A stretch of DNA of 64,000 bases from positions 27,933 through 91,932 of the forward strand of contig JBBEAY010000017.1 of NCBI GenBank assembly GCA_040882605.1, in the 5' to 3' direction. A program made the translations under genes and the position numbers. Numbering within the stretch: position 1 is the stretch's first letter; the number at the start of each line of letters is the position of its first letter. The notes under the pieces are model-generated. The model was not told the DNA's origin and made no database searches. It saw nothing but the letters and a program-made list of their open reading frames with translations. Origin of the DNA: Actinomycetota bacterium. GTDB taxonomy: Bacteria; Actinomycetota; UBA4738; HRBIN12. Of the stretch, positions 1-64,000 are shown piece after piece.

Positions 1-1
1 C

Positions 2-1030
2 GCGATCCCGATCGTCGACCAGCTCGACCCCGATGACCGCCGGCGGCCTGCGGCGCTGGTGCTGGTGCCGACCCGCGAGCTCGCGACGCAGGTGCGCGGC
101 GAGTTCGTCGATATCGCGAAGGCCAGGGGGCTCACCGTCAAGGCGGTCTACGGCGGCACCAGCGTGAGCGAGCAGTCCAAGGGTGTCAGCGACGTGCACA
201 TCTTGATCGCCACCCCGGGGCGCCTCGACGATCTCGCTCAGCGCAAGATGGTCCGACTCGACGGTGTGCGCATCTTCGTGCTCGATGAGGCCGACCGCAT
301 GCTCGATATGGGGTTCCAACCGCAGGTTGACCGCATCGTGCGGCGCCTGCCGAAGGACCGCCAGACGATGTTCTTCTCCGCCACGCTCGACGGCGCCGTG
401 GGCCGGATCGCCGAGGTGTATACGCGCGACCCTGTTCGCCACGAGGTCGAGTTCGAAGGCAAGACGGTCGAGGAGGCCGACCATCGCTTCGTGCCGGTCG
501 AGCCCCACGAGAAGCTCACCAAGCTGATCGAGCTCGCCCGGGCCGAAGAGCCCGACGGTCTCATGCTCGTGTTCGTGAACACGAAGCGGGCCGTCGATTC
601 GCTCGCTCGCCAGCTGCGAGCAGAGGGCGTGCCCACCGTGGCGATGCACGGCGACATGACGCAGCAGGCGCGTGAGAAGGCGCTGAGCCGGTTCGAGGAG
701 AAGCACGTGGGAGTGCTGATCGCGACCGACGTGGCCGCCAGAGGGCTCGACCTCGACGACATCACCCTGGTCGTGAACTACGATCCTCCGCAGGACGACA
801 AGGGGTACGTGCACCGCGTCGGTCGCACCGCCAGAGCGGGGCGTACCGGCACGAGCGTGACCTTCGTGACTCCCCAGCAGCTGGGTGATGTGAGCCGAAT
901 GGCCGCGCGCCTCGATCTGCACGAGGAGTTCGAACAGGAGGGGATGAAGGTCGCACCCCCTCGTACCGTCTTCAGTGGCAGCGTGCGCGGGCGTCGCTCG
1001 GGCCTGCGCGGCCCGAAACGCCGCCGATAA
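2..1030 (+). CDS. DEAD-box ATP-dependent RNA helicase, C-terminal part (5' end lies outside window)
   Basis: Frame stays open to the window edge, upstream of the Met at 59 listed in the ORF track. Motifs PTRELA (Ib), VLDEADRM (DEAD box, motif II), SAT (III) and HRVGRTARAG (VI) are present, with a basic RG-rich tail. Confidence 0.9.
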   Translation, partial: AIPIVDQLDPDDRRRPAALVLVPTRELATQVRGEFVDIAKARGLTVKAVYGGTSVSEQSKGVSDVHILIATPGRLDDLAQRKMVRLDGVRIFVLDEADRMLDMGFQPQVDRIVRRLPKDRQTMFFSATLDGAVGRIAEVYTRDPVRHEVEFEGKTVEEADHRFVPVEPHEKLTKLIELARAEEPDGLMLVFVNTKRAVDSLARQLRAEGVPTVAMHGDMTQQAREKALSRFEEKHVGVLIATDVAARGLDLDDITLVVNYDPPQDDKGYVHRVGRTARAGRTGTSVTFVTPQQLGDVSRMAARLDLHEEFEQEGMKVAPPRTVFSGSVRGRRSGLRGPKRRR

Positions 1031-1052
1031 CAGTGAGCGAGCGGGCTGTGGC

Positions 1053-3326
1053 CTAACCCACGTCGCCGTCCAGCATCTGCAGCGATGCGCGTCGATGCAA
1101 GACGAGGATGTCGGAAGCCGGCACCGGCCGCGAGAAGAAGTACCCCTGACCCAGCGGACAGCCCCGATCGGCGAGGAACCGCCACTCGCCTTCGGTCTCG
1201 ATGCCCTCGGCCAGCGGCGTCATGCCCAGGTTGTCGGCGAGCGAGATCATGGCCGACACCATGCTGGCCGCATCGCGATCGAGGTCGACCTCGCGCACGA
1301 ACGACCGATCGATCTTCAAGATGTCGACCGGCATGTGCCTGAGCCGGGCGAGCGAAGAGTATCCGGTGCCGAAGTCGTCGATGGCGATCTTCAACCCTCG
1401 CTCGTGCATCTCACCGAGCAGCTCGATCGTGCGGTCGGGGTCGGTCATGGCCGTCGATTCCGTGATCTCGACCGTGACCCGCTTGGGGTCCATGCCGGCG
1501 ATCACGATCGGCGCCACCATCTTGGCGACGAGCTCCGGCTGCCAGAGCTGGCGCGGGGAGAGATTGAATCCCACCTCGAGCTCGAGGCCCTCGGCGCGCC
1601 ATTGGGCATCTTGGCGGCAGATCTCCTCAACCACCCAGTCGCCGATCGCTTCGATCAGTCCCATCTCCTCGGCGAGCGGGATGAACTCACCCGGCTGCAC
1701 GAGACCTCCGTTGGGCTCGGGCCAGCGGATCAGGGCTTCGACGCCGAACATGCGACCGGACCCGAGCTCGATCAGCGGCTGGTAGTGCAGCATCCATTGC
1801 TTCTGTTCCACCGCCTTGCGCAGGCGCGTTGACATCGAGAGCCGGGTCATGGCGTTGCCCGGTTCCGTCGAGTGCATGACGCATCCGCCAGGTCCGATCT
1901 TCTTCGACTGGAACATCGCCGATTCGGCGTTCGTGAGCAGCGTCGTCGCATCATCGGCGTCACTGGGGAAGACACTGATGCCCTGGCTCGCGGTGAGATA
2001 CAGCTCGGTGCCGGCGATCTGGAAGGCTTGACGCATCGCCTCCTGGATGCGCGTGGCGACCGCCTCCGCCGTGATCGATCCGCCGTCTTGCCCACCGGGC
2101 ACGGGTGAGGCCGTGTCGAGGTCGGCGAGCAGCACCAGGAACTCGTCGCCACCCGGACGTGCCACGAGGTCGGTGTCCCTCGTGGCTTCGCGGAGCCGGT
2201 CGGCCAGCGATCGGATGAGCTCGTCCCCCTTCTCATGACCCAGTGAGTCGTTCACGAGCTTGAAGTCGTCGAGGTCCACCGAGATCACCGCGACCCCGTC
2301 ACCGTTGCGCCGAGCGCGCGAGAGCGAGCGCTCGAGCAGGTCGTCGAACATCGTACGGTTCGCCATGCCGGTCAGCTTGTCGTGGTAGGCGAGGTAGGCG
2401 ATCTGCTCCTCGGCAGCCTTGCGCTCGGTGATGTCGAGCATCACGCCCTGGATCAGTGCTGGCTCGCCGTCGGCGTTGGACAGCACGATCGCGGAGTCGC
2501 GGAACCACAGCACCCGGCCGTCTCGCGCGACTAGGCGATATTCGTATGCGAACGGCTGGCCGATCTCGCGACCGCGAAGGTATGTCTCGATCGCTGAGGC
2601 TCGGTCGTCGGGGTGCAGCATGCGTGCCCACAGATCGGGATCCCCGACGTACTCATCCGCCGTGCAGCCCAGCAGGGGCAGGATCTGCGGGCTCACGTAG
2701 GTCGTGGTCATCAGCTCATCCGCGATGTCCACGTAGACGATGGCCGGGATCTGTTCCACGAGTGCCCCGTACTTCGAGCGCACCTCGTGGAGCTGGCCGC
2801 GGGTCGCAGTCTCGTCTGTCACATCGAGCATCAGGCCGAGCCAGTACATCGGCGTGCCGTGCTCGTCGCGGAGCAACACGCCATCTTCCTTGATCCAGAT
2901 CTCTTGGCCGTCGCGGTGGATCGCCCGGTACTCGATGAGGAAGGGCTCGCCGGTCTCGGCGGCGCGCTCGGTCGCCGAAACGACACGCTCGCGATCGTCG
3001 GGATGCACGCGGTCGACCCAGGCGTGAGGGTGGGCGAGCCACTCTTCCCGAGTGACGCCGAGCAGTGCGTCGATGCCGGGGCTGACGTCGAACACGGGCG
3101 CATCGGCGCCGAGGCCTTCGAGGTAGATCACGGCGGGGAGCTCGTCGATGATGCCCCGGTAGCGCACTTCGAGGTCGCGCAGCTGGGCCTGGAGGTCCGC
3201 GACGCCGCCGTCGACACCTGGGGCCATCTGCTGCACGGCGGGGAAGAAGCCCTGATGGGCGGTCGTCGCTTCGGGGGTCGCCTGTGTGGTCTGGTCGTCG
3301 AAGCTCATGCTGCCGGCCTGTTCCAT
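1053..3326 (-). CDS. PAS/PAC-GGDEF-EAL c-di-GMP signalling protein (diguanylate cyclase/phosphodiesterase)
   Basis: 757-aa ORF with two PAS-like blocks near the N-terminus, a GGDEF motif (RPGGDEFLVLL) and an EAL motif (EALIRWPEP) with downstream conserved DDFGTGYSSL. Confidence 0.88.
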   Translation of the reverse strand: MEQAGSMSFDDQTTQATPEATTAHQGFFPAVQQMAPGVDGGVADLQAQLRDLEVRYRGIIDELPAVIYLEGLGADAPVFDVSPGIDALLGVTREEWLAHPHAWVDRVHPDDRERVVSATERAAETGEPFLIEYRAIHRDGQEIWIKEDGVLLRDEHGTPMYWLGLMLDVTDETATRGQLHEVRSKYGALVEQIPAIVYVDIADELMTTTYVSPQILPLLGCTADEYVGDPDLWARMLHPDDRASAIETYLRGREIGQPFAYEYRLVARDGRVLWFRDSAIVLSNADGEPALIQGVMLDITERKAAEEQIAYLAYHDKLTGMANRTMFDDLLERSLSRARRNGDGVAVISVDLDDFKLVNDSLGHEKGDELIRSLADRLREATRDTDLVARPGGDEFLVLLADLDTASPVPGGQDGGSITAEAVATRIQEAMRQAFQIAGTELYLTASQGISVFPSDADDATTLLTNAESAMFQSKKIGPGGCVMHSTEPGNAMTRLSMSTRLRKAVEQKQWMLHYQPLIELGSGRMFGVEALIRWPEPNGGLVQPGEFIPLAEEMGLIEAIGDWVVEEICRQDAQWRAEGLELEVGFNLSPRQLWQPELVAKMVAPIVIAGMDPKRVTVEITESTAMTDPDRTIELLGEMHERGLKIAIDDFGTGYSSLARLRHMPVDILKIDRSFVREVDLDRDAASMVSAMISLADNLGMTPLAEGIETEGEWRFLADRGCPLGQGYFFSRPVPASDILVLHRRASLQMLDGDVG

Positions 3327-3461
3327 GCACGTCGATCGCCGGACGCATCGCCCGACCTTGTCTACATCGGCGCACGATCGGGCCAGCTTGAACGCTGGAG
3401 TACGAGGATCGAAGGGGTGCCGCCAAGCGGGTTCCCCGTCTCGCCAGTCGGATCCCCGCTC

Positions 3462-4328
3462 TTAGCAGCCGGTCTCGTCGGGAAGCAGGGGGCGGAATGC
3501 GATCGCGTACCGACGGCCCTCGCTCGTCCACGGTGTGAGCTGGTTCGCCATCTGCACGACGGGCAGGAGTTGCTCGGTCCATTCGGCGCCGGTCACCGCG
3601 ATGCATCGGAGCCCGGCCCCCGCCTTCTCGCCGATGCCATCGAGGGGCGTCGCGAGCGGCCATCCCATGTCGGACTGGGGCGGATCGGGCTGACCTCGAT
3701 ACTCGGACACGAGCGCGCGAGCCCCGGTCGGATCGTACGGAGCCGCATCGGACACCGAGCTCTCGGGGAGCCATGTCTCGAGTGATCGGAGCTGCTCGAC
3801 GAGACGCAGGAGCTTCTTCCGGGCCTCGAACTCATCGTCGGGCATGCCGGGCATCTGGGCGCTCAGCTCGCTCAGGGCGTAGATGCGCACCGTGCGATCG
3901 ATGTCGCCGAAGCGCGCGGTGAACACCGTGTCCGCAGCGTCGGCGATGCCCACCGAGCCCATGTCGGTGAGGTCGCCCACGTCGTCGAGGTTCGCGTCGA
4001 GGGCCGCCTCGAGGATCGCCTGGAGGCCGGCTTGGTCGATCTTCGAAATCTCGATCGAGGGAAGCGCGGGGCCGGGGTAGATCTCGATCTGCGGGCCCGG
4101 GCGCACGACCGTGCCGTCGCCGTAGAGCGAGAACGAAGGAAGGTTCGTGAGCTGGAACTCAGGGGGGGTGTAGCCGCCCTCGTATCCCCATCGCAGCAAC
4201 AGATCGCTCGGTTCCCCGGAGTGGGATATGCCTTGCGAGGTCGAACCGCCGCCAGCCGTGGGGGCGTCGGCGCACGCGGACAGCATGAGAGCCACGAGGG
4301 CGAGGGGAGCGATCGGTCGCAGGTTCAC
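3462..4328 (-). CDS. Putative lipoprotein of unknown function
   Basis: Trimmed from the 375-aa ORF to the GTG at Val88, which is preceded by GGAAAGGA. The N-terminus VNLRPIAPLALVALMLSAC has a lipobox (LSAC). The upstream part of the ORF is Ser/Thr/Pro-rich junk. No recognisable catalytic motifs. Confidence 0.6.
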   Translation of the reverse strand: MNLRPIAPLALVALMLSACADAPTAGGGSTSQGISHSGEPSDLLLRWGYEGGYTPPEFQLTNLPSFSLYGDGTVVRPGPQIEIYPGPALPSIEISKIDQAGLQAILEAALDANLDDVGDLTDMGSVGIADAADTVFTARFGDIDRTVRIYALSELSAQMPGMPDDEFEARKKLLRLVEQLRSLETWLPESSVSDAAPYDPTGARALVSEYRGQPDPPQSDMGWPLATPLDGIGEKAGAGLRCIAVTGAEWTEQLLPVVQMANQLTPWTSEGRRYAIAFRPLLPDETGC

Positions 4329-4413
4329 GGTGGTCCTTTCCGGGTCGGCTGCGTGGGCCCGTACGACGTCCCGGCGATGCAGATGGGTTCCCGGGCCAGG
4401 GTAACCTCCGGGG

Positions 4414-5484
4414 GTGAGCGGAACGATGCGGGCCCTGCGGAAGACGGCGCGTGGCCCCGGCGCCGAGCTCGTCGAGATCCCGATCCCTGTGCCCGGCGAC
4501 GACGAGGTGCTGGTCCGGGTGCACGGCGCCTCGATCTGCGGCACCGACCTGCACATGCTCGAATGGAACGAATGGGCCGACAGGCGCATCGGCCCGGTGC
4601 CGATGACGTTCGGTCACGAGATGGCCGGAACGGTGCACGCGGTGGGCGACGAAGTGCACCACCTGCAGCCCGGCACGTTCGTCGCGGCCGAGACGCACAT
4701 CGCCTGCGGCCGCTGTTCCACCTGTCAGACGGGTCGCGCGCACATCTGCGAGAACCTACGCATCCTCGGCGTCGACACAGAGGGCGCTTTCGCCGAGTTC
4801 GTGGTGCTGCCCGCCCAGAACGCCTGGGTCGTGGGCGAGGGTATCGACCCCGACGTGGCGTCGATCATGGAGCCGTTCGGCAATGCCGTACATGCGGCGT
4901 TCGGCACGGGGGGCGGCGAGGACATCGCCACCAACGTGGTCGCCGTGATCGGGTGCGGCCCGATCGGCATGTTCGCCGTCGGTGTCGTCCGCTCGCTCGG
5001 CGCGTTCAAAGTGATCGCGATCGAACCGAACGACTACCGGCGTCAGAAGGCCCGGGAGATGGGCGCCGACGTGCTGATCGATCCCACCGAGGTCGATCCG
5101 GTCGCCGCCGTGCTCGAGCAGACGAAGGGTGTGGGCGCCGAGGTCGTGCTCGAGATGAGCGGGAACGCGAAGGCGATCGATCAGGGCACTCGCATGCTCG
5201 CCCGCGGTGGGCGCATGTCACTGTTGGGACTTCCCGACGCTTCGGTCGCGCTCGACCTGAACGACCAGGTGATCTTCAAGGAAGCTCGCCTGCAGGGCAT
5301 CACCGGACGGGAGATGTTCCGAACGTGGCAGCAGACGACGACGCTGCTCTCGACGGGGCGTGTCGACGTCTCGCCTGTGATCACGCATCGGTTCAGCTTC
5401 GATCATTGGCAGGAAGCCTTCGAGACCACGGCCTCAGGCCGCTCCGGCAAGGTGATCCTCGTGCTGAACGGCACGGGCGCATGA
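4414..5484 (+). CDS. tdh: L-threonine 3-dehydrogenase (Zn-dependent MDR family)
   Basis: GASICGTDLH zinc-ADH signature, structural-zinc Cys cluster CGRCSTCQTGRAHIC, Rossmann GCGPIGM. It is followed directly by kbl, the classic tdh-kbl pair. Confidence 0.88.
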   Translation: MSGTMRALRKTARGPGAELVEIPIPVPGDDEVLVRVHGASICGTDLHMLEWNEWADRRIGPVPMTFGHEMAGTVHAVGDEVHHLQPGTFVAAETHIACGRCSTCQTGRAHICENLRILGVDTEGAFAEFVVLPAQNAWVVGEGIDPDVASIMEPFGNAVHAAFGTGGGEDIATNVVAVIGCGPIGMFAVGVVRSLGAFKVIAIEPNDYRRQKAREMGADVLIDPTEVDPVAAVLEQTKGVGAEVVLEMSGNAKAIDQGTRMLARGGRMSLLGLPDASVALDLNDQVIFKEARLQGITGREMFRTWQQTTTLLSTGRVDVSPVITHRFSFDHWQEAFETTASGRSGKVILVLNGTGA

Positions 5485-5518
5485 TGGTGCCGAACGGCAC
5501 GGGTGTGAGCGACGGATC

Positions 5519-6700
5519 ATGACTGACGCGCTCGGGTTCTTGAAGGACGAACTGGCGGCGCTCGAACGAGATGGGCTGCTGCTGCATCCGCGAACCCTCG
5601 AAGGCCCGCAGGGGGCTCGAGCCCGCTACGACGGGCGCGACGTGATCAACCTGGCATCGAACAACTACTTGGGGCTCGCCAACCATCCCCGCCTGAACGA
5701 GGCGGCGAGCCGGGCCGCGACCGAGCTCGGCTCGGGGTCGGGGGCCGTTCGCACGATCGCCGGCCAGATGACGATGCACCGTGAGCTCGAATCTCGTTTC
5801 GCGGCCTTCAAGCACACGGACGCCGCGCTCATGTTCCAGTCGGGGTTCACCTCGAACTCAGGCACGGTCGCCGCGATCCTCACGAAGGACGACGTCATCG
5901 TCTCCGATCGGCTCAACCACGCTTCGATCATCGACGGCGCCCGTCTGTCGCGCGCCGGGGTCGCGGTGTTCGACCATCGAGACGCCGATCACGCAGATCG
6001 TCTGCTCGCCGAGACCGCGCAGCCAGGCCGCCGCCAACTGCTCATCACCGACGGCGTGTTCTCGATGGACGGTGACATCGCGCCTCTGCCCGACCTCGTC
6101 GATGTCGCCGAGCGGCACGGCGCCATCATGATGGTCGACGACGCGCACGCCACCGGTGTGCTCGGTGCGGGCGGCGCCGGCACGGTCGAACACTTCGGGC
6201 TGCGGGGCCGGGTCGACATCCAGGTGGGCACGTTGTCGAAGGCGATCGGCGTGATCGGAGGGTTCATCGCCGGCTCCTCGCACCTGATCGAGTGGCTGCA
6301 GAACCGAGGGCGCCCCTATCTGTTCTCGACGAGCGCCCCACCGCCTGTGGTCGCAGCATGTTCTGCCGCGCTCGACGTGATCGCAGACGAGCCAGATCGG
6401 CTCGAGCGCCTGTGGTCGAACACAGCGTTGCTCAAGGATGGGTTGGTCGGGCTCGGGTTCGATACAGGCGCGAGCCAGACCCCGATCACCCCGGTGATAA
6501 CGGGTGACGAGGAACGCACGCAGGTGTTCGCGCGCCGCCTGTTCGAGAATGGGGTGTTCTGTCCAGCGATCGTGTTCCCGACGGTCGGCAAGGGCATGGC
6601 GCGCGTCCGCACGATCGTCACCGCCGATCACACCGAGGACGATCTGCGCGAGGCGCTCGAGGTGTTCGCAAGGGTGGGTTCGGAGCTCGGGCTGCGCTGA
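5519..6700 (+). CDS. kbl: 2-amino-3-ketobutyrate CoA ligase (glycine C-acetyltransferase)
   Basis: 393-aa alpha-oxoamine synthase fold. It has the PLP-lysine motif GTLSKAIG and the MVDDAHATG and FSMDGD blocks. Its position next to tdh fits. Confidence 0.88.
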   Translation: MTDALGFLKDELAALERDGLLLHPRTLEGPQGARARYDGRDVINLASNNYLGLANHPRLNEAASRAATELGSGSGAVRTIAGQMTMHRELESRFAAFKHTDAALMFQSGFTSNSGTVAAILTKDDVIVSDRLNHASIIDGARLSRAGVAVFDHRDADHADRLLAETAQPGRRQLLITDGVFSMDGDIAPLPDLVDVAERHGAIMMVDDAHATGVLGAGGAGTVEHFGLRGRVDIQVGTLSKAIGVIGGFIAGSSHLIEWLQNRGRPYLFSTSAPPPVVAACSAALDVIADEPDRLERLWSNTALLKDGLVGLGFDTGASQTPITPVITGDEERTQVFARRLFENGVFCPAIVFPTVGKGMARVRTIVTADHTEDDLREALEVFARVGSELGLR

Positions 6701-6749
6701 CCGCGCGGCGCTGCTCGCCCGCACTGCAGCATGTCGCCCTGGCGCGGGA

Positions 6750-7508
6750 TCAGGCGCGGGCGATGGCGCGCGCTTCGATGCCGGCCAGCAGCAGGTCGAG
6801 TCCGAACTCGAACTGTTCGTCGGGGTCGCACTCGGCCAGATGGGGCAGGGCAGCGATGATGCACGGCAATCGGTCGGCCGGAAGGAACTGGGCGAAGGCC
6901 TCATCGGGGATCTTCGCGTGCACGGCGTTGAGGTCGAGCGCCTTCCCGTTGCGCATCGTGCCGGCTGAGAACATCGCACCGACCTCCATCATCACCACGC
7001 CCATGATGTAGCCCCCGATCACATTGAAGACCTGCACGCCTTCGCGCGCGTCGATGCCTGCGCGTCCGATCGCGCGGAGCGCGAATTCCATGGGCATCAG
7101 GGATTCGAGGTCGGTCATGGGGCGCTGACGGTCGGCCCAGAGCGCGATCACATTCGGATGATCGCGGAGAACGCGGCGCCATTCCCGCGCCCCGTCACGA
7201 GCGACCTCGATCCACGGACGGTCCTCGGGCGGGTAACGGAAGTCGCGCATCACGAGAGCGCAGACGCCGTCGAGCAGATCTTCCTTGTCACGGACGTGGT
7301 GGTAGAGCGACATCGCCTCGACGCCGACCTCGCGAGCCACCCGGCGCATCGTCACGGCGTCGAGGCCTTCGGCATCCATGATGTGAAGAGCGGCATCGAC
7401 CACGCGTTCACGTGTGAGACGCTCCTTGACCGGCGCCTCGACGACGGCGGCGTCGGACTTCCGCTTGCGGGTTCGTGCCGGCATCCGCGTCGTTCTCCGA
7501 ACGTTCAC
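6750..7508 (-). CDS. TetR/AcrR family transcriptional regulator
   Basis: N-terminal HTH region (ERVVDAALHIMDAEGLDAVTMRRVAREVGVEAMSLYHHVRDKEDLL) typical of TetR. It is divergent from an MMPL transporter. The true start may be the internal Met (MPARTRKRK), about 24 nt downstream. Confidence 0.85.
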   Translation of the reverse strand: MNVRRTTRMPARTRKRKSDAAVVEAPVKERLTRERVVDAALHIMDAEGLDAVTMRRVAREVGVEAMSLYHHVRDKEDLLDGVCALVMRDFRYPPEDRPWIEVARDGAREWRRVLRDHPNVIALWADRQRPMTDLESLMPMEFALRAIGRAGIDAREGVQVFNVIGGYIMGVVMMEVGAMFSAGTMRNGKALDLNAVHAKIPDEAFAQFLPADRLPCIIAALPHLAECDPDEQFEFGLDLLLAGIEARAIARA

Positions 7509-7529
7509 TGGAACGGGCTAAGATCGGAC

Positions 7530-7558
7530 TTGACAAACTTACAGTGTATACCTATGCT
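7530..7558 (+). promoter_or_regulatory. Near-consensus sigma70/SigA-type promoter (TTGACA-N17-TATGCT) reading into the MMPL gene; coordinates approximate (+/-2)
   Basis: The sequence ttgacaaacttacagtgtatacctatgct sits in a local AT-rich patch (7509-7641) between the divergent TetR and MMPL genes. Confidence 0.5.
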
Positions 7559-7560
7559 CC

Positions 7561-7586
7561 CGTACGTTGTAAGCATACATCGTACG
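7561..7586. promoter_or_regulatory. 26-bp imperfect palindrome, candidate TetR operator, lying over the predicted transcription start; coordinates approximate
   Basis: cgtacgttgtaag/catacatcgtacg: 11 of 13 positions are self-complementary. It lies immediately downstream of the -10 box. A second short palindrome, gtatac, sits inside the spacer. Confidence 0.45.
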
Positions 7587-7641
7587 TCAAGCTGTCGGAG
7601 GGAAGCACAGCCGGCATCGACCGACGAAGGGGAACGCGGGG

Positions 7642-10194
7642 ATGCGTATGAATCCCGAATCGCTTGCGAAGGCGAGCAGCCGTCATCCGTACAGGACCGT
7701 TGGTATCTGGGTGGCTCTGCTGATCGCCGGGATCGTCTCGGCCGCCACGCTGCTAGGCCCGGCGTTGACGACCGATTTCGACTTCACCAACTTGCCCGAG
7801 GCCAAGCGCGCGCAGCAGCTTCTCGAGGAGCGGAAGCTGACCGAGGACGTGATCACGGAAACGTTCGTGGTCGCGGGCGAACCCGGCGCGATCGACCACC
7901 CTGCGTTCACCGACCAGGTGAACGGGTTCATCACCGAGCTTCAAGGGCTCGGACCCGACGCGTTCTCCGGACTGCCTGGGGCCTTCCCTCTGACCGAGGA
8001 GCAGGCGGCCGACCCACAGGTCGCGGCGCTCGGTCCGATCCCATCCGAGGACGGGTCCGCCGTATTGTTCACGGGCGTCTACGCCGGTGACATCGACGAC
8101 GCGACCCCGCACTTCGAGGACGTCGATACGGCTCGCGAGGCGGCGTCGACCGACGGGGTCGAGGCCTACATGCTGGGCGCGGTGAGCTCGTCCGAAGACT
8201 TCAAGGTCATCTCCGAAGAGGACCTTGCCTTCGGGGAAAGCATCGGCATCACCGCCGCCATCATCGTGTTGTTGATCGTGTTCGGCGCGATCGTGGCCGG
8301 CTTGCTCCCGCTGCTGATGACCGTCTTGTTCACGCTTCCCATCACCCTGGGCATCGTGGGTTTGCTGGGCACGCTGTGGGACTTCAGCTTCTTCACGCCG
8401 AACCTGATCACGATGATGGGCATCGCGGTCGGCGTGGACTACGCGTTGTTCATCGTGTCCCGCTATCGTGAAGAGCGCCACAATGGTCGCGAGAAGGACG
8501 ATGCGATCCGCGCATCGGGCGCCACGGCATCGCGCGCGGTGTTCTTCAGCGGGTTGACAGTGGTGGTCGCGCTCGCCGGCATGCTGCTGGTGCCGACCAC
8601 GATCTTCCGGAGCCTCGCTGGCGGCGCGATCGTCGTCGTGCTGGTCTCGGTGATCTCGTCGATGACGTTGTTACCAGGGGTGCTTTCGTTGCTCGGCGAC
8701 CGCGTCAATTGGCCCTACCTGTCCCGTATCCCCACGATCGCGGTGTTCGTCGCGATGCTCGTGGGCGGTGTCGTGGTGGGTGGGGCGCTCGCCGCTGCGG
8801 GAGCCGTTGCGGTGGCGCCGATCGGCGGTCTCGTGGGCTTCATCGCCGCAGGCATCCTCGTCAATCGCATGGTGAAGCGGGGAGCGTTCAGTCGCTACTC
8901 GCGACCGGAAGGCTCGAGCCTCAGTACCGAGGGTGGGTTCTGGGATCGCGTCACCCGGGTCGTCATGCGGCGCCCGGTTCTGTGGCTCGCGGTCGGAGGC
9001 TCCCTCATGATCGCGCTCTCGCTGCCGCATTGGTTCCAGGGTCACCCTGACGGCGAGGGCCGCGGGATCAAGACCGGGCTCGCGGGCATCAGCACGCTTC
9101 CCGACGGCATCCAGAGCAAGGAAGCCTTCGACATCATCGTGGAGCGGTTCCCGGAGACAGGCGCCCAGGCCTCTGTCGACATCGTCGTCCAGGCAGAAGG
9201 CGTCGGTACCGCCGGTCCGGAGCCCGGTGCTCCCGGCGAGCTCACAGCTGAGTACGCGACGGCCGTGCAGAGCCTGGAGTCAGCGATCGCCGCCGACGGC
9301 ACTCTCGGCACACCGTCTGAGCCGTTGGTCAGTCAGGACGGCTCGCTCGCCCTGATCGAGATCCCGCTGGCGGGCGCTGCCACCGACTCCCAGGGTGAGG
9401 TCGCGGTCGCGGCCATCTCGAAACTGCGTGAGACCTATGTGCCCGAGGCGTTCGACCCCACCTCGGCGACCGTGCTGGTCGGAGGCGACACGGCGTTCGT
9501 GAAGGACTTCTTCGACATCTCCGACACGTACACGCCGCTGATCATCTTGGTGGTCCTGGGGTTGTCGTTCCTTCTGCTCACGGTCGTGTTCCGCTCGATC
9601 GTGGTGCCGATCAAGGCGATCATCATGAACCTCCTTTCGGTTGGCGCCGCATACGGGCTCATCGTGCTGGTGTTCCAGAAGGGCGGACCCGCGTTGGGTG
9701 AGTCGATCGCGAGCCTGTTCGGGTTCCAACAGGTCGATGCGATCGAGTCCTGGCTTCCGCTGTTCCTGTTCTCGATCCTGTTCGGCCTGTCGATGGATTA
9801 CCACGTGTTCTTGCTCACGCGCATCCGGGAGCAGTACGACAAGACCCACGACAACGCCGGAGCGGTCGCCTACGGGCTGCGCACGACGGGCGGCATCATC
9901 ACCGGCGCCGCGATCATCATGGTCGCGGTGTTCGCCGGCTTCGCAGCGGGACGCCTGACGTCGCTCGAGCAGATGGGCTTCGGCCTCGCCGTGGCGGTGT
10001 TCCTCGACGCGACGGTCGTGCGCTCGATCCTGGTGCCCTCGACGATGCGATTGCTCGGCGACCGCAACTGGTACCTGCCGGGCTGGCTGCAGTGGCTGCC
10101 CAAGATCGACGTCGAAGGACACTCGACAGAGGAAGCCACCGTCGTAGTGCCCGACACGCCGGCCGAGCTGGTGGAGGCGGACGCGAATGAGTAG
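7642..10194 (+). CDS. MMPL family RND-type transporter
   Basis: 850-aa protein with two blocks of transmembrane helices separated by large extracytoplasmic domains. It is divergent from a TetR regulator, the typical mmpL arrangement. Confidence 0.85.
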   Translation: MRMNPESLAKASSRHPYRTVGIWVALLIAGIVSAATLLGPALTTDFDFTNLPEAKRAQQLLEERKLTEDVITETFVVAGEPGAIDHPAFTDQVNGFITELQGLGPDAFSGLPGAFPLTEEQAADPQVAALGPIPSEDGSAVLFTGVYAGDIDDATPHFEDVDTAREAASTDGVEAYMLGAVSSSEDFKVISEEDLAFGESIGITAAIIVLLIVFGAIVAGLLPLLMTVLFTLPITLGIVGLLGTLWDFSFFTPNLITMMGIAVGVDYALFIVSRYREERHNGREKDDAIRASGATASRAVFFSGLTVVVALAGMLLVPTTIFRSLAGGAIVVVLVSVISSMTLLPGVLSLLGDRVNWPYLSRIPTIAVFVAMLVGGVVVGGALAAAGAVAVAPIGGLVGFIAAGILVNRMVKRGAFSRYSRPEGSSLSTEGGFWDRVTRVVMRRPVLWLAVGGSLMIALSLPHWFQGHPDGEGRGIKTGLAGISTLPDGIQSKEAFDIIVERFPETGAQASVDIVVQAEGVGTAGPEPGAPGELTAEYATAVQSLESAIAADGTLGTPSEPLVSQDGSLALIEIPLAGAATDSQGEVAVAAISKLRETYVPEAFDPTSATVLVGGDTAFVKDFFDISDTYTPLIILVVLGLSFLLLTVVFRSIVVPIKAIIMNLLSVGAAYGLIVLVFQKGGPALGESIASLFGFQQVDAIESWLPLFLFSILFGLSMDYHVFLLTRIREQYDKTHDNAGAVAYGLRTTGGIITGAAIIMVAVFAGFAAGRLTSLEQMGFGLAVAVFLDATVVRSILVPSTMRLLGDRNWYLPGWLQWLPKIDVEGHSTEEATVVVPDTPAELVEADANE

Positions 10195-10251
10195 TCATGA
10201 CCCAGCGCCCCGGCCTCGCCGAGCAGCTCTCCTCGCAAGGGCCCCGCTCGC

Positions 10252-11163
10252 GTGAGCCGGGAGTGCGAGGCGGTCAGGGCCGCACTCGGCGCCGTGGGCG
10301 CGTGGACGTTCGCGTTCGACTCACGCTCGGTGGCGCAGATCGGTCTCGACGCTCGTGAGCTCGAGTCGCTCGGCTACACGGCGCTCTGGGTGCCCGAAGG
10401 ATCGAGCTCCCGCGATGTGTTCGCGCACCTGTCGGTGCTCGCGAACGCCACCACGACCATCACGGTGTGCTCGGGTATCGCGAACATCACGGCTCGTGCG
10501 CCCGAAGTGATGGCGGCCGGGGCACGCACGCTCGCCGACGCGCACGGCGAGCGGGTCGTGCTGGGCATGGGGGTCGGCCACGAGTACTCCACAGAGGCGA
10601 GAGGGTTCTCGTGGGACCGACCGCTCACGCGCATGGGTGTCTACCTCGATCGCATGGACGAGGCACCCTGGCACGCCCCGGAACCTCCGGCCGGGGTACG
10701 ACGCCTGCTCGCGGCGCTCGGTGACGGCATGCTGCGCCTTTCGGCCGAACGGGCCCTCGGCGCGCACACCTACTTCGTGCCCGTCGAGCACACCGCGCAT
10801 GCCCGCGAGGTGCTCGGCGAAGGACCCGTGCTCGCCGTGGAGCTGACCGCGGTGCTCGAGGCAGACCCGACCCGCGCGCGGTCGTTCGCGCGAGGGTGGA
10901 CCGCTGGTTACCTCGAGCTGCCCAACTACGCCAAGAACCTCACGCGCATGGGATACGGCGATGGGGAGCTCACCGGCGGCGGCAGCGATCGACTCGTCGA
11001 CGCGACGGTCGCGTGGGGAGACGAGCATGCGATCGCGGCTCGTGTGCGCGAGCATCTCGATGCGGGCGCCGACCACGTCTGCGTGCAGTTCGTGAACGGC
11101 GACGACGCAGATGTGTGCATGGCCGCGTACCGAGCTTTGACGCCGCACATCGCCGGTTCCTGA
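10252..11163 (+). CDS. Luciferase-like monooxygenase family (LLM) oxidoreductase, probably F420-dependent
   Basis: The N-terminus (AVGAWTFAFD...LESLGYTALWVPEG) and overall length match the LLM / F420-dependent oxidoreductase fold. The true start may be the GTG at Val8. Confidence 0.7.
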   Translation: MSRECEAVRAALGAVGAWTFAFDSRSVAQIGLDARELESLGYTALWVPEGSSSRDVFAHLSVLANATTTITVCSGIANITARAPEVMAAGARTLADAHGERVVLGMGVGHEYSTEARGFSWDRPLTRMGVYLDRMDEAPWHAPEPPAGVRRLLAALGDGMLRLSAERALGAHTYFVPVEHTAHAREVLGEGPVLAVELTAVLEADPTRARSFARGWTAGYLELPNYAKNLTRMGYGDGELTGGGSDRLVDATVAWGDEHAIAARVREHLDAGADHVCVQFVNGDDADVCMAAYRALTPHIAGS

Positions 11164-11170
11164 CGGCCCG

Positions 11171-11608
11171 TCAGCGGATGCGCGCGGAAGGGTGGGGTCC
11201 TGTTGCGCCGGATGGGTCGGATCCTGCTGCATCGGATGGGTTCACCGAGCATGCTCTTTGTCCGAGCAGACGACCGAGCGCCTCGCGCCGGCGCGCGACG
11301 GCGGCGTAGACGCGCTCGGTCGTGCCGGGCGCCGCTTCGGCGAGCATCGCGATCGGTGCGCCGCCCGGCAGCTTCCGCAGAACGCGTGGCACGGCCGCTC
11401 CAGCCGACCACACGCGTCCGTCGAGCTCGACCAGGTGCCACGAGGCCGCTCGTCGCTCATGGGGAACGGCGTGCAGCAACCGGGTCGCCTCAGGGCCCTG
11501 CGATGGCTCGAACCATAGGGTGCTGCGGCGATCCAAGGCCCGGAGCCGGTCGGCGGACCACCGGCAGAATCCGCAGTCCTCGTCGTAGAGCACGGTCGCT
11601 CGGCGCAT
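11171..11608 (-). CDS. DCC-family thiol-disulfide oxidoreductase (DUF393)
   Basis: N-terminus VLYDEDCGFCRWSADRL carries the CxxC signature of the DCC1-like family; about 145 aa. Confidence 0.75.
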   Translation of the reverse strand: MRRATVLYDEDCGFCRWSADRLRALDRRSTLWFEPSQGPEATRLLHAVPHERRAASWHLVELDGRVWSAGAAVPRVLRKLPGGAPIAMLAEAAPGTTERVYAAVARRREALGRLLGQRACSVNPSDAAGSDPSGATGPHPSARIR

Positions 11609-11733
11609 GTGTCTGCAAGGGTAACCGTGACGATCTGCACCACGCTCGGTGGGGTATGGATCGCGCGGGGGCCGCGACCTGAGTGCCCCCTGAGTCAGGC
11701 GGTGAGGATCGGGACGCCTGGGAGGATGGTGCG

Positions 11734-12174
11734 ATGTCCGAGTCGACCCCCGCGACGACCGGTGGACCCCGCTCTAACGATGCCGATGAGCGGCCGAGCG
11801 GCACGGCGTTCGCCGTCGCCGACGGGCTCGCGCTGCTCGTATTCGTCGCCGTCGGCCTGCGGTCGCACCGTCTCGGCGCGATCGGCGAGATCGCCGCGCG
11901 CAACGCCGTTCCAGTGGCCGTGACGTGGAGCCTGGTGAGCGTCGTCGTCGCGACGTACCGGCGCCGCGACGTTGCCTCGCTCGTGACCACGTGGGCGATC
12001 GCGGTTCCGGTGGCGCTGCTCGTTCGCACCTGGTGGGTCGGCTCTCCTCAGGGCGGCCGCATCGCTGTGTTCCTCGTGGTGGGCCTGGTGTTCACGGCGC
12101 TGTTCCTGTTGGGCGGGCGCGGCGTGGTTTGGGCGGTCACCCGGTCGTGCCCTGTCTGGCATGACCGATCGTGA
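11734..12174 (+). CDS. DUF3054-like small membrane protein
   Basis: Four predicted transmembrane segments. Start placed at Met18 after a GGAGG RBS. Family assignment is from memory of the domain pattern. Confidence 0.55.
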   Translation: MSESTPATTGGPRSNDADERPSGTAFAVADGLALLVFVAVGLRSHRLGAIGEIAARNAVPVAVTWSLVSVVVATYRRRDVASLVTTWAIAVPVALLVRTWWVGSPQGGRIAVFLVVGLVFTALFLLGGRGVVWAVTRSCPVWHDRS

Positions 12175-13616
12175 CGGGCCGGGTGCCGGCGCCCGGAGCG
12201 GCGCGCAGCTTCTGGCTACAGGAAGCGCTCTCGCACGAGCCGCGCGACCCGTGCCCGCCACTCACCGCGAACGTCGTCGCCGACGTCTGCATCGTGGGCG
12301 GTGGCTTCGCGGGGCTCTGGACCGCGATCGAGCTGTCCGCGAGGGACCCGACTCTCCGCATCGCTCTGATCGAGCAGGACATCTGTGGTGGTGGGGCGAG
12401 CGGGCGCAACGGTGGGTTCTTCTCGTCGTCGTGGTGGGACGCGCCCGCCGTCTGCTCGCTCTTCGGCGACGACGAGGGCATGCGCTACCTGCGCGCGATC
12501 GCCGGCACCGTGAGCGAGGTCGGTGCGTGGCTCGACGCTCACGACGTCGATGCGTGGTTCCACCATGAAGGCGTGCTCCGCGTTGCGACCGGCGCGTGGC
12601 AGGTGGGAGCGCAAGGCGGCACGATGGACGCCGAGTTCCTGACCGAGCGCGGCGAGGGCGACCGGCTGCGCGAGATCGGGCTCGGCGAGGCGCGCGCGAT
12701 CGCGGATTCTCCACGGTTCGTCTCGGCCACGTTCATGCCCGACAGCGCCGTAGTGCAACCGGCGCGGCTCGCGCGGGGTCTGCGGCGGGTCGCGATGCAA
12801 CGCGGCGTGCGGATCTTCGAACGAACGGCGATGACGGGACTCGAGGCATCCCGGCCGGCCGTCGTGCGGACCCCTCACGGCGCCGTGAAAGCGGCCCAGG
12901 TGGTGCTCACCACGGGCGCCTGGGCCGCGGGATGGCCCGGGTTCCGCCGGAGCTTCGGTGTGATCGTCGACCAGGTCGTTGCGACCGAGCCGATCCCGGA
13001 GCTGCTTCGAGAGATCGGGTGGACGTCGCAGGTCGGCATCGGCGACGGTCGCGAGCTCCTCTTCTACCTGCGCCCCACCGACGAGGGGCGCATCGTGATC
13101 GGAGGCGGCGCGCTGGGTGTGGTGTTCGGCGGGCGGGCCGATGGGCGCGCGGTCACCTACGACCGCCGTGTCGCCGAGGCCGCCGCGCGAGGGCTCACCT
13201 GGATGTTCCCGCAGCTCGAGGGTGTGCGATTCACGCATGCGTGGGGAGGGCCCATCGATCAAACGGCGAGGTTCCTGCCCTTCTTCCGCACGCTCGAACC
13301 GGGCAACGTGCACGCGGGGCTGGGTTTCTCGGGGCACGGCCTGTCGCAGACGATGGTCGGTGGTCGCATCCTCGCCTCACTCGTGCAGGGCCTCGATGAC
13401 GAGTGGACGTCGATGCCCGTCGTGGGCCTCGAGGCCAGAACGCCACCGGAACCGTTGCGCTACCCGGCGGTGTGGCTGTCGTCGCGCGCGCTCGAGCTGG
13501 GTGATCGCCGGGAAGAAGCAGGTCGCGCACGCGGCGCGTTGCTCGACGTCGTCGGGAACGCACCCGTCGCCTACCGCGGGTGGCTCACCCGCAGAGTCGG
13601 CCGGCGCGCCGGCTGA
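12171..13616 (+). CDS. FAD-dependent oxidoreductase (DAO family, glycine/D-amino-acid oxidase-like)
   Basis: FAD dinucleotide-binding motif VCIVGGGFAGLWTAIEL...GGGASGRNGG. GTG start overlaps the upstream stop (GTGA). Confidence 0.75.
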   Translation: MTGRVPAPGAARSFWLQEALSHEPRDPCPPLTANVVADVCIVGGGFAGLWTAIELSARDPTLRIALIEQDICGGGASGRNGGFFSSSWWDAPAVCSLFGDDEGMRYLRAIAGTVSEVGAWLDAHDVDAWFHHEGVLRVATGAWQVGAQGGTMDAEFLTERGEGDRLREIGLGEARAIADSPRFVSATFMPDSAVVQPARLARGLRRVAMQRGVRIFERTAMTGLEASRPAVVRTPHGAVKAAQVVLTTGAWAAGWPGFRRSFGVIVDQVVATEPIPELLREIGWTSQVGIGDGRELLFYLRPTDEGRIVIGGGALGVVFGGRADGRAVTYDRRVAEAAARGLTWMFPQLEGVRFTHAWGGPIDQTARFLPFFRTLEPGNVHAGLGFSGHGLSQTMVGGRILASLVQGLDDEWTSMPVVGLEARTPPEPLRYPAVWLSSRALELGDRREEAGRARGALLDVVGNAPVAYRGWLTRRVGRRAG

Positions 13617-13886
13617 TCAGTAGCGGTCGTCGCGTGGGGGCAGGTGTTCGGGCTCGCGCGAGGCCTCGTTCACGCGGTAGCGGGCTACGCGCTGCTGGGC
13701 GATCTGGCGGTCGTAGTCGGCGTGGATCTGGCGAGCCTTCCGTTTGAATGCCCACCACGCGAACATGCCGAGCACGGTGACGGCGAGCACGGTCGTGATC
13801 ACCAGGAACGCGACCGCCTTCAGCACGGCGCCCAGCACGCCGAACACGGCGGCGAGCAGCAGCAGGATCACCACGAACACGAACAT
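13617..13886 (-). CDS. Small membrane protein, unknown function
   Basis: 89 aa. The N-terminal 45 residues are strongly hydrophobic (two transmembrane helices) and are followed by a charged tail. No motif recognised. Confidence 0.45.
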   Translation of the reverse strand: MFVFVVILLLLAAVFGVLGAVLKAVAFLVITTVLAVTVLGMFAWWAFKRKARQIHADYDRQIAQQRVARYRVNEASREPEHLPPRDDRY

Positions 13887-13893
13887 CGCGTCT

Positions 13894-14742
13894 CTAGCCT
13901 ACGGCGGTCCTCACGAAGCGTTCGATGCGCCGGGCGAGCGCCTCGGGGTGTTGCAGCGGGAGGTCGTGGATGCCGTCCATCCACTCGATCGTGGCTGGTC
14001 GATCGCGGGTCAGCTCACTCACGCGACCGACCGCCTGCCGCATGCGTTCGCGTCGCGCAGGGTCGGTCGCGTCTCGCGCGACGATCGCGAGCGTCGGCAC
14101 GCGTACGCGGCGCCAGAGCTCGTTCGGGTCCTGCTCCCAGATCGCGCGAAGGATGCGGAAGTGGTTGGAGCGGGCGAGCCGTGGCGTGATCGTGCCGTTG
14201 TCACGGACCCGCATCACTGAGAGCACCTGCGCCTCGATATCGGGGGTCACCTCGACCGCATCGGCCAGGAAGGTGCGCATCAGCCCTCGGAACTCGTCGA
14301 GAGGCATGCCGGTTAGATGCGGCGGGGCGAGAAGCTGCTTGGTCGTGGGCCAGTCCATCTCATCGCGCAGGCCATGCACGCCGCCGTCCACGAGCACCGC
14401 CCCGGCGATCGACCGCGGGTGAAGGGCCGCGAGCTCCAACGTGACCATCGCGCCCCAGGAATGTCCGGCGACGATGGGGCGACCGAGCCCGGTCGCGCGC
14501 ACGACGGCGAGGGCGTCTGCCACGACACGGTCGAACCCGTAGCCACGGTTCGGCTTGGCGCTCACGCCGTGTCCGCGGGCGTCGTACGTCACAACCCTTA
14601 AGCGCCGGGTGAGCCGGGGAAGCATCTGGTCCCAGATGTTGCCGGAAGAGGCGAGGCCGTGGAGCAGCAGCAGGCTGGGAGCGCCGGGCTCGGCGTCGAA
14701 CACGCGGGCCGAGAGCTTCACACCGCCGTCTGCGGTGACCAT
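13894..14742 (-). CDS. Alpha/beta hydrolase fold protein
   Basis: HGLASSG...VVTYDARGHG...GHSWG (nucleophile elbow GxSxG). Trimmed to Met126 (MVTADGG) because the longer ORF overlaps the divergent SDR gene. Starts at Met115 (14775) or Met119 are also possible. Confidence 0.75.
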   Translation of the reverse strand: MVTADGGVKLSARVFDAEPGAPSLLLLHGLASSGNIWDQMLPRLTRRLRVVTYDARGHGVSAKPNRGYGFDRVVADALAVVRATGLGRPIVAGHSWGAMVTLELAALHPRSIAGAVLVDGGVHGLRDEMDWPTTKQLLAPPHLTGMPLDEFRGLMRTFLADAVEVTPDIEAQVLSVMRVRDNGTITPRLARSNHFRILRAIWEQDPNELWRRVRVPTLAIVARDATDPARRERMRQAVGRVSELTRDRPATIEWMDGIHDLPLQHPEALARRIERFVRTAVG

Positions 14743-14773
14743 CGTGCGGGTCTCCTCGGGCATACTGCGCAGC

Positions 14774-15613
14774 ATGGTAAACGCCTTCCGATCTCCGCTC
14801 GCCCCCGACGCGAACGCCGGGAAGACTGCGATCGTGACGGGAGGCGGTACCGGCATCGGCCGTGCGACGGCGCTCGAGCTCGCTCGCACGGGCGCCCGCG
14901 TCGCGATCTGTGGCCGGCGCGCGGAGCCGATCGAGGCCGTCGCCGCCGAGCTCGAGGAAGGTGAGTACGAGGCGCTCGCCCTCACGTGCGACGTGCGTGA
15001 GCCCGAACAGGTCGCCTCGTTCCTCGATGCCGTTGACGGCCGGTTCGGTGGTGTCGACGTGTTGGTGAATAACGCCGGCGGACAGTTCGCCGCGGCCGCA
15101 GAGGACATCTCGCTCAAGGGGCTGCGAGCCGTGCATCGCTTGAACGTCGATGCGGTGTGGCACCTGACGCATCAGGTGGCCACGCGGTGGATGATCCCGC
15201 GTCGCACGGGGTCGATCTTCTTCCTCGGGTTCAGTCCGCGGCGCGGCATCCCGATGATGGCGCACTCGTCGATGGCTCGCTCGGCACTCGAGACGATGGC
15301 GGCCGCGTTGTCGAACGAGTGGTCGCGCTTCGGGGTGCGCGCCGTCTGTATCGCAGCAGGTCTGATCGAGACCGAAGGGCTGCAGCAGTACGGGAGTGAT
15401 GCGATCGTGGCCGAGTACGCCGCTCAGGTGCCGATGCGTCGCGCAGGGTTGCCCGAGGAGGTTGCCGCCACGATCGCGTTCCTTGCCTCGGCGGGCGGCG
15501 CGTATATCACGGGCTCGACCGTGCTGGTCGACGGCGGCGCCGACGCATGGGGCCAGGGCATGGCGCCCCCAGAGCTCGAGCTCCAGCCACCACCGCCTGC
15601 TCGCGGCAACTAG
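14774..15613 (+). CDS. Short-chain dehydrogenase/reductase (SDR) family oxidoreductase
   Basis: TGGGTGIGRATALEL cofactor motif, the NNAG motif, and a catalytic YxxxK region downstream. Start placed at Met74 of the track ORF. Confidence 0.8.
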   Translation: MVNAFRSPLAPDANAGKTAIVTGGGTGIGRATALELARTGARVAICGRRAEPIEAVAAELEEGEYEALALTCDVREPEQVASFLDAVDGRFGGVDVLVNNAGGQFAAAAEDISLKGLRAVHRLNVDAVWHLTHQVATRWMIPRRTGSIFFLGFSPRRGIPMMAHSSMARSALETMAAALSNEWSRFGVRAVCIAAGLIETEGLQQYGSDAIVAEYAAQVPMRRAGLPEEVAATIAFLASAGGAYITGSTVLVDGGADAWGQGMAPPELELQPPPPARGN

Positions 15614-15668
15614 GCAAGGACCTCCGTAGTGGGCCCTGCGATCACCTACGGAGGTCCTTGCTCAGTTG
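15610..15668. repeat. Hairpin-forming intergenic element, copy 1 (16-23 bp stem); coordinates approximate
   Basis: ctaggcaaggacctccgtag ... ctacggaggtccttgctcag begins at the SDR stop codon. The stem is almost perfect. A second copy with a 19/20-identical left arm lies at about 61006. Confidence 0.5.
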
Positions 15669-15713
15669 CGTCGACGAAAGCGAACCGGTTCCTTGCGGCT
15701 CCCATGCCGCTTC

Positions 15714-17006
15714 ATGCAAGATAGCGTGATGGATCCTCGGCGCGACACCCCTGGGATCGACCGGCGGGCGTTCCTTCGGCGGCTGGCCGCCGCCAGCGTC
15801 ACCGCCGGCGTCACGCTGCCCTCCTCCTCCGCCCTGCTCGCTGCCTGCGACCGAGCACCGGCCGCCAAGCCCACGTCGGTTCCGGTCCTGTCGAGCCCTG
15901 CCGGACCCACTTTCGAGAGCGGCATGCCGATCGAGAAGCGAGCGGTGCTCAAGGTCTACGAGTGGCGCGACTACCTGTCGAGGGGAACCCTCTCCTCGTT
16001 CGAGCGGTCGTTCCCCGAGGGCGACGTACGCGTCGAGGTCGAGAGCTTCGCGCACATGGACGAGGCGGTCGCCAGGTTGCAGGACCCGGCCACGCAGTTC
16101 GACGTATTCTTCCCGACCATCGACGCGCTGGCGGGCCTGATCGACGCCGGGCTGCTGCGCACGCTCGATCACGGCCAGCTTCCGAACGTGCGCAATCTGT
16201 GGCCGTGGTTCCGAGAGGGCGACGGCCCGTTCTACGACCCGGGCCAGCGCTACTCGTTGCCGTACACGGTGTACGTGAGCGGCGTCGCGTGGCGAGACGA
16301 CATGGTCGAGGCCGCCGATGCGCCCGACGCGGCCAGCGATCCGTGGAGCGTGTTCTGGAACCCCGACTACCGCGGGCGCGTGGGCATGTACGACGGCTTC
16401 CTCGAGGCGATGTCGCTTGCGCTGCTCCGTGATGGGGTCACCGATGTGCGCGCGGCTACCGACGACCAGCTCGCCGCCGCCGCCGCCGCGCTCATCGACG
16501 CGATATCGATCACCGACGTCCGCTTCACGAACGACGGCGTTGAGGAAGGTCTGCCCGAGGGCGAGTTCGCCGCCCACCAGGCGTGGTCGGGCGACGTGCT
16601 GTCTGCGCCCGGGTACGCGGCCGCAGAGGGCGACTTCGACCTCGGGAAGCAGCTCCGGTTCTGGTCGCCGCCCGGCCCGGAGAAGATCGTCGGCTGCGAC
16701 CTCATGGCGGTCTGCGAGCGAGGACGCCATCCCGACCTCGCGCACGCCTTCCTGAACCACCTGCTCGACACACGGGTCGGCGTCGACAACTTCTGCTGGA
16801 ACGGATACCAGCCGCCACTCGAAGGCGTGACTCCCGAGGCGTTCGCCGCGCCCGACTCACCGTGGCACATGGAGGTACCGCCGAACCTGCTCGGCACGCT
16901 TCTCGACAACGAGTCGTTCGCCGATGCGCAGATGCTGGTCGGGTTCGGCCCGAGCGAGCGTGCCCGCTGGCTCGACTACTGGAAGCGGGTCACCCCTGCC
17001 ACCTGA
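15714..17006 (+). CDS. ABC transporter substrate-binding protein, PotD/PotF (polyamine) family, Tat-signal lipoprotein
   Basis: Twin-arginine motif RRAFLRR followed by the lipobox LLAAC. The mature part has the length and pattern of the family-1 solute-binding fold seen in spermidine/putrescine binders. Confidence 0.75.
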   Translation: MQDSVMDPRRDTPGIDRRAFLRRLAAASVTAGVTLPSSSALLAACDRAPAAKPTSVPVLSSPAGPTFESGMPIEKRAVLKVYEWRDYLSRGTLSSFERSFPEGDVRVEVESFAHMDEAVARLQDPATQFDVFFPTIDALAGLIDAGLLRTLDHGQLPNVRNLWPWFREGDGPFYDPGQRYSLPYTVYVSGVAWRDDMVEAADAPDAASDPWSVFWNPDYRGRVGMYDGFLEAMSLALLRDGVTDVRAATDDQLAAAAAALIDAISITDVRFTNDGVEEGLPEGEFAAHQAWSGDVLSAPGYAAAEGDFDLGKQLRFWSPPGPEKIVGCDLMAVCERGRHPDLAHAFLNHLLDTRVGVDNFCWNGYQPPLEGVTPEAFAAPDSPWHMEVPPNLLGTLLDNESFADAQMLVGFGPSERARWLDYWKRVTPAT

Positions 17007-17485
17007 TCGGGTGAACCCACCCGATCAGGCAACCAGGTCAGGTCGTCGTCGTAAGCCTCGAACACCGCCCGGAACTCGCCCGACGTCGCGTCGACGACCT
17101 GCACGAGAACGTTCTGCGGCGTGCATCCGTCGTCCTCACCGGTTCGGGCGGGTGAAACGAAGTCGCCCTTGGCGGTGAAGTAGCAGAGATCGTGGGTGAA
17201 GTAGACCCACGACGGCCCCCAATCGGCGCTATCGGTTGGGCTCTCGACCTCGGCCAGCGTCACCGAGACGTCGCCGCCCCGGCCCGCACCCGGAAGATCA
17301 CGCCATGCCGCCGCCGGATCGATCTCGGTCTCGAAGCCATCGACCGGCACCAGGTCGTACCCGAACGTGCCGGGGATCTCCTGCCGCTCCGATTGGTGCA
17401 ACGGCTCATAGCGGCTCGGCTCGCCCTTGCCGCACGCCATGGAGACGACCGCAAGGAGCGTGAGAAAAGCGGTTGTGCATCGCAC
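16976..17485 (-). CDS. Putative lipoprotein, unknown function
   Basis: Start placed at the GTG (Val17). TAFLTLLAVVSMACGK is a signal peptide plus lipobox. It is convergent with the binding-protein gene and overlaps its end by about 30 nt. Confidence 0.5.
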   Translation of the reverse strand: MRCTTAFLTLLAVVSMACGKGEPSRYEPLHQSERQEIPGTFGYDLVPVDGFETEIDPAAAWRDLPGAGRGGDVSVTLAEVESPTDSADWGPSWVYFTHDLCYFTAKGDFVSPARTGEDDGCTPQNVLVQVVDATSGEFRAVFEAYDDDLTWLPDRVGSPDQVAGVTRFQ

Positions 17486-17613
17486 ACAGCGAGCGTACCC
17501 TGGTGACTGGCTGAACCGACAGACAGCCGCCAAGGGGTTCTCAACGACGGGCGGGCGGCGTAGCGTGCATGTGTCCGAGAAGCGCCCGCACGCCCGGAGG
17601 GATAGGGGGAGAC

Positions 17614-17898
17614 ATGTACGGAACCGTCGCGCGCACCCGGGTCAAGCTGGAGAACCGGGAGCAGCTCAGGAAGGTCACCGCGGCCCAGGGCTACGACGAG
17701 GTGCCCGGGTTCGTCAACTCGTACTTATTGTTCGAGAGCGACAGCGAGGCGACGTGGATCTTCGCCATCTTCGCCGATCGTGCGGCGTACGAACGCAACG
17801 CGAACGATCCGGCCCAGCACGAGCGATACCTCGAATACCGCGCGCTCCTCGAAGACGAGCCCGAGTGGCACGACGGGGAGATCGAACAAGACACGTAG
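17614..17898 (+). CDS. Small protein, possibly ABM/dimeric alpha-beta barrel family
   Basis: 94 aa from Met16, after an AGGGGGAGAC RBS. The composition and the VKLENREQL...WIFAIFADRAAYE pattern resemble antibiotic-biosynthesis-monooxygenase-like stress proteins. This is a weak call. Confidence 0.45.
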   Translation: MYGTVARTRVKLENREQLRKVTAAQGYDEVPGFVNSYLLFESDSEATWIFAIFADRAAYERNANDPAQHERYLEYRALLEDEPEWHDGEIEQDT

Positions 17899-17919
17899 GC
17901 GTCGAGGAAAGCGTCGATC

Positions 17920-19137
17920 TCAATCGAGACGACCGCTCGCGCTCGGGCGAGGCGCCAGCAGTCCGGCGCCGATGATGCCGAAGGTCGCGATCACGATCAC
18001 GGCCATCGCGGCGCGCAGGTCGATCGTCTGTGCGACGTAGCCGAGCAACGGCGGGCTCCAGATAAAGCCCGTGTATCCCACGGTCGTTACCGCGGCGATC
18101 GCGCTCGTCGGGTCCTCGTCGATGTCTTCGGTGAGGCTGAAGCCTGCCGGGGCCGCCGCGCTGATCATGAAGCCGAGGATCAGGTAAGCCAGGCCCACCA
18201 CGACGAGGTTGCTCGTGAGCGTCGCGAGGAGTCCTCCAGTGAGCGAGCCCACGCCCGCAACGATGATCGTGATGCGAGGACCGAGCCCGAACAGCACCCT
18301 TCCTGCGAACAGGCGCCCGAGGAAGATCGCGCCCGAGAAGGCGATGAACGCCATGGCTGCTACGCCCGCCGACGCACCGAGCTCCTCACGCAGGTACAGA
18401 CCTGACCACGTGTCCATCGAGCCTTCGACGAGGAACGCGAACAGGACCACGAGGGCGGGCACCCATAGCGCCGGGGTGCGGAACAGCGCCGAGATCGAGA
18501 AGACGGTCTGCGCGCCCCCGGGATCGCGTTCAGCCGGTGCGGTGCGCGCGTTCCATGCCGCGGTGACGACGAGCGCGAGGCCGGCGAACGCCAGCCCCCA
18601 GCGGAAGTCCACGTCGGACGCGAGCAACAGGCCCGCCACCGCCGCACCGGTCACGCCGCCCAGGGCGTATGAAGCGTGCAGCCACTGCAGCACCGGGCGA
18701 TGGGTCGCTACCTCGACCCGCTGCGCCGCCACGTTGAGGTACACGTCGATCAGGCCGTTGCCGGCGCCGACGAGCAGGAACCCGAGAGCGACAAGGGCTG
18801 TGGGCTGGTAGGCGATGACGAGCGAGCCGACCGCGAGAAAGATCAATGAGGCCGGCACGGTGACGGTGAGCGGCTGGCGTTGTAGCCGTGGGGCGACGAG
18901 CAGCATGACCGCGATGGCCGCCGCGGAGAGCAGCGTGTACAACCCGCCAAGTCGGCTAACAGAGAGATCGTGGAACCGTTGGAAATCGTAGATCACGATC
19001 ACCCACACTCCCCAGTACTGACCGAACGCCAGGTAGCCGGCCAGCAGGGGCAGGGTCGCCCGCCGGGCCGCCGACGCATCGAGCGAGCCGTCGAGCTCGA
19101 GCTTCGGGGTGCCTGCGGGCCGGGCGAGCTCGTCCAT
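17920..19137 (-). CDS. MFS transporter
   Basis: 405 aa with about 12 predicted transmembrane helices and the loop pattern typical of the major facilitator superfamily. Confidence 0.75.
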   Translation of the reverse strand: MDELARPAGTPKLELDGSLDASAARRATLPLLAGYLAFGQYWGVWVIVIYDFQRFHDLSVSRLGGLYTLLSAAAIAVMLLVAPRLQRQPLTVTVPASLIFLAVGSLVIAYQPTALVALGFLLVGAGNGLIDVYLNVAAQRVEVATHRPVLQWLHASYALGGVTGAAVAGLLLASDVDFRWGLAFAGLALVVTAAWNARTAPAERDPGGAQTVFSISALFRTPALWVPALVVLFAFLVEGSMDTWSGLYLREELGASAGVAAMAFIAFSGAIFLGRLFAGRVLFGLGPRITIIVAGVGSLTGGLLATLTSNLVVVGLAYLILGFMISAAAPAGFSLTEDIDEDPTSAIAAVTTVGYTGFIWSPPLLGYVAQTIDLRAAMAVIVIATFGIIGAGLLAPRPSASGRLD

Positions 19138-19267
19138 CGGGGCATGATGCCACGCCGATCGCTCGGACCCCTCGAACCTGGCGGGGCTGCCTGGCTATCG
19201 CTTCACTCTTGAGCCCTACGAGCGCTGCTTGACCGTTCATGGCCCGACTGGACTAGACTCAGCGACC

Positions 19268-20386
19268 ATGGCAGGCGGAGAGGTTCAACTCGTCGATCTC
19301 GTCAAGCGGTTCGGAGACTTCACGGCGGTCGCCGGCATCAACCTGGACATGCCCTCGGGCGAGTTCTTCTCGCTGCTCGGGCCGTCGGGCTGCGGCAAGA
19401 CGACGTCTCTACGCATGATCGCCGGGTTCGAGCGCCCGAGTGAAGGTCAGATCCTGCTCGATGGGGTCGACATGGCGCAGACACCCCCGCACAAGCGCAA
19501 CGTGAACACCGTGTTCCAGAACTACGCGCTGTTCCCGCACCTTACTGTCGAGGAGAACGTCGCGTTCGGGCTGAAGTACAAGAACGTGTCGAAGCAGGAG
19601 ATGCGCGAGCAGGTCGGGCGGTCCCTCGAGCTCGTGGCGCTCACCGGGTTCGGATCGAGGCGCCCTACGCAGCTCTCGGGTGGCCAGCAACAGCGCGTCG
19701 CACTCGCGCGCGCCCTGATCCTCAACCCCGCCGTGCTCTTGCTCGACGAGCCGCTCGGCGCCCTCGACGCGAAGCTCCGCAAACGCCTGCAGATCGAGCT
19801 GAAGGCCCTACAGGAAGAGGTCGGCATCACGTTCATCTACGTGACGCACGACCAGGAAGAGGCGCTCACGATGTCGGACCGTATCGCGGTCATGTCGCAG
19901 GGACGCGTCGAGCAGGTGGGCCCGCCCAAGGAGATCTACGAAGAGCCCGCCACTGCGTACGTGGCCGACTTCCTCGGCGTGTCGAACCTGATGGACGCGA
20001 CCGCTCTGGGCCAGACCGCGAACGGGTGCTCCGTGTCGATCGGCGAGTTCTCGTTCACCGCGGGACAAGGTGATGAGGACACCCGCGGTTCGGCGAAGGT
20101 GACGATCCGCCCAGAGCGCGTGAGCCTCGAGGCGCAGGGCACGACCGGTGAGAACCGGGTTCCTGCCATGGTCGAGCGCGTCGTCTACGTCGGGTCCGTG
20201 CTGCAGGTGATCGTGAACCTCGCGCCCGGACAGCGCATCCAGGCGTGGTTGCAGAACGAGGGCGGCGCGATGCCGTACGAGTCGGGCGCTCCGGTCACGG
20301 TGCACCTTCCCGTCGAGGCGCTCCGCGTGCTGCCCGAGGCAGGAACGGCAGTGATGGAGAGCGGCGAGCTCGATGACGAGCCGTAG
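19268..20386 (+). CDS. ABC transporter ATP-binding protein, PotA (spermidine/putrescine importer) type
   Basis: Walker [13 protein letters not shown] signature [15 protein letters not shown], Walker [12 protein letters not shown], and a C-terminal TOBE/MOP-like regulatory domain. Start placed at [11 protein letters not shown]. Confidence 0.85.
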
Positions 20387-20389
20387 CTC

Positions 20390-21307
20390 CTATAGCTGCG
20401 CGAAGCTCCCCACGTCGGCGCCTTGCTGTCCCTTGGAATAGCGGCGGTACAGCAGGTATCCGACCACGATCACCAACATCGTTGCGAACAGCATGACGGT
20501 GGCGGCGGCGTTCACGGCAGGGGTCGGTGACGCCCTCGCCGCCGAATAGATCTTGACCGAGAGCGGTTCGCTGGAAGCCGCACCGGACAGGAAGCGCACG
20601 ATCACGAAGTCGTCGACCGAGTCGGCGAAGACGACAGCGATGCTCGCGAGGATCGCCGGTGACAGCAGCGGCAGCAGCACCCGGCGGATCGACTGCGACG
20701 GCTTCGCGCCGAGGTCCATCGCGGCCTCCTCGTACTCGGGCCCGATCGATAACAGCCGCGCGCGAACGATCACGAGCGGATACGACATCTGGAACGTGAC
20801 GAGCCCAAGGATCTGCACGTTCGTTCCGAGGTTGAACACGTTGTTCAGCAGTTGCGTGAACATGAGGAACAGGGAGACGCCCAGGATCATCTCGGGGAGC
20901 ACGAACGACAGCAGCATCAGGAAGTTCGCCGAGCGCGCGGGACGCCCGTGCCAGCGGTCGATGCCGATCGCGAACGCGGTGCCCAGGGGCACGGCGAGTA
21001 CCACGGTCGACAGCGCCAATCTGAACGTCTGGAACATCGCCCGGCGCAGATCAGGGTCGCGGAACAACGAGTCGAACTCGTCGCCGGTCCACCAGCGCAG
21101 CGAGAAACCCTGCCACGTGCTGCGAGACCGTCCCGCGTTGAACGAGAAGATGACCGCGATCAGCACCGGGAGCAACGACCACAACAAGTAGCCGATCGTG
21201 ATGCCCTGCAGGAAGTAGGGCTTGCGCCAGGGATCACGGAAGAAGCTCTGCCGAATACGTGCTCGCGGCACAGCGGCCGTGCGATCGGTGGCGACGATCT
21301 CGCTCAC
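20390..21307 (-). CDS. ABC transporter permease, PotC-like
   Basis: Trimmed from the 757-aa track ORF to the GTG at Val453, which overlaps the upstream permease stop (GTGA). It has six transmembrane helices and an EAAxDLGA-type loop (EEAAMDLGAKPSQ). Confidence 0.8.
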   Translation of the reverse strand: MSEIVATDRTAAVPRARIRQSFFRDPWRKPYFLQGITIGYLLWSLLPVLIAVIFSFNAGRSRSTWQGFSLRWWTGDEFDSLFRDPDLRRAMFQTFRLALSTVVLAVPLGTAFAIGIDRWHGRPARSANFLMLLSFVLPEMILGVSLFLMFTQLLNNVFNLGTNVQILGLVTFQMSYPLVIVRARLLSIGPEYEEAAMDLGAKPSQSIRRVLLPLLSPAILASIAVVFADSVDDFVIVRFLSGAASSEPLSVKIYSAARASPTPAVNAAATVMLFATMLVIVVGYLLYRRYSKGQQGADVGSFAQL

Positions 21308-22260
21308 GCTCGCTCCGCGGCGCGCTTGGTCTCTCGCAGGTAGTAGAGCATCGGCACGACGACGATCACCATGAGCACGATCGTGAGCGAACCGGCTTCC
21401 GGGCCCTGGCCGGCGCCGAACACGGTGAGGCTGATCAGGTTGCCGAGCATCGATGTCTGTGTGCTGCCCAGCAGGTCGTTCGTGTAGTAGTCGCCGAACA
21501 TCGGCAGCGACACGATCACCATGCCGGCGAGGATCGCCGGCTTCGACAGCGGAAGCGTCACGCGCCTGAAGGTCTGCGCTGGGCTCGCGCCCAGGTCGCG
21601 TCCGGCTTCGAGCAGGTTCTGGTTGATGCGGTCGAGCGATCCGAACAAGGGCAGGATCATGAACGGGATGTAGCCGTAGACGAGCCCGAGGATGACTGTG
21701 ACGGGCTTGCCTGCGAGCCAGTTCACAGGTTCGGCGAAGATGCTCCAGATGTCGCTGATGTAGCCGTCGGGCGTGAGCAGCGACTGCCATGCGTAGATGC
21801 GCATCAGATAGCTGATCCAGAACGGTGACACGAGGAGCACGAGGATCAAAACCCGATACTTCCCGGCGTATCGGGCCGCGTAATACGCGACCGCATAGCC
21901 GAGCACTAGGCAGATCACGCTGGCGAAGGATACGAACACGAACGTGCGGATCAGTGGCTGCAGGTAGATCGTGTCGTTCGCGTAGAATTTCTGCAGCGTG
22001 GTGTCGAACGTGGCGAAGCTCCAGTACCACGGTTGGTACACGGGAAGGGGCGTACGGAACAGCGGCTCGACGTAGCCGAAGGCGACCGAGAGCACCGTGT
22101 AGAACGGCAGCAGGAACAGCACCGCCAACCAGAGGATGCCCGGCAGGGTGAACGAGGGCCAGTACCAACGAGGGAACCAGGCGCCTCCGCGCCCAGCCGC
22201 CTCGTCGGCCCTGTTCCTCCTGCGGCCCTTGGACTCCGCGGTCGTCTCTGCGCTCGCCAT
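21304..22260 (-). CDS. ABC transporter permease, PotB-like
   Basis: 318 aa. EAA loop LEAGRDLGASPAQTFRRVTLP. Hydrophobic throughout. Confidence 0.82.
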   Translation of the reverse strand: MASAETTAESKGRRRNRADEAAGRGGAWFPRWYWPSFTLPGILWLAVLFLLPFYTVLSVAFGYVEPLFRTPLPVYQPWYWSFATFDTTLQKFYANDTIYLQPLIRTFVFVSFASVICLVLGYAVAYYAARYAGKYRVLILVLLVSPFWISYLMRIYAWQSLLTPDGYISDIWSIFAEPVNWLAGKPVTVILGLVYGYIPFMILPLFGSLDRINQNLLEAGRDLGASPAQTFRRVTLPLSKPAILAGMVIVSLPMFGDYYTNDLLGSTQTSMLGNLISLTVFGAGQGPEAGSLTIVLMVIVVVPMLYYLRETKRAAERA

Positions 22261-23559
22261 CTAGCCGCCGGCCTGGATCGCGCTCCAGGCGTCGAGCCAG
22301 AGTGTGTCGACCTCTGGGCTGAGCTGGGTCTGGACCAGAGCGGTGGCGAACATCTCCTCGGTGACAACCGCACGATCCAGCGCCGGCGGCACCACGTTGT
22401 CGTCGATCAGGGTTTGCGGCTCGATCGAGGTGAACGGCGGTTGATAGCCGTTCCAGTCGGCGAAGTTCACGTATCCCCACTTCTCGTCGAGGAAGAAGTT
22501 GAGGAACTCGTGGGCGAGGCGAGGGCTCTTCGAGGTCGTCGGGATCGTGATGGTGTCGTTGCCGATGAGCCCCGGCTCGTCTTCGGGATACCAGAAGCCG
22601 AGCACGTCCTCGCTGGTTCCCTTGGGCAGGTACCACTTCGCACCCACGATGTCGCCCGACCACGCCTGCGACACGGTGAACTCGCCTTCGGGAAGCTTCG
22701 CGTAGGTGCCGTTGATGCGGAGCTGCCCGTCGAGGTCGTTCACGATCTCGAGGATCGCGTCCTTCGCGGCGGTGATCTCGACGGGATCGCTGGAGTTCGG
22801 GTCGGTGCCTCCATTGCGGATCATCGCCATGCCGAGCGCGTCGCGGTACGAGTCGTAGTAGGCGATCTCACCCGCGTACTCCGGGTTCCAGAGCATCTCG
22901 TAGCCTTGCGCGGCCGCATCGGCATCATCGATGCGGTCACGCCTATATGCCACACCTGTGGTGTAGATCACGTACGGCACGGTGTAGCGCGCACCCAGGT
23001 CGTAGAACGGGCCCGGGTCCGAGAAGCTCGGCCACACGTTGGCCTTGAGGTTCGGGATGAGCTCGTGGTTGAGGGGCTGGATCAGGGGTCCGCTCTCGTT
23101 GCCCTGCACGAGCCGCGAGATGTAGTCGGTGGTGGGGAAGAAGACGTCTGGCTGCACCTGGCCCGAGTTGAGCTTCTGGATGCCCTCTTCCATGTTATTG
23201 AAGGTGGTCCACTCGACCGTGACGCCGTACTCGTCCTCGAAGGCCTGCAGGACCTTCTTGTACATGTAGGCGTCCCAGTTGTAGACCTGCAGGGTCGCGC
23301 CCTCTTCGATCGGCGTGCCGGTCGCGATCGCTTCGCCGTTCAGCGGAAGCTCGACCGGGTTGTCGGGACGGGCGAGCGGGATCTCGCCGGTGCCGGTGCC
23401 GCTGCCATCGCCACCGGATGAGGTACCCGGCTTGTCACATGCAGCGAGGACCGCCGCCAACGAAGGAGCGACGATCGCGCCGCCGGCCGCCCTGGTCAGG
23501 AACTGCCGTCGCGACCAGTGTCGAGACGAGTCGTTGCCCATCGGGTGCCTGCCTGCCAT
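22261..23559 (-). CDS. ABC transporter substrate-binding protein, PotD/PotF family, Tat-signal lipoprotein
   Basis: Start placed at Met24, 6 nt after GAGGAGGGG. Twin-arginine motif RRQFLTR plus lipobox LAAC. Clearly paralogous to 15714-17006. Confidence 0.8.
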   Translation of the reverse strand: MAGRHPMGNDSSRHWSRRQFLTRAAGGAIVAPSLAAVLAACDKPGTSSGGDGSGTGTGEIPLARPDNPVELPLNGEAIATGTPIEEGATLQVYNWDAYMYKKVLQAFEDEYGVTVEWTTFNNMEEGIQKLNSGQVQPDVFFPTTDYISRLVQGNESGPLIQPLNHELIPNLKANVWPSFSDPGPFYDLGARYTVPYVIYTTGVAYRRDRIDDADAAAQGYEMLWNPEYAGEIAYYDSYRDALGMAMIRNGGTDPNSSDPVEITAAKDAILEIVNDLDGQLRINGTYAKLPEGEFTVSQAWSGDIVGAKWYLPKGTSEDVLGFWYPEDEPGLIGNDTITIPTTSKSPRLAHEFLNFFLDEKWGYVNFADWNGYQPPFTSIEPQTLIDDNVVPPALDRAVVTEEMFATALVQTQLSPEVDTLWLDAWSAIQAGG

Positions 23560-23699
23560 GCGAACCCCTCCTCGCTCCGCGCCCAGCGAGAGCTGAGCGG
23601 GCTCAACTTCAATGGCGCTGAGTACCATAGGTGCACCGTGCTATGCAAGTGTCACCCATGTGCACCGCCAGTCGATAGTCCGTTCGGACCCCGACACTG

Positions 23700-24938
23700 A
23701 TGCATACGCAGCGCCGGGCGATCGTGGTTGGCGCCGGGTTGGCGGGACTGTCGGCGGCCCGCTCGTTGGCCGACCAGGGCGTCAACGTCGCGGTGCTCGA
23801 AACTCGCGAGCGCGTGGGTGGCAGGGTCTGGTCGGTCACCCTCACGAACGGGGCCATCGTCGAGCTCGGCGCCGAGTGGATCATGGCCGATGACACGGCA
23901 CTGCGGGAAACGGCCTCGAGGTTCGGGGTCGAACTCGTCGACACCGGAGCCTCGTACGGTCGCCGCGAGCCATGGGGAGTCGGAGCGGCGTCGCTCGATG
24001 TACAGGATGGATTCGTCGAGTCGGCGAACTTCGCGCTCGCTCGGCTGACGGCCGGCGAGGTCTCGACCATGAGCGTGGGGGCCTTCCTGGCGTCGGTCGA
24101 CGGCGATGAAGCAGCGCGCGCGATCGTGATGAGACGGCTCGCCGGCACGTGTGCGCGGGACCTGTATGAGGTTGCGCTCACGTCGTTCAACGGCGACCGG
24201 CCGTTCTCGGCTCACGGCGCTCGTTACTTCCGGGCGGGTACGGGCAACCAGACGCTCGCGCTCGAGCTTGCGTCTTCGCTGCCCGACGTGCGCACCGGCC
24301 AGGCCGTCGATGTGATCGAGCACGACGAGCGGGGGGTCACGGTGCGTGTGGGTCCGCACGCCGAGCGCGCCGATGCGGTGGTGGTCGCGGCGCCGGCGCC
24401 GATCGTGTCGCGACTCTCGTTCACCCCCGCGCTGCCCGGTGATCTCGCCTCGGCGCTCGCGGAGCTGCCGATGGGCGTGGCGTCGAAGTTCGCCGTCGCA
24501 ACGAAGGAACGACCCGTTGCGCGATCTCGCCAGGCTTCAGACCGGTCGATGTGGTGTTGGACCGCGAAGGGCGCCGACGACAGGGCGAGGAAGTGCGTCG
24601 CGTCGTTCGCGGGCTCGCCGGCGGCCCACGATTCGCTCGGCCTTCACCGCGGCGAGCCCACAACTTGGCTCGAGGCCGTGCGCGCGATGAACCCGGATCT
24701 CACCTTCGTCGATGAGCCCGTGCTCTACACCTGGGCCGACGACCCGTACACGCTCGGGGCCTACTCGAGCTGGGACGCGGCGTCGTGGTCCCGACGTGAA
24801 GTGTTCGCTCGACCCGTCGGTCGCATCGCGTTCGCTGGAGAGCACACCGCCGGCGATCGCCACGGCACGATGGAGGGTGCCCTTCGTTCGGGAAAGCGAG
24901 CGGCGGAACATGTCGTCGCCCTGCTCGGCGCTGACTGA
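23700..24938 (+). CDS. Flavin-containing amine oxidase (MAO/polyamine oxidase family)
   Basis: N-terminal FAD motif IVVGAGLAGLSAARSL..VAVLETRERVGGR, and a C-terminal FAGEHT..G..EGAL signature typical of amine oxidases. It lies beside the polyamine-type transporter. Confidence 0.78.
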   Translation: MHTQRRAIVVGAGLAGLSAARSLADQGVNVAVLETRERVGGRVWSVTLTNGAIVELGAEWIMADDTALRETASRFGVELVDTGASYGRREPWGVGAASLDVQDGFVESANFALARLTAGEVSTMSVGAFLASVDGDEAARAIVMRRLAGTCARDLYEVALTSFNGDRPFSAHGARYFRAGTGNQTLALELASSLPDVRTGQAVDVIEHDERGVTVRVGPHAERADAVVVAAPAPIVSRLSFTPALPGDLASALAELPMGVASKFAVATKERPVARSRQASDRSMWCWTAKGADDRARKCVASFAGSPAAHDSLGLHRGEPTTWLEAVRAMNPDLTFVDEPVLYTWADDPYTLGAYSSWDAASWSRREVFARPVGRIAFAGEHTAGDRHGTMEGALRSGKRAAEHVVALLGAD

Positions 24939-25048
24939 TCGGCTCGAACGCCGCCGACGGCTTGGGTCCTGCAGTTGCTAGCATCGCGCCCACCCACCGC
25001 GTCGACACGACGACTGAGGACACGACGACAGAGAGAAGAGGGATATCC

Positions 25049-25888
25049 GTGAGCGATCCAACCGCCTACACCGACGCCGTGCTGCTCATCGACGACATCG
25101 GGCCCGTGCGGCGCCTGACGATGAACCGACCGGATGCTCTCAACGCCCTGAACGGAGAGCTGCTCGAGGCGATGTCCGAGGCGGTCCGTGATGCGGGGCG
25201 TGACGACTCGGTCAGCGTCGTGATCGTGCGCGGCGCCGGGCGCGCGTTCTGCGCGGGCTACGACCTGAACGAAGACGCCGAGGGCGGCGAGCACGACGCC
25301 CGCTACTGGCACGAGGAGCTTGCGCTGTCGACCGAGCGCATGCTCGAGCTCACCGACTGTCCCAAACCAACGATCGCCCAAGTGCACTCGTACTGCCTGG
25401 CCGGCGGCACAGACCTGATGCTCGCGTGCGACCTCGCTGTGGTGGCCGACGACGCGAAGTTCGGCTACGTCGATATCCGCTTCGGCTCGGGCGTCGTGTC
25501 GATGTTCCTGCCGTGGGTGGTGGGGGTGCGCCAGGCCAAGGAGATGCTCTTCACCGGGGAGGACCGCGTGAGTGCCGACGAGGCCTTGCGCATCGGCATG
25601 GTGAACCGCGTCGTGGCGCCCGGCGACCTCGACGACGCGACGCTCGCGCTCGCGAACGAGATCGCGAAGAACGAGCCGTTCGTGATCCAGACGACGAAGC
25701 GCGCGGTGAACAGGGCGTGGGACGTCGCCGGCTTCCGCGCCGCGATGGCGTCGAACACCGAGCTCGACGTGTTGATCGAGACGACGAACCTTCCGGCTCG
25801 CGACGAGTTCCGTCGCATCACGCAGGAGCAAGGCCTCAAGGCCGCGATCGCATGGCGCGACGCGCGCTTCCGCGACGAGCAGGCGTGA
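25049..25888 (+). CDS. Enoyl-CoA hydratase/isomerase (crotonase) family protein
   Basis: Start at the GTG after GAAGAGGG. Crotonase fold features: MNRPDALNAL, the oxyanion-hole region FCAGYDL, and a C-terminal helical region. Confidence 0.8.
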   Translation: MSDPTAYTDAVLLIDDIGPVRRLTMNRPDALNALNGELLEAMSEAVRDAGRDDSVSVVIVRGAGRAFCAGYDLNEDAEGGEHDARYWHEELALSTERMLELTDCPKPTIAQVHSYCLAGGTDLMLACDLAVVADDAKFGYVDIRFGSGVVSMFLPWVVGVRQAKEMLFTGEDRVSADEALRIGMVNRVVAPGDLDDATLALANEIAKNEPFVIQTTKRAVNRAWDVAGFRAAMASNTELDVLIETTNLPARDEFRRITQEQGLKAAIAWRDARFRDEQA

Positions 25889-28023
25889 GCCGACGGCCGC
25901 ACGCTTCGCGGCCGCGCGCGCCGCGGCCCCGTTACGACCTCAGGCCGCTGCTCGCGCCACGCTCTATCGCGGTTGTGGGGGCGTCGGAGTCACCGGACTC
26001 CTGGGCGCCCGAGATCGAGCGGTCGCTGCGCCACATCGGCTACGACGGCGATCTGTATCCGATCAATCCGAAGTACGACGTTGTGTGGGGCCGACCCTGC
26101 CTGCACGCGATCGGTGAGCTGCCGGCCGGCGTCGATCTCGTCGTGTTCGTGGTGCCGGCGCGGGTCGTAGTGCGCATGATCGATGACTGCGCCGCGCGCG
26201 GCGTCAAGAGCATCATGGTGGTGTCGTCGGGCTTCGCCGAAGCCGGCGTCGAAGGCGTCGCGCTGCAGGAGGAGCTGCAACGGGCGGCGCAGCGCACCGG
26301 CATCCCGGTGCTCGGCCCCAACGTCGAGGGTTTCGTCAACTACGTGGAGCGCGTCGCACCCTACGGCACGACTCCGCCGCCTGAACCGCTCGCCGGCAAC
26401 ATCAGCGTGATCAGCCAGAGCGGAACCGTGGCCTGGGCCATGAACCAGCAGGCGTCGGATCGCGGGGTGGGCTTGCGAATCATCCTTGGGGTCGGCAACG
26501 AGGCCGTGCTCGGCCTCGGCGACATGTTCGAGTGGGCGGCCGATGACGCGAAGACCAAGGTGGTCACGAGCTACATCGAGACGATGCGCGACGTCGAGGG
26601 CATCGGTCGGGGACTCGACGCGCTGCGTCGCGCAGGCAAGCCCGTGCTCATCTGCGCGCCCGAGGGTCGGAGTGAGGCCGCCCGCCGTTCGATCGTGGCG
26701 CACACGGGCGCGCTCGCCGGCAACACGACTCTGCGCGACGCGTGGCTGCGGGCGCGCGCGGTGATCCTCGTCGAGGACCCCGTCACCATGTTCGAGGCGG
26801 CGGTGCTGCTCTCGAACGTGAGGAAGCTCCGCACGACCGGCGTCGCCGCGGCTCTGCAGTCGGGCGGCGCCTGCACGCTGTTCGCGGAGGCGGCAGGCGC
26901 CGCCGGCCTCGATCTACCAGAGCTCTCGCTCGTGACGAAACGCAGGCTGAAGAAGGTGCTGCCGCATTTCGCCTCTCAGAACAACCCGCTAGACGTGACT
27001 GGCCAGGCGGCCGTCGAGACCGAGATGTACGAGGGCGCGCTCGAGGCGCTCGCGAACGACTCCGCGGTGGGATTGATCGCGTTCGACGCGGTCCCGCCGC
27101 GACTCGACGGCGAAACGCCCTGGGCCGACCCGGTGCTGAAGAAGGTCAAGCAGTTGCGGGGCGCGACCGGGGTGGCGTTCGCGAGCGTCGCGATGGGTCC
27201 GCTCGCGTACATCCCGGCCGCCAAATCGTTCACGAGCAGGCACACACTGCCGTTCTTGCAGGGACATCGCGCATCGGCGGGCGCGATCAAAGCGCTCGTC
27301 GAGTTCCAGAGCTCGAAGCGGCGAGCCACTGCCGACCTGCCGCCGCATCCGAACCGCGCGAAGGCGCTACGCGTTTTGAAGGGCCACGAGGGACCGATCG
27401 ACGAGGAGACGGGCGCGAAGATCCTCGGGTTGTACGGCGTCGCTCGGCCGAAAGAACGAACCGTCGCGTCCCCGGCACAAGCTGCGGCGTTCGCACGAAC
27501 GATCGGATTCCCGGTGGTCGTGAAAGCGCAGGCGCCCGAGATCCCGCACAAGGCCAAGCTCGGCGGGGTGCGGCTCGGCCTGCGGAACGCGATCGATGTC
27601 GAGGTGGCCGCGGCCGAGGTGCTCGAGGCGGCGAGGCGCGCAGGCGCGAGGGCGCCCAAGGTGCTCGTGCAGCAGATGGTGCACGGCGCCGAGGTGCTCG
27701 TCGGCGCGGTCGTCGACGACCGCTTCGGGCCGATGATCACCGTTCGTCCGGGGGGCGTGCTCGCCGAGGAAGGTGACGCGGTCTTCATGCCGTGTCCACT
27801 GACCCCTGCGCAGGCGCGCAGCTACGTCGCTGACCACGCCGAGGCCTGTGGACTCAGCGCGGAGTCGCACGACCTACGCGCCATGGCGAAGGCGGTTGAG
27901 GCGATCTCGCGCATCACTCACGACCTGCGGGGGCGTCTCACTTCGTTCGAGGCGAACCCGCTCCTCGTGAGCGAGCACGATGCCGTGGCGGTCGACGCCC
28001 TCGCGGAAGTCCGCTCCGAGTGA
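25885..28023 (+). CDS. Acyl-CoA synthetase (NDP-forming), fused CoA-binding plus ATP-grasp domains
   Basis: Trimmed from the 865-aa ORF to the GTG overlapping the crotonase stop. SIAVVGAS...DLYPINPKY...VVFVVPA is the CoA-binding (succinyl-CoA synthetase alpha-like) domain. The C-terminus is an ATP-grasp domain (GFPVVVKAQAPEIPHKAKLGGVRLGL). Confidence 0.78.
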   Translation: MSRRPHASRPRAPRPRYDLRPLLAPRSIAVVGASESPDSWAPEIERSLRHIGYDGDLYPINPKYDVVWGRPCLHAIGELPAGVDLVVFVVPARVVVRMIDDCAARGVKSIMVVSSGFAEAGVEGVALQEELQRAAQRTGIPVLGPNVEGFVNYVERVAPYGTTPPPEPLAGNISVISQSGTVAWAMNQQASDRGVGLRIILGVGNEAVLGLGDMFEWAADDAKTKVVTSYIETMRDVEGIGRGLDALRRAGKPVLICAPEGRSEAARRSIVAHTGALAGNTTLRDAWLRARAVILVEDPVTMFEAAVLLSNVRKLRTTGVAAALQSGGACTLFAEAAGAAGLDLPELSLVTKRRLKKVLPHFASQNNPLDVTGQAAVETEMYEGALEALANDSAVGLIAFDAVPPRLDGETPWADPVLKKVKQLRGATGVAFASVAMGPLAYIPAAKSFTSRHTLPFLQGHRASAGAIKALVEFQSSKRRATADLPPHPNRAKALRVLKGHEGPIDEETGAKILGLYGVARPKERTVASPAQAAAFARTIGFPVVVKAQAPEIPHKAKLGGVRLGLRNAIDVEVAAAEVLEAARRAGARAPKVLVQQMVHGAEVLVGAVVDDRFGPMITVRPGGVLAEEGDAVFMPCPLTPAQARSYVADHAEACGLSAESHDLRAMAKAVEAISRITHDLRGRLTSFEANPLLVSEHDAVAVDALAEVRSE

Positions 28024-28868
28024 TCTTCGGCCTCGCGGCCGCCCTCGGCTGGGGCCTCGCCGACTTCACCGGCGCGGTCGGGGGCCGGCGCATGGGCAGC
28101 CTTCCCACGGTGGCGGTCGCGCAGTTGTTCAGCGCGGCAGTGATGACGGCGTTCATGGTCGCGGGCGGGCACAGCCCCGGCGTGATCGCGCCCTATGCGG
28201 GGTTCGTCGTGTTGAACGGGCTGGCGTCGGGCGGGGCGTATCTCTCGCACTACCGGGCGCTGCAGCTCGGCCCGGTCGCGGTCGTATCGCCGATCGGCGC
28301 GACCTACGCCGTGGTCGGCGTGACGCTGGCGGTCGTGTTCCTCGGTGAGCGTCCCGGCCCGGCGGCGATCGTCGGCGGCGTGCTCACCGTGGTCGGCGTG
28401 ATGCTCACGTCGACCGATCTCGCGAGGCTGCGAGCAGGCACGCACACCAGGGCGCCCGGTCTTCCGTGGGCCATCGTCTCGTCGGTGCTGTTCGGCGTCG
28501 GCGGGTTCCTGCTCGGCTACTTCGCGCAGGAAGTCGGATGGGTTCCCGGGCTCTGGGCATCGCGATGCGCGCAGCTCGCGATGTTCGCGGCGCTCTCGGT
28601 CGTCCGCCGGCGAGAGTTCGATCGGCTCGGGTGGAACCTCGCCCTCGTCTGGGCGCTCGCGTCGGGTGCGTCGGACCTGCTCGGCGTCGTGACCTACTCG
28701 ATCGGCGCCTCGCAGGGCCTCGTCTCGATCGTGCTGATCGCCTCCGCGGTGTTCCCGCTGATCGCCGTCTCGCTCTCGATCGCCTTCCTGCACGAGCGGC
28801 CGGTGGCGAACCAGTACGTGGGCATAGCTTTGGTCGTGACGGGGCTGGCCGCGCTCGGCGTCGGGTGA
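28020..28868 (+). CDS. EamA/DMT family transporter
   Basis: 282 aa with 10 predicted transmembrane helices arranged as two EamA repeats. GTG start overlaps the upstream stop. Confidence 0.75.
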   Translation: MIFGLAAALGWGLADFTGAVGGRRMGSLPTVAVAQLFSAAVMTAFMVAGGHSPGVIAPYAGFVVLNGLASGGAYLSHYRALQLGPVAVVSPIGATYAVVGVTLAVVFLGERPGPAAIVGGVLTVVGVMLTSTDLARLRAGTHTRAPGLPWAIVSSVLFGVGGFLLGYFAQEVGWVPGLWASRCAQLAMFAALSVVRRREFDRLGWNLALVWALASGASDLLGVVTYSIGASQGLVSIVLIASAVFPLIAVSLSIAFLHERPVANQYVGIALVVTGLAALGVG

Positions 28869-29024
28869 GCGCGGCGTACCCGCGATCGACGCGGAGTGAA
28901 CACCTGCGCACCCTGGGTTGTCGGCTGCGCAACCCTTGACTTGCGCACTTCCGCGCGCGGGCCGACTATCTGGCGTCCGGACGGTGGGCCCGCCGAGGCC
29001 CGACCGAGGAGGGGGTGTCGCGCC

Positions 29025-30056
29025 TTGGCCGAGATTCCGAACGCTACGGTCTCGTGTCGCAACGTATGGAAGGTCTACGGACCCAAGGCCGATCGCATCG
29101 TGGGTACGCCCGATGCAGACTTGCCGCGTCAGGAGCTGCTCGCCAAGACAGGGTGCGTGGTCGCCGTGCGCGACGTGTCGTTCGACGTCTCCCAGGGCGA
29201 GGTCTTCGTGGTGATGGGCCTGTCGGGCTCCGGCAAGTCCACGCTCGTTCGCATGCTGAATCGGATCCATGACCCGACCGCCGGCGAGGTGCTCGTCGAC
29301 GGGCAGGACGTGATGCAGATGAACGACGAAGAGCTGCGCCGAGTGCGCCGGACAAAGATCAGCATGGTGTTCCAGCACTTCGGACTGCTGCCGCATCGGC
29401 GCATCGTGGACAACGTTGCATTCGGTCTCGAGATCCAAGGGATGGACAAGGACGATCGCCTGGCGAAGGCGATCGAAGTGCTCGACGTGGTGGGTCTCGC
29501 GGGTTGGGGAGATCGGTTCCCCGACGAGCTCTCGGGCGGCATGCAGCAGCGAGTCGGTCTCGCCCGAGCGCTGGCCACCGACCCCGAGGTCATGCTGTTC
29601 GACGAGCCTTTCAGCGCACTCGACCCCTTGATCCGGCGGGACATGCAGAACGAGGTCCGCCGCCTGCAGAACGAGATGAAGAAGACGATGATCTTCATCA
29701 CGCACGACTTGGCTGAGGCGCTGAAGCTGGGCGATCGCATCGCGATAATGAAAGACGGAGTGTTCGTCCAGGTGGGTACTCCCGAGGAGGTCGTGGCCCA
29801 TCCGGCGAACGACTACGTGGCGGATTTCACGAAGGATGTGCCGCGAGCGCATGTGCTGACTGCTCGGGCGATCATGCGCCCTGTCAACGGGCACGGATCG
29901 GCCGACGGTCCTGTGGTCGGGCCTGCGACGGTCGTGCAGGAACTGATCCCGATGGTGGCCGACGCCGATCGCACGATCCGAGTTGTGGACGGCGACGATC
30001 TTCTGGGGTTGGTGGATCGCAGCGCCGTGATGGCCGCGCTGGTCGAGGACCGCTGA
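29025..30056 (+). CDS. Glycine betaine/proline betaine ABC transporter ATP-binding protein (ProV/OpuAA) with C-terminal CBS pair
   Basis: TTG start after GGAGGGGG. Walker [10 protein letters not shown], signature [15 protein letters not shown], Walker [12 protein letters not shown], and the [20 protein letters not shown] region are characteristic of the OpuAA/ProV subfamily. A CBS-like tail follows. Confidence 0.85.
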
Positions 30057-30057
30057 G

Positions 30058-32121
30058 ATGGCCGTCGCACCGCCTCGTTGGCGGGTCGTGGCCGATGGCG
30101 CTGCGACGCTGCCATTGGCACCGACGCAGCCGCCCAACGCATGGCCCAGGCGCATCGGCTGGGTCGCGCTCGCTGTCGTCGTCGCGGCGATCGGCCTGCT
30201 GTGGCTCTCACCCGGCTTTCCTGAGGGGTGGGTGGTGGATGTCACCGCCTGGTTCGACGCCTTCCGTGACTGGGCGATCCAGAACCGAAAGACGAGCCCC
30301 TTGTTCACCTACTTCCTGAGCCCGATCGAGGAGACCGTCGACACGCTCGTCGACGCGACCGTCACTGCGCTCGAGAGACTCACTTGGCTCGGGCTGGTGG
30401 CCGGCGCCGCCGCGATCGCCGGTGTGCTTGCCGGCTGGAAGATGGCCGCGCTCACGGCCGCCGGCGTGCTCTCTTTCGGGTTGCTCGGCGCGTGGGATGC
30501 CAGCCTCGAGACCCTCGCGCTCGTGGTCGTCTCAGTCGCGATCGCGGTGGGCATCGGGGTGCCACTCGGCATCTGGGCGGGACGCAGGCCGAAGGTCGAG
30601 CGGGTGCTACGTCCCATCCTCGACGCGATGCAGACGATCCCTGCCTATGCCTATCTGCTGCCTGCGGTGCTGTTGTTCGGCATCGGGAACCCACCGGCGC
30701 TGATGGCCACTCTTGCATTCGCCCTGCCGCCGGCGATCCGCCTCACCGCACTGGGCATCCGGGGCGTGCCGGCAAGTTCGCTCGAGGTCGCCACTTCATT
30801 CGGGTCGACCGAACGTCAACGGCTCCGGCTCGTGCAGGTTCCGCTTGCAAAGCCCTCGATCATGCTGGGTGTGAACCAAACGATCATGATGGCGCTCGGC
30901 ATCGTCGTCATCGCCGCGTTCGTCGGCGCCGGGGGACTTGGGCAGACCGTGCTCGATGGTTTGCAGCAGTTGAACGTGGGCGCGGCCCTCAATGGAGGCA
31001 TCGCGATCGTGGTGATGGCGATCGTGCTCGACCGAGTATCGACAGCGTGGAGTCAGCGCGACCGGCGCACGACGAAGCCCGCACGCATCGCGGGCCGATC
31101 GCTCACTCGACGTCAACTCGCGATGGGGGCTCTGCTCATCACGATCGTTGCGGTCGTGATCGGTCGCGAGGTGCTGCGTCAGCAGTCGTTCCCCGAGGGG
31201 TGGGAATCCTCGGTGGCCACGCCAGCCAATGCGATCGTGGACTGGTCGCAAGAACATCTCGGGAGCACCACGAGTGCGATCAGCGACTTCGTGCTCGTCC
31301 GCCTTCTCGACCCTCTCGAATCACTGTTCGTAGGGGTGCCATGGTGGATGATGGCCGGAGCGTTCGCGTTGATCGGGTGGCGGGTCTCGGGAAGGAGGCT
31401 GGCGATCGGGTCCTTCGCCTGCATCGCCGCCCTCGGGGTGCTCGGCATGTGGGATCTGTCGATGGGAACGCTTGCGCAAGTGCTCGTGGCGGTGGTGATC
31501 ACGCTGTCGTTCGCGATCCCGCTCGGCATCATCGCCGCCCGCAGCAACACGTTCGAGCGCATCTCGAAACCTATCCTCGACGCGATGCAGACGATGCCAG
31601 CCTTCGTCTACTTGGTGCCTGTGCTGTTCCTCGTCGAGCCAGGGCGGGTACCGGCGATCATCGCGTCGTTCATCTATGCGCTCCCGGTGAGCATCCGCCT
31701 GACGAATCTCGGGATCCGACAGGTGCCGGAGGAGATCGTCGAGGCTGGTCGATCGTTCGGGTCGACCTCCGGCCAGCTATTGCGCAAGGTGCAGTTGCCG
31801 CTGGCTCGGCCCACGATCCTGCTCGGGGTGAATCAGACGATCATGATGACCCTGTCGGTCGTCATCATCGCCGGGCTGATCGGCGCGGCGGGGCTCGGGC
31901 AGGAGGTCGTGTTCGCCCTCGGCAAGCAGCAGATCGGTCGCGGGATCGTCGCTGGCGTATGCATCCTGCTCCTTGCGGTCGCTCTTGACCGTATAACTCA
32001 AGCGATGGGGTCGGCGCCGCGCTCGATGCGGGGTCCCGTAGGCATGGGGCTCGGCTGGTGGTACCGCGTGTGTGCGATCACGAAGACGGTCGAAGACAAC
32101 CAAGGGAAGGAGAAGGGATGA
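30058..32121 (+). CDS. Glycine betaine ABC transporter permease, fused tandem ProW/OpuAB domains
   Basis: 687 aa. It contains two homologous permease halves, each with a binding-protein-dependent EAA loop ([15 protein letters not shown] and [15 protein letters not shown]). Confidence 0.85.
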
Positions 32122-33134
32122 GGAAGCGCAAGTTCGCGTTCGCGGCGGCGATGCTCGCGGTCACTACGCTCGTGCTCGCTGCATGCAGCGACGTCGAGGA
32201 GGGTGGCGCGACCACCGACACAGGGGGTGGCGGCACCAACGCCGCCGCGCAGTGCGCCGGTGACCCGATCACGATCGCGGTCAACCCATGGGTCGGCGCC
32301 GAGGCAAACGCCGCCGTCGCGCAGGCCGTGATGCAGAACGAGATGGGTTGTACGGTCGAGCTCCAGGAGATCAACGAGTCGGGGCAATTCCCGGCGATGG
32401 CCTCCGGCGATGTCGACGCGACCCTCGAAGTGTGGCCTTCCGGCCACCTGAAGGACCGTAGGGACTACATCGAGAAAGCAGGCGACGTCGTCGACGGCGG
32501 CGAGCTGGGGATCACCGGCAACATCGGCTGGTTCATGCCGTCCTATCTAGTCGAGGAGAACCCGGACCTCGCGACATGGGAAGGCTTCAAGGAGAACGCC
32601 GACGCCTTCGCGACCGCGGAGACCGGTGACAAGGGCCGCTTCCTCGGGGCTGACACGACGTACTCGATCTTCGACGAGGCGATCATCGCGAGCCTCGGCC
32701 TCGATCTCGAGGTGGTCTACAGCGGCTCCGAGGCCGCGTCGCTCGCGGCGCTCGACAAGGCGTACAACTCGCAGGAGCCCATCCTGATGTATTGGTGGAC
32801 CCCGCAATGGGCCAACGCCAAGTACGACCTGGTAGAGGTCGAGCTGCCCGCGTACAACGAGGAGTGCGGGGCCATCGCCGCCGAGGACCCCGACGCCGCG
32901 GCCGGCTACAACTGCGACTACGCCGAGGACGTGCTCTACAAGGCGTTCAGCGCTGGGCTCGAGACCAAGGACCCCGCGGCGTTCGAGTTCTTCTCGGCCT
33001 TCACCTGGACCGAGGAAGACCAGAACGCGGTTGCCCTCTCCATCCAAGAGGGGACCGACCCCGCCGAGGCTGCCCAGGCGTGGATCGACGAGAACGCAGA
33101 TGTAGTGGAGGGGTGGCTGCCCGCGGCCTCCTGA
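32118..33134 (+). CDS. Glycine betaine ABC transporter substrate-binding lipoprotein (ProX/OpuAC)
   Basis: Start at Met21 after GGAAGGAGAAGGG, with an ATGA overlap onto the permease stop. Signal peptide plus lipobox LAAC. The mature sequence has the aromatic-box pattern of betaine binders. Confidence 0.8.
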
Positions 33135-33214
33135 CAACCGAGGCTTTCACGACGATCGATGGGGGGCGGCCCGGCGGGTCGCCCCCATCGTTCCCGAAGG
33201 ACGGCATCTCTCTC

Positions 33215-34666
33215 ATGACGGTCGAGATCGATGGAGGCTCGCTCACGTCGGACGACCTCGTGCGCGTGGCTCGCGCCGGCGCGACCGTCACGCTCGCTCC
33301 GGCGGCAGCGGCACGCATGTCCAAGGGGCGCGCCGTGGTCGAGGCGGCGCTCTCCCGGGGTGACGAGGTTTACGGCCTCACGACCGGGGTCGGCGAGCGC
33401 AAGTCCGTGCGCCTCGACCCTGCGGAGATCGACTCCTACAATCGTCTGCTGATCCTGAATCACCGGGTCGGGCAGCAGCCCTTCGCGGAAGCCGACGTCG
33501 TGCGCGCCACGATGCTCCGGCTCGCCAACGGGCTCGCCGCCGGCACCGTCGGCGTAAGGCCGGAGCTCGCGCACCTCGTGGTCGACGCACTGAACTCGCG
33601 TAGCACGCCGGCCGTGCGCGCTCGTGGGTCGATCGGGCAGGCCGACCTCGCACCGATGGCCGACCTCGCCTATGGGCTGCTCGAGGCTTCCGCCTTCCGC
33701 CTGGGCGCGGGGGAGGGGCTCGCGCTGATCGACAACAATGCGTTCTCGTCCGGCATGGGGACGCTCGCGGCCTGGGATTGCGGGCGACTGCTCGACACGC
33801 TCGACGTGGCAGGCGCACTGAGTTTCGAGGCCTTCTCTGCGAACCTGTCGATCCTCGACGTCTCGGTGGCCGAGAGCCGGCCATTCCCGGGGGTCAAGGC
33901 CACCATCGAGCGGCTTCGTTCATTGCTGGAAGGAAGCGATCTCTGGAGCCCGGGCCCGCCACGCAACCTGCAGGATCCGCTCAGCTTCCGCACGATGCCC
34001 CAGGTCCATGGCACCGCCCGCGACATCTTCGACTTCGTGATGACACAGCTCGAGCTGGAGCTCAACGCTTCCCAAGGCAATCCCGTCGTCGACCCGGACA
34101 GGGACACGATCCGGGGGGCCGGCAACTTCGACGCCTTCGCGCTGGCGGTGGCGCTCGACCAACTGCGCGTCGTGTTGGCCACGGTGCTCACGAGCGCCGC
34201 GGAGCGTTGCCTCAAGCTGGTGCACGCCCCGTTCTCGGGGCTTCCCCACGGCTTGGCGGCGCGTGACGGACTCGCCGAGGACGCGTTCAACATGTTCGGG
34301 GTCTCGGTGCAGGCTTTCGCCGCCGAGGCCCGTGCGCTGGCGGCTCCCGTGTCGTACGACGTGGTCAGCACGACGCAGGCCGCGGGCATCGAGGACCGAG
34401 CCACGATGGCGCCGCTCGCCGCGAGCCGGCTCGCCGAGATGGTCTCGATCGCCCACGGGATCGTTGCGGTTGAGCTCTGTGTCGCGGCGCAGGGGGTCGA
34501 TCTGAGACCGGGGCGTCGGCTGGGCGCCGGTGCCGATCGCGTGCGAGACCTAGTGCGAAACGTCGTGGCCGCGCTCGGCGAGGGCGAAGCTGCTCCACAG
34601 GATCTCGAGCCGCTCGTCGACCTTGTGCGGAACGGGGCGTTCAGCTCGATCGCCGAGGGCGCTTGA
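33215..34666 (+). CDS. Aromatic amino acid ammonia-lyase (HAL/PAL) family homolog in which the MIO-forming Ala-Ser-Gly triad reads Gly-Gln-Ala
   Basis: It has the family N-terminus (LDGGSLT..DLVRVARAG), the YG.TTGVG block, and the downstream conserved regions (LIDNNAFSSGMG, QDPLSFR). At the position of the cofactor-forming GxxGASGDL it reads GSIGQADLAPMADL. Confidence 0.75.
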   Translation: MTVEIDGGSLTSDDLVRVARAGATVTLAPAAAARMSKGRAVVEAALSRGDEVYGLTTGVGERKSVRLDPAEIDSYNRLLILNHRVGQQPFAEADVVRATMLRLANGLAAGTVGVRPELAHLVVDALNSRSTPAVRARGSIGQADLAPMADLAYGLLEASAFRLGAGEGLALIDNNAFSSGMGTLAAWDCGRLLDTLDVAGALSFEAFSANLSILDVSVAESRPFPGVKATIERLRSLLEGSDLWSPGPPRNLQDPLSFRTMPQVHGTARDIFDFVMTQLELELNASQGNPVVDPDRDTIRGAGNFDAFALAVALDQLRVVLATVLTSAAERCLKLVHAPFSGLPHGLAARDGLAEDAFNMFGVSVQAFAAEARALAAPVSYDVVSTTQAAGIEDRATMAPLAASRLAEMVSIAHGIVAVELCVAAQGVDLRPGRRLGAGADRVRDLVRNVVAALGEGEAAPQDLEPLVDLVRNGAFSSIAEGA

Positions 34667-34669
34667 GGC

Positions 34670-35128
34670 TCAGGCGCCGGTGAGCACGTCGTAGGGCTCG
34701 AACTCCAGCCGGTCGACGTCGGCCTGCTTGGTGAGTCGATGGAACTCGAGCGCGTACCGCTCGTACATCTGCTCGACGAGTGTGATGGCCTCGATGTGCC
34801 GAGGTCCCCGCGATGCCGTCCGCGCGTGTTCACGTGAATCCCAGATGCAGAAGGACAGGCACTCACGGGCGCTGGTGAGGGGGCCTCGGTAGTAGTGGAC
34901 GAGCCCGCGAGCCTGTGCGGCTTCCTCGGCCGCACGGAGGTCGTACTCCTCGAGAAGCCGCTCATCGGCGCCTTCACGCTGGGTCGATCGGAAGGCGACC
35001 AGGTACCACTCACCGGCCTCAACCCGTGGTGCGCAGCTCGTCCACGTGAATGCGTCGGGCAGCGGCAGGCTCGCGTAATCGCCCGTTGTCGGCGCCAGGT
35101 CCTCGAAGGTGCCGGTCGCGATCTCCAT
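34670..35128 (-). CDS. Hypothetical protein, unknown function
   Basis: 152-aa ORF, not low-complexity, and convergent with the HAL-like gene. It has its own AT-rich upstream region carrying a palindrome. No motif recognised. Confidence 0.5.
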   Translation of the reverse strand: MEIATGTFEDLAPTTGDYASLPLPDAFTWTSCAPRVEAGEWYLVAFRSTQREGADERLLEEYDLRAAEEAAQARGLVHYYRGPLTSARECLSFCIWDSREHARTASRGPRHIEAITLVEQMYERYALEFHRLTKQADVDRLEFEPYDVLTGA

Positions 35129-35182
35129 GTCTCGTCAGAGTATCGGCTCTTCGTTCGAGTTCCTATAGTTCAAGAGAATGGA

Positions 35183-35199
35183 TTATCATATAGTGATAA
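35183..35199. promoter_or_regulatory. Perfect 17-bp palindrome TTATCA-N5-TGATAA in an AT-rich leader; coordinates approximate
   Basis: ttatcatatagtgataa lies in the 158-bp low-GC gap (35129-35287) upstream of the hypothetical gene on the - strand and downstream of the IclR gene. Confidence 0.45.
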
Positions 35200-35287
35200 G
35201 GAGTTGGAGACGGCAGAAGATAGACCGAGAGGGTGACCGAGGCGTCCTCGAGGGGTGAGAGAGTGCCCTCCCCTTCAGTGGGAACGA

Positions 35288-36064
35288 TCAGGGGGTGACT
35301 GCGTCGAGCTCTGCCGTCAGCGATCGCGCGGCGCGATGCAGCGCACCCGTGGCTCGATCCCGCCACGCTGAGCCGCACCTGGCGTACGGGCCCCACAGGG
35401 CAAGGGCGCCGACGATGCCGTCGCCGCGGAACACGGGCACCGCGATCGAGACAGAACCGTCGATGAGCTCGCCCTCACTGAACGCGATGCCGCTTTCCCT
35501 GATCTCATCGAGCCCCTTGCGCAGCGGCGTTTCGGACGGGGTCGTGGGAGTGATCGCTTCCAGCCCCTGAGCGATGACCTCCTCGACGACCTCGGGTGGC
35601 GCGAACGACAGCAGCACTCTGGAGCCCGCTCCCGCGTGCAGGGGATAGGTCCCCCCCGGTTCCAGAGCGACCCGGATGCCGTCGCGGGATTCGTGTTGAT
35701 GGAGGCACATGGCCGTCAGGCCCACTCGCCGCATCACCACCGCTGTCTCGCCCTGGCTCTCGACGAGCATGCTGAGAACGGGTTCCGAGAGGCGGATCAA
35801 CAGATCGCTCGTCACGTGTGAGCCCGAGCCGATGACGAGCTTCGGGCCGAGCCGGTACCGACCGTCGTGCCGGTCGACGAAGCCGAACTCGGTCAGCGTT
35901 CGCAGGTAGCGGTACGCCGTCGACTGGGGCATGTCGAGCAACATCGCGAGATCGTCCGCCCTGATCGCCCCGCGGTCGGCGATGACGAGCAGCAGCCGGA
36001 GGCCACGAGCGAACGACGTATCCTCCGCCGCTTCCTCGGGCGGATGATCGCGAGCCGTGGACAT
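35288..36064 (-). CDS. IclR family transcriptional regulator
   Basis: N-terminal wHTH (LRLLLVIADRGAIRADDLAMLLDMPQSTAYRYLRTLTEFGFV) and a C-terminal IclR effector domain. Start placed at Met57 (MSTARDH). Confidence 0.82.
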   Translation of the reverse strand: MSTARDHPPEEAAEDTSFARGLRLLLVIADRGAIRADDLAMLLDMPQSTAYRYLRTLTEFGFVDRHDGRYRLGPKLVIGSGSHVTSDLLIRLSEPVLSMLVESQGETAVVMRRVGLTAMCLHQHESRDGIRVALEPGGTYPLHAGAGSRVLLSFAPPEVVEEVIAQGLEAITPTTPSETPLRKGLDEIRESGIAFSEGELIDGSVSIAVPVFRGDGIVGALALWGPYARCGSAWRDRATGALHRAARSLTAELDAVTP

Positions 36065-36212
36065 GCCCACATTCTCTCCGACCGCGCGAGTCCCGGCCAC
36101 CGGATCGGGCCGTGGCCGGAGCGATCCTCGTTTCCGTGGGTTGCCGATATCGCAACGCGCCCGTTGTTCCTGCAACAGAGCCTGCGTACCGTTCCTTCGT
36201 ACGGCCACCGCG

Positions 36213-36236
36213 ATGGCCATGACGATGGCCATGACG
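36213..36236. promoter_or_regulatory. Tandem 12-bp direct repeat, each unit carrying the palindrome ATGGCCAT (candidate IclR operator); coordinates approximate
   Basis: gatggccatgac gatggccatgac lies in the 194-bp gap between the divergent IclR and dimethylglycine oxidase genes. Confidence 0.4.
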
Positions 36237-36258
36237 AGGAAGCGACGGGGATCGAAGC

Positions 36259-38772
36259 ATGCGCGATCGGGCCCAGACGGTGATCATCGGCGCCGGCATC
36301 GTCGGCAGCTCCGCCGCCTTCCATCTGACCGAGCTCGGTGTGACCGATGTGCTCGTGCTCGACCAGGGTCCGTTGTTCGAGACGGGCGGCTCGACCAGCC
36401 ATGCGCCCGGCATCATCTTCCAGACGAATGGGTCGCGCACGATGTGCCGCATCGCGCAGGACTCGGTGGCGCTGTACGACTCCCTCGACCTCGACGGTGA
36501 GCGATGTTGGTACGGCGCAGGAAGCCTCGAGGTCACGACGACCACCGAGCGCATGCAGGAGCTGAAGCGCCGCCAGGGATTCGCACGTTCCTACGGCATC
36601 GAGGGCACGGAGCTGCTGACACCGGCCGAGGCGGCCGCGTGCTCGCCGTTGCTCGACCCTTCGACCATCCTCGGCGCGTATTGGGTGCCGAGCGACGGGG
36701 CTGCGAAAGGCGTGAAGGTCGTAGAGGCGCTCGCCCGCAAGGCCCAGGCAGTGGGCGTCGAGTTCGAGGGCGGGGTGGCGGTCACCGGCTTCGACATCCG
36801 CGACGGACGCGTGCACGGCGTGGAGACCGACCGGGGAAGGGTGGAGTGCGAGCGGGTGCTGCTGTGCGCCGGGATCTGGGGGCCGACGGTGGGCGCGCTT
36901 GCCGGCGTGCCGATCCCGCTCGTGGCGGTGCAGCACCAGCTCGTGTGGACAGACCCGATCCCCGAGCTGTCGGGACTCGACGGCGACGTCTGGCTGCGAC
37001 AGCCCGTCGTGCGCCACCAGGACATGTCGCTGTACTTCCGCCAGCGAGACGACCACTTCGGCGTCGGCAACTACCGGCACGAGCCGATCGTCACGCCCCA
37101 GTCGGCGATCCGCGCGACGGCCGAGAAGCCGGCCAAGAAGCCAGCCAAGAAGCCGGGAAGCGCCATGCAACCGTCGCTCATGCCTTTCACGCCCGACGAC
37201 TTCGACCTCTGCGAGGCAGAAACCGCGCGTATGTTCCCGGCGCTTGCGGGGCGCATGCGGCCGAGCGATCCCGCACGCACCCTGAACGGCATGTTCTCTT
37301 TCACGTCCGATGCCGGGTCGATCGTCGGTGAGAGCGCGGCTGTCCGCGGGTTCTGGGTCTGCGAGGCGGTGTGGGTAACCCACGCCGGCGGCATGGCACG
37401 CCAGGCCGTCGAATGGATGGTTGACGGCGCACCGAGCTACGACCTTGCCGAAGCCGACGCGAATCGCTTCTACCCGTTCCAGACGTCGGCGCCCTACGTC
37501 CTCGAACGCGGGAAGCAGCAGTACCGCGAGGTCTACGACATCATCCATCCACTGCAGCAGCCGGCGAAGCCACGGGGGCTGAAGCTCACGCCGTTCTTCG
37601 AGCGCCATCGCGAGCTGGGCGCCGAGTTCTTCCAGGGGGCGGGGTGGGAGCGGCCTCAGTGGTTCGCCGCCAACCGCGAGCTCGTGAGTGGCGTGACCCA
37701 CGAGTGGGCTCGTCGAACCGGGTGGGCCGCGCGCGGATGGTCACCAGAAGTCGGCGCCGAGCATCTGGCAACCCGCGATCGCGCGGCGCTGTTCGACATC
37801 ACCCCGTTCGCGAAGTTCGACGTGACGGGCCCCGACGCGCTCGCCTACCTCGAGCGGGTGTTCGCGAACCGCATCGATCGCCCCGTGGGCTCGATCGTGT
37901 ACACCGCCGCGCTGACCCAACGCGGCGGCATGAGGCTCGATCTCACCGTGACTCGGAAGGACGAGAACCGCTTCCGTGTGGTGACGGGTGGTGGCTCGGG
38001 GCACCACGACGAGGCGTTCCTGCGCCGGCAGATCCGCGACGGGGAACGGGTGCAGATCAACGTGCGCACGGGGTCGCTGTTCGCGCTCGGGCTCTGGGGC
38101 CCGAAGGCGCGAGATGTGCTGCAGGCCGTCACCGACATCGACGTCTCGAACGACGCGTTCCCGTACATGACCGCGCGGTACCTAAGCATCGGCGAGGTTA
38201 CCCCCGTGTGGGCACAGCGCATCAGCTACGCCGGCGAGCTCGGCTGGGAGCTGTACGGGCAGATCGCCATGGGCCAGCGCGCCTGGGACGTGCTGTGGGA
38301 AGCCGGCCGCGAGCACGGCCTGATCGCGGCGGGCGCCGGTGCGTTCGATTCGCTTCGGCTCGAGAAGGGCTACCGCCTCTGGGCCCAGGACATCGACACC
38401 GAGCATGACCCGCTCGCTGCGGGTTTGGGCTTCGCGGTGCGCTGGGACAAGGAGTTCACGGGCAAGCAGGCCCTGGAGGCGATCCGCGAACGAGGCGGCC
38501 CGTCGTCGTGCCTCTCGTGCATGACGCTCGACGACGACCAGGCGGTCGTCATGGGCAAGGAACCGGTGTGGCACGACGGCCGAGTGGTTTCGTACGTGAC
38601 GAGCGCGAACTACGGCTACTCGATCGGACGCGGCATCGTGTACGGCTACTTGCCGCCCGAGCTGGCGCACGAGGGCACGGCGGTCGAGGTCGAGTACTTC
38701 GGCGGTCGGTTCGCGGCCACGGTGACGAACGATCCGCTCTGGGACCCAAAGGGCGAGCGCCAGAAGACCTGA
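36259..38772 (+). CDS. Dimethylglycine oxidase-like bifunctional enzyme (N-terminal FAD oxidase plus C-terminal GcvT-like folate-binding domain)
   Basis: 837 aa. The N-terminus is VIIGAGIVGSSAAFHL...HAPG (FAD). The C-terminal half has an aminomethyltransferase-like fold (YTAALTQRGGMRLDLTV...GYRLWAQDID). It has the size and architecture of Arthrobacter DMGO and of the sarcosine/dimethylglycine dehydrogenase family. Confidence 0.82.
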   Translation: MRDRAQTVIIGAGIVGSSAAFHLTELGVTDVLVLDQGPLFETGGSTSHAPGIIFQTNGSRTMCRIAQDSVALYDSLDLDGERCWYGAGSLEVTTTTERMQELKRRQGFARSYGIEGTELLTPAEAAACSPLLDPSTILGAYWVPSDGAAKGVKVVEALARKAQAVGVEFEGGVAVTGFDIRDGRVHGVETDRGRVECERVLLCAGIWGPTVGALAGVPIPLVAVQHQLVWTDPIPELSGLDGDVWLRQPVVRHQDMSLYFRQRDDHFGVGNYRHEPIVTPQSAIRATAEKPAKKPAKKPGSAMQPSLMPFTPDDFDLCEAETARMFPALAGRMRPSDPARTLNGMFSFTSDAGSIVGESAAVRGFWVCEAVWVTHAGGMARQAVEWMVDGAPSYDLAEADANRFYPFQTSAPYVLERGKQQYREVYDIIHPLQQPAKPRGLKLTPFFERHRELGAEFFQGAGWERPQWFAANRELVSGVTHEWARRTGWAARGWSPEVGAEHLATRDRAALFDITPFAKFDVTGPDALAYLERVFANRIDRPVGSIVYTAALTQRGGMRLDLTVTRKDENRFRVVTGGGSGHHDEAFLRRQIRDGERVQINVRTGSLFALGLWGPKARDVLQAVTDIDVSNDAFPYMTARYLSIGEVTPVWAQRISYAGELGWELYGQIAMGQRAWDVLWEAGREHGLIAAGAGAFDSLRLEKGYRLWAQDIDTEHDPLAAGLGFAVRWDKEFTGKQALEAIRERGGPSSCLSCMTLDDDQAVVMGKEPVWHDGRVVSYVTSANYGYSIGRGIVYGYLPPELAHEGTAVEVEYFGGRFAATVTNDPLWDPKGERQKT

Positions 38773-38823
38773 AATGCCAGAAGATCTGGACAGATCTGAA
38801 CAGAAGGTGTGGGGGGAGGCGAC

Positions 38824-39522
38824 ATGGCCGACGAAGAAGAGCTCGATCTCACCACGCTTCCCGACGACGAGCTCGTGAAGCAGATGCACGACGATCTCTA
38901 CGACGGGCTCGCCGACGAGATCTTCGAGGGCACCAACATCCTGTTGGAACGCGGGTGGGGCGCCGACAAGGTGCTGAACGATGCGCTCGTCGAGGGCATG
39001 CGCATCGTGGGCATCGACTTCCGCGACGGCATCTTGTTCGTGCCCGAGGTGTTGCTCGCGGCCAACGCGATGAAGGCGGGCATGGCGATCCTGCGCCCGC
39101 TGCTCGCTGAGACCGGCGCCGAGCGCATGGGCACCGTGGTGATCGGCACCGTGAAGGGCGACATCCACGACATCGGCAAGAACCTCGTCGCGATGATGCT
39201 CGAGGGCGCCGGCTTCGACGTGATCGACCTCGGCATCAACAACCCGGTCGAGAAGTACTTGGCCGCGCTCGAGGAGCATCAGCCCGAGATCCTCGGAATG
39301 AGCGCGCTGCTCACGACCACGATGCCCTACATGAAGGTCGTGATCGACGAGCTCGAGGCCAAGGGGCTCCGTGACAAGTACATCGTGCTGGTCGGCGGTG
39401 CGCCGCTGAACGAGGAGTTCGGCAAGGCGGTCGGGGCCGACGCCTACTGCCGTGATGCCGCGGTCGCCACCGAGACCGCGCAGGCGTTGGTGCTGGCCAA
39501 GCGCGCTGCGGCGGCGTCGTGA
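38824..39522 (+). CDS. Corrinoid (cobalamin-binding) protein of a methyltransferase system (MtgC/MtbC-like)
   Basis: N-terminal helical cap followed by a B12-binding Rossmann domain with the DxHxxG motif (GTVKGDIHDIGKNLV) and GMSALLTTT. Start placed at MADEEEL after GGGGGGAGG. Confidence 0.82.
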   Translation: MADEEELDLTTLPDDELVKQMHDDLYDGLADEIFEGTNILLERGWGADKVLNDALVEGMRIVGIDFRDGILFVPEVLLAANAMKAGMAILRPLLAETGAERMGTVVIGTVKGDIHDIGKNLVAMMLEGAGFDVIDLGINNPVEKYLAALEEHQPEILGMSALLTTTMPYMKVVIDELEAKGLRDKYIVLVGGAPLNEEFGKAVGADAYCRDAAVATETAQALVLAKRAAAAS

Positions 39523-39543
39523 TGCTCCAGGAAGGTGCCGACC

Positions 39544-39873
39544 ATGGCTGAGCTGACGGTGATCAGGTGGCGGGACGTCCCGATGCAAGTGCTCGCGCGC
39601 GGCGCGGGAGGCGAGAGCGCGCGGGCGCTGCTTCCAGATCGGTTCCAGGAAGCGGTCGACGCCGCAGCCATGGTCGCCGGCCTGATCGGGTCCGATGACT
39701 ACACGGAGCAGATGCGCATGGACTCCCGGGAGTGCGGTGACGACTTGCAGCACGAGGTCGACACCGAGACCGTGACGATCCTCTCGGAGTGGGATGAGCA
39801 GGTGCTGCGCGAGACGATCCGCTCGGGCGGCGTCAGGGGCGGCGACCCGATCGCAGGCGGCGGCGGGCGGTAG
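39544..39873 (+). CDS. Small conserved hypothetical protein between the corrinoid protein and the pterin-binding methyltransferase
   Basis: About 110 aa, acidic, with a Gly-rich tail. It is spaced tightly on both sides (about 20 nt and 4 nt), so it is probably co-transcribed. No motif recognised. Confidence 0.5.
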   Translation: MAELTVIRWRDVPMQVLARGAGGESARALLPDRFQEAVDAAAMVAGLIGSDDYTEQMRMDSRECGDDLQHEVDTETVTILSEWDEQVLRETIRSGGVRGGDPIAGGGGR

Positions 39874-39877
39874 ATCT

Positions 39878-40861
39878 ATGGCTGACACCGTCGTGAGCTC
39901 GGCGACCCGCGAGGTCGTGATCGGCACGGGCCGTCCGTTCGTGATCATCGGTGAGCGCATCAACCCCACTGGGCGCAAGAAGCTCGCCGAGGAGATGAAG
40001 GCCGGTGACTTCACGACCGTGATCGCCGACACGCAGGCCCAAGTTGCCGCCGGGGCGCACATGCTCGACGTGAACGCCGGCATCCCGCTCGCCGACGAGC
40101 CGACGATCCTCGCCGAGACGGTGAAGCTCGTGCAGTCGCTCACCGACGTGCCGCTCTCGATCGATTCCTCGATCGTCGCCGCGTTGGAGGCCGGCCTCGC
40201 CGTGTATCAGGGCAAGCCACTCGTGAACTCCGTGACTGGCGAAGACGATCGCATCGAGACCGTGCTGCCGCTCGTCGCGAAGCACGGCGCGGCGGTCGTC
40301 GCGATCACCAACGACGAGACCGGCATCAGCGAGGACCCCGACGTGCGGTTCGCGGTGGCCGAGAAGATCGTGCGCGCGGCCGCCGACCACGGTATCGCCC
40401 CGCACGACATCGTCGTCGATCCGCTCGTGATGCCCGTGGGCGCCATGGGCACGGCCGGCCGGCAGGTCTTCGCCCTCGTGCGGCGACTGCACGACGAGCT
40501 CGGTGTCAACACGACGTGCGGCGCCTCCAACGTCTCGTTCGGGTTGCCGAACCGCAACGGGCTGAACGGCGCTTTCCTCGCGATGGCGATCGCCAACGGC
40601 ATGACGAGCGCGATCACCAGTCCGCTGCACGAGGAGGTGCGACAGGCCGTGATGGCCGCCGACGTGCTGATGGGCGCCGACGCGCACGCGGCCTCCTGGA
40701 TCCGACGCTACGGCGAGGGGCGGAGCCAGGGCGACGCCGCCACGGGGGGCAGGCGCGGAGGCCGCGCCGGGCGTCGGACGAGCGTCGAGCCGAGCGAGGG
40801 CGCAGCCTCGCCGGCCGAGCCGCCGGCCGAGCCGCCGGCCGAGGCGGCGCCAGAAACGTGA
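39878..40861 (+). CDS. Methyltetrahydrofolate:corrinoid methyltransferase (pterin-binding domain; MtgA/MetH-pterin-domain-like)
   Basis: A TIM-barrel pterin-binding pattern of the MetH/AcsE/MtrH type: PFVIIGERINPTGRKK, LDVNAG, SIDSS, NSV, CGASNVSFGLP. Confidence 0.75.
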   Translation: MADTVVSSATREVVIGTGRPFVIIGERINPTGRKKLAEEMKAGDFTTVIADTQAQVAAGAHMLDVNAGIPLADEPTILAETVKLVQSLTDVPLSIDSSIVAALEAGLAVYQGKPLVNSVTGEDDRIETVLPLVAKHGAAVVAITNDETGISEDPDVRFAVAEKIVRAAADHGIAPHDIVVDPLVMPVGAMGTAGRQVFALVRRLHDELGVNTTCGASNVSFGLPNRNGLNGAFLAMAIANGMTSAITSPLHEEVRQAVMAADVLMGADAHAASWIRRYGEGRSQGDAATGGRRGGRAGRRTSVEPSEGAASPAEPPAEPPAEAAPET

Positions 40862-42882
40862 CCGAAGCCGAAGGCTCGCTCGTCGTCTTCACGCCTTCCG
40901 GCAAGCGGGGCCGCGTCACCACGGACACCAACCTGCTCGAGGCCGCCCGCTCGCTCGGCGTCGACCTCGACTCGGTCTGCGGCGGGCGCGGCATCTGCGG
41001 CCGGTGTCAGATCGTCGTGGCCGAAGGCAAGTTCGCGAAGCACGCCATCACTTCGAGCGCCGATCACCTCACGCCGTTCAGCGAGCCGGAGACCCGCTTC
41101 CGCGAACGGAGCGGTCTCGCCGCCGACCGCCGGCTGGGTTGTCACGCCCGCGTGTGCGGTGACCTCGTGGTCGATGTGCCGCCCGAGAGCCAGCTGCATC
41201 GTCAGGTCATCCGCAAGGATGCCGACGCGCACCCGATCGAGGTCGACCCGGTGCTGCGACTGCATTACGTGGAAGTCCGCGAGCCCGATCTCGCCGATCC
41301 GAGCGGCGATCTACAGCGGGTCGCCGAGGCGCTCGAACGCGACTGGTCGCTCACGGGGCTCGCCGCCGACCCGCAAGTGCTCCCGTCTCTGCAGCGCACG
41401 CTGCGCACCGGCGACTGGAAGGTCACGGTCGCCGTGCACGACGGCGCCGCGATCACCGCGGTGTGGGCCGGCTTCCACGATTCGGCGCTCGGGGTGGCCT
41501 TCGACGTGGGGTCGACGACGGTGGCCGGGCACCTGTGCGACCTGCACACCGGCGAGGTGCTCGCGAGCGCCGGCGCGATGAATCCGCAGATCCGGTTCGG
41601 CGAGGACCTGATGAGCCGCGTCAGCTACGTGATGATGCATCCGGGTTCCGAGGCCGAGCTCACCGCTGCGATCCGAACTTGCGTGAACGTGCTCATCACC
41701 GATGTATGCGAGCAGGCCGGCGTCGAGCCGAACGATGTGCTCGAGCTCACCGTCGTCGGCAACCCGATCATGCACCACCTGTTCCTGGGACTCGATCCGA
41801 CCGAACTCGGCGGCGCGCCGTTCGCCCTCGTGACCGACGAGGCCGTGCATCGCACTGCCCGCGAGCTCGACCTGACCGCGACGAACGCCGGCGCGAGGGT
41901 CTACGTGCTTCCTTGCATCGCGGGGCACGTCGGTGCCGACACCGCCGGTGTGATCTTGAGCGAAGCACCGCATGAACAGGACACGGTGAACCTGATCGTC
42001 GATGTCGGCACGAACGCCGAGATCGTGCTCGGCAACCGCGACCGGCTGCTGGCTGCTTCCAGCCCGACGGGCCCGGCGTTCGAGGGCGCCCAGATCTCGT
42101 GCGGACAGCGCGCGGCGCCGGGTGCGATCGAGCGCGTGCGCATCGATCGGGACACGTTGGAGCCGAGGTTCCGGGTGATCGGCGACGAGAGATGGAGCGA
42201 CGAGCCGGACTTCGACGCGATGACGGTCACTGGGGTCGCGGGCAGCGGCATCATCGAGGCGATCGCGGAGCTGTTCCTGGCCGGCGTGATCACGGCCGAC
42301 GGGGTCATCGACGGCGCGCTCGCCTCCCGGAGCCCCCGTGTCGTCGCAGACGAGCGCACGTTCTCATACGTCTTGCACGAAGCGCCCGGCACTCCGAGGC
42401 TCGTGATCACCCAGAACGACGTTCGCCAGATCCAGCTCGCGAAAGGCGCCCTCTACGCGGGGTGTCGTCTCTTGATGGATGCCCTCGGCATCGAGACCGT
42501 CGACCGCATCAGGCTCGCCGGTGCATTCGGCGCGCACATCGACTCGGTGCACGCGATGGTGCTAGGGCTCGTGCCCGACTGCGATCCCAAGCACGTGACG
42601 AGCGCCGGGAACGCCGCCGGCACCGGCGCCCGGATCGCCCTGTTGAACCGAGCCGCTCGCGACGAGATCGAAGCGGTCGTGCGCCGCGTCGAGAAGCTCG
42701 AGACCGCCGTGGAGCCTCGGTTCCAAGAACACTTCGTGGGGGCGATGGGCATCCCTCACGCCACCGACGCGTTCCCGCGCCTCGCTAAGGTCGTGGATCT
42801 GCCGGCGCCACGCGCGCCAGAGGCCGGTGACCGTGTGCGACGCCGCCGGCGCACCACCCAACCCGAGAGGAGCAGCACATGA
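40858..42882 (+). CDS. Corrinoid reductive activase (RamA-like: 2Fe-2S ferredoxin domain plus ASKHA ATPase domain)
   Basis: GTG start overlaps the upstream stop (GTGA). The N-terminus carries a plant-type ferredoxin cluster, CGGRGICGRCQ ... C. The C-terminal roughly 550 aa match the ASKHA/DUF4445 family typical of RamA/RACE activases. Confidence 0.78.
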   Translation: MTEAEGSLVVFTPSGKRGRVTTDTNLLEAARSLGVDLDSVCGGRGICGRCQIVVAEGKFAKHAITSSADHLTPFSEPETRFRERSGLAADRRLGCHARVCGDLVVDVPPESQLHRQVIRKDADAHPIEVDPVLRLHYVEVREPDLADPSGDLQRVAEALERDWSLTGLAADPQVLPSLQRTLRTGDWKVTVAVHDGAAITAVWAGFHDSALGVAFDVGSTTVAGHLCDLHTGEVLASAGAMNPQIRFGEDLMSRVSYVMMHPGSEAELTAAIRTCVNVLITDVCEQAGVEPNDVLELTVVGNPIMHHLFLGLDPTELGGAPFALVTDEAVHRTARELDLTATNAGARVYVLPCIAGHVGADTAGVILSEAPHEQDTVNLIVDVGTNAEIVLGNRDRLLAASSPTGPAFEGAQISCGQRAAPGAIERVRIDRDTLEPRFRVIGDERWSDEPDFDAMTVTGVAGSGIIEAIAELFLAGVITADGVIDGALASRSPRVVADERTFSYVLHEAPGTPRLVITQNDVRQIQLAKGALYAGCRLLMDALGIETVDRIRLAGAFGAHIDSVHAMVLGLVPDCDPKHVTSAGNAAGTGARIALLNRAARDEIEAVVRRVEKLETAVEPRFQEHFVGAMGIPHATDAFPRLAKVVDLPAPRAPEAGDRVRRRRRTTQPERSST

Positions 42883-44438
42883 GCGACGAGTCAGCCACGC
42901 AGGATGCGCCCCGGCGACGTCGCACCGGTGGCCGGGAAGGACGTGCCGCCGCGCGCCTCGCCACCGTTGCCGAGAAGGTTCCGTTCATCACACGGGAGCT
43001 GACCCCGTTCGAGGTGTTGAGCGAGGAAGGTCTTGCGACGATCGAGCACAACGCCGACACGATCCTCGAACAGGTCGGCATCGACTTCCGCGAGGCACCT
43101 GATGCCCTGGAGCTGCTGAAGGGAGCGGGGTGCGACATCGATGGCGAGCGTGCGCGGTTCCCCCGCGGACTGGCGCGCCAGCTCGTGCAGGCCACCGCGC
43201 CGCGTGAGTTCGACCAGGTTGCAAGGAACCCCGCCAACAACGTGCACATCGGGGGCGCCGCCACCGTGCTCGCGCCGGCGTACGGTTCGCCGTTCGTGAG
43301 GGACCTCGACGGAGGACGGCGCTACGGCACGATCGAAGACTTCCGCAACTTCGTGAAGCTCGCGTACTCGACCCCCTACCTGCACCATTCGGGTGGCACG
43401 GTGTGCGAGCCGGTCGACCTGCCGGTCAACAAGCGGCATTACGACATGGTCTACGCGCACATGCGCTACTCCGACAAGGCATTCATGGGTTCGGTCACGC
43501 ATCCGCAGCGCGCGCAGGACACGGTCGAGATGGCGCGCATCCTGTTCGGCGCCGACGCGCTCGAGGCGCAGCCGCACGTGCTGAGCCTGATCAACGCGAA
43601 CTCGCCGCTCGTGTGGGACACGATCATGCTCGGCGCCGCGAAGGCCTATGCCGAGGCGAACCAGGCGGTGATCATGACGCCGTTCATCTTGGCGGGGGCG
43701 ATGAGTCCCGCGACGGCGGCGGGCGCGGCGACCCAGACGCTCGCTGAGGCGCTTGCGGGCATGGCGTACGTGCAGTTGGTGCGCCCCGGCGCTCCTGTCG
43801 TCTTCGGCTCGTTCGCCTCGTCGATGTCGATGCAGTCGGGAGCGCCGACGTTCGGAACGCCGGAGCCGGCCCTCGTGCTCTACGCGCTCGCTGCGTGCGC
43901 ACGGCGGCTCGGTGTGCCGTTCCGAAGCGGGGGCTCGCTCACCGCGTCGAAGGTCGCCGACGCGCAGGCGGCGTACGAGTCGGCGAACACGCTGCAGCCG
44001 ACCATGCTCGCCGGCGTGAACTTCGTGCTGCACGCCGCGGGCTGGCTCGAGGGCGGTCTCGCGATGGGCTACGAGAAGTTCGTGCTCGACCTCGACCAAT
44101 GCGGACAGATGCACGCGTTCGCCAAAGGCATGGACCTCTCGCCCAACGGCCAGGCGCTCGACGCGATCATCGAGAACGGTCCCGGTCAGCACTTCCTCGG
44201 CACAGCGCACACGCTCGCGAACTTCGAGACCGCCTTCTACCGATCCGAGATCGCCGACAACAACTCGTTCGAACAATGGGAGATCGAAGGCTCGCTCGAC
44301 GCAGCGATGCGCGCCAACGCCGTGTGGAAGCGGATGCTCGCCGAGTACGAGACGCCGCGTATCGACGAGGCCAAGGACGAGGAGCTCCGAGAGTGGATCG
44401 AGAAGAAGAAGGCGAGCTTCCCGGACTCGAACGTCTGA
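42879..44438 (+). CDS. MttB-superfamily (trimethylamine methyltransferase family) substrate:corrinoid methyltransferase without pyrrolysine; candidate glycine betaine methyltransferase (MtgB-like)
   Basis: 519-aa uninterrupted ORF with no in-frame amber codon. It has the length and TIM-barrel pattern of the COG5598 MttB family. The context (betaine importer, dimethylglycine oxidase, corrinoid protein, MtgA, RamA) points to a quaternary-amine substrate. Confidence 0.72.
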   Translation: MSDESATQDAPRRRRTGGREGRAAARLATVAEKVPFITRELTPFEVLSEEGLATIEHNADTILEQVGIDFREAPDALELLKGAGCDIDGERARFPRGLARQLVQATAPREFDQVARNPANNVHIGGAATVLAPAYGSPFVRDLDGGRRYGTIEDFRNFVKLAYSTPYLHHSGGTVCEPVDLPVNKRHYDMVYAHMRYSDKAFMGSVTHPQRAQDTVEMARILFGADALEAQPHVLSLINANSPLVWDTIMLGAAKAYAEANQAVIMTPFILAGAMSPATAAGAATQTLAEALAGMAYVQLVRPGAPVVFGSFASSMSMQSGAPTFGTPEPALVLYALAACARRLGVPFRSGGSLTASKVADAQAAYESANTLQPTMLAGVNFVLHAAGWLEGGLAMGYEKFVLDLDQCGQMHAFAKGMDLSPNGQALDAIIENGPGQHFLGTAHTLANFETAFYRSEIADNNSFEQWEIEGSLDAAMRANAVWKRMLAEYETPRIDEAKDEELREWIEKKKASFPDSNV

Positions 44439-44520
44439 CCCGGGGTCCGGCTTCGGTTCACGATCAGGCAGGCCGATACGCCATCATGATGCGCGGCCGC
44501 GGCAAGGAAGGCGGAACGAG

Positions 44521-45405
44521 GTGGCGTTGAGGATCGGCAAACGGCGAACGTCGGTGCTCCCCGAGGAACAGCGCGTCGCGTTGCGCGCGCTCCTTGAGCG
44601 GCCGAAGTTCGAGCTGATCCCGTTGAAGAACGCACGGGAGGCGGCAGAAGCGCTGCCGGTGGGCGCGATGGTCACGGTCACGGCCTCGCCGAGCCACGGC
44701 ATCGAGTCGACTATCGAGCTCGCTGAGCAGATGGTTGCGGCCGGTCACGATGCGGTGCCGCACCTATCCGCGCACATGATCCGCGACCGGGCGCACCTGG
44801 GCGAGCTGCTCGATCGGTGCCGGGGGGCCGGCTTGCGTGAAGCGTTCGTGGTGGGAGGTGATGCCAAGGAACCGGGAGAGTTCCACGACGGACTCACCCT
44901 GCTTCGTGCGATGCACGAGCTCGGCCACCCGTTCGAGACGGTCGGAGCGCCAGGCTACCCCGAGGGTCACCCCGGCATCAGCCGTGAGCGTCTGCTCGAG
45001 GTGCTGCTCGACAAGCAGGCCTACGTGTCGTACATGGCCACGCAGATGTGCTTCGATCCCGATGCGATCGTCGGCTGGATAGCCGAGATGCGCCGTCAGG
45101 GCGTGACGCTCGCCGTGCACCTGGGAACGCCCGGGGTCGCCGACATGGCGAAGCTCATCACTATCAGCGCGCGCATCGGCATCGCCGACAGCGCCCGCTA
45201 CCTCAAGAAGAACAAGCGCATGGTTGGACACTTGCTCACCCCCGGGAAGTTCGGGCCAGACGCTCTACTCGAAGGAGTGGCGCCGGCGCTCGCCGACCCG
45301 AGCGCGAAGATCGAAGCGGTGCACCTGTTCACGTTCAACCAGGTGAGTGCGACCGTCGAGTGGCAGCAGCGGATGCTCGCCGCGCTCGACGAAGCGTCGG
45401 AATGA
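44521..45405 (+). CDS. metF: 5,10-methylenetetrahydrofolate reductase (MetF family)
   Basis: GTG start after AAGGAAGG. MetF TIM-barrel pattern (FELIPL...VTASP...HLSAHMIRD...FVVGGD...GAPGYPEGHP...HLFTFN). Confidence 0.8.
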   Translation: MALRIGKRRTSVLPEEQRVALRALLERPKFELIPLKNAREAAEALPVGAMVTVTASPSHGIESTIELAEQMVAAGHDAVPHLSAHMIRDRAHLGELLDRCRGAGLREAFVVGGDAKEPGEFHDGLTLLRAMHELGHPFETVGAPGYPEGHPGISRERLLEVLLDKQAYVSYMATQMCFDPDAIVGWIAEMRRQGVTLAVHLGTPGVADMAKLITISARIGIADSARYLKKNKRMVGHLLTPGKFGPDALLEGVAPALADPSAKIEAVHLFTFNQVSATVEWQQRMLAALDEASE

Positions 45406-45833
45406 GTCGGGCCTTGGCGTCTCCGAGGGGTTCGGTGTCTGGCGGACATCTGCGTGGCCCATTTTCGAGTTTGGGCGTGACGGGCACACCTTCTCCATGG
45501 CGGAGATCCCGTTGGTGCTCGGGCTCTGTTTCGTGGCGCCGGCCAGGGTCGCCGCCGCGCAGCTCGCCGCCGCCGCGCTGATCGTGATCGGCGGCAGCAC
45601 TCCTTGGGGCTTGACCCAGACGCGGCCGTGCAGAGGTCACTGCCCTGGAACCTCGGGTCACGTTCTCGGCGTGTGCACGCCTATCCTCCATGGCAGACTG
45701 CGCTTCCGGTCAACGTGAACGGGGGTCATTCCGTGGAGCAGCGATACGACATCGTCGTGATGGGGGACGGGCACGGTCTCTCGTCGCGCCGCGTGTTAGG
45801 CGATCTGAACAAGGGACCTCACTAGCCGTGGCG

Positions 45834-46082
45834 ATGCACGTTCCATGCGGCCACTGCGGCCGGCGGCCGTTCACGGAGTTCTCGTTCGGCGGTGAGTGGC
45901 GAGAGATCGACGCCCCCGACGCCGAGTCGGACTTCGTACGCGTCTACCTGCCCGAGAACCCGGAAGGCCCGCAGCGCGAACGATGGTTCCACGCCATGGG
46001 TTGCCGCACCTGGACGACCGTGTTGCGCGACACGCGCACGAACCAGATCGAGCGCGACACGCGCACGAACGAGATCGGCTGA
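45834..46082 (+). CDS. soxD: Sarcosine oxidase delta subunit
   Basis: MHVPCGHCGRRPFTEFSFGGE matches the Cys-pair N-terminus of SoxD and is paralogous to 53613-53900. The 3' end contains an in-frame 27-bp tandem duplication (RDTRTNQIE/RDTRTNEIG). A GTG start 6 nt upstream is also possible. Confidence 0.8.
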   Translation: MHVPCGHCGRRPFTEFSFGGEWREIDAPDAESDFVRVYLPENPEGPQRERWFHAMGCRTWTTVLRDTRTNQIERDTRTNEIG

Positions 46083-46086
46083 CCAG

Positions 46087-48681
46087 ATGGGCTCGCTCGA
46101 GTTCGAGGGTCGGGGGGTGCCGTTCAAGTCCGGCGACACGGTCGCGTCGGCGCTGTACCGAGACGGATTGCGCACGTTCTCGCGCTCGCTGAAGTACCAC
46201 CGGCGCCGTGGCCTCTACTGCGGCACCGGCGACTGCCCGAATTGCCTGATGACGGTCGACGGGTTGCCCGCGATGCGCACCTGCACCACGCGATGCGACG
46301 AGGGTATGCGCGTCGAGCGTGCAGGCGGATGGCCGAACGCCGACCTCGATCTGTTGCACGTCACCGACTCGCTGCACCGTGTGATGCCGGTTGGCTTCTA
46401 CTACAAGACCTTTATCAAGCCCCGGTTCGCGTGGTCGGTCGCTGAGCGCGTGATCCGGCGTGCGACCGGGCTCGGAAGGCTGCCCCCAACCACGGCCGCG
46501 GCGAGAGAGATCGTCCGTCACGAGCACGTCGACGTTGTGGTGATCGGGGCGGGCATCGCTGGCTTGGAAGCTGCGCGCGACGCTGCGGCGGGCGGTTCGG
46601 TGCTCGTGTGCGACGAGGGCCGGATCGGCCACGCCGTCGCGCCCGGGCCGACGCTCGATCGGCTCCAGGCGCTCGAAGCCGAAGTACGCGCACTCGATGC
46701 GGTGACCGTGCTCGAGACCCATACCGCGCTCGGTGTGTACGAGGGCTTGCACGTGCCCCTCGCCGGGGACGGAGATCTCGTGCACGTGCATCCGTCGCGG
46801 GTGATCGTGGCGACCGGAGCCACCGAAGCGCACGCTGTGTTCCCCGGCAACGACCTGCCGGGAGTGATGCTCGGGCGGGCGGCGGCCGCGCTCGCGGGAG
46901 TGCACGGCGTGCGCCCCGGCAGGCGGGCCGTCGTTGCCGTGCGCACCGAGGAGGGCCTGCAACACCTCCAGACTGTGCTCGACTCCGGGGTCGAAGTGAT
47001 AGCCACGGCCGTATCAGGGGCGATGGCGGACCGGCTTCCCGACGCGGGCTTGGGAGAGGTCGTGGTCGACGGCGAGGTGCATGAGGCGCGCGGCGGCTCA
47101 TCGCTGCGCTCGGTCGTGCTGCGCCGAGACGGCCGGGCCAAGCGGTTCGACTGCGACCTGCTCGTGCTCTCCCTCGGCCTCTCGCCGCGCGACGGGCTCG
47201 CGCGCATGGCCCTGCCCGGCGAGGCCGTGACCGTTGTGGGCGATGCGGCGGCTGAGCCGCCGGCCGAGGCGTGCGGCCATGACGGCATCGTGTGCTTGTG
47301 CGAGGACGTCTCGACGCACGACCTCGAACAGGCCTGGGACGAGGGCTTCCGCAACTCCGAGATCTTGAAGCGATACACGACGACGACGATGGGCCCGTGC
47401 CAGGGCGCGATGTGCGGTCGGGCGCTGTCGTGTTTCGCGGTGTCGCGCGGCGACGTCGGGCATCGAGCCGACGCCCCGCAGGCTCCTCGCACAACCGCCA
47501 GGCCGCCGACGAGACCGGTCACGCTTGAGTCGCTCGCCGCCGGGGTGCACGAGATCGTCGACAAGCGGACGTCACTGCACGAGTTGCACGTGGCCGCCGG
47601 TGCGAAGCTCGATCGTTCGGGGGGATGGCTGCGACCGTTCAACTACGGCGACTGGCGCGAGGAATACCTGGCCGTGCGCGAGCGAGTGAGCCTCATGGAC
47701 GTGGGCACGCTCGGCAAATTCACGCTGGGCGGCGCCGACGCCGACGCGAGTGAGCTCATCGATCGTCTGTTCCCGTGCCGCGTCGCCGACCTCGCGCCGG
47801 GGCGCACGCGCTACGTGCTGAGCCTCGACGAGGCCGGCTACGTGATGGACGACGGACTCCTCGTCCGCGTTGGTGAGCACGAGTGGTACCTCACCTCGAC
47901 GTCGGGCGGGGCCGGCCGCACCGACGCCCGTCTGCGCAACTTCATCGACCGCTTCGACCTTGACGTGCACGTGCTCGACCGCACGGCGCAGTGGGGCGCG
48001 ATCAACGTCGCGGGCCCGTACTCCCGCGACTTGCTCGAGCGGCTCACCGACGACCCGATCGACGCCGAGGCCATGCCCTTCCCGGGGTTCACCGACGCGA
48101 CGGTGGCCGGCGTGGCGTGCCGCGTGATCCGCACGGGGTTCGTGGGGGAGCTCGCGTTCGAGCTGCACCACCCGCGCTCGCGCGGGCCGGAGCTCTGGCA
48201 GGCGCTCGTCGAAGCCGGCCGCGAGTGGCACCTCGTGCCGCACGGCCTTGACGCGCTCGAGCTGCTGCGGCTCGAGAAGGGGCACGTCTATCTCGGGCAG
48301 GACACGATGCCCGACGACACACCGGCGAAGCTTGACATGTCGTGGGCGGTCGACATGAGCAAGCCATGGTTCGTCGGCAAGATGGCCCTCGAACGCATGG
48401 CCACGCTTGGGTTGGCGCGTCGACACGTGGGCCTCGAGCTCACCGGCGGGCCGGCTGACACCGCCGAGCTGCGGGGCGAGCCGTTGCTGGTCGGCGGCGA
48501 CGTCGTCGGTCGGGTTACATCGGCAGAGCACTCGATCGCGCTCGGCCGTGCGATCGGGCTCGGATGGATCCGCTCGGTCGACGACGGCTTCCCCGAAGAG
48601 CTCGTGACCGGATCGGGGGCGGTCGCAACCGTCGTGCCGACACCCTTCTACGATCCGGGAGGAGGCAGGATGCGTGGCTGA
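46087..48681 (+). CDS. soxA: Sarcosine oxidase alpha subunit
   Basis: 864 aa from Met66 of the track ORF. N-terminal Cys-rich domain (CGTGDCPNC), NAD/FAD Rossmann motifs (VVVIGAGIAGLEAA), and a C-terminal GcvT-like folate-binding domain. Confidence 0.85.
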   Translation: MGSLEFEGRGVPFKSGDTVASALYRDGLRTFSRSLKYHRRRGLYCGTGDCPNCLMTVDGLPAMRTCTTRCDEGMRVERAGGWPNADLDLLHVTDSLHRVMPVGFYYKTFIKPRFAWSVAERVIRRATGLGRLPPTTAAAREIVRHEHVDVVVIGAGIAGLEAARDAAAGGSVLVCDEGRIGHAVAPGPTLDRLQALEAEVRALDAVTVLETHTALGVYEGLHVPLAGDGDLVHVHPSRVIVATGATEAHAVFPGNDLPGVMLGRAAAALAGVHGVRPGRRAVVAVRTEEGLQHLQTVLDSGVEVIATAVSGAMADRLPDAGLGEVVVDGEVHEARGGSSLRSVVLRRDGRAKRFDCDLLVLSLGLSPRDGLARMALPGEAVTVVGDAAAEPPAEACGHDGIVCLCEDVSTHDLEQAWDEGFRNSEILKRYTTTTMGPCQGAMCGRALSCFAVSRGDVGHRADAPQAPRTTARPPTRPVTLESLAAGVHEIVDKRTSLHELHVAAGAKLDRSGGWLRPFNYGDWREEYLAVRERVSLMDVGTLGKFTLGGADADASELIDRLFPCRVADLAPGRTRYVLSLDEAGYVMDDGLLVRVGEHEWYLTSTSGGAGRTDARLRNFIDRFDLDVHVLDRTAQWGAINVAGPYSRDLLERLTDDPIDAEAMPFPGFTDATVAGVACRVIRTGFVGELAFELHHPRSRGPELWQALVEAGREWHLVPHGLDALELLRLEKGHVYLGQDTMPDDTPAKLDMSWAVDMSKPWFVGKMALERMATLGLARRHVGLELTGGPADTAELRGEPLLVGGDVVGRVTSAEHSIALGRAIGLGWIRSVDDGFPEELVTGSGAVATVVPTPFYDPGGGRMRG

Positions 48682-49108
48682 GCTGCGCCCGACCTCGTCG
48701 CCCGTCGTCGTCGTCGTGCTCGCGTCGAGCGAGGCATGCGATCGAATCGTCGCGCCCGAAGGCGCGATCGCCATGCGCATCGCGCCCCGCGAGATGCTCC
48801 TCGTCGGTTCGGCCGACGCCGGCGCCGAAGTCTTGCGCGGCGCCCTCGACGAGCCGAGCGCTATCGTCGACGACGTTACCGACGGGTGGGCCATGTTCCA
48901 GCTCACCGGTGACGACGCTCGAGAGGCTTTCGCGCGCGTGTGCGAGCTCGAGCTTCCCGATGGCGGATGGGTGCAGGGCGAGGTTGCTCGCGCGGGCGCC
49001 AAGGTGATCGTGGAACCAGGCGGTCTCACGATCCTCGTTCCGGCGATGCTCGGTGCTCACGTCGAGGAGCGGATCCGTGCCGACGCCGCGGAGCTGCTCG
49101 CGCCATGA
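48674..49108 (+). CDS. soxG: Sarcosine oxidase gamma subunit
   Basis: 144 aa. Its position between soxA and soxB and its size fit SoxG. GTG start overlaps the soxA end. Confidence 0.65.
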   Translation: MAELRPTSSPVVVVVLASSEACDRIVAPEGAIAMRIAPREMLLVGSADAGAEVLRGALDEPSAIVDDVTDGWAMFQLTGDDAREAFARVCELELPDGGWVQGEVARAGAKVIVEPGGLTILVPAMLGAHVEERIRADAAELLAP

Positions 49109-50316
49109 CGGGTCTGTTCAAGCACCGGGAGTTCCTGTCCCAGCGCGACCTCAAAGCGCGCTACGACGTCGTGATCGTCGGCGGCGGCGTCAACGGGCTC
49201 TCGCTCGCCTTCCACCTCGCCGAGTACCACGGCATACGCGATGTGGCGGTGCTCGAGCGTTCCTACATCGGAAGCGGCGGAAGCGGCCGCAACACGCAGG
49301 TCCTGCGCGCCACCTACAACACGACCGAGACGGTGCCGCTGTACGCGACGAGCCTCGGCATGTACCGGACCCTCAGCCAGGAGCTCGACTACAACGTGCT
49401 GTTCAGCACGCAGGGCAACCTCGATCTCTGCCACTCGATCGACACGTTGCAGGTGGAGCGCGAGAAGGTGCTGATCCATCGTCAGTACGGCGTGGACACC
49501 GAGATGCTCACGCCCCAGCAGGTGCTCGAGGTGTGCCCGCTCGTCGATCTCACGGCCGGAGGCGAGCTTCCGGTCATCGGCGCGAGCTATCACCCTCCGG
49601 GCGCGTTCGCGCGCCACGACTCGGTGGTGTGGGGCTACGCGAGCGCCGCGGACCGCCGGGGGGTCGAGATCCATCAGGGCGTCGAGGTCGTGGGTGTCGA
49701 TGTCGTCGACGGTGAGTGCCGCGGCGTCGCGACGACCCGTGGGCCGGTGGCCGCAGGCCGGGTCGTGAGCGCAGTGGCCGGATGGTCGAGCGTGCTCGCG
49801 CGCCTGGCGGGGGTGAGGCTTCCGATCGAGACGATGGCGCTGCAGGCGTTCGTGACCGAGGCGTACACGCCGGTGCTGTGGGGTCTGGTCTCGTCGATGG
49901 ATCTCTACGTGTACACGCAACAAACCGCGCGCGGCGAGCTCGTGGTCGGGGCGGAGACGCTTCCCTACAACACCTACTCGACGCGCTCGACGTTCGAGTT
50001 CGCAGCGGAAGCCGCGAAGCGCACGATCCAGTTGTTGCCGTTCATGGCGAAGGCCCGGCTGATGCGTCAATGGACCGGCCTCTGCGACATGACCCCCGAC
50101 TCGTCGCCGCTGTTGGGGGAATCAGAAGTGCGGAACTTCTTCCTGATGTCGGGCATGGGCACGTGGGGGTTCAAGGGAGCGCCGATCTTCGGAAGAACGA
50201 TGGCCGAGATGCTCGCGACAGGCAGGGTCGATCCGCTGATCGCGCCGTTCGCTCCGGACCGGTTCCGCAACGATCGCATGGTGCCCGACGCCGCGAGCGC
50301 CGGCACCCACCGCTAG
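49105..50316 (+). CDS. soxB: Sarcosine oxidase beta subunit
   Basis: FAD motif YDVVIVGGGVNGLSLAFHL and the monomeric-sarcosine-oxidase-like fold of SoxB. ATGA overlap with soxG. Confidence 0.85.
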   Translation: MTGLFKHREFLSQRDLKARYDVVIVGGGVNGLSLAFHLAEYHGIRDVAVLERSYIGSGGSGRNTQVLRATYNTTETVPLYATSLGMYRTLSQELDYNVLFSTQGNLDLCHSIDTLQVEREKVLIHRQYGVDTEMLTPQQVLEVCPLVDLTAGGELPVIGASYHPPGAFARHDSVVWGYASAADRRGVEIHQGVEVVGVDVVDGECRGVATTRGPVAAGRVVSAVAGWSSVLARLAGVRLPIETMALQAFVTEAYTPVLWGLVSSMDLYVYTQQTARGELVVGAETLPYNTYSTRSTFEFAAEAAKRTIQLLPFMAKARLMRQWTGLCDMTPDSSPLLGESEVRNFFLMSGMGTWGFKGAPIFGRTMAEMLATGRVDPLIAPFAPDRFRNDRMVPDAASAGTHR

Positions 50317-50327
50317 TCCAGTCCAGA

Positions 50328-50909
50328 CTAGATGGTCGCGAGCACGCGGTCGATCAGGTAGTTCGCGAACGACGGACGTACGAGCACCCTCGTCGTGTGG
50401 GTGCGCTCGAGCAGGATGACCTGGGTTCTCGCGAAGAGCGTCTGTGCGCACATGCCCGCGCGCCACGAGGCCGGGTACAGGTCGATGGGACAGCCACTCG
50501 CGAGCAGCTCGTGACGATCCGGGCCACCCAGCTCGATCGCGACCCGGTTCGCGCTGACCTCGATCACTGAGCGGTGCAGGCTCGCTTCTTGATCCTTGGC
50601 GAGCGCGGTCTCGAGCTCCTCCACGATCTCGGGGCCGGTGTGCGGAGGGCCGAGCACCAGCCACTCATCTGGGCCGAGCCAGAGCACGGCGCGTGGCCCG
50701 GCTTCCGATGCGGTGTTGGGCTCGAGGGGAAGCGGGTACGGTGTGCGGCCGGCCAGCGAGGGGTCGAGTCGAAGCGAGACCTGTGCGAGGAACGGCATGT
50801 GCTCGAGGGTGACGCGACCGGCAGTGCGCTGGCTCGCCCGCGCGAGCTCGGCTGCGCTTGAGGCGAGCGGATCGCGCGCGTAGGACTCAGCCGTCACGGC
50901 GCGCTCCAT
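50328..50909 (-). CDS. soxG: Sarcosine oxidase gamma subunit (second copy)
   Basis: 193-aa ORF downstream of the second soxA. It overlaps the end of soxA by about 20 nt, so the true start is probably an internal GTG. The gamma-subunit call is supported mainly by size and position. Confidence 0.65.
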   Translation of the reverse strand: MERAVTAESYARDPLASSAAELARASQRTAGRVTLEHMPFLAQVSLRLDPSLAGRTPYPLPLEPNTASEAGPRAVLWLGPDEWLVLGPPHTGPEIVEELETALAKDQEASLHRSVIEVSANRVAIELGGPDRHELLASGCPIDLYPASWRAGMCAQTLFARTQVILLERTHTTRVLVRPSFANYLIDRVLATI

Positions 50910-53616
50910 CTTGATCGTAGAAGACGGGTGCGGTTACCTCGGCTTCGATAGGACCGTCGAGCGTAGGGGCTACGACGTGTCCACCGATGCGCTCGCGCCC
51001 AGCCGTGACCATGGCGAGCGCGAAGGTGCGACCGAGCTCCGGGCTCCGGTAGCTCGACGTGACGTGGCCGAGCATCGGCACGGGCGGCGCGGTGTCGGCG
51101 TGCTCGGGCGAGACCACCTGGGAGCCCTCGGGCAACCATCGGTCGGGGTCGACCGGCAACAAACCGACGAGCTGCTTGCGGTCGGGCCGCACCGTGTCAG
51201 GCCGGCGGAGCGAGCGCTTGCCGATGAAGTCGGAATCGTCCTTGCGCACTATCCACGACATGCCGAGGTCGTGCGGCGTAACGGTGCCGTCGGTGTCCTG
51301 CCCGACGATCACGAAGCCCTTCTCCGCGCGCAACACGTGCATCGACTCGGTTCCGTACGGCGTGAGTCCGAGGGGCGCGCCGGCGGCGAGCACGGCTTCC
51401 CACATCGCGGTTCCGTGATGGCCTGCGACGTTGATCTCGTAGGCGAGCTCACCGCTGAAGCTCACACGCGCGACTCGGGCCGGCATGCTCGCGACCTCAC
51501 CCTCGCGCCACGTCATGAATGGGAACGCCGCCGCGTCGAGTCCGATGTCGGTGCCGGCCGCGGTGAGCACCTCGCGCGCCTTCGGTCCGTTGACGGCGAT
51601 CGTCGCCCACTGCTCGGTCACGCTCGTCGCGTACACCCGCAGATCGGGCCACTCCGTCTGCAGCCATTCCTCCACGTGGTCCATAACTTTGGCGGCCCCG
51701 CCGGTCGTGGTCGTGATCAGGAAGCGGTCCTCGGCCAGGCGCATCGCGACGCCGTCGTCGAAGACCATGCCGTCGAGACCGAGCATGAGGCCGTAGCGGA
51801 TCGAGCCCACCGCGAGCGTCGACATGCGGTTCGTGTAGAGCCGGTCGAGGAACGTCGCCGCGTCGGGGCCGACCAGCTCGATCTTGCCGAGCGTGGAAGC
51901 GTCCATCACCCCGGCCGCGCGGCGCACGGCGAGGCACTCTCGCTCGACCGCGCTGTGCAGCGGCTCGACACCTTCCGGGAAGTACCAGGGGCGCTTCCAC
52001 TGGCCGACGTTCTCGAAGACGGCTCCCCGTTCGACGTGCAGATCGTGCATCGGGGTCGTGCGGATCGGATCGAGCAGCACCGGTCCGCGGTCGACGCCGG
52101 CGAGCACCGAGTAGGGGACCGGCGTGTACGGGGGCCGGCTGTTCGTGGGGCCCTGTGCCCCGGGCCCCTCGCCCCACGCCTGGTTCACGATGGCCGTGGT
52201 GAGTGCGCCGCTCGTGCGGCCTTGGTCGATCGCGGTGCCGATGTACGTCGCGCGCTTCACGTGCTCCGTCGAGCGGAGCTCGTGGCCGACCGCGTCGAGC
52301 ACGTCGGCGACGGTCGAGTCGCGCTGCAGATCGACGAAGTGCTCCGAGAGGTCGTCCGCGGGCGTGTACCAATAGGGAACGCTCGACGGCACCTCACCGG
52401 CCGCCGCGCCGACGACCGTGAGCCATGACGGGCCGCGGCCACCGGAAGGGCCGCCGGGCCGGGCGTTCGGGGCGTCAGGCACGAAGCAGGTGCGGTCGTC
52501 GTCCCATCGCAGACCGCCGCCGATGCCTCGCCAGAGCTGCGCTGTCGGGTTCCAGCCCCCGGAGACGAGCACCAGATCAGCATCGAAGGTCTCGGTCGCA
52601 CCGCCGGGCCCCGCGATCGTGACCGAACGGACACCCTGATCACCGTCGGCGGCCACCACGGCGCACGCAGTGCGCACATCGATGCCGACGGCTCGAGCGG
52701 CGTCGGTAGCTTTGCCGCCTTCCCCCGGGTCGACGATCGTGGCGATCTCGAGTCCCTTGGCTGTGAGCGCCGTCGCCGCCTCGTGCCCGGCGTGGTTCGT
52801 GCTGAACACGACGGCGCGCTCGCCCGCCAGCACGCCGAAGCGATCGGCGAATAGGAGCGCGGCCGAGGCGAGCATCACGCCGGGCAGGTCGTTGCGGGCG
52901 AACGCGATCGGGCGCTCATGCGCGCCGCTCGCGAGCACGACTCGCCCCGCACGCACATGGTGCACACGCTCGATCGGAGTCGACCGTTCGTACACCACGA
53001 TGTATCCGTCGTCGTAGACGCCGAGCGCGGTGGCGTCGGTGAGCACCGTGACCTCCGAAGCCGATGCGAGGGCGCCGCTGGTCGTCGCGATCCACCCCAG
53101 CGCCGGCTCGCCGTCGACCTCGTCACCGCTCGTGGCTGTGCCGCCCGTCCACGACCGCTCGTCGACGAGCATCACGCGGTCTCCCGCCTGTGCGGCTTCG
53201 AACGCAGCTCGCAGCCCCGCCACGCCGGCCCCGATCACGAGCGTCTCGACGTGCGCGTGCCGATGCCGTGCGGCAGGCGCGCCCGTGTCACCGGGGGGCA
53301 GACGCCCAACGCCAGGCCGGGGCATCGCGACCAACCCGTCGACGAGCGGCACCCCCGTCGCCGGCACGATCGGCCGGAACACGGGCGCCGACAGCTCGAC
53401 GAACGCGTTCGGTTCCTCGACGCCGGCCGCGAACACGCCGCGTGGCCGGCTTCGCAGAGGCGAGCGGGCGACCACATGGACGCCGTTCGCGATCAGCGCG
53501 CTCGCAAGCGTGTCGCCCGCGAAGCCCTCGCACGATCGGCCGTCGAACGTGAAGGCGAGCGGGCGCGACCGGTCGATGCCGTGCCCGGCCGGCGCGGCGA
53601 GCCGCCGCCCCGTCAC
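50887..53616 (-). CDS. soxA: Sarcosine oxidase alpha subunit (second copy)
   Basis: 909 aa. Rossmann motifs (LVIGAGVAGLRAA) and a C-terminal GcvT-like domain. ATGA overlap with the upstream soxD. Confidence 0.85.
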   Translation of the reverse strand: MTGRRLAAPAGHGIDRSRPLAFTFDGRSCEGFAGDTLASALIANGVHVVARSPLRSRPRGVFAAGVEEPNAFVELSAPVFRPIVPATGVPLVDGLVAMPRPGVGRLPPGDTGAPAARHRHAHVETLVIGAGVAGLRAAFEAAQAGDRVMLVDERSWTGGTATSGDEVDGEPALGWIATTSGALASASEVTVLTDATALGVYDDGYIVVYERSTPIERVHHVRAGRVVLASGAHERPIAFARNDLPGVMLASAALLFADRFGVLAGERAVVFSTNHAGHEAATALTAKGLEIATIVDPGEGGKATDAARAVGIDVRTACAVVAADGDQGVRSVTIAGPGGATETFDADLVLVSGGWNPTAQLWRGIGGGLRWDDDRTCFVPDAPNARPGGPSGGRGPSWLTVVGAAAGEVPSSVPYWYTPADDLSEHFVDLQRDSTVADVLDAVGHELRSTEHVKRATYIGTAIDQGRTSGALTTAIVNQAWGEGPGAQGPTNSRPPYTPVPYSVLAGVDRGPVLLDPIRTTPMHDLHVERGAVFENVGQWKRPWYFPEGVEPLHSAVERECLAVRRAAGVMDASTLGKIELVGPDAATFLDRLYTNRMSTLAVGSIRYGLMLGLDGMVFDDGVAMRLAEDRFLITTTTGGAAKVMDHVEEWLQTEWPDLRVYATSVTEQWATIAVNGPKAREVLTAAGTDIGLDAAAFPFMTWREGEVASMPARVARVSFSGELAYEINVAGHHGTAMWEAVLAAGAPLGLTPYGTESMHVLRAEKGFVIVGQDTDGTVTPHDLGMSWIVRKDDSDFIGKRSLRRPDTVRPDRKQLVGLLPVDPDRWLPEGSQVVSPEHADTAPPVPMLGHVTSSYRSPELGRTFALAMVTAGRERIGGHVVAPTLDGPIEAEVTAPVFYDQDGARRDG

Positions 53617-53900
53617 CGAGCCGAGCCTTCCGGGGGCGGTTCCTCGCCCACCCGGTAGGAGGCGCCGATCTCATTGGTCGCCGTGTTCCGTGTGAGGTTG
53701 AACCAGCGGCGGCAGCCGGCAGTGTGCATCCATCGTTCGGACCACCATCCGCGCGGGTTGTCGCGCATGAACAGGTAGTCGGCCCACTCCTCGTCGGAGA
53801 GCGACTCGGGGTCCGAAGGGTAGGCGATGTGGGCTTGGCCACCGTAGCGGAACTCGATCTCATCGCGTGGTCCGCACCACGGGCAGGGGATCAAGAGCAT
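53613..53900 (-). CDS. soxD: Sarcosine oxidase delta subunit (second copy)
   Basis: MLLIPCPWCGPRDEIEFRYGG is the canonical SoxD N-terminus. Confidence 0.85.
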   Translation of the reverse strand: MLLIPCPWCGPRDEIEFRYGGQAHIAYPSDPESLSDEEWADYLFMRDNPRGWWSERWMHTAGCRRWFNLTRNTATNEIGASYRVGEEPPPEGSAR

Positions 53901-53904
53901 GCGG

Positions 53905-54230
53905 TCACCGCCGTCCTTCGTCGAACGACGCGACCAGGAGCTTCGGGGCGGTCATGCGCCAAGCCTCGACGATCAGCTCGCGCACCTCGCCGCTGTCGAC
54001 CTTCGACAGCACAGCCCCAACCCAACCGCTCGGGCCGACATAGGCGGCGCGAACCACGCATCGGCGTCCATCGCGATGAGAGCCCGCTGCTCGTCGTGTA
54101 CCGACTTGATCCACGCCCGCCGCTCGTGCTCGCTGAATGTCATGAACATCTTGTCCCGCACGCGGAACGTCGCCGTCTCCCAGGTCTCGCGCTCTTCCGC
54201 CTCAGGAAGCGAGAGGGCGAACGCGCGCAC
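53905..54230 (-). pseudogene. MmcQ/YjbR-family (DUF419) gene split by an apparent frameshift, lying between soxB and soxD
   Basis: The N-terminal half (ALSLPEAEERETWETATFRVRDKMFMTF...DAWFAPP) and the C-terminal half (YVGPSGWVGAVL...ELIVEAWRMTAPKKL) of a YjbR-like protein lie in two different reading frames, joined near 54060. This is either a real frameshift or a sequencing indel. Confidence 0.5.
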
Positions 54231-54261
54231 GGTCGACGCTCGGATGCCCACGCCCGCATCC

Positions 54262-55461
54262 TCAGTGCGCGACGGCGGCCGCGCCGTGCTCGTCGATGAG
54301 GGCGCCGGTCGTGAAGCGGGCGAGCGAGAATGGCCTCGCGAGGGGACCCGGCTCACCGTTCGCGATCGTCTCGGCGTAAATCCAACCGGAGCCCGGCGTT
54401 CCCTTGAACCCGCCGGTGCCCCATCCGCAATTGATGAACAACCCATCGATCGGAGTCCGGTCGACGATCGGTGAGGCGTCGGGGCAGACATCGACGATGC
54501 CGCCCCACGTTCGGAGCACCGAGGCGTGGGCGAACATCGGGAACAGCTCGAGCGCCGCAGCCATCTGGTGCTCGATCACGTGGAACGATCCGCGCTGGCC
54601 GTAGCCGATGTAGGCGTCGATGCCGGCGCCCATGACGAGCTCGCCCTTGTCGGCCTGCGACACGTACACGTGCACTGCGTTCGACATGACCACGCAGTCG
54701 AGCACCGGCTCGTACAGGGCGCTCACGAGCGCCTGCAACGGATGCGACTGCACCGGGAGCCGCAACCCGACCATCGACGCGAGCACACTCGTGTGCCCGG
54801 CGGCGGCGAGCGCGACCTTCCCGGCGCGGATCGTGCCGCGCGAGGTCTCGACGCCTTCCACTCGGCCGCCGGCGCCCCGCACGAACCCCGTTACCTCGGC
54901 GTGTTCGACGATGTCGACGCCGAGGCGGTCGGCGCCGCGCGCATACCCCCACGCCACCTTGTCGTGGCGGGCGACGCCGCCGCGACGCTGCAACGTTCCC
55001 CCGAGCACCGGGTAGCGCACGTCGGGCGAGGTATTCACGACGGGCGCGAACGCTTTCACACCGTCGGCGTCGAGCCATTCCGCGTCGACGCTGTTCAGCC
55101 GGTTCGCCTCGACCCGTCGCATGCTCGACCGAACGTCGCCGAGGTCGTGCGCCAGGTTCAGCACGCCGCGCTGGCTGAACTGCATGTCGAAGCCGAGCGT
55201 CTCCTCGAGCGCTTCCCAGAGCTTCAGGGAATGCTCGTAGATCTCGGCCGACTCGTCCCATAGGTAGTTCGACCGGATGATCGTGGTGTTCCGCGCCATG
55301 TTGCCGCCGCCGAGCCAGCCCTTCTCGACCACGCAGACGTCGGTGATGCCGTGGTGTGCGGCCAGGTAGTAGGCGGTGGCCAGCCCGTGACCCCCTGCGC
55401 CGACGATGACGACGTCGTAGGCCGGCTTCGGTTCCGCGGTACGCCAATAGCGCTCAGCCAT
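54262..55461 (-). CDS. soxB: Sarcosine oxidase beta subunit (second copy)
   Basis: Trimmed to Met131 (MAERYW...). FAD motif [19 protein letters not shown]. About 50% identical by eye to the soxB on the + strand. Confidence 0.85.
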
Positions 55462-55481
55462 CGCGGCCAAGGGTAGGGGTT

Positions 55482-55510
55482 TTGACAGGTATGTCGCCCG
55501 GGCGTAGCGT
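55482..55510 (+). promoter_or_regulatory. Near-consensus promoter TTGACA-N17-TAGCGT upstream of the second IclR gene; coordinates approximate
   Basis: ttgacaggtatgtcgcccgggcgtagcgt lies in the 85-bp divergent gap between soxB (- strand) and the IclR gene (+ strand). Confidence 0.45.
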
Positions 55511-55546
55511 CGCACACGGTTGCGCACGAGATCGGAGCGTTGCGGC

Positions 55547-56338
55547 ATGCGAGACGACAAAGAGAGCAGCGGGAACCTCCAGTCGGTGCGCCGGGCGATC
55601 CGCGCGCTCGAGCTGATCAGTGAGCACGGCGAACTCGGCGTGACTGAGCTCGGCCGCAAGCTCGAGGTGCACAAGGCGACCGCTTCACGGCTGATGACGA
55701 CGCTCGCCGAACGCGGGTTCGTTGAGCGCGATCCGATCTCGGAGAAGTTCCGGCTCGGGTTCGGATTGATCTCGCTCGCCGGTGCGGCCGTCGGCGGCAA
55801 CGATCTCGTGCGCGCGGCGCGCCCGATCCTCGACGATCTCGCGGAGCGCACACGCGAGACGGTGAACCTCGGCGTGCTCTCGGGGGAGTCGGTCGTCTAC
55901 GTCGATCAAGTCACCGGGACGTGTTCGATCGTGAGCGTGAGCTGGGTCGGACAGCGCACGCCGTTGCACTGCACCTCGAACGGCAAGGTGCTGCTGGCGT
56001 TCGCCACCGAGGCCGAGCGCGATCGTCTGCTGCGGGGGCCGCTTCCACGGCTCACCCCACGCACCATCACCGACGTGCGGAAGCTTCGCACGCAGCTCTC
56101 GGAGATCCGAACCCGCGGCTACGCCCAGACGCTGGAAGAGCTCGAGAAGGGATTGAACGCCGTGGCAGCGCCCGTGCGCGGCATGAGCGGCGACCTCGTC
56201 GCTGCGCTCAGCGTGTCGGGGCCGGCCTTCCGCATGCGAGCGGTGGACCTTCCTCGTTTCGGAAGGTTCGCGGCTGACTCGGCGCTCGCCATATCGAGGC
56301 GGCTCGGCTACGTCGACCGGGGTGTGCGGGCGGTATGA
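55547..56338 (+). CDS. IclR family transcriptional regulator (second)
   Basis: wHTH ([43 protein letters not shown]) plus an IclR effector domain. Divergent from the second sox operon. Confidence 0.85.
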
Positions 56339-57384
56339 GCGCGTCGCCGATCGCGTGGGACGCTCAGCGCGCCGAGATTCCGACCTTGCTCGACGCGATC
56401 GGCCGGACCCCGCTGGTGCGTTTGCAACGTGTAGCGCCTCCCGGCGTGGAGGTGTTCGCCAAGGTGGAGTGGTACGGCCCGACGGGATCGGTGAAGGACC
56501 GCATCTACGCCGCGATGCTCGCAAGAGCCGAGGAGCGCGGAGACCTCAAGCCCGGCATGACGATCATCGAGTGCACGACCGGCAACGCCGGGATCGCGTG
56601 CTCGGCGGTCGCGGCGATCAAGGGCTACCGGTGCACGATCGTGATGCCCGAGGGCATGAGCAACGAGCGCAAGACGATGATCAGGGCCTACGGCGCTGAC
56701 CTCGTGCTCACGCCCGGCGCCGGCACCGATATCGACCTGGCGCTCGCGAAGATGCGCGAGATCGTGGCCGCCGACCCCGACAGGTATTTCTTCCCGGGGG
56801 AGTTCGAGAACCCCGACAACCCCGAGGCGCAGCTCGCGAGCGGCGAGGAGATCTGGGAGCAGACCGGTGGTCGCGTCGACGCGGTCGTCGGCGCCCAGGG
56901 CACGGGCGGATGGATCAGCGGGGTCGCACACGCGCTCAAGGCTCGCAACCCGTCGGTGCTCGCCTTCGCGGTCGAGCCGGCCGAATGTCCGCTGATCACC
57001 GATCACACCTGGGGCACCCACGGCGTGCCCGGCATCGCCGATGGCATCGTGCCGGCGAACCTCGATCTCGCCGCGATGGACGGCATCGTCACAGTCTCCA
57101 CCGAGGAAGCGCTCGTGACCGCGCGGCGTCTCGCGCGCGAGGAAGGACTCTTGTGCGGCCCCTCGTCGGGCATCAACGTGGCGGCCGTGCACAAGGTGAT
57201 CGATCATCATCCGGAGCTACACCGCGTCGTGACCGCGATCTGCGATACCGGACAGCGTTACCTGTCGGGTGAGCTCTACGGCGAGAAGCTCGAGGTCGAA
57301 GAACCCGAGCGCGACCACACGCTCGACCCCGACACCGTCACGGCGATCGAGGCACATCGCGACCGCCTCGAGTTCATCTCGTAG
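56335..57384 (+). CDS. PLP-dependent cysteine synthase family enzyme (CysK/CysM-like)
   Basis: PLP-lysine motif GSVKDR, glycine-rich loop GTGGWISG, and the IECTTGNAGIA block. ATGA overlap with the IclR stop, so the two are translationally coupled. Confidence 0.78.
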   Translation: MSASPIAWDAQRAEIPTLLDAIGRTPLVRLQRVAPPGVEVFAKVEWYGPTGSVKDRIYAAMLARAEERGDLKPGMTIIECTTGNAGIACSAVAAIKGYRCTIVMPEGMSNERKTMIRAYGADLVLTPGAGTDIDLALAKMREIVAADPDRYFFPGEFENPDNPEAQLASGEEIWEQTGGRVDAVVGAQGTGGWISGVAHALKARNPSVLAFAVEPAECPLITDHTWGTHGVPGIADGIVPANLDLAAMDGIVTVSTEEALVTARRLAREEGLLCGPSSGINVAAVHKVIDHHPELHRVVTAICDTGQRYLSGELYGEKLEVEEPERDHTLDPDTVTAIEAHRDRLEFIS

Positions 57385-57392
57385 CGATCTCG

Positions 57393-58337
57393 CTAGAGCG
57401 GGTCAGCCTGGAACGTGTCGCAGTCCTTGGGGTCGCCTGAGTCGAAGCCGATCTGGAACCATCTCGCGCGCTGCTCAGACGAGCCGTGGGTCCAGCTCTC
57501 GGGGTCGATGCGCCCCGTGGTCGTCTCCTGGATGCGGTCGTCGCCGACCGACTCGGCCGCGGCAAGGCCTTCCTGCAGGTCGCCCGGCGAGAGCTCCTCA
57601 TCTGCGAAGGCAGCGTGGCCCCAGACTCCGGCGAGGCAGTCGGCCTGCAGCTCGAGTCGAACCGACATGTCGTTGGCGCGACCGGGATCCTCCTGGGAGA
57701 TGCGTTGCACCTCGGCGTTGATGCCGAGCAGGTTCTGCACGTGGTGGCCGTACTCGTGTGCGATCACGTACGCCTGCGCGAAGTCGCCGGGCGCCCCGAA
57801 GCGGGTGCGCAACTCACGGAAGAACGAGAGGTCCAGATATACCTTGCTGTCCGCCGGGCAATAGAACGGGCCGGTCGCGCTGGTGCCGGGTCCGCAAGCA
57901 GTCTGCTTCTGAACCTCGAAGACTGCAAGATTTGCCTCTTCATAGCGCCGACCGGATTCGGCGAAGATATCGGTCCACGTCGCGTTCACGTCGTCGACCA
58001 CCGCGTTCACGAATCCGAAGAGCTTGTCGTCGGGGTCGAGCGGGGTCGTGGTGTCGCCCTCGCCCCCGGCCGGTGCTTGGTCGAGACCCGAGAAGACATC
58101 GCCGCCCAGCACGTCTCCGAGGCCGCCGCCGTCGCCACCGAAGATCTGTGGGCCCACGCAGACCGCAAGCACGATCAACAGCACGATGAGGCCGATGCCC
58201 CCGCCTGTGCCTATCGGGATCGGGAACCCACCTCTGCCGTTGCCTCCCCCCAAGCTCGGGAAGCTCATGCCGCCGCCGGTGGAACCCGTGCCTCGATAGT
58301 CCTCTACGTTCGCGCTTCGTCTGCGTTTCAGTTTCAT
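57393..58337 (-). CDS. Neutral zinc metallopeptidase (YpfJ-like), membrane-anchored
   Basis: HExxH zinc motif in YVIAHEYGHHVQN. N-terminal Gly-rich segment plus one transmembrane helix (IGLIVLLIVLAVCV). Confidence 0.75.
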   Translation of the reverse strand: MKLKRRRSANVEDYRGTGSTGGGMSFPSLGGGNGRGGFPIPIGTGGGIGLIVLLIVLAVCVGPQIFGGDGGGLGDVLGGDVFSGLDQAPAGGEGDTTTPLDPDDKLFGFVNAVVDDVNATWTDIFAESGRRYEEANLAVFEVQKQTACGPGTSATGPFYCPADSKVYLDLSFFRELRTRFGAPGDFAQAYVIAHEYGHHVQNLLGINAEVQRISQEDPGRANDMSVRLELQADCLAGVWGHAAFADEELSPGDLQEGLAAAESVGDDRIQETTTGRIDPESWTHGSSEQRARWFQIGFDSGDPKDCDTFQADPL

Positions 58338-58429
58338 ATCGCCATCGTGTCTTCCCAGGACCGTCGCACTCGAACCCTCTGCCCGGCACCGGTTCCCTCG
58401 TCGCGTCGCCTCGAGATAGGGTTCGCGCC

Positions 58430-59854
58430 ATGACCCAGCCGTGGGAGATGACCGCCACCCGTGCGTTCGATGCGATGCGAGCCCGCGACCTCTCGCCCAT
58501 CGAGCTCCTCGACAGCGTCGAGCAACGTGCGGACGAGGTCGAGCCGGTCGTGAACGCGTTCACGGAGCGTCGCCGCGACGATGCTCGAGCGTCAGCGCAA
58601 GCCAGTGCCGACCGGTACGCGCGAGGTCAGCGGATCCGGCCCCTCGAAGGCCTGCCCGTCGCGATGAAGGAAGAGGTGCCGGTCGTCGGATGGCGCATGC
58701 GATACGGATCGCTCGCGATCGACGAGGTCGCGACCGAGACCGCGCCGATCGCCGAGCGCATCATCAAGGCCGGGGCGGTCGTGCACGCTCGCACCACGAC
58801 CCCGGAGTTCAGCTGCGTGGGCTACACGCACTCGAAGCTGTGGGGCGTCACCCGCAACCCGTGGAACCCGACGGTCGCCGTGGGCGGGTCCAGCGGTGGC
58901 TCGGGCGCGTCGCTCGCGAGCGGAACGTCACTGCTCGCGAGCGGATCAGACATCGGGGGGTCGATCCGCATCCCCGCGTCGATCAACGGGGTCGTGGGGT
59001 TCAAGCCACCCCACGGCCGGGTGCCGACCGGTCCGCCGTTCAACCTCGACCGGTACTGCCACGACGGTCCTCTCGCTCGCACGGTCGGCGACTGCGCTCT
59101 CTTCGAGAACGCGCTCGCCGGCCCGCACCCGGCCGACGTGACGTCGCTGCGGCCGAAAGTGCGCATCCCCACCGAGCTCAAGGGCATCGAGGGTTGGCGC
59201 ATCGGTCTCTCCGTCGACCTCGGGTGCTGGCAGGTCGACCCCGAGGTCGAAGCGAACACGCGCGCGGCGGCCGCAGCTCTCGAGGGCGCCGGCGCGATCG
59301 TCGAGGAAGTCGCGATCCCCTGGGAGTTCGAGCATGTGCTCGCGACAGCCCGTCGGCACTTCGCGGCCATCTTCGGCGCCGAGATCGCCGGCGCGGCCGA
59401 TGAATTCGGTGACCAGGTCAACGACTACGTGATCGCGTGGGCCGAGGAAGCGCGCGCATTCCTGGCTGAGCCGCGCGGGTTCCTCACGGGCCTCGAGGGC
59501 GAGCAAGCCATGTGGAAACCGGTCGGGAAGCTGCTGCAGCGCTACCGGGCGATCGTGTGTCCGACCTGGGCGGTCACCGGCATCCCCGCCGGCGACAGCT
59601 ACCTCGGCACGATGTTCGAGGGCGGCGGCCCGAACGACCGGCAGTTCACCGCGTACATGACGACGCCGTTCAACGTGCTGTCGCCGTGCCCGGTGCTCGC
59701 GGTGCCGAGCGGTGTAGCTTCCAACGGTGTGCCGACCGGCGTGCAGATCGTTGCGCGCACGTTCGACGACGTGAGCGCGTTCCGTATCGGAGCGGCACTC
59801 GAGCGGGTGCGGCCATGGGCCGGGGTGGCTCGCGAAGTGCCGGTGTTCCCATGA
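58430..59854 (+). CDS. Amidase (amidase-signature family)
   Basis: Gly/Ser-rich signature region GGSSGGSGASLASG with the catalytic Ser-cisSer-Lys context (PVAMKEE ... ). About 470 aa. Confidence 0.82.
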   Translation: MTQPWEMTATRAFDAMRARDLSPIELLDSVEQRADEVEPVVNAFTERRRDDARASAQASADRYARGQRIRPLEGLPVAMKEEVPVVGWRMRYGSLAIDEVATETAPIAERIIKAGAVVHARTTTPEFSCVGYTHSKLWGVTRNPWNPTVAVGGSSGGSGASLASGTSLLASGSDIGGSIRIPASINGVVGFKPPHGRVPTGPPFNLDRYCHDGPLARTVGDCALFENALAGPHPADVTSLRPKVRIPTELKGIEGWRIGLSVDLGCWQVDPEVEANTRAAAAALEGAGAIVEEVAIPWEFEHVLATARRHFAAIFGAEIAGAADEFGDQVNDYVIAWAEEARAFLAEPRGFLTGLEGEQAMWKPVGKLLQRYRAIVCPTWAVTGIPAGDSYLGTMFEGGGPNDRQFTAYMTTPFNVLSPCPVLAVPSGVASNGVPTGVQIVARTFDDVSAFRIGAALERVRPWAGVAREVPVFP

Positions 59855-60975
59855 CAGACGTCGAAGCACGACTGCAGGCGCTCGCCGACCGCGACGCTGC
59901 GGAGTGGCCTCAGTCGCCGGCTCGGTTGCTGCACGTATCGGCGCCGGGACTCGACGTTGACGTCGAGGTGGCGACGGGCGCCGCAGACCGTGCCACCGGC
60001 GAGCCACTCGCGCCCGGATCGCGCTTCCGCATCGCGAGCGTCACGAAACCGTTCGTTTCGGCGAGCGCGCTGCGGCTCGTGGAACACGGGCTGCTCGCGC
60101 TCGACGCGTCTCTCGACTCACTGCTCCCGAGTGACTACCGCGACGTGCTGCGCGCGGGTGACTACGACACAGGCAAGATCACGCTACGACACCTTCTCAC
60201 CCACACGAGTGGCATCTACGACTTCGCGGCCTCGGCATACGACGCGTCGATCACCGATGGGTTCGACCAGGCGATCGCGGCCGATCCGTCGCACCGGTGG
60301 ACCCGACTCGAGCAAGTCCGATTCGCGGTCGGTCACGGGAAGCCGTATGGCGCGCCAGGTGAGGTTTACGGCTACTCCGATACGAACGCATGCCTGGTCG
60401 GAGAGCTGCTCGAGCAGGCGACCGGGCTCGGCATGGGCGAGGCGATCGCGGGGCTCGTGGGGTTCGGCCGGCTCGGTCTGCGTCAGACCTATCTCGAGTC
60501 GATCGACCCCGAGCCGGCCGACGCGCCGCAGTGGTCACATCAGTACGAGCGCGACGTAGACATCGCGACGATCGACCCAAGCGTCGACCTATGGGGCGGC
60601 GGCGGCCTCGTCTCGACCTGCCGAGACCTCGCTCGGTTCTTCCGGTCGCTGCTTCGAGGCGCGGTGTTCGATCGCTCCGAGACGCTTGCGACGATGACGA
60701 CGCGGCTCGGCGGCGTGCCGCGAACGCCGGAGATGACGAGCGACGACGACCCGGGTGACCACGCGATGTACTTGTTCCATGCCGACATCGCCGGCGAGGA
60801 ATGGTGGGGTCACGACGGCTGGTGGGGCACCACCGCCTACACGTGTCCCCGACTCGACATCACGGTGGTGGCCGGCCATCAACAGGCCTACATGCCCAAG
60901 GGATTCGACCGCATGGCAGTGATCGAACAGGCCATGTCCCTCGCGATCGGGGGCCGAAGCGGTCCGGGTGGATGA
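59851..60975 (+). CDS. Serine hydrolase, beta-lactamase/penicillin-binding family
   Basis: Start at MTDVEARL, an ATGA overlap with the amidase. SxxK motif in FRIASVTKPF, and class-C-like downstream motifs. Confidence 0.75.
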   Translation: MTDVEARLQALADRDAAEWPQSPARLLHVSAPGLDVDVEVATGAADRATGEPLAPGSRFRIASVTKPFVSASALRLVEHGLLALDASLDSLLPSDYRDVLRAGDYDTGKITLRHLLTHTSGIYDFAASAYDASITDGFDQAIAADPSHRWTRLEQVRFAVGHGKPYGAPGEVYGYSDTNACLVGELLEQATGLGMGEAIAGLVGFGRLGLRQTYLESIDPEPADAPQWSHQYERDVDIATIDPSVDLWGGGGLVSTCRDLARFFRSLLRGAVFDRSETLATMTTRLGGVPRTPEMTSDDDPGDHAMYLFHADIAGEEWWGHDGWWGTTAYTCPRLDITVVAGHQQAYMPKGFDRMAVIEQAMSLAIGGRSGPGG

Positions 60976-61005
60976 CAGGCCTCTCGAAGCTGCGATCTTC
61001 GCGGG

Positions 61006-61066
61006 GCGACTAGGCAGGGACCTCCGTACTTCCACCTCGGTGCCACTAAGGAGGTCCTTGCCAAGT
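61006..61066. repeat. Hairpin-forming intergenic element, copy 2; coordinates approximate
   Basis: ctaggcagggacctccgta ... taaggaggtccttgccaag. The left arm is 19/20 identical to copy 1 at about 15610. The right arm shares GGAGGTCCTTGC. Confidence 0.45.
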
Positions 61067-61135
61067 CGCTGGGACGAGAAGGGTCCCGACCCTCAGTTCA
61101 CGGCCGTCGTCCAGCCTGGCCTAGACTTCCGCGCC

Positions 61136-62314
61136 ATGACGACCTACCCGCTTTCGGACGAGGACCGCGCGATCCAGGAGCGCACACGACACTTCGTGGA
61201 CGAGGACTTGATCCCCTGGGAAGAGCGCGCTGAGGCCAACCAGGGTCAGATCCCCGACGATGTGCGCAACCAGCATCACGACAAGGCGATCGAGCTGGGT
61301 CTCTTCGCGATGAACATGCCCACGGAGCTCGGCGGCACGGGTTTGACCACCTTGCAGCAGGTGCTCGTGAGCGAGCAGATCGGCCGCGTCACGAACGCGC
61401 TCGGCTGGTGCGTGCACACCCCGCCTGCATGGGCGCCCGCGGTTGTGAGCGAGCAGCAGATGAACACCTGGATTTTGCCGTCGATCCGCGGCGAGCTGCA
61501 CGAGTGCTACGCGATCACCGAGGCAGGCGCCGGCAGCGACGTCGATGCGATCGAGGCCACCGCCCGCCGCGACGGTGACGAGTACGTGTTGAGCGGCGAG
61601 AAGATGCACGTGACTTCGTACAACAACGCCAGCTACTGCTTCTTCCAGGCGAAGATCGTCGGCGGGACCAACGAGGGCGCGCACGCGATGTTCTTCGTCG
61701 ACAAGACCACGCAGGGCGTGCGGCTCGTGCGTGAGCCGGCTTACACCCACACATACCCCGACACGCACGCCGTGGTCGCGTTCGACGATGTGCGGGTTCC
61801 GGCCGCCAATCTCGTGGGGAAGGAAGGCGACGGCATGTCGTTCACCTACGAGTGGTTCCGCTACGAGCGGTTGATGATCGCCGCTCGCTGCTGCGGCGCC
61901 TCCGAGCGCTTGATCGACGAGGCCACGGTGTTCGCGCAAGAGCGGGTGCAGTTCGGGCGGCCCATCATCGAGAACCAGGCGATCTCGCACATGCTCGCCG
62001 ACTCACTCACCGAGCTCTGGGCCGCGAGGCTCATGACGTACCGCCTCGCCGAGAACATCGACGCCGGTGTCGATGTGAAGATCCAGCACGGGCAATGCTC
62101 GATGGCCAAGTTGTACGCGAGCGAGATGGCCGGCCGCGTGGCCGACCGCGCCGTGCAGATCTTCGGCGGCCGGGGGTACATGCGGGAGAACGTGGCCGAG
62201 CGCTTCTGGCGAGAGCTGCGCGTCGACCGAATCTGGGAAGGCACGAGCGAGGTGCAGCGCAACATCATCGCCGACCAGCTGCAGAAGCGAGGAGCGCAGT
62301 CGCTCGTTGGCTGA
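61136..62314 (+). CDS. Acyl-CoA dehydrogenase
   Basis: Start at Met57 (MTTYPLSDED). ACAD three-domain pattern with the C-terminal catalytic-base region (QIFGGRGYMRENVAERFWRELRVDRIWEGTSEVQR). Confidence 0.85.
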   Translation: MTTYPLSDEDRAIQERTRHFVDEDLIPWEERAEANQGQIPDDVRNQHHDKAIELGLFAMNMPTELGGTGLTTLQQVLVSEQIGRVTNALGWCVHTPPAWAPAVVSEQQMNTWILPSIRGELHECYAITEAGAGSDVDAIEATARRDGDEYVLSGEKMHVTSYNNASYCFFQAKIVGGTNEGAHAMFFVDKTTQGVRLVREPAYTHTYPDTHAVVAFDDVRVPAANLVGKEGDGMSFTYEWFRYERLMIAARCCGASERLIDEATVFAQERVQFGRPIIENQAISHMLADSLTELWAARLMTYRLAENIDAGVDVKIQHGQCSMAKLYASEMAGRVADRAVQIFGGRGYMRENVAERFWRELRVDRIWEGTSEVQRNIIADQLQKRGAQSLVG

Positions 62315-62329
62315 CCATCATGGATCGAC

Positions 62330-63436
62330 TTAGCTAACCCCGCTGAGCACGGCTGCGTCGTCGCGCGCCCAGGTCAGCACGACCTCGTCGCCCTCGCTCA
62401 CCGCCGAGGAACGGTCGTCGCTCAGGCGGTGCACGATCAGCCGCTTTCCGATCGCGGTGTCGACGTAGAACTGCGTCAACGTGCCGAGGTACACGACCTG
62501 GCGCACCGTGCCCGAAAGGCGTGAGCCGCTGTTCGTCGTGGGTTCGCCGACGATCAGCTCCACCCGCTCCGGGCGAACCGCCACGAGAAGCGACGACCCT
62601 ATGCCAGCATCGATGCCCGCGGGCCCGACCGGCACCACGATCCGATCGCGGTCGCTTACCTTCATCACGAGATCCTCGCCTGCGACCTCGTCGACGCGCA
62701 CGTCCATCGCGTTCAGCACGCCCACGAAGTCGGCCACGAACGGCGTCGCGGGCTGCTCGTAGACCTCGCGAGGGGCCCCGAGCTGCTCGATCACGCCCTG
62801 GTTCATGACGGCGATCCGGTCGCTCATCGACAGCGCCTCGTCCTGGTCGTGGGTGACGTAGACGAACGTGGTGTTGAGCTCGTGCTGGATGCGCTTGAGC
62901 TCGAGCTGCATCGCCTTGCGCAGCTTCACGTCGAGGGCGCCGAGCGGCTCGTCGAGCAACAGGGCCGCCGGCTGGTTCACGAGCGCGCGGGCGAGCGCGA
63001 CACGCTGCTGCTGCCCACCCGAGAGCTGGTTGGGCTTGCGCGCCTGCATACCCGCGAGCCCGACGATCTCGAGCATCTCGCCCACGATCTTCTGCCGGTC
63101 GCCCTTGGGCACCTTCTTGAGCTTCAGCCCGTACTCGATGTTCTTCTCTACGTCCATGTGCGGGAACAGCGCGTACTGCTGGAAGCACATGTTCACCTCG
63201 CGCTTGTTCGGCGGTACCCCGACCACGTCGGTGCCTCGGAGCAGGATCGTGCCGTCGTCGGGCTCCTCGAACCCCGCGATCATGCGCATCGTCGTCGTCT
63301 TGCCGCAGCCCGACGGCCCGAGCAGCGTGATGAATTCGCCCTCGGCGATGTCGAGCGAGATGCCGTCGACGGCGTGCACGTCACCGAACGACTTGCGGAC
63401 CCTATCGATGCTGATCGCCACCCCCGTCTCGGTCAT
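62330..63436 (-). CDS. ABC transporter ATP-binding protein, PotA type (third system)
   Basis: Trimmed to Met106 (MTETGVAIS). Walker [10 protein letters not shown], signature [15 protein letters not shown], and a C-terminal TOBE-like domain. Confidence 0.85.
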   Translation of the reverse strand: MTETGVAISIDRVRKSFGDVHAVDGISLDIAEGEFITLLGPSGCGKTTTMRMIAGFEEPDDGTILLRGTDVVGVPPNKREVNMCFQQYALFPHMDVEKNIEYGLKLKKVPKGDRQKIVGEMLEIVGLAGMQARKPNQLSGGQQQRVALARALVNQPAALLLDEPLGALDVKLRKAMQLELKRIQHELNTTFVYVTHDQDEALSMSDRIAVMNQGVIEQLGAPREVYEQPATPFVADFVGVLNAMDVRVDEVAGEDLVMKVSDRDRIVVPVGPAGIDAGIGSSLLVAVRPERVELIVGEPTTNSGSRLSGTVRQVVYLGTLTQFYVDTAIGKRLIVHRLSDDRSSAVSEGDEVVLTWARDDAAVLSGVS

Positions 63437-64000
63437 GCCGTTGCCACCTCTTCCTCTTGCGCGGTCGTGGCAGCCTCGAGCCGCCGGTCGGTCACACGCC
63501 GCAGCAGTTCGGCAGTGATCACGACGACCGCCGATACCAGCAGGATCACGACGGCCACCGCGATCACCTGGGGAAGCTGGCGAGGCAGTCGCAGTTGCGA
63601 GTACAGGTACACGGGGAACGTGACCTCTTTGCCCGCGATGAACGACGCGATGACGATCTCGTCGAACGAGATCACGAAGCTCAGCAGGAAAGCCGAGAAG
63701 ATCGCCGGCGCCATAAGCGGGAAGGTGATCTGCCGGAACGTCGTGAGCCACCCGGCGCCGAGGTCACGCGAGGCTTCCTCGAGCGCTGCGGGGATGCGTT
63801 CGAGCCGAGGCGCGAGGGTGAGGATCGCAAACGGAAGCGCGATGACGATGTGACCGATGGAAATCGTGATCGGTGAGAATGGTATGCCGATCGCGTTGAA
63901 CAGGATCAGCAGGGCGATGCCCAAGACCACGAGTGGGATCACGAGAGGAGCGAGCATCATCCCCGAGACCAGGCCCTTGCCGACGAAGCGACGCCGCACC
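63433..64000 (-). CDS. ABC transporter permease (PotC/PotB-like), C-terminal part; gene continues beyond the window
   Basis: Hydrophobic, with EAA loop LEEASRDLGAGWLTTFRQITFPL. ATGA overlap with the downstream ATPase. Confidence 0.8.
   Translation of the reverse strand, partial: VRRRFVGKGLVSGMMLAPLVIPLVVLGIALLILFNAIGIPFSPITISIGHIVIALPFAILTLAPRLERIPAALEEASRDLGAGWLTTFRQITFPLMAPAIFSAFLLSFVISFDEIVIASFIAGKEVTFPVYLYSQLRLPRQLPQVIAVAVVILLVSAVVVITAELLRRVTDRRLEAATTAQEEEVATA

Follow-up and report, generated by a model that had tools for sequence, protein, structure and literature searches.

A gene cluster predicted to demethylate glycine betaine to glycine by a cobalamin-dependent route in an uncultured soil actinomycete

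Introduction

The window, a stretch of 64,000 nucleotides from an Actinomycetota bacterium, contains a continuous series of genes that was initially described as an island of about 28 kb encoding a complete route from glycine betaine (GB) to glycine, with all three methyl groups sent to the tetrahydrofolate (THF) pool. Understanding whether the cluster encodes this route, which of its genes take part, and whether it is an island was the question raised by this locus. An aerobic pathway of MtgBCD, RamA and MetF2 was first described in 2025 (Mausz et al., PNAS 2025; PMC12478193). In Ruegeria pomeroyi, genetic and proteomic work showed that the same module demethylates GB under aerobic conditions, and methyl-THF oxidation was proposed for MetF2 (PMC12478193). 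Genes for dimethylglycine and sarcosine use are often co-located with the module (PMC12478193).

Gene content

Gene calling relied on GC frame plots of the third codon position, and families were assigned using Pfam and NCBIfam. The cluster (29025–57384) comprises 25 genes, approximately 20 of which match betaine uptake and the stepwise demethylation of GB to glycine (Table 1). Almost all genes in the preliminary description were found in the order given there, from the ATPase, two-domain permease and binding protein at the start to the CysK-like protein that ends the block. Three small genes had been missed, namely those of the 152-aa, PF13769 and YjbR-family proteins. The 152-aa protein had no match in the Pfam or NCBIfam libraries searched, and its homolog in the related locus L081 falls into the precomputed family PF27604. 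The YjbR gene is kept in the related loci L001, L003 and L004 and absent from L006 and L017; it is probably an unrelated insertion. The ATPase gene starts at TTG, preceded by the ribosome-binding site GGGGG.

Table 1. Features of the cluster, with the domain and model matches on which they are based
Position	Strand	Feature	Evidence
29025..30056	+	ABC transporter ATPase (ProV/OpuAA type)	Pfam ABC_tran; TIGR01186 proV 370 bits, cutoff 326.6
30058..32121	+	Fused double permease, 687 aa, two ProW/ChoW-like halves	Two BPD_transp_1 domains
32118..33134	+	OpuAC-family substrate-binding protein	PF04069, 160 bits
33215..34666	+	MIO-less HAL-family lyase, predicted trimethylammonia-lyase for histidine-type betaine	PF00221
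34670..35128	-	152-aa conserved protein	High third-position GC; 76% conserved in L001
35288..36100	-	IclR-family regulator 1 (IclR1)	HTH_IclR and IclR_C; divergent from DMGO operon
36140..36156	.	Operator-like palindrome GTTGC-N7-GCAAC (GTTGCCGATATCGCAAC)	Adjoins IclR1; conserved in relatives
36259..38772	+	Dimethylglycine oxidase (DMGO), 837 aa, FAD domain and GcvT-like folate domain	DAO, FAO_M, GCV_T, GCV_T_C
38824..39522	+	Corrinoid (B12-binding) protein, MtgC-like	B12-binding, B12-binding_2
39535..39873	+	PF13769 small protein, conserved corrinoid-module member	PF13769, 50 bits
39878..40861	+	Methylcorrinoid:THF methyltransferase (MtgA/MtgD-like)	Pterin_bind; NF005719 344 bits, cutoff 259
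40858..42882	+	RACo/RamA-type reductive activase of corrinoid protein	Fer2, RACo_linker, Raco_middle, RACo_C_ter
42879..44438	+	Non-pyrrolysine MttB-superfamily methyltransferase, predicted GB:corrinoid methyltransferase (MtgB-like)	PF06253, 746 bits
44521..45405	+	MTHFR-family protein (MetF2-like), predicted methyl-THF to methylene-THF oxidation	PF02219, 37 bits
45834..46082	+	SoxD-like delta subunit, set 1, divergent	PF04267; TIGR01374 59 bits, cutoff 116.5
46087..48681	+	SoxA-like alpha subunit, set 1, divergent, GcvT folate domain	Fer2_4, SO_alpha_A3, GCV_T, GCV_T_C
48674..49108	+	Short SoxG-like gamma subunit, set 1	66% conserved in L001, L003
49105..50316	+	SoxB-like beta subunit, set 1, divergent paralog	TIGR01373 389 bits, cutoff 529
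50328..50909	-	SoxG gamma subunit, set 2	PF04268; TIGR01375 87 bits, under cutoff 144
50887..53616	-	SoxA alpha subunit, set 2	TIGR01372 1011 bits, cutoff 1164
53613..53900	-	SoxD delta subunit, set 2	TIGR01374 128.7 bits, cutoff 116.5
53973..54251	-	YjbR-family small gene between soxB2 and soxD2	PF04237 37.3 bits, cutoff 30.1
54262..55461	-	SoxB beta subunit, set 2, orthodox sarcosine oxidase	TIGR01373 623 bits, cutoff 529
55547..56338	+	IclR-family regulator 2 (IclR2)	IclR_C 162 bits, HTH_IclR; divergent from soxB2
56335..57384	+	PALP enzyme, cysteine synthase family	PF00291; cysK 320 bits, cutoff 351

Proposed demethylation route

In the proposed route, a quaternary ammonium compound would be taken up by the ProU/OpuA-type ABC importer, and the MtgB-like MttB homolog would take a single methyl group from GB and load it onto the corrinoid protein in its Co(I) state, leaving dimethylglycine. 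The pterin-binding methyltransferase would hand the corrinoid methyl to THF, oxidised corrinoid would be re-reduced by the RACo activase (AcsV-like, 384 bits), and the adjacent MTHFR-like enzyme would convert methyl-THF to methylene-THF. Subsequently, dimethylglycine would be oxidised to sarcosine by DMGO and sarcosine to glycine by the orthodox SoxB-D-A-G of set 2, the C1 unit being released in both cases as methylene-THF through GcvT-like domains. The gene content thus encodes a plausible path from GB through dimethylglycine and sarcosine to glycine, and the claim that three methyl groups reach THF agrees with it, as methyl-THF via the corrinoid module and as methylene-THF via the GcvT-like domains of DMGO and SoxA. 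The analysis shows the genes present, their domain architectures, their synteny and the full-length resemblance of two oxidases to characterised DMGO and sarcosine oxidase; that MttB uses GB, that the MTHFR-like enzyme runs oxidatively and that the IclR proteins regulate the operons is what we infer, and so is the specificity of the route for GB.

Several observations argue for GB. DMGO, whose GcvT-like domain had been described correctly, aligned over its full length (residues 5–834) with the Arthrobacter globiformis enzyme 1pj5 at 736 bits. SoxB2 likewise matched the crystallised heterotetrameric sarcosine oxidase 2gag_B at 639 bits, and both SoxB2 and SoxD2 exceeded their NCBIfam cutoffs. 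In the case of the two soxBDAG-type sets described earlier, set 2 is an orthodox soxB(yjbR)DAG, whereas set 1 has the order D-A-G-B and is divergent: SoxA1 scored 510 bits against TIGR01372 vs a cutoff of 1164, SoxB1 scored 324 bits against the sarcosine oxidase beta subunit 1vrq_B, and SoxG1 showed weak similarity to SoxG2 (E = 4e-4) and to GCV_T. SoxA1 carries GCV_T and GCV_T_C folate domains, and the set 2 oxidase also has a GcvT-like domain.

The corrinoid module with MetF was found to be complete, including the activase, MttB homolog and MTHFR-like protein. The top NCBIfam model for the corrinoid protein was 'glycine betaine-specific corrinoid protein MtgC' (209 bits, under the cutoff of 370). 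The MTHFR-like protein scored 122 bits against the CH3-THF-oxidising S6MTHFR (7xg9) vs 28 bits against canonical MetF, and it would accordingly be expected to work in the oxidative direction. The core recurs in Actinomycetota, Chloroflexota and Proteobacteria, which also favours the route, as does the Ruegeria literature: MttB has homologs of the module genes no further than 10 kb away in 31–52 of 80 loci from three phyla, an MTHFR homolog adjoins MttB in 31 of them, and a PF13769 homolog stands between the corrinoid protein and pterin methyltransferase in 38. Two differences from known systems count against it. Where type 4 MTHFR has the three highlighted residues Leu48, Arg78 and Pro268, this protein has Ser, Met and Thr, and DUF1638, found in the Ruegeria and Paracoccus systems, is absent from this locus, which has the PF13769 protein instead.

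Importer and lyase

The double permease exceeded the TIGR03416 (ChoW) and NF008196 (ProW) cutoffs, with residues 60–327 and 394–657 matched. The binding protein, however, is not assignable to GB by model scores, reaching just 44–48 bits against the ChoX and ProX models, far under their cutoffs, and among solved structures it is closest to TmoX (4xz6, 121 bits), which binds TMAO. As a predicted histidine-betaine lyase lies just downstream on the same strand, starting 80 bp 3' of the binding-protein gene, the importer may serve a betaine other than GB.

The lyase belongs to PF00221, as described earlier, but fell short of the HAL cutoffs (308 vs 524 bits) and has GSIGQ-ADLAPM at the position of GSVGASGDLAPL in HAL. 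An ammonia-lyase role was rejected because the MIO-forming Ala-Ser-Gly triad is absent. Y53, H83, Q277, R283, F329 and E414 are kept, the imidazole- and carboxylate-binding residues of HAL being retained. As in ergothionase, Y280 is replaced by Leu; unlike in ergothionase, Val stands for Lys384. All 121 sequences in the alignment, made up of the window protein and the 120 homologs closest to it, share this pattern. The same pattern earlier served to predict, and later to prove, a histidine betaine trimethylammonia-lyase, and MIO-deficient lyases were reported to require a trimethylammonium group. Judged from these residues, the enzyme probably releases trimethylamine from a histidine-type betaine.

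Accordingly, the cluster may be two merged units, with the importer and lyase (29025–34666) serving a histidine-derived betaine (hercynine or a relative), a reading to which we assign somewhat less than even odds. The betaine would then be cleaved to urocanate and trimethylamine, and GB would enter via another transporter; the GB route for 36259–55461 would stand, and only the first five or six genes would take on a different role. In addition to the adjacency and residues above, one lyase homolog adjoins urocanase and hut-type amidohydrolases. However, the genomic contexts of lyase homologs are heterogeneous, and no urocanase, other hut gene or trimethylamine-consuming enzyme was found in the window. 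Moreover, the OpuAC gene of L003 (57% identity) lies directly upstream of the DMGO genes without a lyase, and an importer is therefore linked to GB genes by itself. The lyase, 152-aa ORF and IclR1 are present only in the closest relatives (L001 and L081).

Substrate of the corrinoid module

As specificities in the MttB superfamily are diverse, often with several paralogs per genome, the module could act on a quaternary amine other than GB, for example proline betaine, carnitine, gamma-butyrobetaine, choline or hercynine; in that case the matching N-methyl products, in place of dimethylglycine and sarcosine, would be the substrates of the DMGO-like and Sox-like oxidases. The MttB homolog is full-length (profile positions 1–500 matched) without an in-frame stop, and scored 706 bits against 4yyc and 404 bits against Desulfitobacterium hafniense MtgB (2qne/9yce). 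Of the four GB-binding residues of the latter, Y97, R312 and H348 are kept, which favours GB, whereas F356 is Gly; an F356L change in D. hafniense MtgB raised the Km several hundred-fold. The loss of F356, together with the divergent sox set and the betaine lyase, fits another amine. Nevertheless, DMGO and SoxB2 closely resemble, over their full length, enzymes specific for dimethylglycine and sarcosine, and the closest cultured MttB homologs adjoin GB-producing genes. That of Azoarcus KH32C (69.5% identity) adjoins folD, a choline-binding protein gene, betA and betB, and that of Paracoccus methylovorus (66%) lies near genes for a B12-binding protein, DUF1638, MTHFR, methyl-THF:cobalamin methyltransferase, an ASKHA activase and carnitine dehydrogenase. 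Another amine was thus considered improbable. Although Ruegeria and Phaeobacter also require MtgC and MtgD to make methionine, it is very unlikely that the module acts chiefly as a split methionine synthase (MtgC/D/E) instead of in catabolism, since no homocysteine-binding (S-methyl_trans, MtgE) gene was found in the window and the module sits between the DMGO and sox genes with MttB and the MTHFR-like gene.

Regulators

Two IclR genes were found, as claimed. Divergent from the DMGO-corrinoid and sox2 operons, they probably control those operons. IclR1, with in-frame start codons at 36064 and 36100, occurs at high identity only in L001 and L081; IclR2-like genes occur in 29 of 80 loci, and IclR2 is also present in L004 and L006, where the compared DNA extends that far. 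Operator palindromes had been proposed beside both genes. The one in the IclR1 gap stood: it is an invariant block in the three-genome alignment A1, and a second site, GTTG-N6-CAAC, follows approximately 10 bp downstream and overlaps a putative -35 hexamer. The pattern occurs twice in the window against 0.43 expected, and this count alone is weak evidence because 10 of 100 shuffles reach at least two matches. In the soxB2/iclR2 gap, no palindrome was found, but a conserved promoter-like TTGACA-17-TAGCGT and two conserved direct GTTGCG repeats are present. The PALP gene overlaps iclR2 by 4 bp and is conserved only in L004 and L006, along with an unrelated Zn-peptidase.

Synteny and composition

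Four related actinomycete genomes (L001, L003, L004 and L006) retain the stretch from DMGO to PALP, with DMGO and the sox2 operon linked to the corrinoid core; sox set 1 is absent from L004 and L006. The term island did not hold. GC content is 68.4% in the cluster vs 67.7% in the flanks, with a tetranucleotide correlation of r = 0.993, and no tRNA, integrase, transposase, flanking repeat or other mobility gene was found. The flanks are syntenic in relatives, upstream in L081 (ECH, acyl-CoA synthetase and EamA) and downstream in L004 and L006 (the Zn-peptidase). A horizontally acquired island is therefore highly improbable, even though accessory content differs among close relatives (lyase, 152-aa ORF and IclR1; sox set 1). 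As the corrinoid core spans several phyla and lies on megaplasmids in Proteobacteria, ancient lateral spread of the module is likely.

Conclusions

With a probability of roughly 0.78, the cluster is a native chromosomal catabolic locus of an uncultured soil actinomycete, through which GB is degraded to glycine along the 'aerobic MtgBCD' route, which depends on cobalamin. The view that the HAL-like gene, PALP and the two sox sets are all part of the route was abandoned: the first lacks MIO, these genes are patchy in relatives, and PALP has no evident role. The MIO-less lyase, 152-aa ORF, divergent sox set 1, YjbR gene and PALP are accessories that the proposed route does not require. The route itself is already known rather than new, and this locus is an ordinary further example of it.

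Gene content of the cluster

Since the GC content of the window was uniformly high (about 68%), raw ORF lists were very redundant. Genes were called from third-position GC and frame plots, start codons were refined afterwards, and the products were assigned with Pfam and NCBIfam. As summarized in the table, 25 genes were found between positions 29025 and 57384. The gene list of the preliminary description was correct, although three small genes had been missed and the order of the first sox set was wrong.

Genes and gene groups of the cluster, with window positions
Feature	Position	Strand
ProV-type ATPase	29025-30056	+
Permease, 687 aa, two ProW/ChoW-like halves	30058-32121	+
OpuAC-family binding protein	32118-33134	+
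Aromatic-lyase-family protein (lyase)	33215-34666	+
152-aa ORF	34670-35128	-
IclR1	35288 to about 36100	-
Dimethylglycine oxidase (DMGO)	36259-38772	+
Corrinoid protein	38824-39522	+
PF13769 protein	39535-39873	+
Pterin-binding methyltransferase	39878-40861	+
RACo activase	40858-42882	+
MttB homolog	42879-44438	+
MTHFR-like protein	44521-45405	+
soxD1-A1-G1-B1 (sox set 1)	45834-50316	+
soxB2, yjbR, soxD2, soxA2, soxG2 (sox set 2)	55461 down to 50328	-
YjbR-family gene, within sox set 2	53973-54251	-
iclR2	55547-56338	+
PALP enzyme, cysteine synthase family	56335-57384	+

A family match for the 152-aa ORF was sought in the local Pfam and NCBIfam libraries, and none was found. Its homolog in the related genome L081 was labelled PF27604 by the source collection, a family absent from the local Pfam copy.

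Probable cobalamin-dependent demethylation of glycine betaine

The system is most probably an aerobic cobalamin-dependent pathway of glycine betaine (GB) demethylation joined to DMGO and SoxBDAG, and this pathway is already known. The route inferred in the preliminary description was right, and it had already been described, because Mausz et al. (PNAS 2025; PMC12478193) demonstrated by genetics and proteomics that a module of this kind demethylates GB in aerobic Ruegeria pomeroyi. The Ruegeria system consists of MtgB, MtgC, MtgD, RamA, and DUF1638, together with MetF2, which was proposed to oxidise methyl-THF, and the genes for the later demethylations are often co-located in other taxa (PMC12478193). 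The reading as a whole was too inclusive, since no role in the route is demonstrated for the lyase, the PALP enzyme, the YjbR gene, or sox set 1.

Like R. pomeroyi DSS-3, the window encodes an MttB-family methyltransferase of the non-pyrrolysine type, a distinct corrinoid protein, a pterin-binding methylcorrinoid:THF methyltransferase, a reductive activase of the RamA/RACo type, and an MTHFR paralog in adjacent position. The corrinoid protein, the THF methyltransferase, and the activase are all encoded beside MttB. The later demethylation genes are co-located, as in other taxa with the Ruegeria-type system. In contrast, Ruegeria is a marine proteobacterium with scattered parts, whereas the window belongs to a soil actinomycete in which the parts form one contiguous cluster; moreover, its dimethylglycine step is assigned to an Arthrobacter-type oxidase and its regulators are of the IclR type. 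DUF1638, the reactivation partner in Ruegeria, Phaeobacter, and Paracoccus, had no match among the window proteins, and no gene for the homocysteine-binding MtgE was found in the window. Where the Ruegeria and Paracoccus systems use DUF1638, the window has a small PF13769 ('Virulence_fact') protein, whose gene follows that of the corrinoid protein and precedes that of the pterin methyltransferase. Homologs of this protein were present at 38 of the 80 MttB loci compared, across phyla, and it appears to be a part of the aerobic corrinoid module that has gone unrecognised.

The MttB homolog is an uninterrupted ORF of 519 aa that matched PF06253 with 746 bits over profile positions 1-500. As the whole Pfam model was covered without an in-frame stop, it was considered a non-pyrrolysine member, and against the pyrrolysine-type MttB model it stayed under the cutoff (241 vs 525 bits). 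It was much closer to the uncharacterised protein 4yyc (706 bits) than to Desulfitobacterium hafniense MtgB (404 bits; 2qne, 9yce). The D. hafniense system MtgB (DSY3156)/MtgC/MtgA (PMC13080624) belongs to the same superfamily and fold family and shares the three-component logic and the methyl-THF product, although D. hafniense is an anaerobe and the context in the window is aerobic and oxidative. In MtgB, GB is bound by four residues, Y97, R312, H348, and F356, according to a 2026 structural study (PMC13080624). The first three align with Y135, R349, and H385 of the window protein, whereas F356 aligns with a Gly, with a Trp located four residues upstream. Because three of the four residues are identical and the fourth is replaced, the GB specificity of the predicted enzyme is supported at the residue level but not proven.

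The genomic context in cultured bacteria also supports GB as the substrate. In Azoarcus KH32C, the MttB homolog (69.5% identity) adjoins folD and genes for a choline-binding protein, betA, and betB. In the case of Paracoccus methylovorus (66%), the neighbours encode a B12-binding protein, DUF1638, MTHFR, a methyl-THF:cobalamin methyltransferase, an ASKHA activase, and carnitine dehydrogenase. The RACo and MttB genes of the window overlap by 4 bp. At L081 17517-21089, in an 85%-related genome, both were called as a single 1190-aa product, perhaps through a true gene fusion, perhaps through an indel of the long-read assembly.

The MTHFR-like protein matched the Pfam MTHFR model weakly (37 bits), and its best solved relative was 7xg9 (122 bits vs 28 bits to canonical MetF). 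The structure 7xg9 is S6MTHFR of Sphingobium lignivorans SYK-6, the founding member of the type 4 MTHFRs; enzymes of this type act after THF-dependent demethylases and oxidise CH3-THF (PMC11868366). As in SYK-6, the gene in the window is next to a THF-dependent demethylase system, and an MTHFR-like gene adjoined MttB in 31 of the 80 loci. Assignment to type 4 was checked at three marker residues only, the full motifs being presented in a figure, and it failed at all three: when aligned with 7xg9, the window protein has Ser, Met, and Thr in place of Leu48, Arg78, and Pro268 of S6MTHFR, so type 4 membership was not established. As these markers are absent, the presumed oxidative direction of the enzyme rests on context, namely on the adjacency to MttB and on the analogy with MetF2.

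Dimethylglycine and sarcosine oxidases

The DMGO homolog combines the four-domain architecture in one polypeptide, in which an FAD oxidase domain is joined to FAO_M and to a folate domain of the GcvT type. It aligned with the Arthrobacter globiformis enzyme 1pj5 over residues 5-834 (5-827 in 1pj5; 736 bits). The window enzymes have the same domain and subunit make-up as 1pj5 and the Corynebacterium/Stenotrophomonas sarcosine oxidases (1vrq/1x31, 2gag), with which they share folate-binding GcvT-like domains and full-length homology.

With its four subunits encoded together, sox set 2 is an orthodox heterotetrameric sarcosine oxidase SoxBDAG. SoxB2 and SoxD2 exceeded the NCBIfam cutoffs (623 vs 529 and 128.7 vs 116.5 bits), SoxA2 and SoxG2 were below them (1011 vs 1164 and 87 vs 144 bits), and SoxB2 reached 639 bits against the crystallised beta subunit 2gag_B. 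In contrast to the Corynebacterium/Stenotrophomonas systems, the YjbR-family gene is inserted between soxB2 and soxD2; this insertion was kept in three related loci (L001, L003, and L004) and absent from two others (L006 and L017).

The window further differs from those organisms in its second, divergent set with the order D-A-G-B and a shortened gamma subunit. All subunits of sox set 1 stayed below the cutoffs and thus short of the orthologous level (SoxB1, 389 vs 529; SoxA1, 510 vs 1164; SoxD1, 59 vs 116.5 bits); SoxB1 reached 324 bits against sarcosine oxidase, and the short gamma subunit showed only weak pairwise similarity. Judged from its predicted architecture, sox set 1 is a member of the family that is divergent from sarcosine oxidase.

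The two sox operons converge at 50316-50328, where 11 bp separate one stop codon from the other and no terminator could be recognised. The 430-bp gap between the MTHFR gene and soxD1 (45405-45834), which measures about 140 bp in L003, had neither a convincing ORF nor an Rfam match, and an imperfect palindrome lies within it at 45612-45639.

Conservation and genomic setting

A protein scan of reference genomes yielded at least 595 relatives of the MttB homolog. The closest (94-83% identity) were from MAGs of uncultured soil Actinomycetes, followed by Gaiellales/Thermoleophilia, Chloroflexota, and Proteobacteria. A tblastn presence matrix was prepared for 80 loci, in which the core genes (corrinoid protein, PF13769 protein, pterin methyltransferase, RACo, and MTHFR-like) were counted when located within 10 kb of MttB. 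Depending on the gene, core homologs were present at 31-52 of the 80 loci in three phyla, and those of the corrinoid protein, the pterin-binding methyltransferase, and the activase at 40-52.

The wider block of DMGO, sox set 2, IclR2, PALP, and a Zn-peptidase was found in the closest relatives (L001, L003, L004, and L006). Its end from IclR2 to the Zn-peptidase was visible only in L004 and L006, because the other two loci stop before that point. Sox set 1 occurred in the matrix only in L001 and L003, and IclR1 and the lyase, which the 152-aa ORF accompanies, only in L001 and L081. In L003, the slot held in the window by the lyase, the 152-aa ORF, and IclR1 is filled by a second DMGO-like paralog (1273-3168; 28% identical) between an OpuAC gene and the orthologous DMGO.

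The cluster had been presented as an island, and this part of the interpretation was rejected. The GC content was 68.4% in the cluster and 67.7% in the flanks, the tetranucleotide usage of both was nearly identical (r = 0.993), the tRNA scan found no tRNA gene, and the annotation of the flanks revealed no mobility genes. Neither a shift in composition, nor a border of tRNA, integrase, or repeat, nor absence of the block from this site in relatives was found, and the flanks were syntenic. Accordingly, the catabolic cluster is native to the chromosome, and its accessory genes vary between relatives. Upstream, positions 23679-28868 encode a flavin amine oxidase, an enoyl-CoA hydratase, an ADP-forming acyl-CoA synthetase, and an EamA exporter, which may form another small catabolic unit; these neighbours are syntenic with the cluster in L081, where the hydratase, synthetase, and EamA genes are retained in unchanged order.

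Regulatory sequences

Operator palindromes had been proposed in the gaps next to both IclR genes, and one of the two was retained. When the gap between IclR1 and DMGO was aligned with L001 and L081, three blocks were invariant: GGTTGCCG..CGCAAC, which is a palindrome at 36140-36156; CCCGTTGT.CC.GCAAC, which overlaps a putative -35 hexamer; and GTACCGT, with a -10 hexamer of the TANNNT type. The pattern GTTGC-N3-12-GCAAC matched the window twice against 0.43 expected, a count reached in 10 of 100 shuffles, and one match falls inside a methyltransferase gene. The palindrome count by itself is weak, and support comes from the conservation across genomes.

In the case of the soxB2/iclR2 gap, no inverted repeats were found, so the second palindrome was unsupported. 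This gap instead contained a conserved promoter-like pair, TTGACA-17-TAGCGT, and two direct GTTGCG repeats, and IclR2-like genes accompanied the module in 29 of the 80 loci. Scans for consensus promoters and terminators from 28.5 to 58.5 kb gave counts at or below the shuffle expectation and were uninformative in this high-GC DNA. Riboswitch control by cobalamin, THF, or glycine was dismissed, as Rfam gave no match at the gathering threshold in the whole window.

A HAL-like lyase that lacks the MIO triad

The preliminary description had called the product of the fourth gene a HAL-like enzyme, and the evidence led away from a genuine histidine ammonia-lyase (HAL). The protein scored below the HAL (hutH) cutoff (308 vs 524 bits). 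Its best solved relative was ergothionase (183 bits), and as the score against true HALs was similarly low (152-175 bits), it appears to belong to a separate clade. The sequence GSIGQ-ADLAPM occupies the position of HAL GSVGASGDLAPL, and because of this replacement formation of the MIO cofactor is impossible. When the window protein was aligned with its 120 closest homologs, none of the 121 sequences had the Ala-Ser-Gly triad from which MIO derives. Identity as an MIO-dependent histidine or aromatic ammonia-lyase was rejected on the missing triad and the low hutH scores.

The lyase retains Tyr53 for catalysis, His83 and Glu414 as imidazole ligands, Gln277 and Arg283 as carboxylate ligands, and Phe329, and HAL Tyr280 is replaced by Leu, as in ergothionase. 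Thus, the features of a trimethylammonia-lyase, a HAL fold without MIO, a catalytic Tyr, the Gln/Arg residues, and Leu at HAL Tyr280, were all found, and this residue pattern held in 121 of 121 sequences. The combination led Bertsova et al. (bioRxiv 10.1101/2025.08.13.670108) to predict and then demonstrate a histidine betaine trimethylammonia-lyase, and a trimethylammonium leaving group was reported as a requirement of MIO-deficient lyases. Lys384, which binds the thiolate in ergothionase, is Val in the window protein and V, H, I, or A across the 121 sequences. At the residue level, this position speaks for a betaine free of sulfur rather than for ergothioneine, which was also disfavoured because the window has no thiourocanate-pathway genes. 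We predict from the sequence that the lyase is a trimethylammonia-lyase for a histidine-type betaine.

Like ergothionase (Treponema denticola, 6s7j) and Shewanella woodyi Swoo_3913, the window lyase is a HAL-fold protein that lacks the Ala-Ser-Gly triad but keeps the catalytic Tyr together with the residues that bind the carboxylate and the imidazole. Like Swoo_3913, the histidine betaine lyase, it has no Lys at the thiolate-binding position of ergothionase. In contrast, the Shewanella enzymes work in the periplasm and are tied to respiration, whereas the window lyase is clustered with catabolic genes. Unlike ergothionase and Swoo_3913, it is linked genetically to a betaine importer, and clade members elsewhere are linked to genes for MetE-like proteins and homocysteine S-methyltransferases.

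The contexts of the lyase homologs varied between genomes. At L083 4566-11473, a 57%-identical homolog stands beside an SBP_bac_8 ABC importer, beyond which urocanase, two hut-type amidohydrolases, and an IclR gene are encoded; this context fits a urocanate-forming reaction. In three soil genomes, one labelled Gaiellaceae, a gene of roughly 365-380 aa for Meth_synt_2, the MetE C-terminal domain, shares its last 4 bp with the lyase gene (L086 6856-9437, L087 6901-9443, and L088 6916-9434), and in the first two, S-methyl_trans (homocysteine methyltransferase) genes follow. Two further homologs stand after an acyl-CoA synthetase gene. The named homologs were all labelled histidine or aromatic amino acid ammonia-lyase, with Gaiellaceae as the only organism named.

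The importer encoded upstream of the lyase may, together with it, serve a histidine betaine, since the lyase is adjacent, its gene starting 80 bp downstream of the binding-protein gene, and the binding protein could not be assigned to GB. The latter reached 44-48 bits against the ChoX/ProX models, too low for assignment to the GB, choline, or proline betaine type by NCBIfam or PDB, and its nearest structure was the TMAO-binding TmoX. This reading is opposed by L003, in which an OpuAC gene lies directly upstream of the DMGO genes and there is no lyase. Taken jointly, the proposal is that the MIO-less HAL-like proteins, whose named sources are Gaiellaceae (Actinomycetota), form a large soil clade of trimethylammonia-lyases acting on hercynine or a related histidine betaine, co-transcribed here with a ProU/OpuA-type importer. 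We regard this combination as tentative, at roughly three chances in ten.

Significance

The main value of the cluster is confirmation, as the route described in 2025 from marine Proteobacteria is seen here as a compact cluster with regulator genes of its own in an uncultured soil member of the Actinomycetota. The corrinoid core was found in Chloroflexota too, and B12-dependent osmolyte turnover is to be expected more widely. Because every step is encoded on one 21-kb stretch, the cluster also provides a clean gene set for heterologous testing. Two leads emerged, namely the soil clade of MIO-less HAL-like lyases, which current pipelines label 'histidine ammonia-lyase', and the divergent sarcosine-oxidase-like enzyme of sox set 1. 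The lyase clade is the most interesting remainder of the cluster, and its predicted activity can be checked by simple assays. If the tentative proposal for the lyase and importer is true, the locus would be a two-substrate betaine hub, in which GB is demethylated via B12 and THF and histidine betaine would be converted in a second branch to urocanate and trimethylamine. In that case, the overlap with MetE-like genes would hint at an undescribed link between the cleavage of aromatic betaines and the salvage of methyl groups.

Follow-up and report, generated by a model that had tools for sequence, protein, structure and literature searches.

The gene at positions 33215..34666 (+ strand) of the window, by which we mean the whole 64,000-nucleotide stretch of DNA analysed here, starts with ATG and encodes a 483-aa protein of the HAL/PAL family in which the MIO-forming triad has been lost and the catalytic and ligand residues have been kept. 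We favour, with moderate confidence, a trimethylammonia-lyase acting on an alpha-N-trimethyl amino acid. Since the imidazole ligands of HAL are kept and a valine stands at the position of the ergothionase lysine, hercynine (histidine betaine) or a close sulfur-free derivative would be the most likely substrate; hercynine specifically is a tentative choice. The initial annotation had suggested either a binding or regulatory protein without lyase function or action on a different substrate class. The second was the right alternative, and the class is already known: alpha-N-trimethyl betaines, from which trimethylammonium leaves without MIO. The database label "histidine ammonia-lyase", which the protein shares with thousands of relatives, is almost certainly wrong for a protein unable to form MIO. 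If the placement among trimethylammonia-lyases holds, it yields a short list of candidate substrates and would imply a widespread, so far uncounted release of trimethylamine from histidine-type betaines by soil Actinomycetota (Gaiellales, Thermoleophilia and relatives).

The MIO position in a conserved family member

The Pfam profile PF00221 (Lyase_aromatic) spans the protein end to end, with residues 10-448 covering profile positions 1-465 of 466 (E 2.9e-108), and its score of 363 bits against a gathering cutoff of 27.3 bits places the protein in the superfamily. The HutH equivalog model NCBIfam TIGR01225 scored 291 bits, below its cutoff of 539.15 bits, and no ergothionase or betaine-lyase model was matched in the NCBIfam profile search. 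The best PDB sequence match was ergothionase 6s7j (E 6.2e-53), with nearly equal bit scores for ergothionase (183) and HAL (175). In an AF2 model of the lyase (pLDDT 85.9, pTM 0.89) the all-helical HAL/PAL fold is intact; Foldseek gave a TM score of 0.91 to both 6s7j and 1b8f, and 6s7j was the best fold match. The preserved fold and family blocks, among them VYGLTTGVG, are as the initial annotation described them. From residue 2 onwards the N-terminus can be aligned with HAL, and a leader is absent; with no signal peptide, a cytoplasmic location is predicted.

At the MIO position (codons 138-145, 33626..33649, + strand), alignments to P. putida HAL and T. denticola ergothionase place GSIGQADL at the site of HAL GSVGASGDL. 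The register was taken from pairwise HMMER alignments of the lyase, whose residues 138-151 read GSIGQADLAPMADL, to P. putida HAL (GSVGASGDLAPLAHM). Gln142 is aligned with Ala142, a gap with Ser143, Ala143 with Gly144 and Asp144 with Asp145, so that two residues, Gln142-Ala143, take the place of Ala-Ser-Gly and one residue is deleted. Because Ser and Gly of the triad are both missing, MIO cannot form, as had been claimed from the first reading of the sequence. The triad had been read there as Gly-Gln-Ala; its loss is borne out, and the register needs correction, the Gly that was counted being the conserved Gly141 that precedes the triad.

A two-residue segment was found at this site in all 86 relatives examined, which were drawn from independent assemblies, and Gln142 was present in 79 of them. 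A shifted ASG, for instance through a sequencing error, was the weak point named in the initial annotation; the alignments show none. An ASG hidden by a sequencing error or frameshift is excluded by the two-residue segment in 86/86 relatives, by the GC3 periodicity of the open reading frame (GC3 0.86, with strong periodicity across the entire frame) and by a dN/dS of 0.17-0.20 against three orthologues. The gene is under purifying selection, and the same dN/dS values rule out a pseudogene or decaying paralogue.

The lyase belongs to a large uncharacterised clade of soil actinobacteria. Among the best 150 representatives from an exhaustive search, 136 could be assessed, and 118 of these had the two-residue segment and 18 had xSG. 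Tyr occupied the HAL-280 position in 18/18 xSG representatives and was absent from the two-residue ones, a perfect co-variation within these best 150 representatives. The co-variation and the 118 two-residue representatives place the lyase inside a large MIO-less radiation. MIO-dependent members of the family (HAL/PAL/TAL/TAM/PAM) have an Ala/Ser-Ser-Gly triad, which cyclises to MIO, and the Tyr of QDPYSLR at HAL-280; the lyase has Gln142-Ala143 and Leu256.

Active-site residues and the proposed reaction

Tyr53 (codon at 33371..33373, + strand) lies in the VYGLTTGVG block and corresponds to HAL Tyr53, the conserved beta-proton acceptor according to the HAL and ergothionase literature; it is invariant in 86/86 relatives. 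The carboxylate ligands Gln253, Arg259 and Asn289 are kept in the lyase, and so are the imidazole ligands of HAL and ergothionase, His83 and Glu393. Across the 86 relatives, Tyr53, Gln253, Arg259, Asn289, Phe305 and Glu393 vary little or not at all (Glu393 is present in 86/86) and His83 is found in 82. The lyase thus combines what is expected of a MIO-independent trimethylammonia-lyase: no triad, the Tyr, Gln, Arg and Asn kept, and the imidazole His and Glu present.

The binding or regulatory role of the initial annotation would make the protein a catalytically dead paralogue, for which one may cite the lost MIO residues and the presence of an IclR regulator gene two genes off. We consider such a role very improbable, since Tyr53 is conserved, as is every ligand of the carboxylate and the ring, dN/dS is low (0.17-0.20), and all characterised MIO-less relatives are active lyases and efficient enzymes (bioRxiv 10.1101/2025.08.13.670108; 10.64898/2026.04.22.720169). 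Moreover, relatives of the lyase fill enzyme slots in hut operons.

In the trimethylammonia-lyase reaction that we infer, an alpha-N,N,N-trimethyl amino acid (betaine) would be imported by the adjacent OpuA/ProU-type ABC importer. Arg259, Gln253 and Asn289 would then bind the carboxylate of the betaine, and His83 and Glu393 would bind its ring. Tyr53 would take the beta-proton off the substrate. The space freed by the two-residue Gln142-Ala143 segment, together with Leu256 and Asp306, may serve as the trimethylammonium pocket, and the permanently cationic trimethylammonium would depart as trimethylamine, leaving a trans-2-enoate as the product; from hercynine, this product would be urocanate.

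Soil actinobacteria make and encounter ergothioneine, and ergothionase 6s7j, the best PDB match by both sequence and fold, has an identical two-residue layout and the QDPLSFR block. A true ergothionase, converting ergothioneine to thiourocanate and trimethylamine, is nevertheless quite improbable. In the pairwise alignment, Val363 (codon at 34301..34303, + strand) is matched with Lys384 of T. denticola ergothionase, the residue that binds the thiolate; no member of the clade has Lys there, the residues being Val, Ala, Asn, His or Ile. Lys384 has been reported as essential for thiolate binding, and a neutral residue in its place marks sulfur-free substrates (10.1101/2025.08.13.670108; 10.64898/2026.04.22.720169); with Val363 there, the lyase is probably not an ergothionase. 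The window also holds no urocanase or thiourocanate hydratase homologue, and the urocanase beside the relative in locus L005 passes the hutU cutoff only (hutU 677 against a cutoff of 375; thiourocanate hydratase 628 against 930).

At position 395 the clade has Arg in place of the His of HAL and ergothionase, and it is variable at positions 82-84, 173-174, 308, 363 and 366. Together, Arg395 and the variability of the pocket suggest that several substrates may be used within the clade. Arg395, Gln366 and the variable pocket residues, unlike those of all characterised enzymes, would also suit a MIO-less lyase, or a mutase or hydratase, acting on a substrate other than an alpha-N-trimethyl amino acid. 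Such a substrate might carry a different onium as leaving group, or be built on a scaffold other than histidine; in the latter case the upstream ADP-forming acyl-CoA ligase and enoyl-CoA hydratase (ECH) would activate the enoate product with CoA and hydrate it. In favour of this reading, L088 keeps the genes for amine oxidase, ECH, acyl-CoA ligase, EamA, the ABC importer and the lyase in the same array on one strand. We regard this as unlikely, however, given that the lyase still has the imidazole ligands known from HAL and ergothionase (His83 and Glu393), that ECH and the ligase gave generic matches, below every specific cutoff, and that the neighbours AcsA and arginase in the nearest subgroup are housekeeping genes. 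The acyl-CoA synthetase beside the closest outgroup (L004, L087) had been considered as a clue to a CoA-dependent fate of the product and turned out to be a genuine AcsA (961 bits, cutoff 725); the arginase-family neighbour of P0021 had been considered as HutG and is a genuine arginase instead.

Gene neighbourhoods in the window and in relatives

The lyase gene begins 80 bp past the end of a quaternary-amine importer, in agreement with the initial annotation, which placed it right after a betaine transporter. The genes of the importer follow one another on the + strand in the order ATPase, fused double permease and substrate-binding lipoprotein (SBP). The ABC transporter ATPase (PF00005) lies at 28869..30056, which are stop-to-stop coordinates with the true start further in. 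The ProW/ChoW-type permease (30058..32121) contains two BPD_transp_1 domains and exceeded the cutoffs of both the NCBIfam ChoW (478 bits) and ProW (462 bits) models. The SBP (32118..33134) is of the OpuAC type (PF04069, E 1.2e-46), and its likely start is the ATG at 32118 (MRKRKFAF...LAAC lipobox). TmoX (4xz6) was its best PDB match (E 6.5e-34) and the aromatic cage is kept; read against PMC8918994, the TMAO-specific Glu131 is replaced by Ile and Phe106 by His, which weakens the case for the SBP as a TMAO binder.

The 80-bp spacer contains a GC-rich hairpin (33157..33190, + strand), and folding of the spacer gave an MFE of -37 kcal/mol (z -1.9), with 8 of 200 shuffles folding as well. A terminator was rejected, as the fold does not stand out significantly from the shuffles and the hairpin is not followed by a T tract. 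With the hairpin between them, the SBP gene and the lyase gene may or may not be co-transcribed.

On the - strand, convergent with the lyase gene, lies a 152-aa open reading frame (34670..35128) that is conserved beside the lyase in close relatives. It had no match in the local Pfam copy; its copies in L007 and L008 are 76-78% identical, and the orthologue in L088 carries PF27604. Beside it lies the gene of the IclR-family regulator (35288..36232, - strand; PF09339 and PF01614), which is 52% identical to the IclR gene of the hut/lyase locus L005. The betaine catabolic island recognised in the initial annotation is present around the lyase, and carries genes for a non-Pyl MttB, a corrinoid protein, a pterin methyltransferase, RACo, a DMG-oxidase-like protein and two sarcosine oxidase sets. 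No hut genes, canonical hutH or urocanase/thiourocanate hydratase homologues were found in the window by tblastn, and no known trimethylamine-oxidising genes were found in the window.

Members of the clade adjoin quaternary-amine importers, methyl-harvesting enzymes (MetE-like, BHMT-like, MttB) or hutU-hutI-hutF. A quaternary-amine ABC importer precedes the lyase in the window and in L007, L008 and L088, and in a second subgroup, at about 57% identity (L034, L040, L041, L061), an OpuAC importer and a DMG-oxidase-like gene are found nearby. Most frequent among the neighbours are methyltransferases of the MetE-like and BHMT-like kinds: in 55 of 83 loci the lyase start is overlapped by a MetE-like gene, and in 28 the gene directly downstream is BHMT-like. 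MttB adjoins the lyase homologue in L073, L079, L081 and L084 and is likewise part of the island in the window. The role of a MetE-like or BHMT-like methyltransferase paired with a trimethylamine-releasing lyase is unexplained, and the pairing counts against our favoured assignment; its recurrence, together with that of MttB, could lead to new betaine biochemistry.

We also weighed, as a doubtful proposal, that the clade, with its signature of Tyr53, Lys63, His83, Leu256, Asp/Glu306, Glu393 and Arg395, uses a natural onium or betaine other than ergothioneine or hercynine. The reaction would then be coupled to the adjacent Zn/homocysteine methyltransferases (MetE-like, BHMT-like) or to corrinoid MttB systems, for example as methyl harvest followed by elimination of dimethylamine, and, if true, would add a new way in which the carbon and methyl groups of betaines are assimilated in soil. 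Decidedly unlikely, in our estimate, is the elimination of dimethylamine from an N-alpha,N-alpha-dimethyl amino acid after a neighbouring methyltransferase (MttB/corrinoid in the window, MetE-like or BHMT-like in most relatives) has stripped one methyl off the betaine. The persistent linkage of the clade to enzymes that convert quaternary to tertiary amines (MetE-like, BHMT-like, MttB) agrees with it, and no trimethylamine-consuming genes were seen nearby in the window. However, the characterised MIO-less lyases strictly require the trimethylammonium group (10.64898/2026.04.22.720169), and the methyltransferases of the window fit a demethylation of glycine betaine that feeds the DMG oxidase and the sarcosine oxidases, in which the lyase need not be involved.

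In L005, L078 and L080 the lyase homologue fills the hutH slot beside genuine hutU, hutI and hutF, and no canonical hutH was found within 10 kb of these hut-linked relatives. Their context suggests that this subgroup, at least, forms urocanate. All three have lost His83, with Ser or Cys there, and the hut context may for this reason not transfer to the His83-bearing lyase. The hutH position of these relatives, along with the retained histidine-type ligands, could also be taken as the mark of a cryptic histidine ammonia-lyase that needs no MIO to deaminate histidine. This is extremely improbable, because the MIO-less S. woodyi enzyme showed no activity on histidine or on any proteinogenic amino acid (10.1101/2025.08.13.670108; 10.64898/2026.04.22.720169), HAL Tyr280 and His330 are replaced too, and the score with the HutH model is far under its cutoff.

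Comparison with known systems

All MIO-less members characterised so far are trimethylammonia-lyases, for which a trimethylammonium group on the substrate is a requirement (10.1101/2025.08.13.670108; 10.64898/2026.04.22.720169). The known MIO-independent trimethylammonia-lyases are ergothionase, histidine-betaine lyase and N-pi-methyl-histidine-betaine lyase, and the nearest characterised enzyme is no closer to our lyase than about 30% identity. P. putida HutH (PDB 1b8f/1gkm) shares its fold (TM 0.91) and the equivalents of HAL Tyr53, His83, Gln277, Arg283, Asn313, Phe329 and Glu414. Unlike HutH, the lyase has no Ala-Ser-Gly and hence no MIO, and Tyr280 is replaced by Leu and His330 by Asp.

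For characterised actinobacterial or aerobic hercynine lyases, our literature search returned two Shewanella preprints only. The enzymes compared here are Swoo_3913, the histidine betaine trimethylammonia-lyase of S. woodyi, and SO_3299, the N-pi-methyl-histidine-betaine lyase of S. oneidensis. As judged by the residues given in the preprints, both resemble our lyase in being MIO-less, in keeping the catalytic Tyr and the carboxylate and imidazole ligands, and in the neutral residue that takes the place of Lys384 (Asn439 and Gln434, respectively, and Val363 in the lyase). The Shewanella enzymes are periplasmic and encoded beside urocanate-type flavocytochrome reductase genes (anaerobic respiration), whereas the lyase, from a high-GC actinomycete, has no signal peptide, follows an ABC importer and is otherwise surrounded by IclR and demethylation genes, with no adjacent flavocytochrome reductase.

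The loss of the triad had been presented as a new feature, but T. denticola ergothionase (PDB 6s7j, released 2019) has the identical replacement, two residues standing for ASG (Glu-Gly there, Gln-Ala in the lyase). As a MIO-less HAL homologue acting on a betaine has already been published, the value of our finding lies more in a better annotation than in the opening of a new field. The lyase differs from ergothionase in being only about 28-30% identical, in the replacements of Lys384 by Val363 and of His416 (HAL numbering) by Arg395, and in having no thiourocanate pathway genes nearby in the window. Both proteins keep Ile-Glu-Asp, the catalytic Tyr, His83 and the Glu, and they have in common, and not with HAL, the QDPLSFR block (HAL Tyr280 to Leu256), Lys63, an acidic residue in place of HAL His330 (after Asn-Phe) and Ile392. 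Although the overall ergothionase and HAL scores are nearly equal, the two-residue layout, Leu256, Lys63 and the acidic residue 306 speak for a possible common descent of the lyase and the ergothionase group, as opposed to a separate loss of MIO.

The cofactor position and the active site

The open reading frame at 33215-34666 (+ strand) begins with ATG, encodes 483 aa and has a coding-type GC3 of 0.86 along its full length, in a window with a GC content of 66-72%. In a Pfam search the product covered the whole PF00221 profile (E 2.9e-108), and its AlphaFold2 model (pLDDT 85.9, pTM 0.89) superposed onto solved family members with a TM of 0.91. The initial annotation had read the MIO-forming Ala-Ser-Gly triad as Gly-Gln-Ala. 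That motif is real, but its register was off by one, the triad being replaced by two residues: pairwise alignment paired GSIG-QA-DLAPMADL with GSVG-ASG-DLAPLAHM of Pseudomonas putida histidine ammonia-lyase (HAL), placing Gln142 at HAL Ala142, a gap at Ser143 and Ala143 at Gly144. The further claim that MIO cannot form was borne out, since the methylidene-supplying Ser and the cyclising Gly are both absent. A two-residue segment stood at this position in 86 of 86 relatives from independent assemblies (Gln in 79), and dN/dS against three orthologues was 0.17-0.20. These results ruled out a sequencing error that shifts or hides the triad. The initial observation itself holds; the gene is real and appears functional.

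The residues that act on the substrate in HAL were largely retained among the 86 relatives. Tyr53 (86/86) corresponds to the beta-proton base Tyr53 of HAL, His83 (82/86) and Glu393 (86/86) to the imidazole ligands His83 and Glu414, and Gln253, Arg259 and Asn289 (the last in 84/86) to the carboxylate ligands Gln277, Arg283 and Asn313 (10.1101/2025.08.13.670108, 10.64898/2026.04.22.720169); Asn304-Phe305 was likewise kept, Phe305 being equivalent to Phe329. Besides the triad, HAL Tyr280, His330, Ala63 and His416 were changed to Leu256, Asp306, Lys63 and Arg395. The protein is not degenerate, and a dead pseudoenzyme is unlikely given the conserved catalytic and ligand residues and the low dN/dS. 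A cryptic HAL is also improbable: the protein scored 291 bits with the NCBIfam HutH equivalog against a cutoff of 539 bits, and it fell under the cutoff of every other curated NCBIfam lyase or mutase model as well.

Gene neighbourhood in the window

The gene is the last of a same-strand (+) array at 23679-34666. Genes for a flavin amine oxidase, an enoyl-CoA hydratase, an ADP-forming acyl-CoA ligase family protein and an EamA exporter-type protein come first, in this order (23679-28868); the order recurs ahead of the importer in L088, one of the loci of relatives carrying a homologue. All matches here are generic, and the products might process betaine-CoA or the lyase product. An ABC ATPase, a permease fused from two ProW/ChoW-type domains (30058-32121, +) and an OpuAC lipoprotein SBP (32118-33134, +) follow. 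The closest solved relative of the SBP is TmoX, a TMAO-binding protein (4xz6), with which it shares a tryptophan cage binding quaternary ammonium; however, TmoX Glu131, which hydrogen-bonds the TMAO oxygen (PMC8918994), is Ile and Phe106 is His. Because the cage is kept and both of these residues are replaced, the SBP is a predicted quaternary-amine binder of unassigned specificity. The 80-bp spacer between the SBP and lyase genes holds a GC-rich perfect inverted repeat, CGATGGGGG...CCCCCATCG (33157-33190), whose folding energy was not significantly better than that of shuffled sequence (z -1.9) and which no T tract follows.

Convergent with the lyase gene lies a 152-aa ORF (34670-35128, -), whose conservation next to the lyase extends to L007, L008 and L088; precomputed annotations place PF27604 (PB2B2_08) on an orthologue, and the ORF itself had no match in local Pfam or NCBIfam copies. 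After the IclR regulator gene that comes next, we found a complete glycine-betaine demethylation set, running from a DMG-oxidase-like DAO-GCV_T fusion (36235-38772) through two back-to-back sarcosine-oxidase-like sets, one with a SoxA-like and a DAO gene (45826-50316, +) and the other with SoxG, SoxA-like and DAO genes (50328-55896, -). Between them, a complete corrinoid methyl-transfer module (38800-45405) comprises a B12-binding corrinoid protein, a small PF13769 ORF, a pterin-binding methyltransferase, the reductive activase RACo, MttB and an MTHFR-like ORF. The non-pyrrolysine MttB (519 aa) reached 747 bits with PF06253, yet stayed under the trimethylamine-specific cutoff, and the module probably demethylates glycine betaine to dimethylglycine. 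Its host is an apparently aerobic high-GC actinomycete. Neither hut genes nor a further PF00221 gene occur in the window.

Relatives and the extent of the MIO-less branch

The nearest relatives of the window are uncultured soil Actinomycetes MAGs, with 84-85% identity to the protein in L007 and L008. We fetched 80 genome loci and several metagenome loci, and contexts were counted over 83 loci. The arrangement seen in the window was confined to the close relatives L007, L008 and L088. The main Gaiellaceae group has a MetE-like gene (PF01717, 382 aa) that overlaps the 5' end of the lyase gene (55/83 loci), a BHMT-like PF02574 homocysteine S-methyltransferase gene lies directly 3' (28 loci), and a divergent ATP-grasp gene lies upstream in Gaiellaceae-type loci (36 loci). 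L001 (8856-13034) exemplifies the MetE-like/lyase/BHMT-like order, as do most of L009-L086; a presumed trimethylamine-releasing lyase is there paired with two homocysteine methyltransferases. In one subgroup (L034, L040, L041, L061) genes for an OpuAC importer, an aldehyde dehydrogenase and a DMG-oxidase-like protein also lie nearby, and an MttB homologue occurs within a few kb in four loci (L073, L079, L081, L084), directly downstream in L079 and L081. Methyltransferase neighbours of the lyase suggest a more open alternative, in which a methyltransferase would act first and the lyase would then eliminate dimethylamine.

In three loci the lyase gene takes the hutH slot of hutU-hutI-hutF clusters (L005, 99-11473; L078, 3903-11407; L080, 2704-11437), which also carry HalD-like Fe/2OG oxygenase and IclR genes and have no canonical hutH within 10 kb. 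The three hut products, checked on L005, were all above equivalog cutoffs. Exactly these relatives have Ser or Cys in place of His83, which suggests that their substrate is a modified histidine still feeding the hut pathway. As a caveat, their hut context may not carry over to the protein in the window, which has His83.

When 1.84 billion representatives were searched exhaustively with HMMER, 7757 matched. Among the best 150 of these, inspected at the triad, 118 had the two-residue segment, 18 had xSG and 14 were fragments without the region; xSG showed perfect co-variation with HAL-280 Tyr and HAL-330 His, and first appeared down at 236 bits. The protein is therefore placed, by sequence, inside a very large, mostly uncharacterised MIO-less branch, whose members are named "histidine ammonia-lyase" in databases. 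Second PF00221 paralogues, also MIO-less, were seen in L078 (360-1814; GSVGQSDL, 46% identical to the protein in the window) and in L068 (16609-17973) and L076 (5116-6477), the latter two with GSIGASDL, 33-34% identity and only the Gly of Ala-Ser-Gly missing.

Predicted reaction and known MIO-less lyases

Both by sequence (E 6.2e-53) and by fold, the best PDB match was Treponema denticola ergothionase (6s7j). Two residues replace the triad in each protein (Glu-Gly in 6s7j, Gln-Ala here); the QDPLSFR block, Lys63 and Ile-Glu-Asp are identical, and Asn-Phe-Glu of 6s7j was counted as the same architecture as Asn304-Phe305-Asp306. Ergothionase removes trimethylamine from ergothioneine without MIO (10.1101/2025.08.13.670108, 10.64898/2026.04.22.720169), which it does not need because trimethylammonium is a good leaving group. 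We favour, by a modest degree, an active MIO-independent lyase with an ergothionase-type mechanism: in the cytoplasm, Tyr53 would abstract the beta-proton of a betaine possibly delivered by the adjoining importer, and the quaternary ammonium group would leave C-alpha. With hercynine or a sulfur-free derivative as substrate, the products would be urocanate and trimethylamine.

A true ergothionase is unlikely. Lys384 is reported to be the thiolate-binding residue of T. denticola ergothionase, and enzymes for sulfur-free substrates to have neutral Asn439 or Gln434 in its place (10.1101/2025.08.13.670108, 10.64898/2026.04.22.720169); the protein has Val363 at this position, Lys occurs there in no member of its clade, and among the best 150 of the 7757 matches it occurs in more distant representatives only. 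Since the imidazole ligands are kept and the residue at the Lys384 position is neutral, hercynine or a sulfur-free derivative is the leading candidate, though hercynine specifically is a tentative choice that we consider rather doubtful. A different, non-histidine or non-ammonium substrate is more open, being suggested by Arg395, part of the Glu393-x-Arg395 mark of the clade, and by the variable pocket. Subgroups differ at 82-84, 173-174, 308, 363 and 366, and the clade therefore probably covers more than one substrate.

Further MIO-less enzymes with assigned substrates are a histidine-betaine trimethylammonia-lyase of Shewanella woodyi and an ergothionase and an N-pi-methyl-histidine-betaine lyase of S. 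oneidensis (10.1101/2025.08.13.670108, 10.64898/2026.04.22.720169). The protein appears to be a misannotated member of these MIO-independent trimethylammonia-lyases, in an uncharacterised actinobacterial clade with methyltransferase partners. A MIO-less HAL homologue serving as a betaine lyase is an already known phenomenon, of which this protein is a probable further case.

Follow-up and report, generated by a model that had tools for sequence, protein, structure and literature searches.

The window, that is, the whole stretch of DNA that was analysed (64,000 nucleotides from an uncultured soil actinomycete), contains a cassette of six genes on the + strand at positions 38824-45405, and every gene that an earlier note had named there was found where it had been placed. 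In Pfam, NCBIfam and PDB sequence searches all six products had a family match, that of the last one to Pfam being weak, although above threshold. The first gene, with a GGAGG 8 nt 5' of its ATG, encodes a corrinoid (cobalamin-binding) protein of the aerobic MtgC type (38824-39522; PF02607, 57 bits; PF02310, 97 bits). It is followed by genes for a small conserved protein of 109 aa belonging to PF13769 ('Virulence_fact'; 39544-39873; 50 bits), a pterin-binding methyl-corrinoid:tetrahydrofolate methyltransferase of the MtgD/AcsE/MetH-folate-domain type (39878-40861; PF00809, 103 bits), a RACo-type ATP-dependent reductive activase of corrinoid proteins combining a 2Fe-2S ferredoxin with an ASKHA domain (40858-42882; PF00111, PF17650, PF17651, PF14574), a non-pyrrolysine methyltransferase of the MttB superfamily, probably a glycine betaine:corrinoid methyltransferase of the aerobic MtgB type (42879-44438), and a divergent methylenetetrahydrofolate reductase (MTHFR) homologue that probably oxidises CH3-THF (44521-45405; PF02219, 37 bits over a cut-off of 24). 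The genes had been described as translationally coupled, which is true of the methyltransferase/activase junction (a 4-nt overlap, GTGA, in which the GTG start of the activase overlaps the upstream TGA) and of the activase/MttB junction (a 4-nt overlap, ATGA), but not of the others, where gaps of 21 nt (corrinoid/PF13769), 4 nt (PF13769/methyltransferase) and 82 nt (MttB/MetF) are found.

The DxHxxG motif reported for the corrinoid protein is present as GDIHDIGKN, and the protein is 70-94% identical to its counterparts in cassettes from other phyla, whereas its score against the model of the anaerobe MtgC (NF047996, 208.7 bits) lies below the cut-off of 370. The PF13769 gene, the sixth of the cassette, was unnamed in the earlier note; it is found in most of the cassettes compared, any role of its product in the system being putative, and no fold match was found for this protein. 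The pterin-binding protein exceeds the NF005719 cut-off of 259 with 352.5 bits, and its top PDB matches are MetH (1Q7M, 136 bits) and AcsE (1F6Y, 131 bits), the structure of Desulfitobacterium hafniense MtgA not being among its PDB sequence matches. The name MtgA is imprecise for this protein, which is similar to AcsE and to the folate domain of MetH and corresponds to MtgD of PMC12478193. In the activase, the CGGRGICGRCQ 2Fe-2S motif and the ASKHA domain were both recovered; its domains are Fer2 and the RACo linker, middle and ASKHA domains (302 bits), and its top PDB match is RACo itself (3ZYY, 319 bits, full length). The label RamA does not hold, as the protein is of the RACo type with an N-terminal 2Fe-2S domain and not of the methanogen RamA type (TIGR04270, 119 bits against a cut-off of 500).

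The earlier note had proposed comparing the 519-aa methyltransferase with the PF06253 profile, which it matches over positions 1-500 of 500 with 746.5 bits; as had been claimed, no in-frame amber codon occurs in the gene, its sole stop being the terminal TGA. Its closest solved relative is PDB 4YYC (705.7 bits), deposited as a putative trimethylamine methyltransferase. The D. hafniense MtgB/MtgC/MtgA system (PDB 2QNE, 9YCE; PMC13080624, PMC7154762) follows the same reaction logic in an anaerobic glycine betaine:THF methyl transfer, and shares with the window a TIM-barrel methyltransferase of the MttB superfamily (2QNE, 404 bits, 44% identity) and a DxHxxG corrinoid protein, although its THF methyltransferase is of a different type and it serves anaerobic respiration or acetogenesis, in contrast to the oxidative catabolism with O2-dependent oxidases encoded here. 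In D. hafniense MtgB, whose Km for glycine betaine is 0.88 mM, four residues binding this substrate have been validated experimentally (PMC13080624). Three of them, Y97, R312 and H348, are conserved as Y135, R349 and H385, whereas the position of F356, the cation-pi residue of MtgB, is occupied by G393 (WLEGG versus ILQYF), with a Gly in all 82 orthologues and an invariant Trp close by. Since the F356L change raises the Km of MtgB about 800-fold (PMC13080624), this clade must either hold the ammonium group in another way or have a different substrate. The latter option, in which the same machinery would act on proline betaine, carnitine, gamma-butyrobetaine or a histidine-betaine-type compound linked to an adjacent MIO-less lyase, and the oxidases for dimethylglycine and sarcosine would work on a substrate supplied separately, is considered unlikely. 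In its favour, besides the loss of F356, R312 and H348 are common to enzymes acting on other acidic betaines and it is the aromatic pair that sets MtgB apart (PMC13080624); moreover, an aerobe may have as many as seven MttB paralogues whose substrates have yet to be assigned (PMC12478193). The MtpB, MtcB, MtyB and MthB enzymes of Eubacterium limosum, a strict anaerobe, are also non-pyrrolysine members of the superfamily that act on other substrates (proline betaine, carnitine, gamma-butyrobetaine, phosphocholine) and feed one common corrinoid protein and THF methyltransferase, and the acid-group-binding Arg and His are largely common to them and the window protein. On the other hand, Y135 is kept across the orthologues while this position is Thr or Gly in the paralogues that the same loci encode, which suggests that the orthologous clade keeps one specificity.

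The surroundings of the cassette also bear on the substrate. An importer of the OpuA/ProU type lies upstream on the + strand, composed of an OpuAA-like ATPase as its first gene (28896-30056; PF00005, 119.7 bits), a fused OpuAB-like double permease (30058-32121; PF00528 in two stretches, 146.8 bits) and an OpuAC-type glycine betaine/quaternary amine binding protein (32058-33134, start approximate; PF04069, 159.9 bits, full profile). This transporter (28896-33134) had not been mentioned before. Judged by its binding protein, its substrate would be a betaine; OpuAC-type proteins take several betaines. A lyase, closest among solved proteins to ergothionase, is encoded between the transporter and an IclR-family regulator. 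The regulator (35288-36232, - strand; PF09339 and PF01614) is divergent from the following run of genes, an arrangement kept in locus L001, and may control it. That run begins with a dimethylglycine oxidase of 837 aa with DAO, FAO_M and GCV_T domains (36259-38772, + strand), which matches the Arthrobacter globiformis N,N-dimethylglycine oxidase (1PJ5), its best solved relative, over the full length with 736 bits, and the mammalian dimethylglycine dehydrogenase with 415 bits; only 51 nt separate it from the corrinoid gene on the same strand. Downstream, a first sarcosine-oxidase-like cluster, soxD-A-G-B (45690-50316, + strand, starts approximate), comprises soxD (45690-46082), soxA (about 46090-48681), a soxG-like gene (48674-49108) and soxB (48940-50316), with matches to DAO (215 bits), PF04267 (63.7 bits), the SoxA domains and TIGR01372 (509.9 bits) and a weak one to GCV_T. 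A second cluster, on the - strand (50328-55851), has the canonical soxB-D-A-G order: soxB (54262-55851, start uncertain), soxD (53613-53951), soxA (50887-53616) and soxG (50328-50909), with PF01266, PF04267 (129.6 bits), the SoxA domain set and PF04268. The cassette thus lies, as described, between a dimethylglycine oxidase and two sarcosine oxidases, all four Sox subunits being present twice. These enzymes resemble the lower pathway of aerobic Actinobacteria (Arthrobacter dimethylglycine oxidase and the corynebacterial-type heterotetrameric sarcosine oxidase), although here they are physically joined to a B12-dependent first step, and it is the genes for O2-dependent oxidases that suggest an aerobic lifestyle for the uncultured host. 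Beyond them, a second IclR regulator (55508-56338, + strand; PF09339, PF01614) and a PLP-dependent enzyme of the serine/threonine dehydratase family (56278-57384, + strand; PF00291, 253 bits) are kept beside the sox genes in loci L004 and L006; by analogy with the induction of SdaA in Ruegeria pomeroyi (PMC12478193), the PLP enzyme may convert serine to pyruvate. The MMPL gene noted for the genome is at 7573-10194, next to a luciferase-like gene (10201-11163). For the choice of methyl donor, the ergothionase-like lyase and the acceptance of several betaines by OpuAC-type binding proteins (PMC13080624) speak for a compound other than glycine betaine, but the gene directly upstream of the cassette on the same strand is for the oxidation of dimethylglycine, the specific product of glycine betaine demethylation.

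Systems of this kind had been regarded as known from strict anaerobes, a premise that is now outdated. The aerobic R. pomeroyi demethylates glycine betaine with MtgB, MtgC and MtgD, as shown by proteomic data and by knocking out mtgC and mtgD, and RamA, DUF1638 and MetF2 are induced alongside (PMC12478193, PNAS 2025). In Phaeobacter inhibens, deletion of mtgB1 supports the same route (bioRxiv 10.64898/2025.12.19.695462). Marine Alpha-, Gamma- and Deltaproteobacteria often have their mtg genes together with those that handle dimethylglycine and sarcosine, and Actinomycetota account for 5% of ocean mtgC reads (PMC12478193). This aerobic MtgBCD(E) demethylase/split methionine synthase of R. pomeroyi, P. 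inhibens and Sinorhizobium meliloti (PMC12478193; bioRxiv 10.64898/2025.12.19.695462; PMC5764234) is the closest known system, sharing with the window a non-pyrrolysine MttB, a separate corrinoid protein, a MetH/AcsE-like methyltransferase, a 2Fe-2S/ASKHA activase, an extra MTHFR and downstream flavoenzyme steps for dimethylglycine and sarcosine. In S. meliloti, the cluster described as mtgBCDE and assigned to glycine betaine (PMC12478193), an assignment that argues against another donor, has proteins 82% (corrinoid), 65% (MttB), 63% (pterin methyltransferase) and 57% (activase) identical to those of the window, and its locus also holds an MTHFR, a PF13769 protein, DUF1638 and bmt. Orthology with the genes tested genetically in R. 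pomeroyi and P. inhibens would be drawn through this S. meliloti link. Unlike those proteobacterial systems, the actinomycete one has all its parts and the oxidases in one co-directional run (they are scattered in R. pomeroyi), and a 294-aa S6MTHFR-like MTHFR where proteobacterial cassettes have a pair, a 363-aa MTHFR and a Cys-rich 'MTHFR C-terminal domain'. The cassette is also found in MAGs of Actinomycetes, Thermoleophilia, Chloroflexota, Acidobacteriota and Proteobacteria; in 32 of the 48 loci with full flanks, which come from several phyla, the MttB orthologue has the cassette core beside it, and the layout of dimethylglycine oxidase, cassette and sox genes is kept in related MAGs (L001-L004). 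However, a close dimethylglycine oxidase neighbour is found in only 3/48 of the full-flank loci and sox genes in 9/48, so that outside the sublineage of the window the gene neighbourhood argues only weakly for glycine betaine.

A further difference from the proteobacterial hosts is that DUF1638 was not found anywhere in the 64-kb window and is missing from the cassette of its sublineage, which counts against an MtgBCD-type role given the induction of this protein in R. pomeroyi and the fitness data of P. inhibens, where it was needed to grow when no methionine was added. Nor did any of the window's scanned ORFs match PF02574, the homocysteine methyltransferase family (MtgE/Bmt); tblastn placed a close bmt homologue no more than 10 kb away in just 2/80 loci, and gave weaker matches in one more, L025. 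This bears on the idea of a split methionine synthase, in which the corrinoid protein, pterin methyltransferase, activase and MTHFR would be mainly anabolic, the MTHFR making CH3-THF whose methyl group would reach, via the corrinoid protein, a homocysteine methyltransferase encoded at another locus, with MttB as an accessory methyl input. The dual use of MtgC and MtgD in R. pomeroyi and P. inhibens, where their loss leads to methionine auxotrophy, and the extreme conservation of the corrinoid protein, as expected of a housekeeping part, speak for it, but the scarcity of bmt and the embedding of the cassette among catabolic oxidases and a betaine importer, together with the properties of the nearest solved MTHFR relative, make it highly improbable; besides, dual use would leave the catabolic role in place. 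That relative is the type 4 S6MTHFR of Sphingobium lignivorans SYK-6 (7XG9, 121.8 bits, versus only 28.5 bits for Thermus MetF), which oxidises CH3-THF and does not use NADH (PMC11868366). Like S6MTHFR, the window enzyme is encoded beside a THF-dependent demethylase yielding CH3-THF, and the gene neighbours of type 4 enzymes include corrinoid-dependent CmuAB systems (PMC11868366). Nevertheless, when its PDB alignment is read against the type 4 residues (PMC11868366), only P49 and F269 are kept, the remainder being changed (L48 to S, R78 to M, F215 to I, C219 to I, P268 to T and GGL to NQV), so that membership of type 4 is not established and the direction of the reaction is uncertain.

Taken together, the genes present, their domain architecture and conserved motifs, the synteny and the homology to the S. 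meliloti mtgBCDE cluster make it probable (about 0.75) that the cassette is an actinomycete copy of the aerobic-type cobalamin-dependent glycine betaine demethylase (MtgBCD type), set in one catabolic run. The OpuAC-type protein upstream, the dimethylglycine oxidase, the two sox clusters and the layout kept in L001-L004 favour glycine betaine as the substrate. The OpuA-type system would import the betaine, and the MttB-family protein would bind it, holding the carboxylate by R349 and H385 and the trimethylammonium group by Y135 and probably W389. One N-methyl would then be presented to the Co(I) of the corrinoid protein, giving dimethylglycine and methyl-Co(III), and moved to tetrahydrofolate by the pterin-binding methyltransferase, while the MTHFR homologue would oxidise the resulting CH3-THF to CH2-THF. 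The activase, using ATP and a low-potential electron, may reduce cobalt that has been adventitiously oxidised to Co(II) back to Co(I), a reactivation that should matter most in an oxygen-exposed cell, as that of the host presumably is. Finally, the dimethylglycine oxidase and the heterotetrameric sarcosine oxidases would take off the last two methyls as CH2-THF, leaving glycine. The functional reading of the earlier note, in which betaine methyl passes to THF by B12, through MetF and then flavin oxidases, thus stands as the best explanation of the gene anatomy, but its proposal of an undescribed pathway variant is unsupported, because MtgB, MtgC and MtgD were shown in aerobes in 2025 and the route with MetF2 and RamA already has genetic and proteomic support there. 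The pathway type is established by the genetic and proteomic work on R. pomeroyi and the mtgB1 deletion in P. inhibens, and the cassette would represent a new host for B12-dependent glycine betaine demethylation, not a new pathway.

The cassette occupies positions 38824-45405 of the forward strand, and all the components listed for it in the earlier note have been recovered where that note had placed them by means of Pfam and NCBIfam scans. These are a corrinoid protein with a B12-binding cap and domain (38824-39522; PF02607, PF02310), a pterin-binding methyltransferase (39878-40861; PF00809, NF005719), an activase made up of a 2Fe-2S ferredoxin domain and RACo linker, middle and ASKHA domains (40858-42882), an MttB-family protein of 519 aa (42879-44438; PF06253) and an MTHFR homologue of 294 aa (44521-45405; PF02219, 37 bits against a cut-off of 24). 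The sixth gene, left unnamed in that note, encodes a PF13769 ('Virulence_fact') protein of 109 aa (39544-39873, forward strand as the others), whose start was placed at the ATG at 39544 by homologue alignment. Four junctions within the cassette are tight: the genes overlap by 4 nt at two of them and are 4 and 21 nt apart at the other two. The MttB and MTHFR genes are separated by 82 nt. The cassette lies within an unbroken series of high-GC3 ORFs that extends from 36.2 to 50.3 kb on the forward strand, and the GC content is 0.64-0.72 throughout the window. The idea of a mobile island was considered and dropped; there is no GC step at the cluster, and the scanned ORFs contain no integrase or transposase domain. 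A consensus scan of positions 35000-46500 was uninformative, with no promoters and a single terminator-like site, which is less than the shuffle mean, and an Rfam scan at gathering threshold found no cobalamin or other riboswitch in the whole window.

The assignment of the 519-aa protein to the MttB family, as proposed earlier, is borne out by a match to PF06253 over the full profile (746.5 bits, E 1.1e-224, positions 1-500 of 500). Its gene has indeed no in-frame UAG (pyrrolysine) codon, the sole stop among its 520 codons being the terminal TGA, and with 241 bits the protein stays under the cut-off (525) of TIGR02369, the equivalog model for the Pyl type. Sequence matches in the PDB were only 4YYC (a putative trimethylamine methyltransferase), MtgB and Pyl-MttB, and no MtgB, MtcB or MtpB model matched in the NCBIfam scan; the relationships of the protein have been taken from pairwise identities and a neighbour-joining tree of the fetched loci plus 2QNE, the structure of Desulfitobacterium hafniense MtgB. 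In this anaerobe, the glycine betaine site of MtgB (Y97, F356, R312, and H348) has been defined with the help of mutagenesis and of a structure with bound ligand (Picking et al., JBC 2026, PMC13080624), and these residues were transferred to the window protein through a HMMER alignment. The carboxylate-binding R312 and H348 correspond to R349 and H385, which are invariant in the 87 sequences aligned (87/87). The cation-pi aromatic pair formed by Y97 and F356 is incomplete: the tyrosine is kept as Y135, and the position of F356 is taken by G393 (motif AAGWLEGGLAMGYE, the MtgB equivalent being TAGILQYFMAMSYE). The Y-R-H residues together with W389-x-x-G392-G393 are common to all 82 orthologues, whereas MtgB has I-x-x-Y-F; W389 is invariant in the clade of the window protein and, judging from the alignment, may provide the second aromatic face in place of F356. 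Since the MtgB motif fails at one of its four residues, the protein has been classed as resembling MtgB in its working (aerobic MtgB-type), short of a proven MtgB. Glycine betaine specifically is considered the probable substrate, and a different betaine an unlikely one. In four of the other loci (L036, L043, L061, and L067), second MttB copies, 40-59% identical to the window protein, adjoin the orthologous cassette. The first three of these paralogues keep the Arg, His and Trp and have Thr or Gly at the position of Tyr135; that of L067 keeps the Tyr, with Phe replacing Trp and Leu replacing Gly393. Their sequences suggest other methyl donors supplying the same corrinoid protein.

The corrinoid protein has the expected His ligand in GDIHDIGKN, a DxHxxG His-on motif located inside the PF02310 match. 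It scores under the cut-offs of both NCBIfam anaerobe-MtgC models, its identity across the cassette-bearing phyla is 70-94%, and it belongs to an aerobic MtgC lineage separate from both the MetH domain and the MtgC of anaerobes. The pterin-binding methyltransferase scores 352 bits, over the cut-off, with NF005719 ('methyltetrahydrofolate:corrinoid/iron-sulfur protein methyltransferase'), and is by its PDB matches of the MetH-folate-domain/AcsE type, not of the D. hafniense MtgA type. The activase has a plant-type 2Fe-2S domain at its N-terminus (CGGRGICGRC), matches RACo 3ZYY over its full length and scores under the cut-off of the methanogen RamA model; it is classified on this basis as a RACo-type protein with an Fe-S domain and an ASKHA ATPase domain. 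These components could in principle work as a split methionine synthase, but a chiefly anabolic role of this kind is judged very improbable, and it could coexist with a catabolic role, as in Ruegeria; no homocysteine methyltransferase (MtgE/Bmt) was found among the scanned ORFs or by tblastn of the window. [quoted passage not shown]

Systems of this type had been thought in the earlier note to be characterised in strict anaerobes only, a premise superseded by the aerobic systems of Ruegeria pomeroyi and Phaeobacter inhibens described in 2025. In R. pomeroyi, proteomics together with mtgC and mtgD knockouts have shown that MtgC (corrinoid protein) and MtgD (pterin methyltransferase) are needed for growth on glycine betaine (Mausz et al., PNAS 2025, PMC12478193). 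In this bacterium, two PF06253 proteins, RamA, DUF1638, cobalamin synthesis proteins, and an extra MetF2 are induced, and the first step is followed by the demethylation of dimethylglycine and then of sarcosine (PMC12478193). In many marine Alpha-, Gamma-, and Deltaproteobacteria, the mtg genes are co-located, even in operons, with those of the later demethylation steps; the cluster of Sinorhizobium meliloti has been called mtgBCDE, and Actinomycetota account for 5% of the ocean mtgC reads (PMC12478193). In P. inhibens, mtgB1 has been deleted, and the Rieske monooxygenase GbcAB takes over under cobalt limitation (2025 preprint, bioRxiv 10.64898/2025.12.19.695462). The window proteins are identical to those of the S. 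meliloti locus at 65% (MttB), 82% (corrinoid protein, compared with the cobalamin-binding protein of mtgBCDE), 63% (methyltransferase), and 57% (activase). Since this locus holds the most similar proteins, the window cluster is taken as a member of the described aerobic system, in a host that is new at the level of phylum and with its genes packed unusually closely; the link of the window MttB protein to that system runs through the S. meliloti cluster only. A separate pterin-binding MtgD and a RamA-like activase are both present, as in the aerobic MtgBCD(E) system (PMC12478193), whereas the DUF1638 partner is absent from the window. As the hybrid of a B12-dependent first step and oxidases afterwards has already been described in aerobes, the proposal of an undescribed pathway variant is not supported, while the functional interpretation that accompanied it (B12 methyl transfer, then oxidases) largely stands.

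An MTHFR homologue is present as a candidate for the CH3-THF oxidation assigned to the extra MetF2 of the aerobic system; it is of another type than the MTHFR encoded in the cassettes of S. meliloti and Gammaproteobacteria. Among solved structures it lies nearest to S6MTHFR (7XG9; 121.8 bits, Thermus MetF reaching 28.5 bits). S6MTHFR is an enzyme of 'type 4': it catalyses the oxidation of CH3-THF, is unable to use NADH, and has its gene beside those of THF-dependent demethylases (PMC11868366). This kinship would fit the oxidative role proposed for the homologue. The type 4 signature consists of L48-P49 and R78, F215 and C219 in helix alpha8, and a P268-F-G-G-L loop (PMC11868366), and P49 and F269 alone are kept in an alignment to 7XG9; as the signature is mostly not conserved, the direction of the reaction is a presumed one. 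The mycobacterial flavin-independent type was also considered for this protein and discarded, its best solved relative being instead the FAD-containing S6MTHFR.

Upstream of the cassette there are an OpuA/ProU-type ABC importer with an OpuAC binding protein (28896-33134, forward strand), an IclR regulator on the opposite strand, and a dimethylglycine oxidase of 837 aa (36259-38772, forward strand) that matches the Arthrobacter enzyme 1PJ5 over its full length (736 bits). Downstream there are two clusters of the heterotetrameric sarcosine oxidase type, one on the forward strand with the unusual order soxD-A-G-B (45690-50316) and another on the reverse strand with the canonical order soxB-D-A-G (50328-55851). 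Both sets are complete and convergent; their SoxA proteins have clearly diverged, so that the substrate of one set may be another N-methyl amino acid. Beyond the two clusters come a second gene for an IclR regulator and one for a PLP-dependent enzyme of the dehydratase family. With importer, dimethylglycine oxidase, cassette and sarcosine oxidases side by side, the locus reads as import followed by three successive N-demethylations of glycine betaine. In this scheme, glycine betaine would be demethylated to dimethylglycine in a B12-dependent manner with transfer of the methyl group to THF, the corrinoid would be reactivated reductively at the cost of ATP, and the MTHFR homologue would oxidise CH3-THF, the oxidase steps following thereafter. 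The probability of the whole scheme is put at roughly 75%.

Other genes of the window deserve mention. Between the betaine importer and the IclR regulator, a forward-strand gene (33131-34666) encodes a protein of the aromatic-amino-acid-lyase family (PF00221, 362 bits) without the MIO-forming Ala-Ser-Gly triad (GSIGQADLAP versus GSVGASGDLAP in histidine ammonia-lyase). Among solved structures, the MIO-less ergothionase 6S7J comes closest to this protein (183 bits), with histidine ammonia-lyases little behind, and the lyase is found at 81% identity in L001, the locus with the closest MttB relative. Its reaction could be the elimination of trimethylamine from ergothioneine or from a compound resembling a histidine betaine. 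Trimethylamine released by this lyase is unlikely as the MttB substrate, given that the MttB protein retains the carboxylate-binding Arg and His and contains no pyrrolysine. Just upstream of the importer (23679-27900, forward strand), genes for a flavin amine oxidase (PF01593), an enoyl-CoA hydratase and a protein resembling ADP-forming acyl-CoA synthetases (CoA_binding, Succ_CoA_lig, and ATP-grasp_5 domains) stand in a row, with one for an EamA transporter after them; they may form a further module for the catabolism of amines or acids. The MMPL transporter mentioned in the earlier note was also found (PF03176, 273 bits); it is followed by a luciferase-like monooxygenase (PF00296; both within 7573-11163, forward strand) and preceded by a TetR regulator. 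This agrees with what that note said of MMPL and with possible F420 enzymes.

At the level of the genome, the nearest relatives are MAGs of uncultured Actinomycetes from soil; in L001 the MttB protein is 94% identical and the layout of dimethylglycine oxidase, cassette and sarcosine oxidase genes is the same. Orthologues at 67-94% identity occur in Gaiellales/Thermoleophilia, Chloroflexota/Limnocylindrales, Acidobacteriota, and Gamma-, Beta-, and Alphaproteobacteria, and cultured carriers include Halomonas lysinitropha, Denitromonas iodatirespirans, Virgifigura deserti and, at the 65% already given, S. meliloti. The corrinoid protein, PF13769 protein, pterin methyltransferase, and activase accompany the MttB orthologue in 32 of the 48 loci with full 10-kb flanks. 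Two layouts can be distinguished. In Actinomycetes, Chloroflexota, and Acidobacteriota the order is mtgC-(DUF1638)-PF13769-methyltransferase-activase-mttB-metF, with a metF product of 294 aa; in Proteobacteria it is mtgC-DUF1638-PF13769-'MTHFR C-terminal domain'-MTHFR (363 aa)-methyltransferase-activase, with mttB divergent. DUF1638 (PF07796), tied to B12 reactivation by fitness data from P. inhibens, is likewise present in 32 of these 48 loci and sits in most cassettes between the corrinoid gene and PF13769 (L006, L009-L034, about 5.9-6.9 kb). Neither the 64-kb window nor its closest loci (L001-L005) gave a DUF1638 match in a tblastn search (E <1e-5); another part of the source genome could carry the gene.

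The PF13769 protein is strongly conserved and its predicted model is confident (pLDDT 89); no sequence or structural relative was found in the PDB, and a literature search for the accession gave no paper. It recurs in corrinoid methyltransferase cassettes of at least five phyla (the window, L006-L034, L036-L077, and L081), adjoins DUF1638 wherever the latter is present, and in Proteobacteria is encoded immediately upstream of the MTHFR genes. Speculatively, this placement suggests that the protein helps to maintain the cofactor or takes part in the oxidation of folate. Possible functions would be the coupling of the methyl-THF step to MTHFR, or the keeping or restoring of Co(I). It is proposed, quite tentatively, that corrinoid methyltransferase systems exposed to oxygen require the PF13769 protein as a subunit not recognised until now. 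If true, the actinomycete/Chloroflexota cassette could be a version of the aerobic glycine betaine demethylase with a distinct mechanism, marked by an aromatic cage in which Trp replaces Phe, by an oxidising MTHFR similar to S6MTHFR and, in the sublineage of the window, by the absence of DUF1638.

Two questions for the field arise from this locus: how the trimethylammonium group is bound in the aerobic clade, which lacks the Phe that the enzyme of the anaerobe cannot do without, and what the role of the widely co-occurring PF13769 protein is. A pathway gathered compactly in a single locus, with importer, three demethylation steps, folate oxidation, activase, and regulators, would be handy for heterologous reconstitution. 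More generally, the recently described B12-dependent aerobic demethylation of glycine betaine would reach beyond marine Proteobacteria and include soil Actinomycetes, Thermoleophilia, Chloroflexota, and Acidobacteriota, and the presence of the route in these groups would imply a demand for cobalamin in the turnover of osmolytes in soils.
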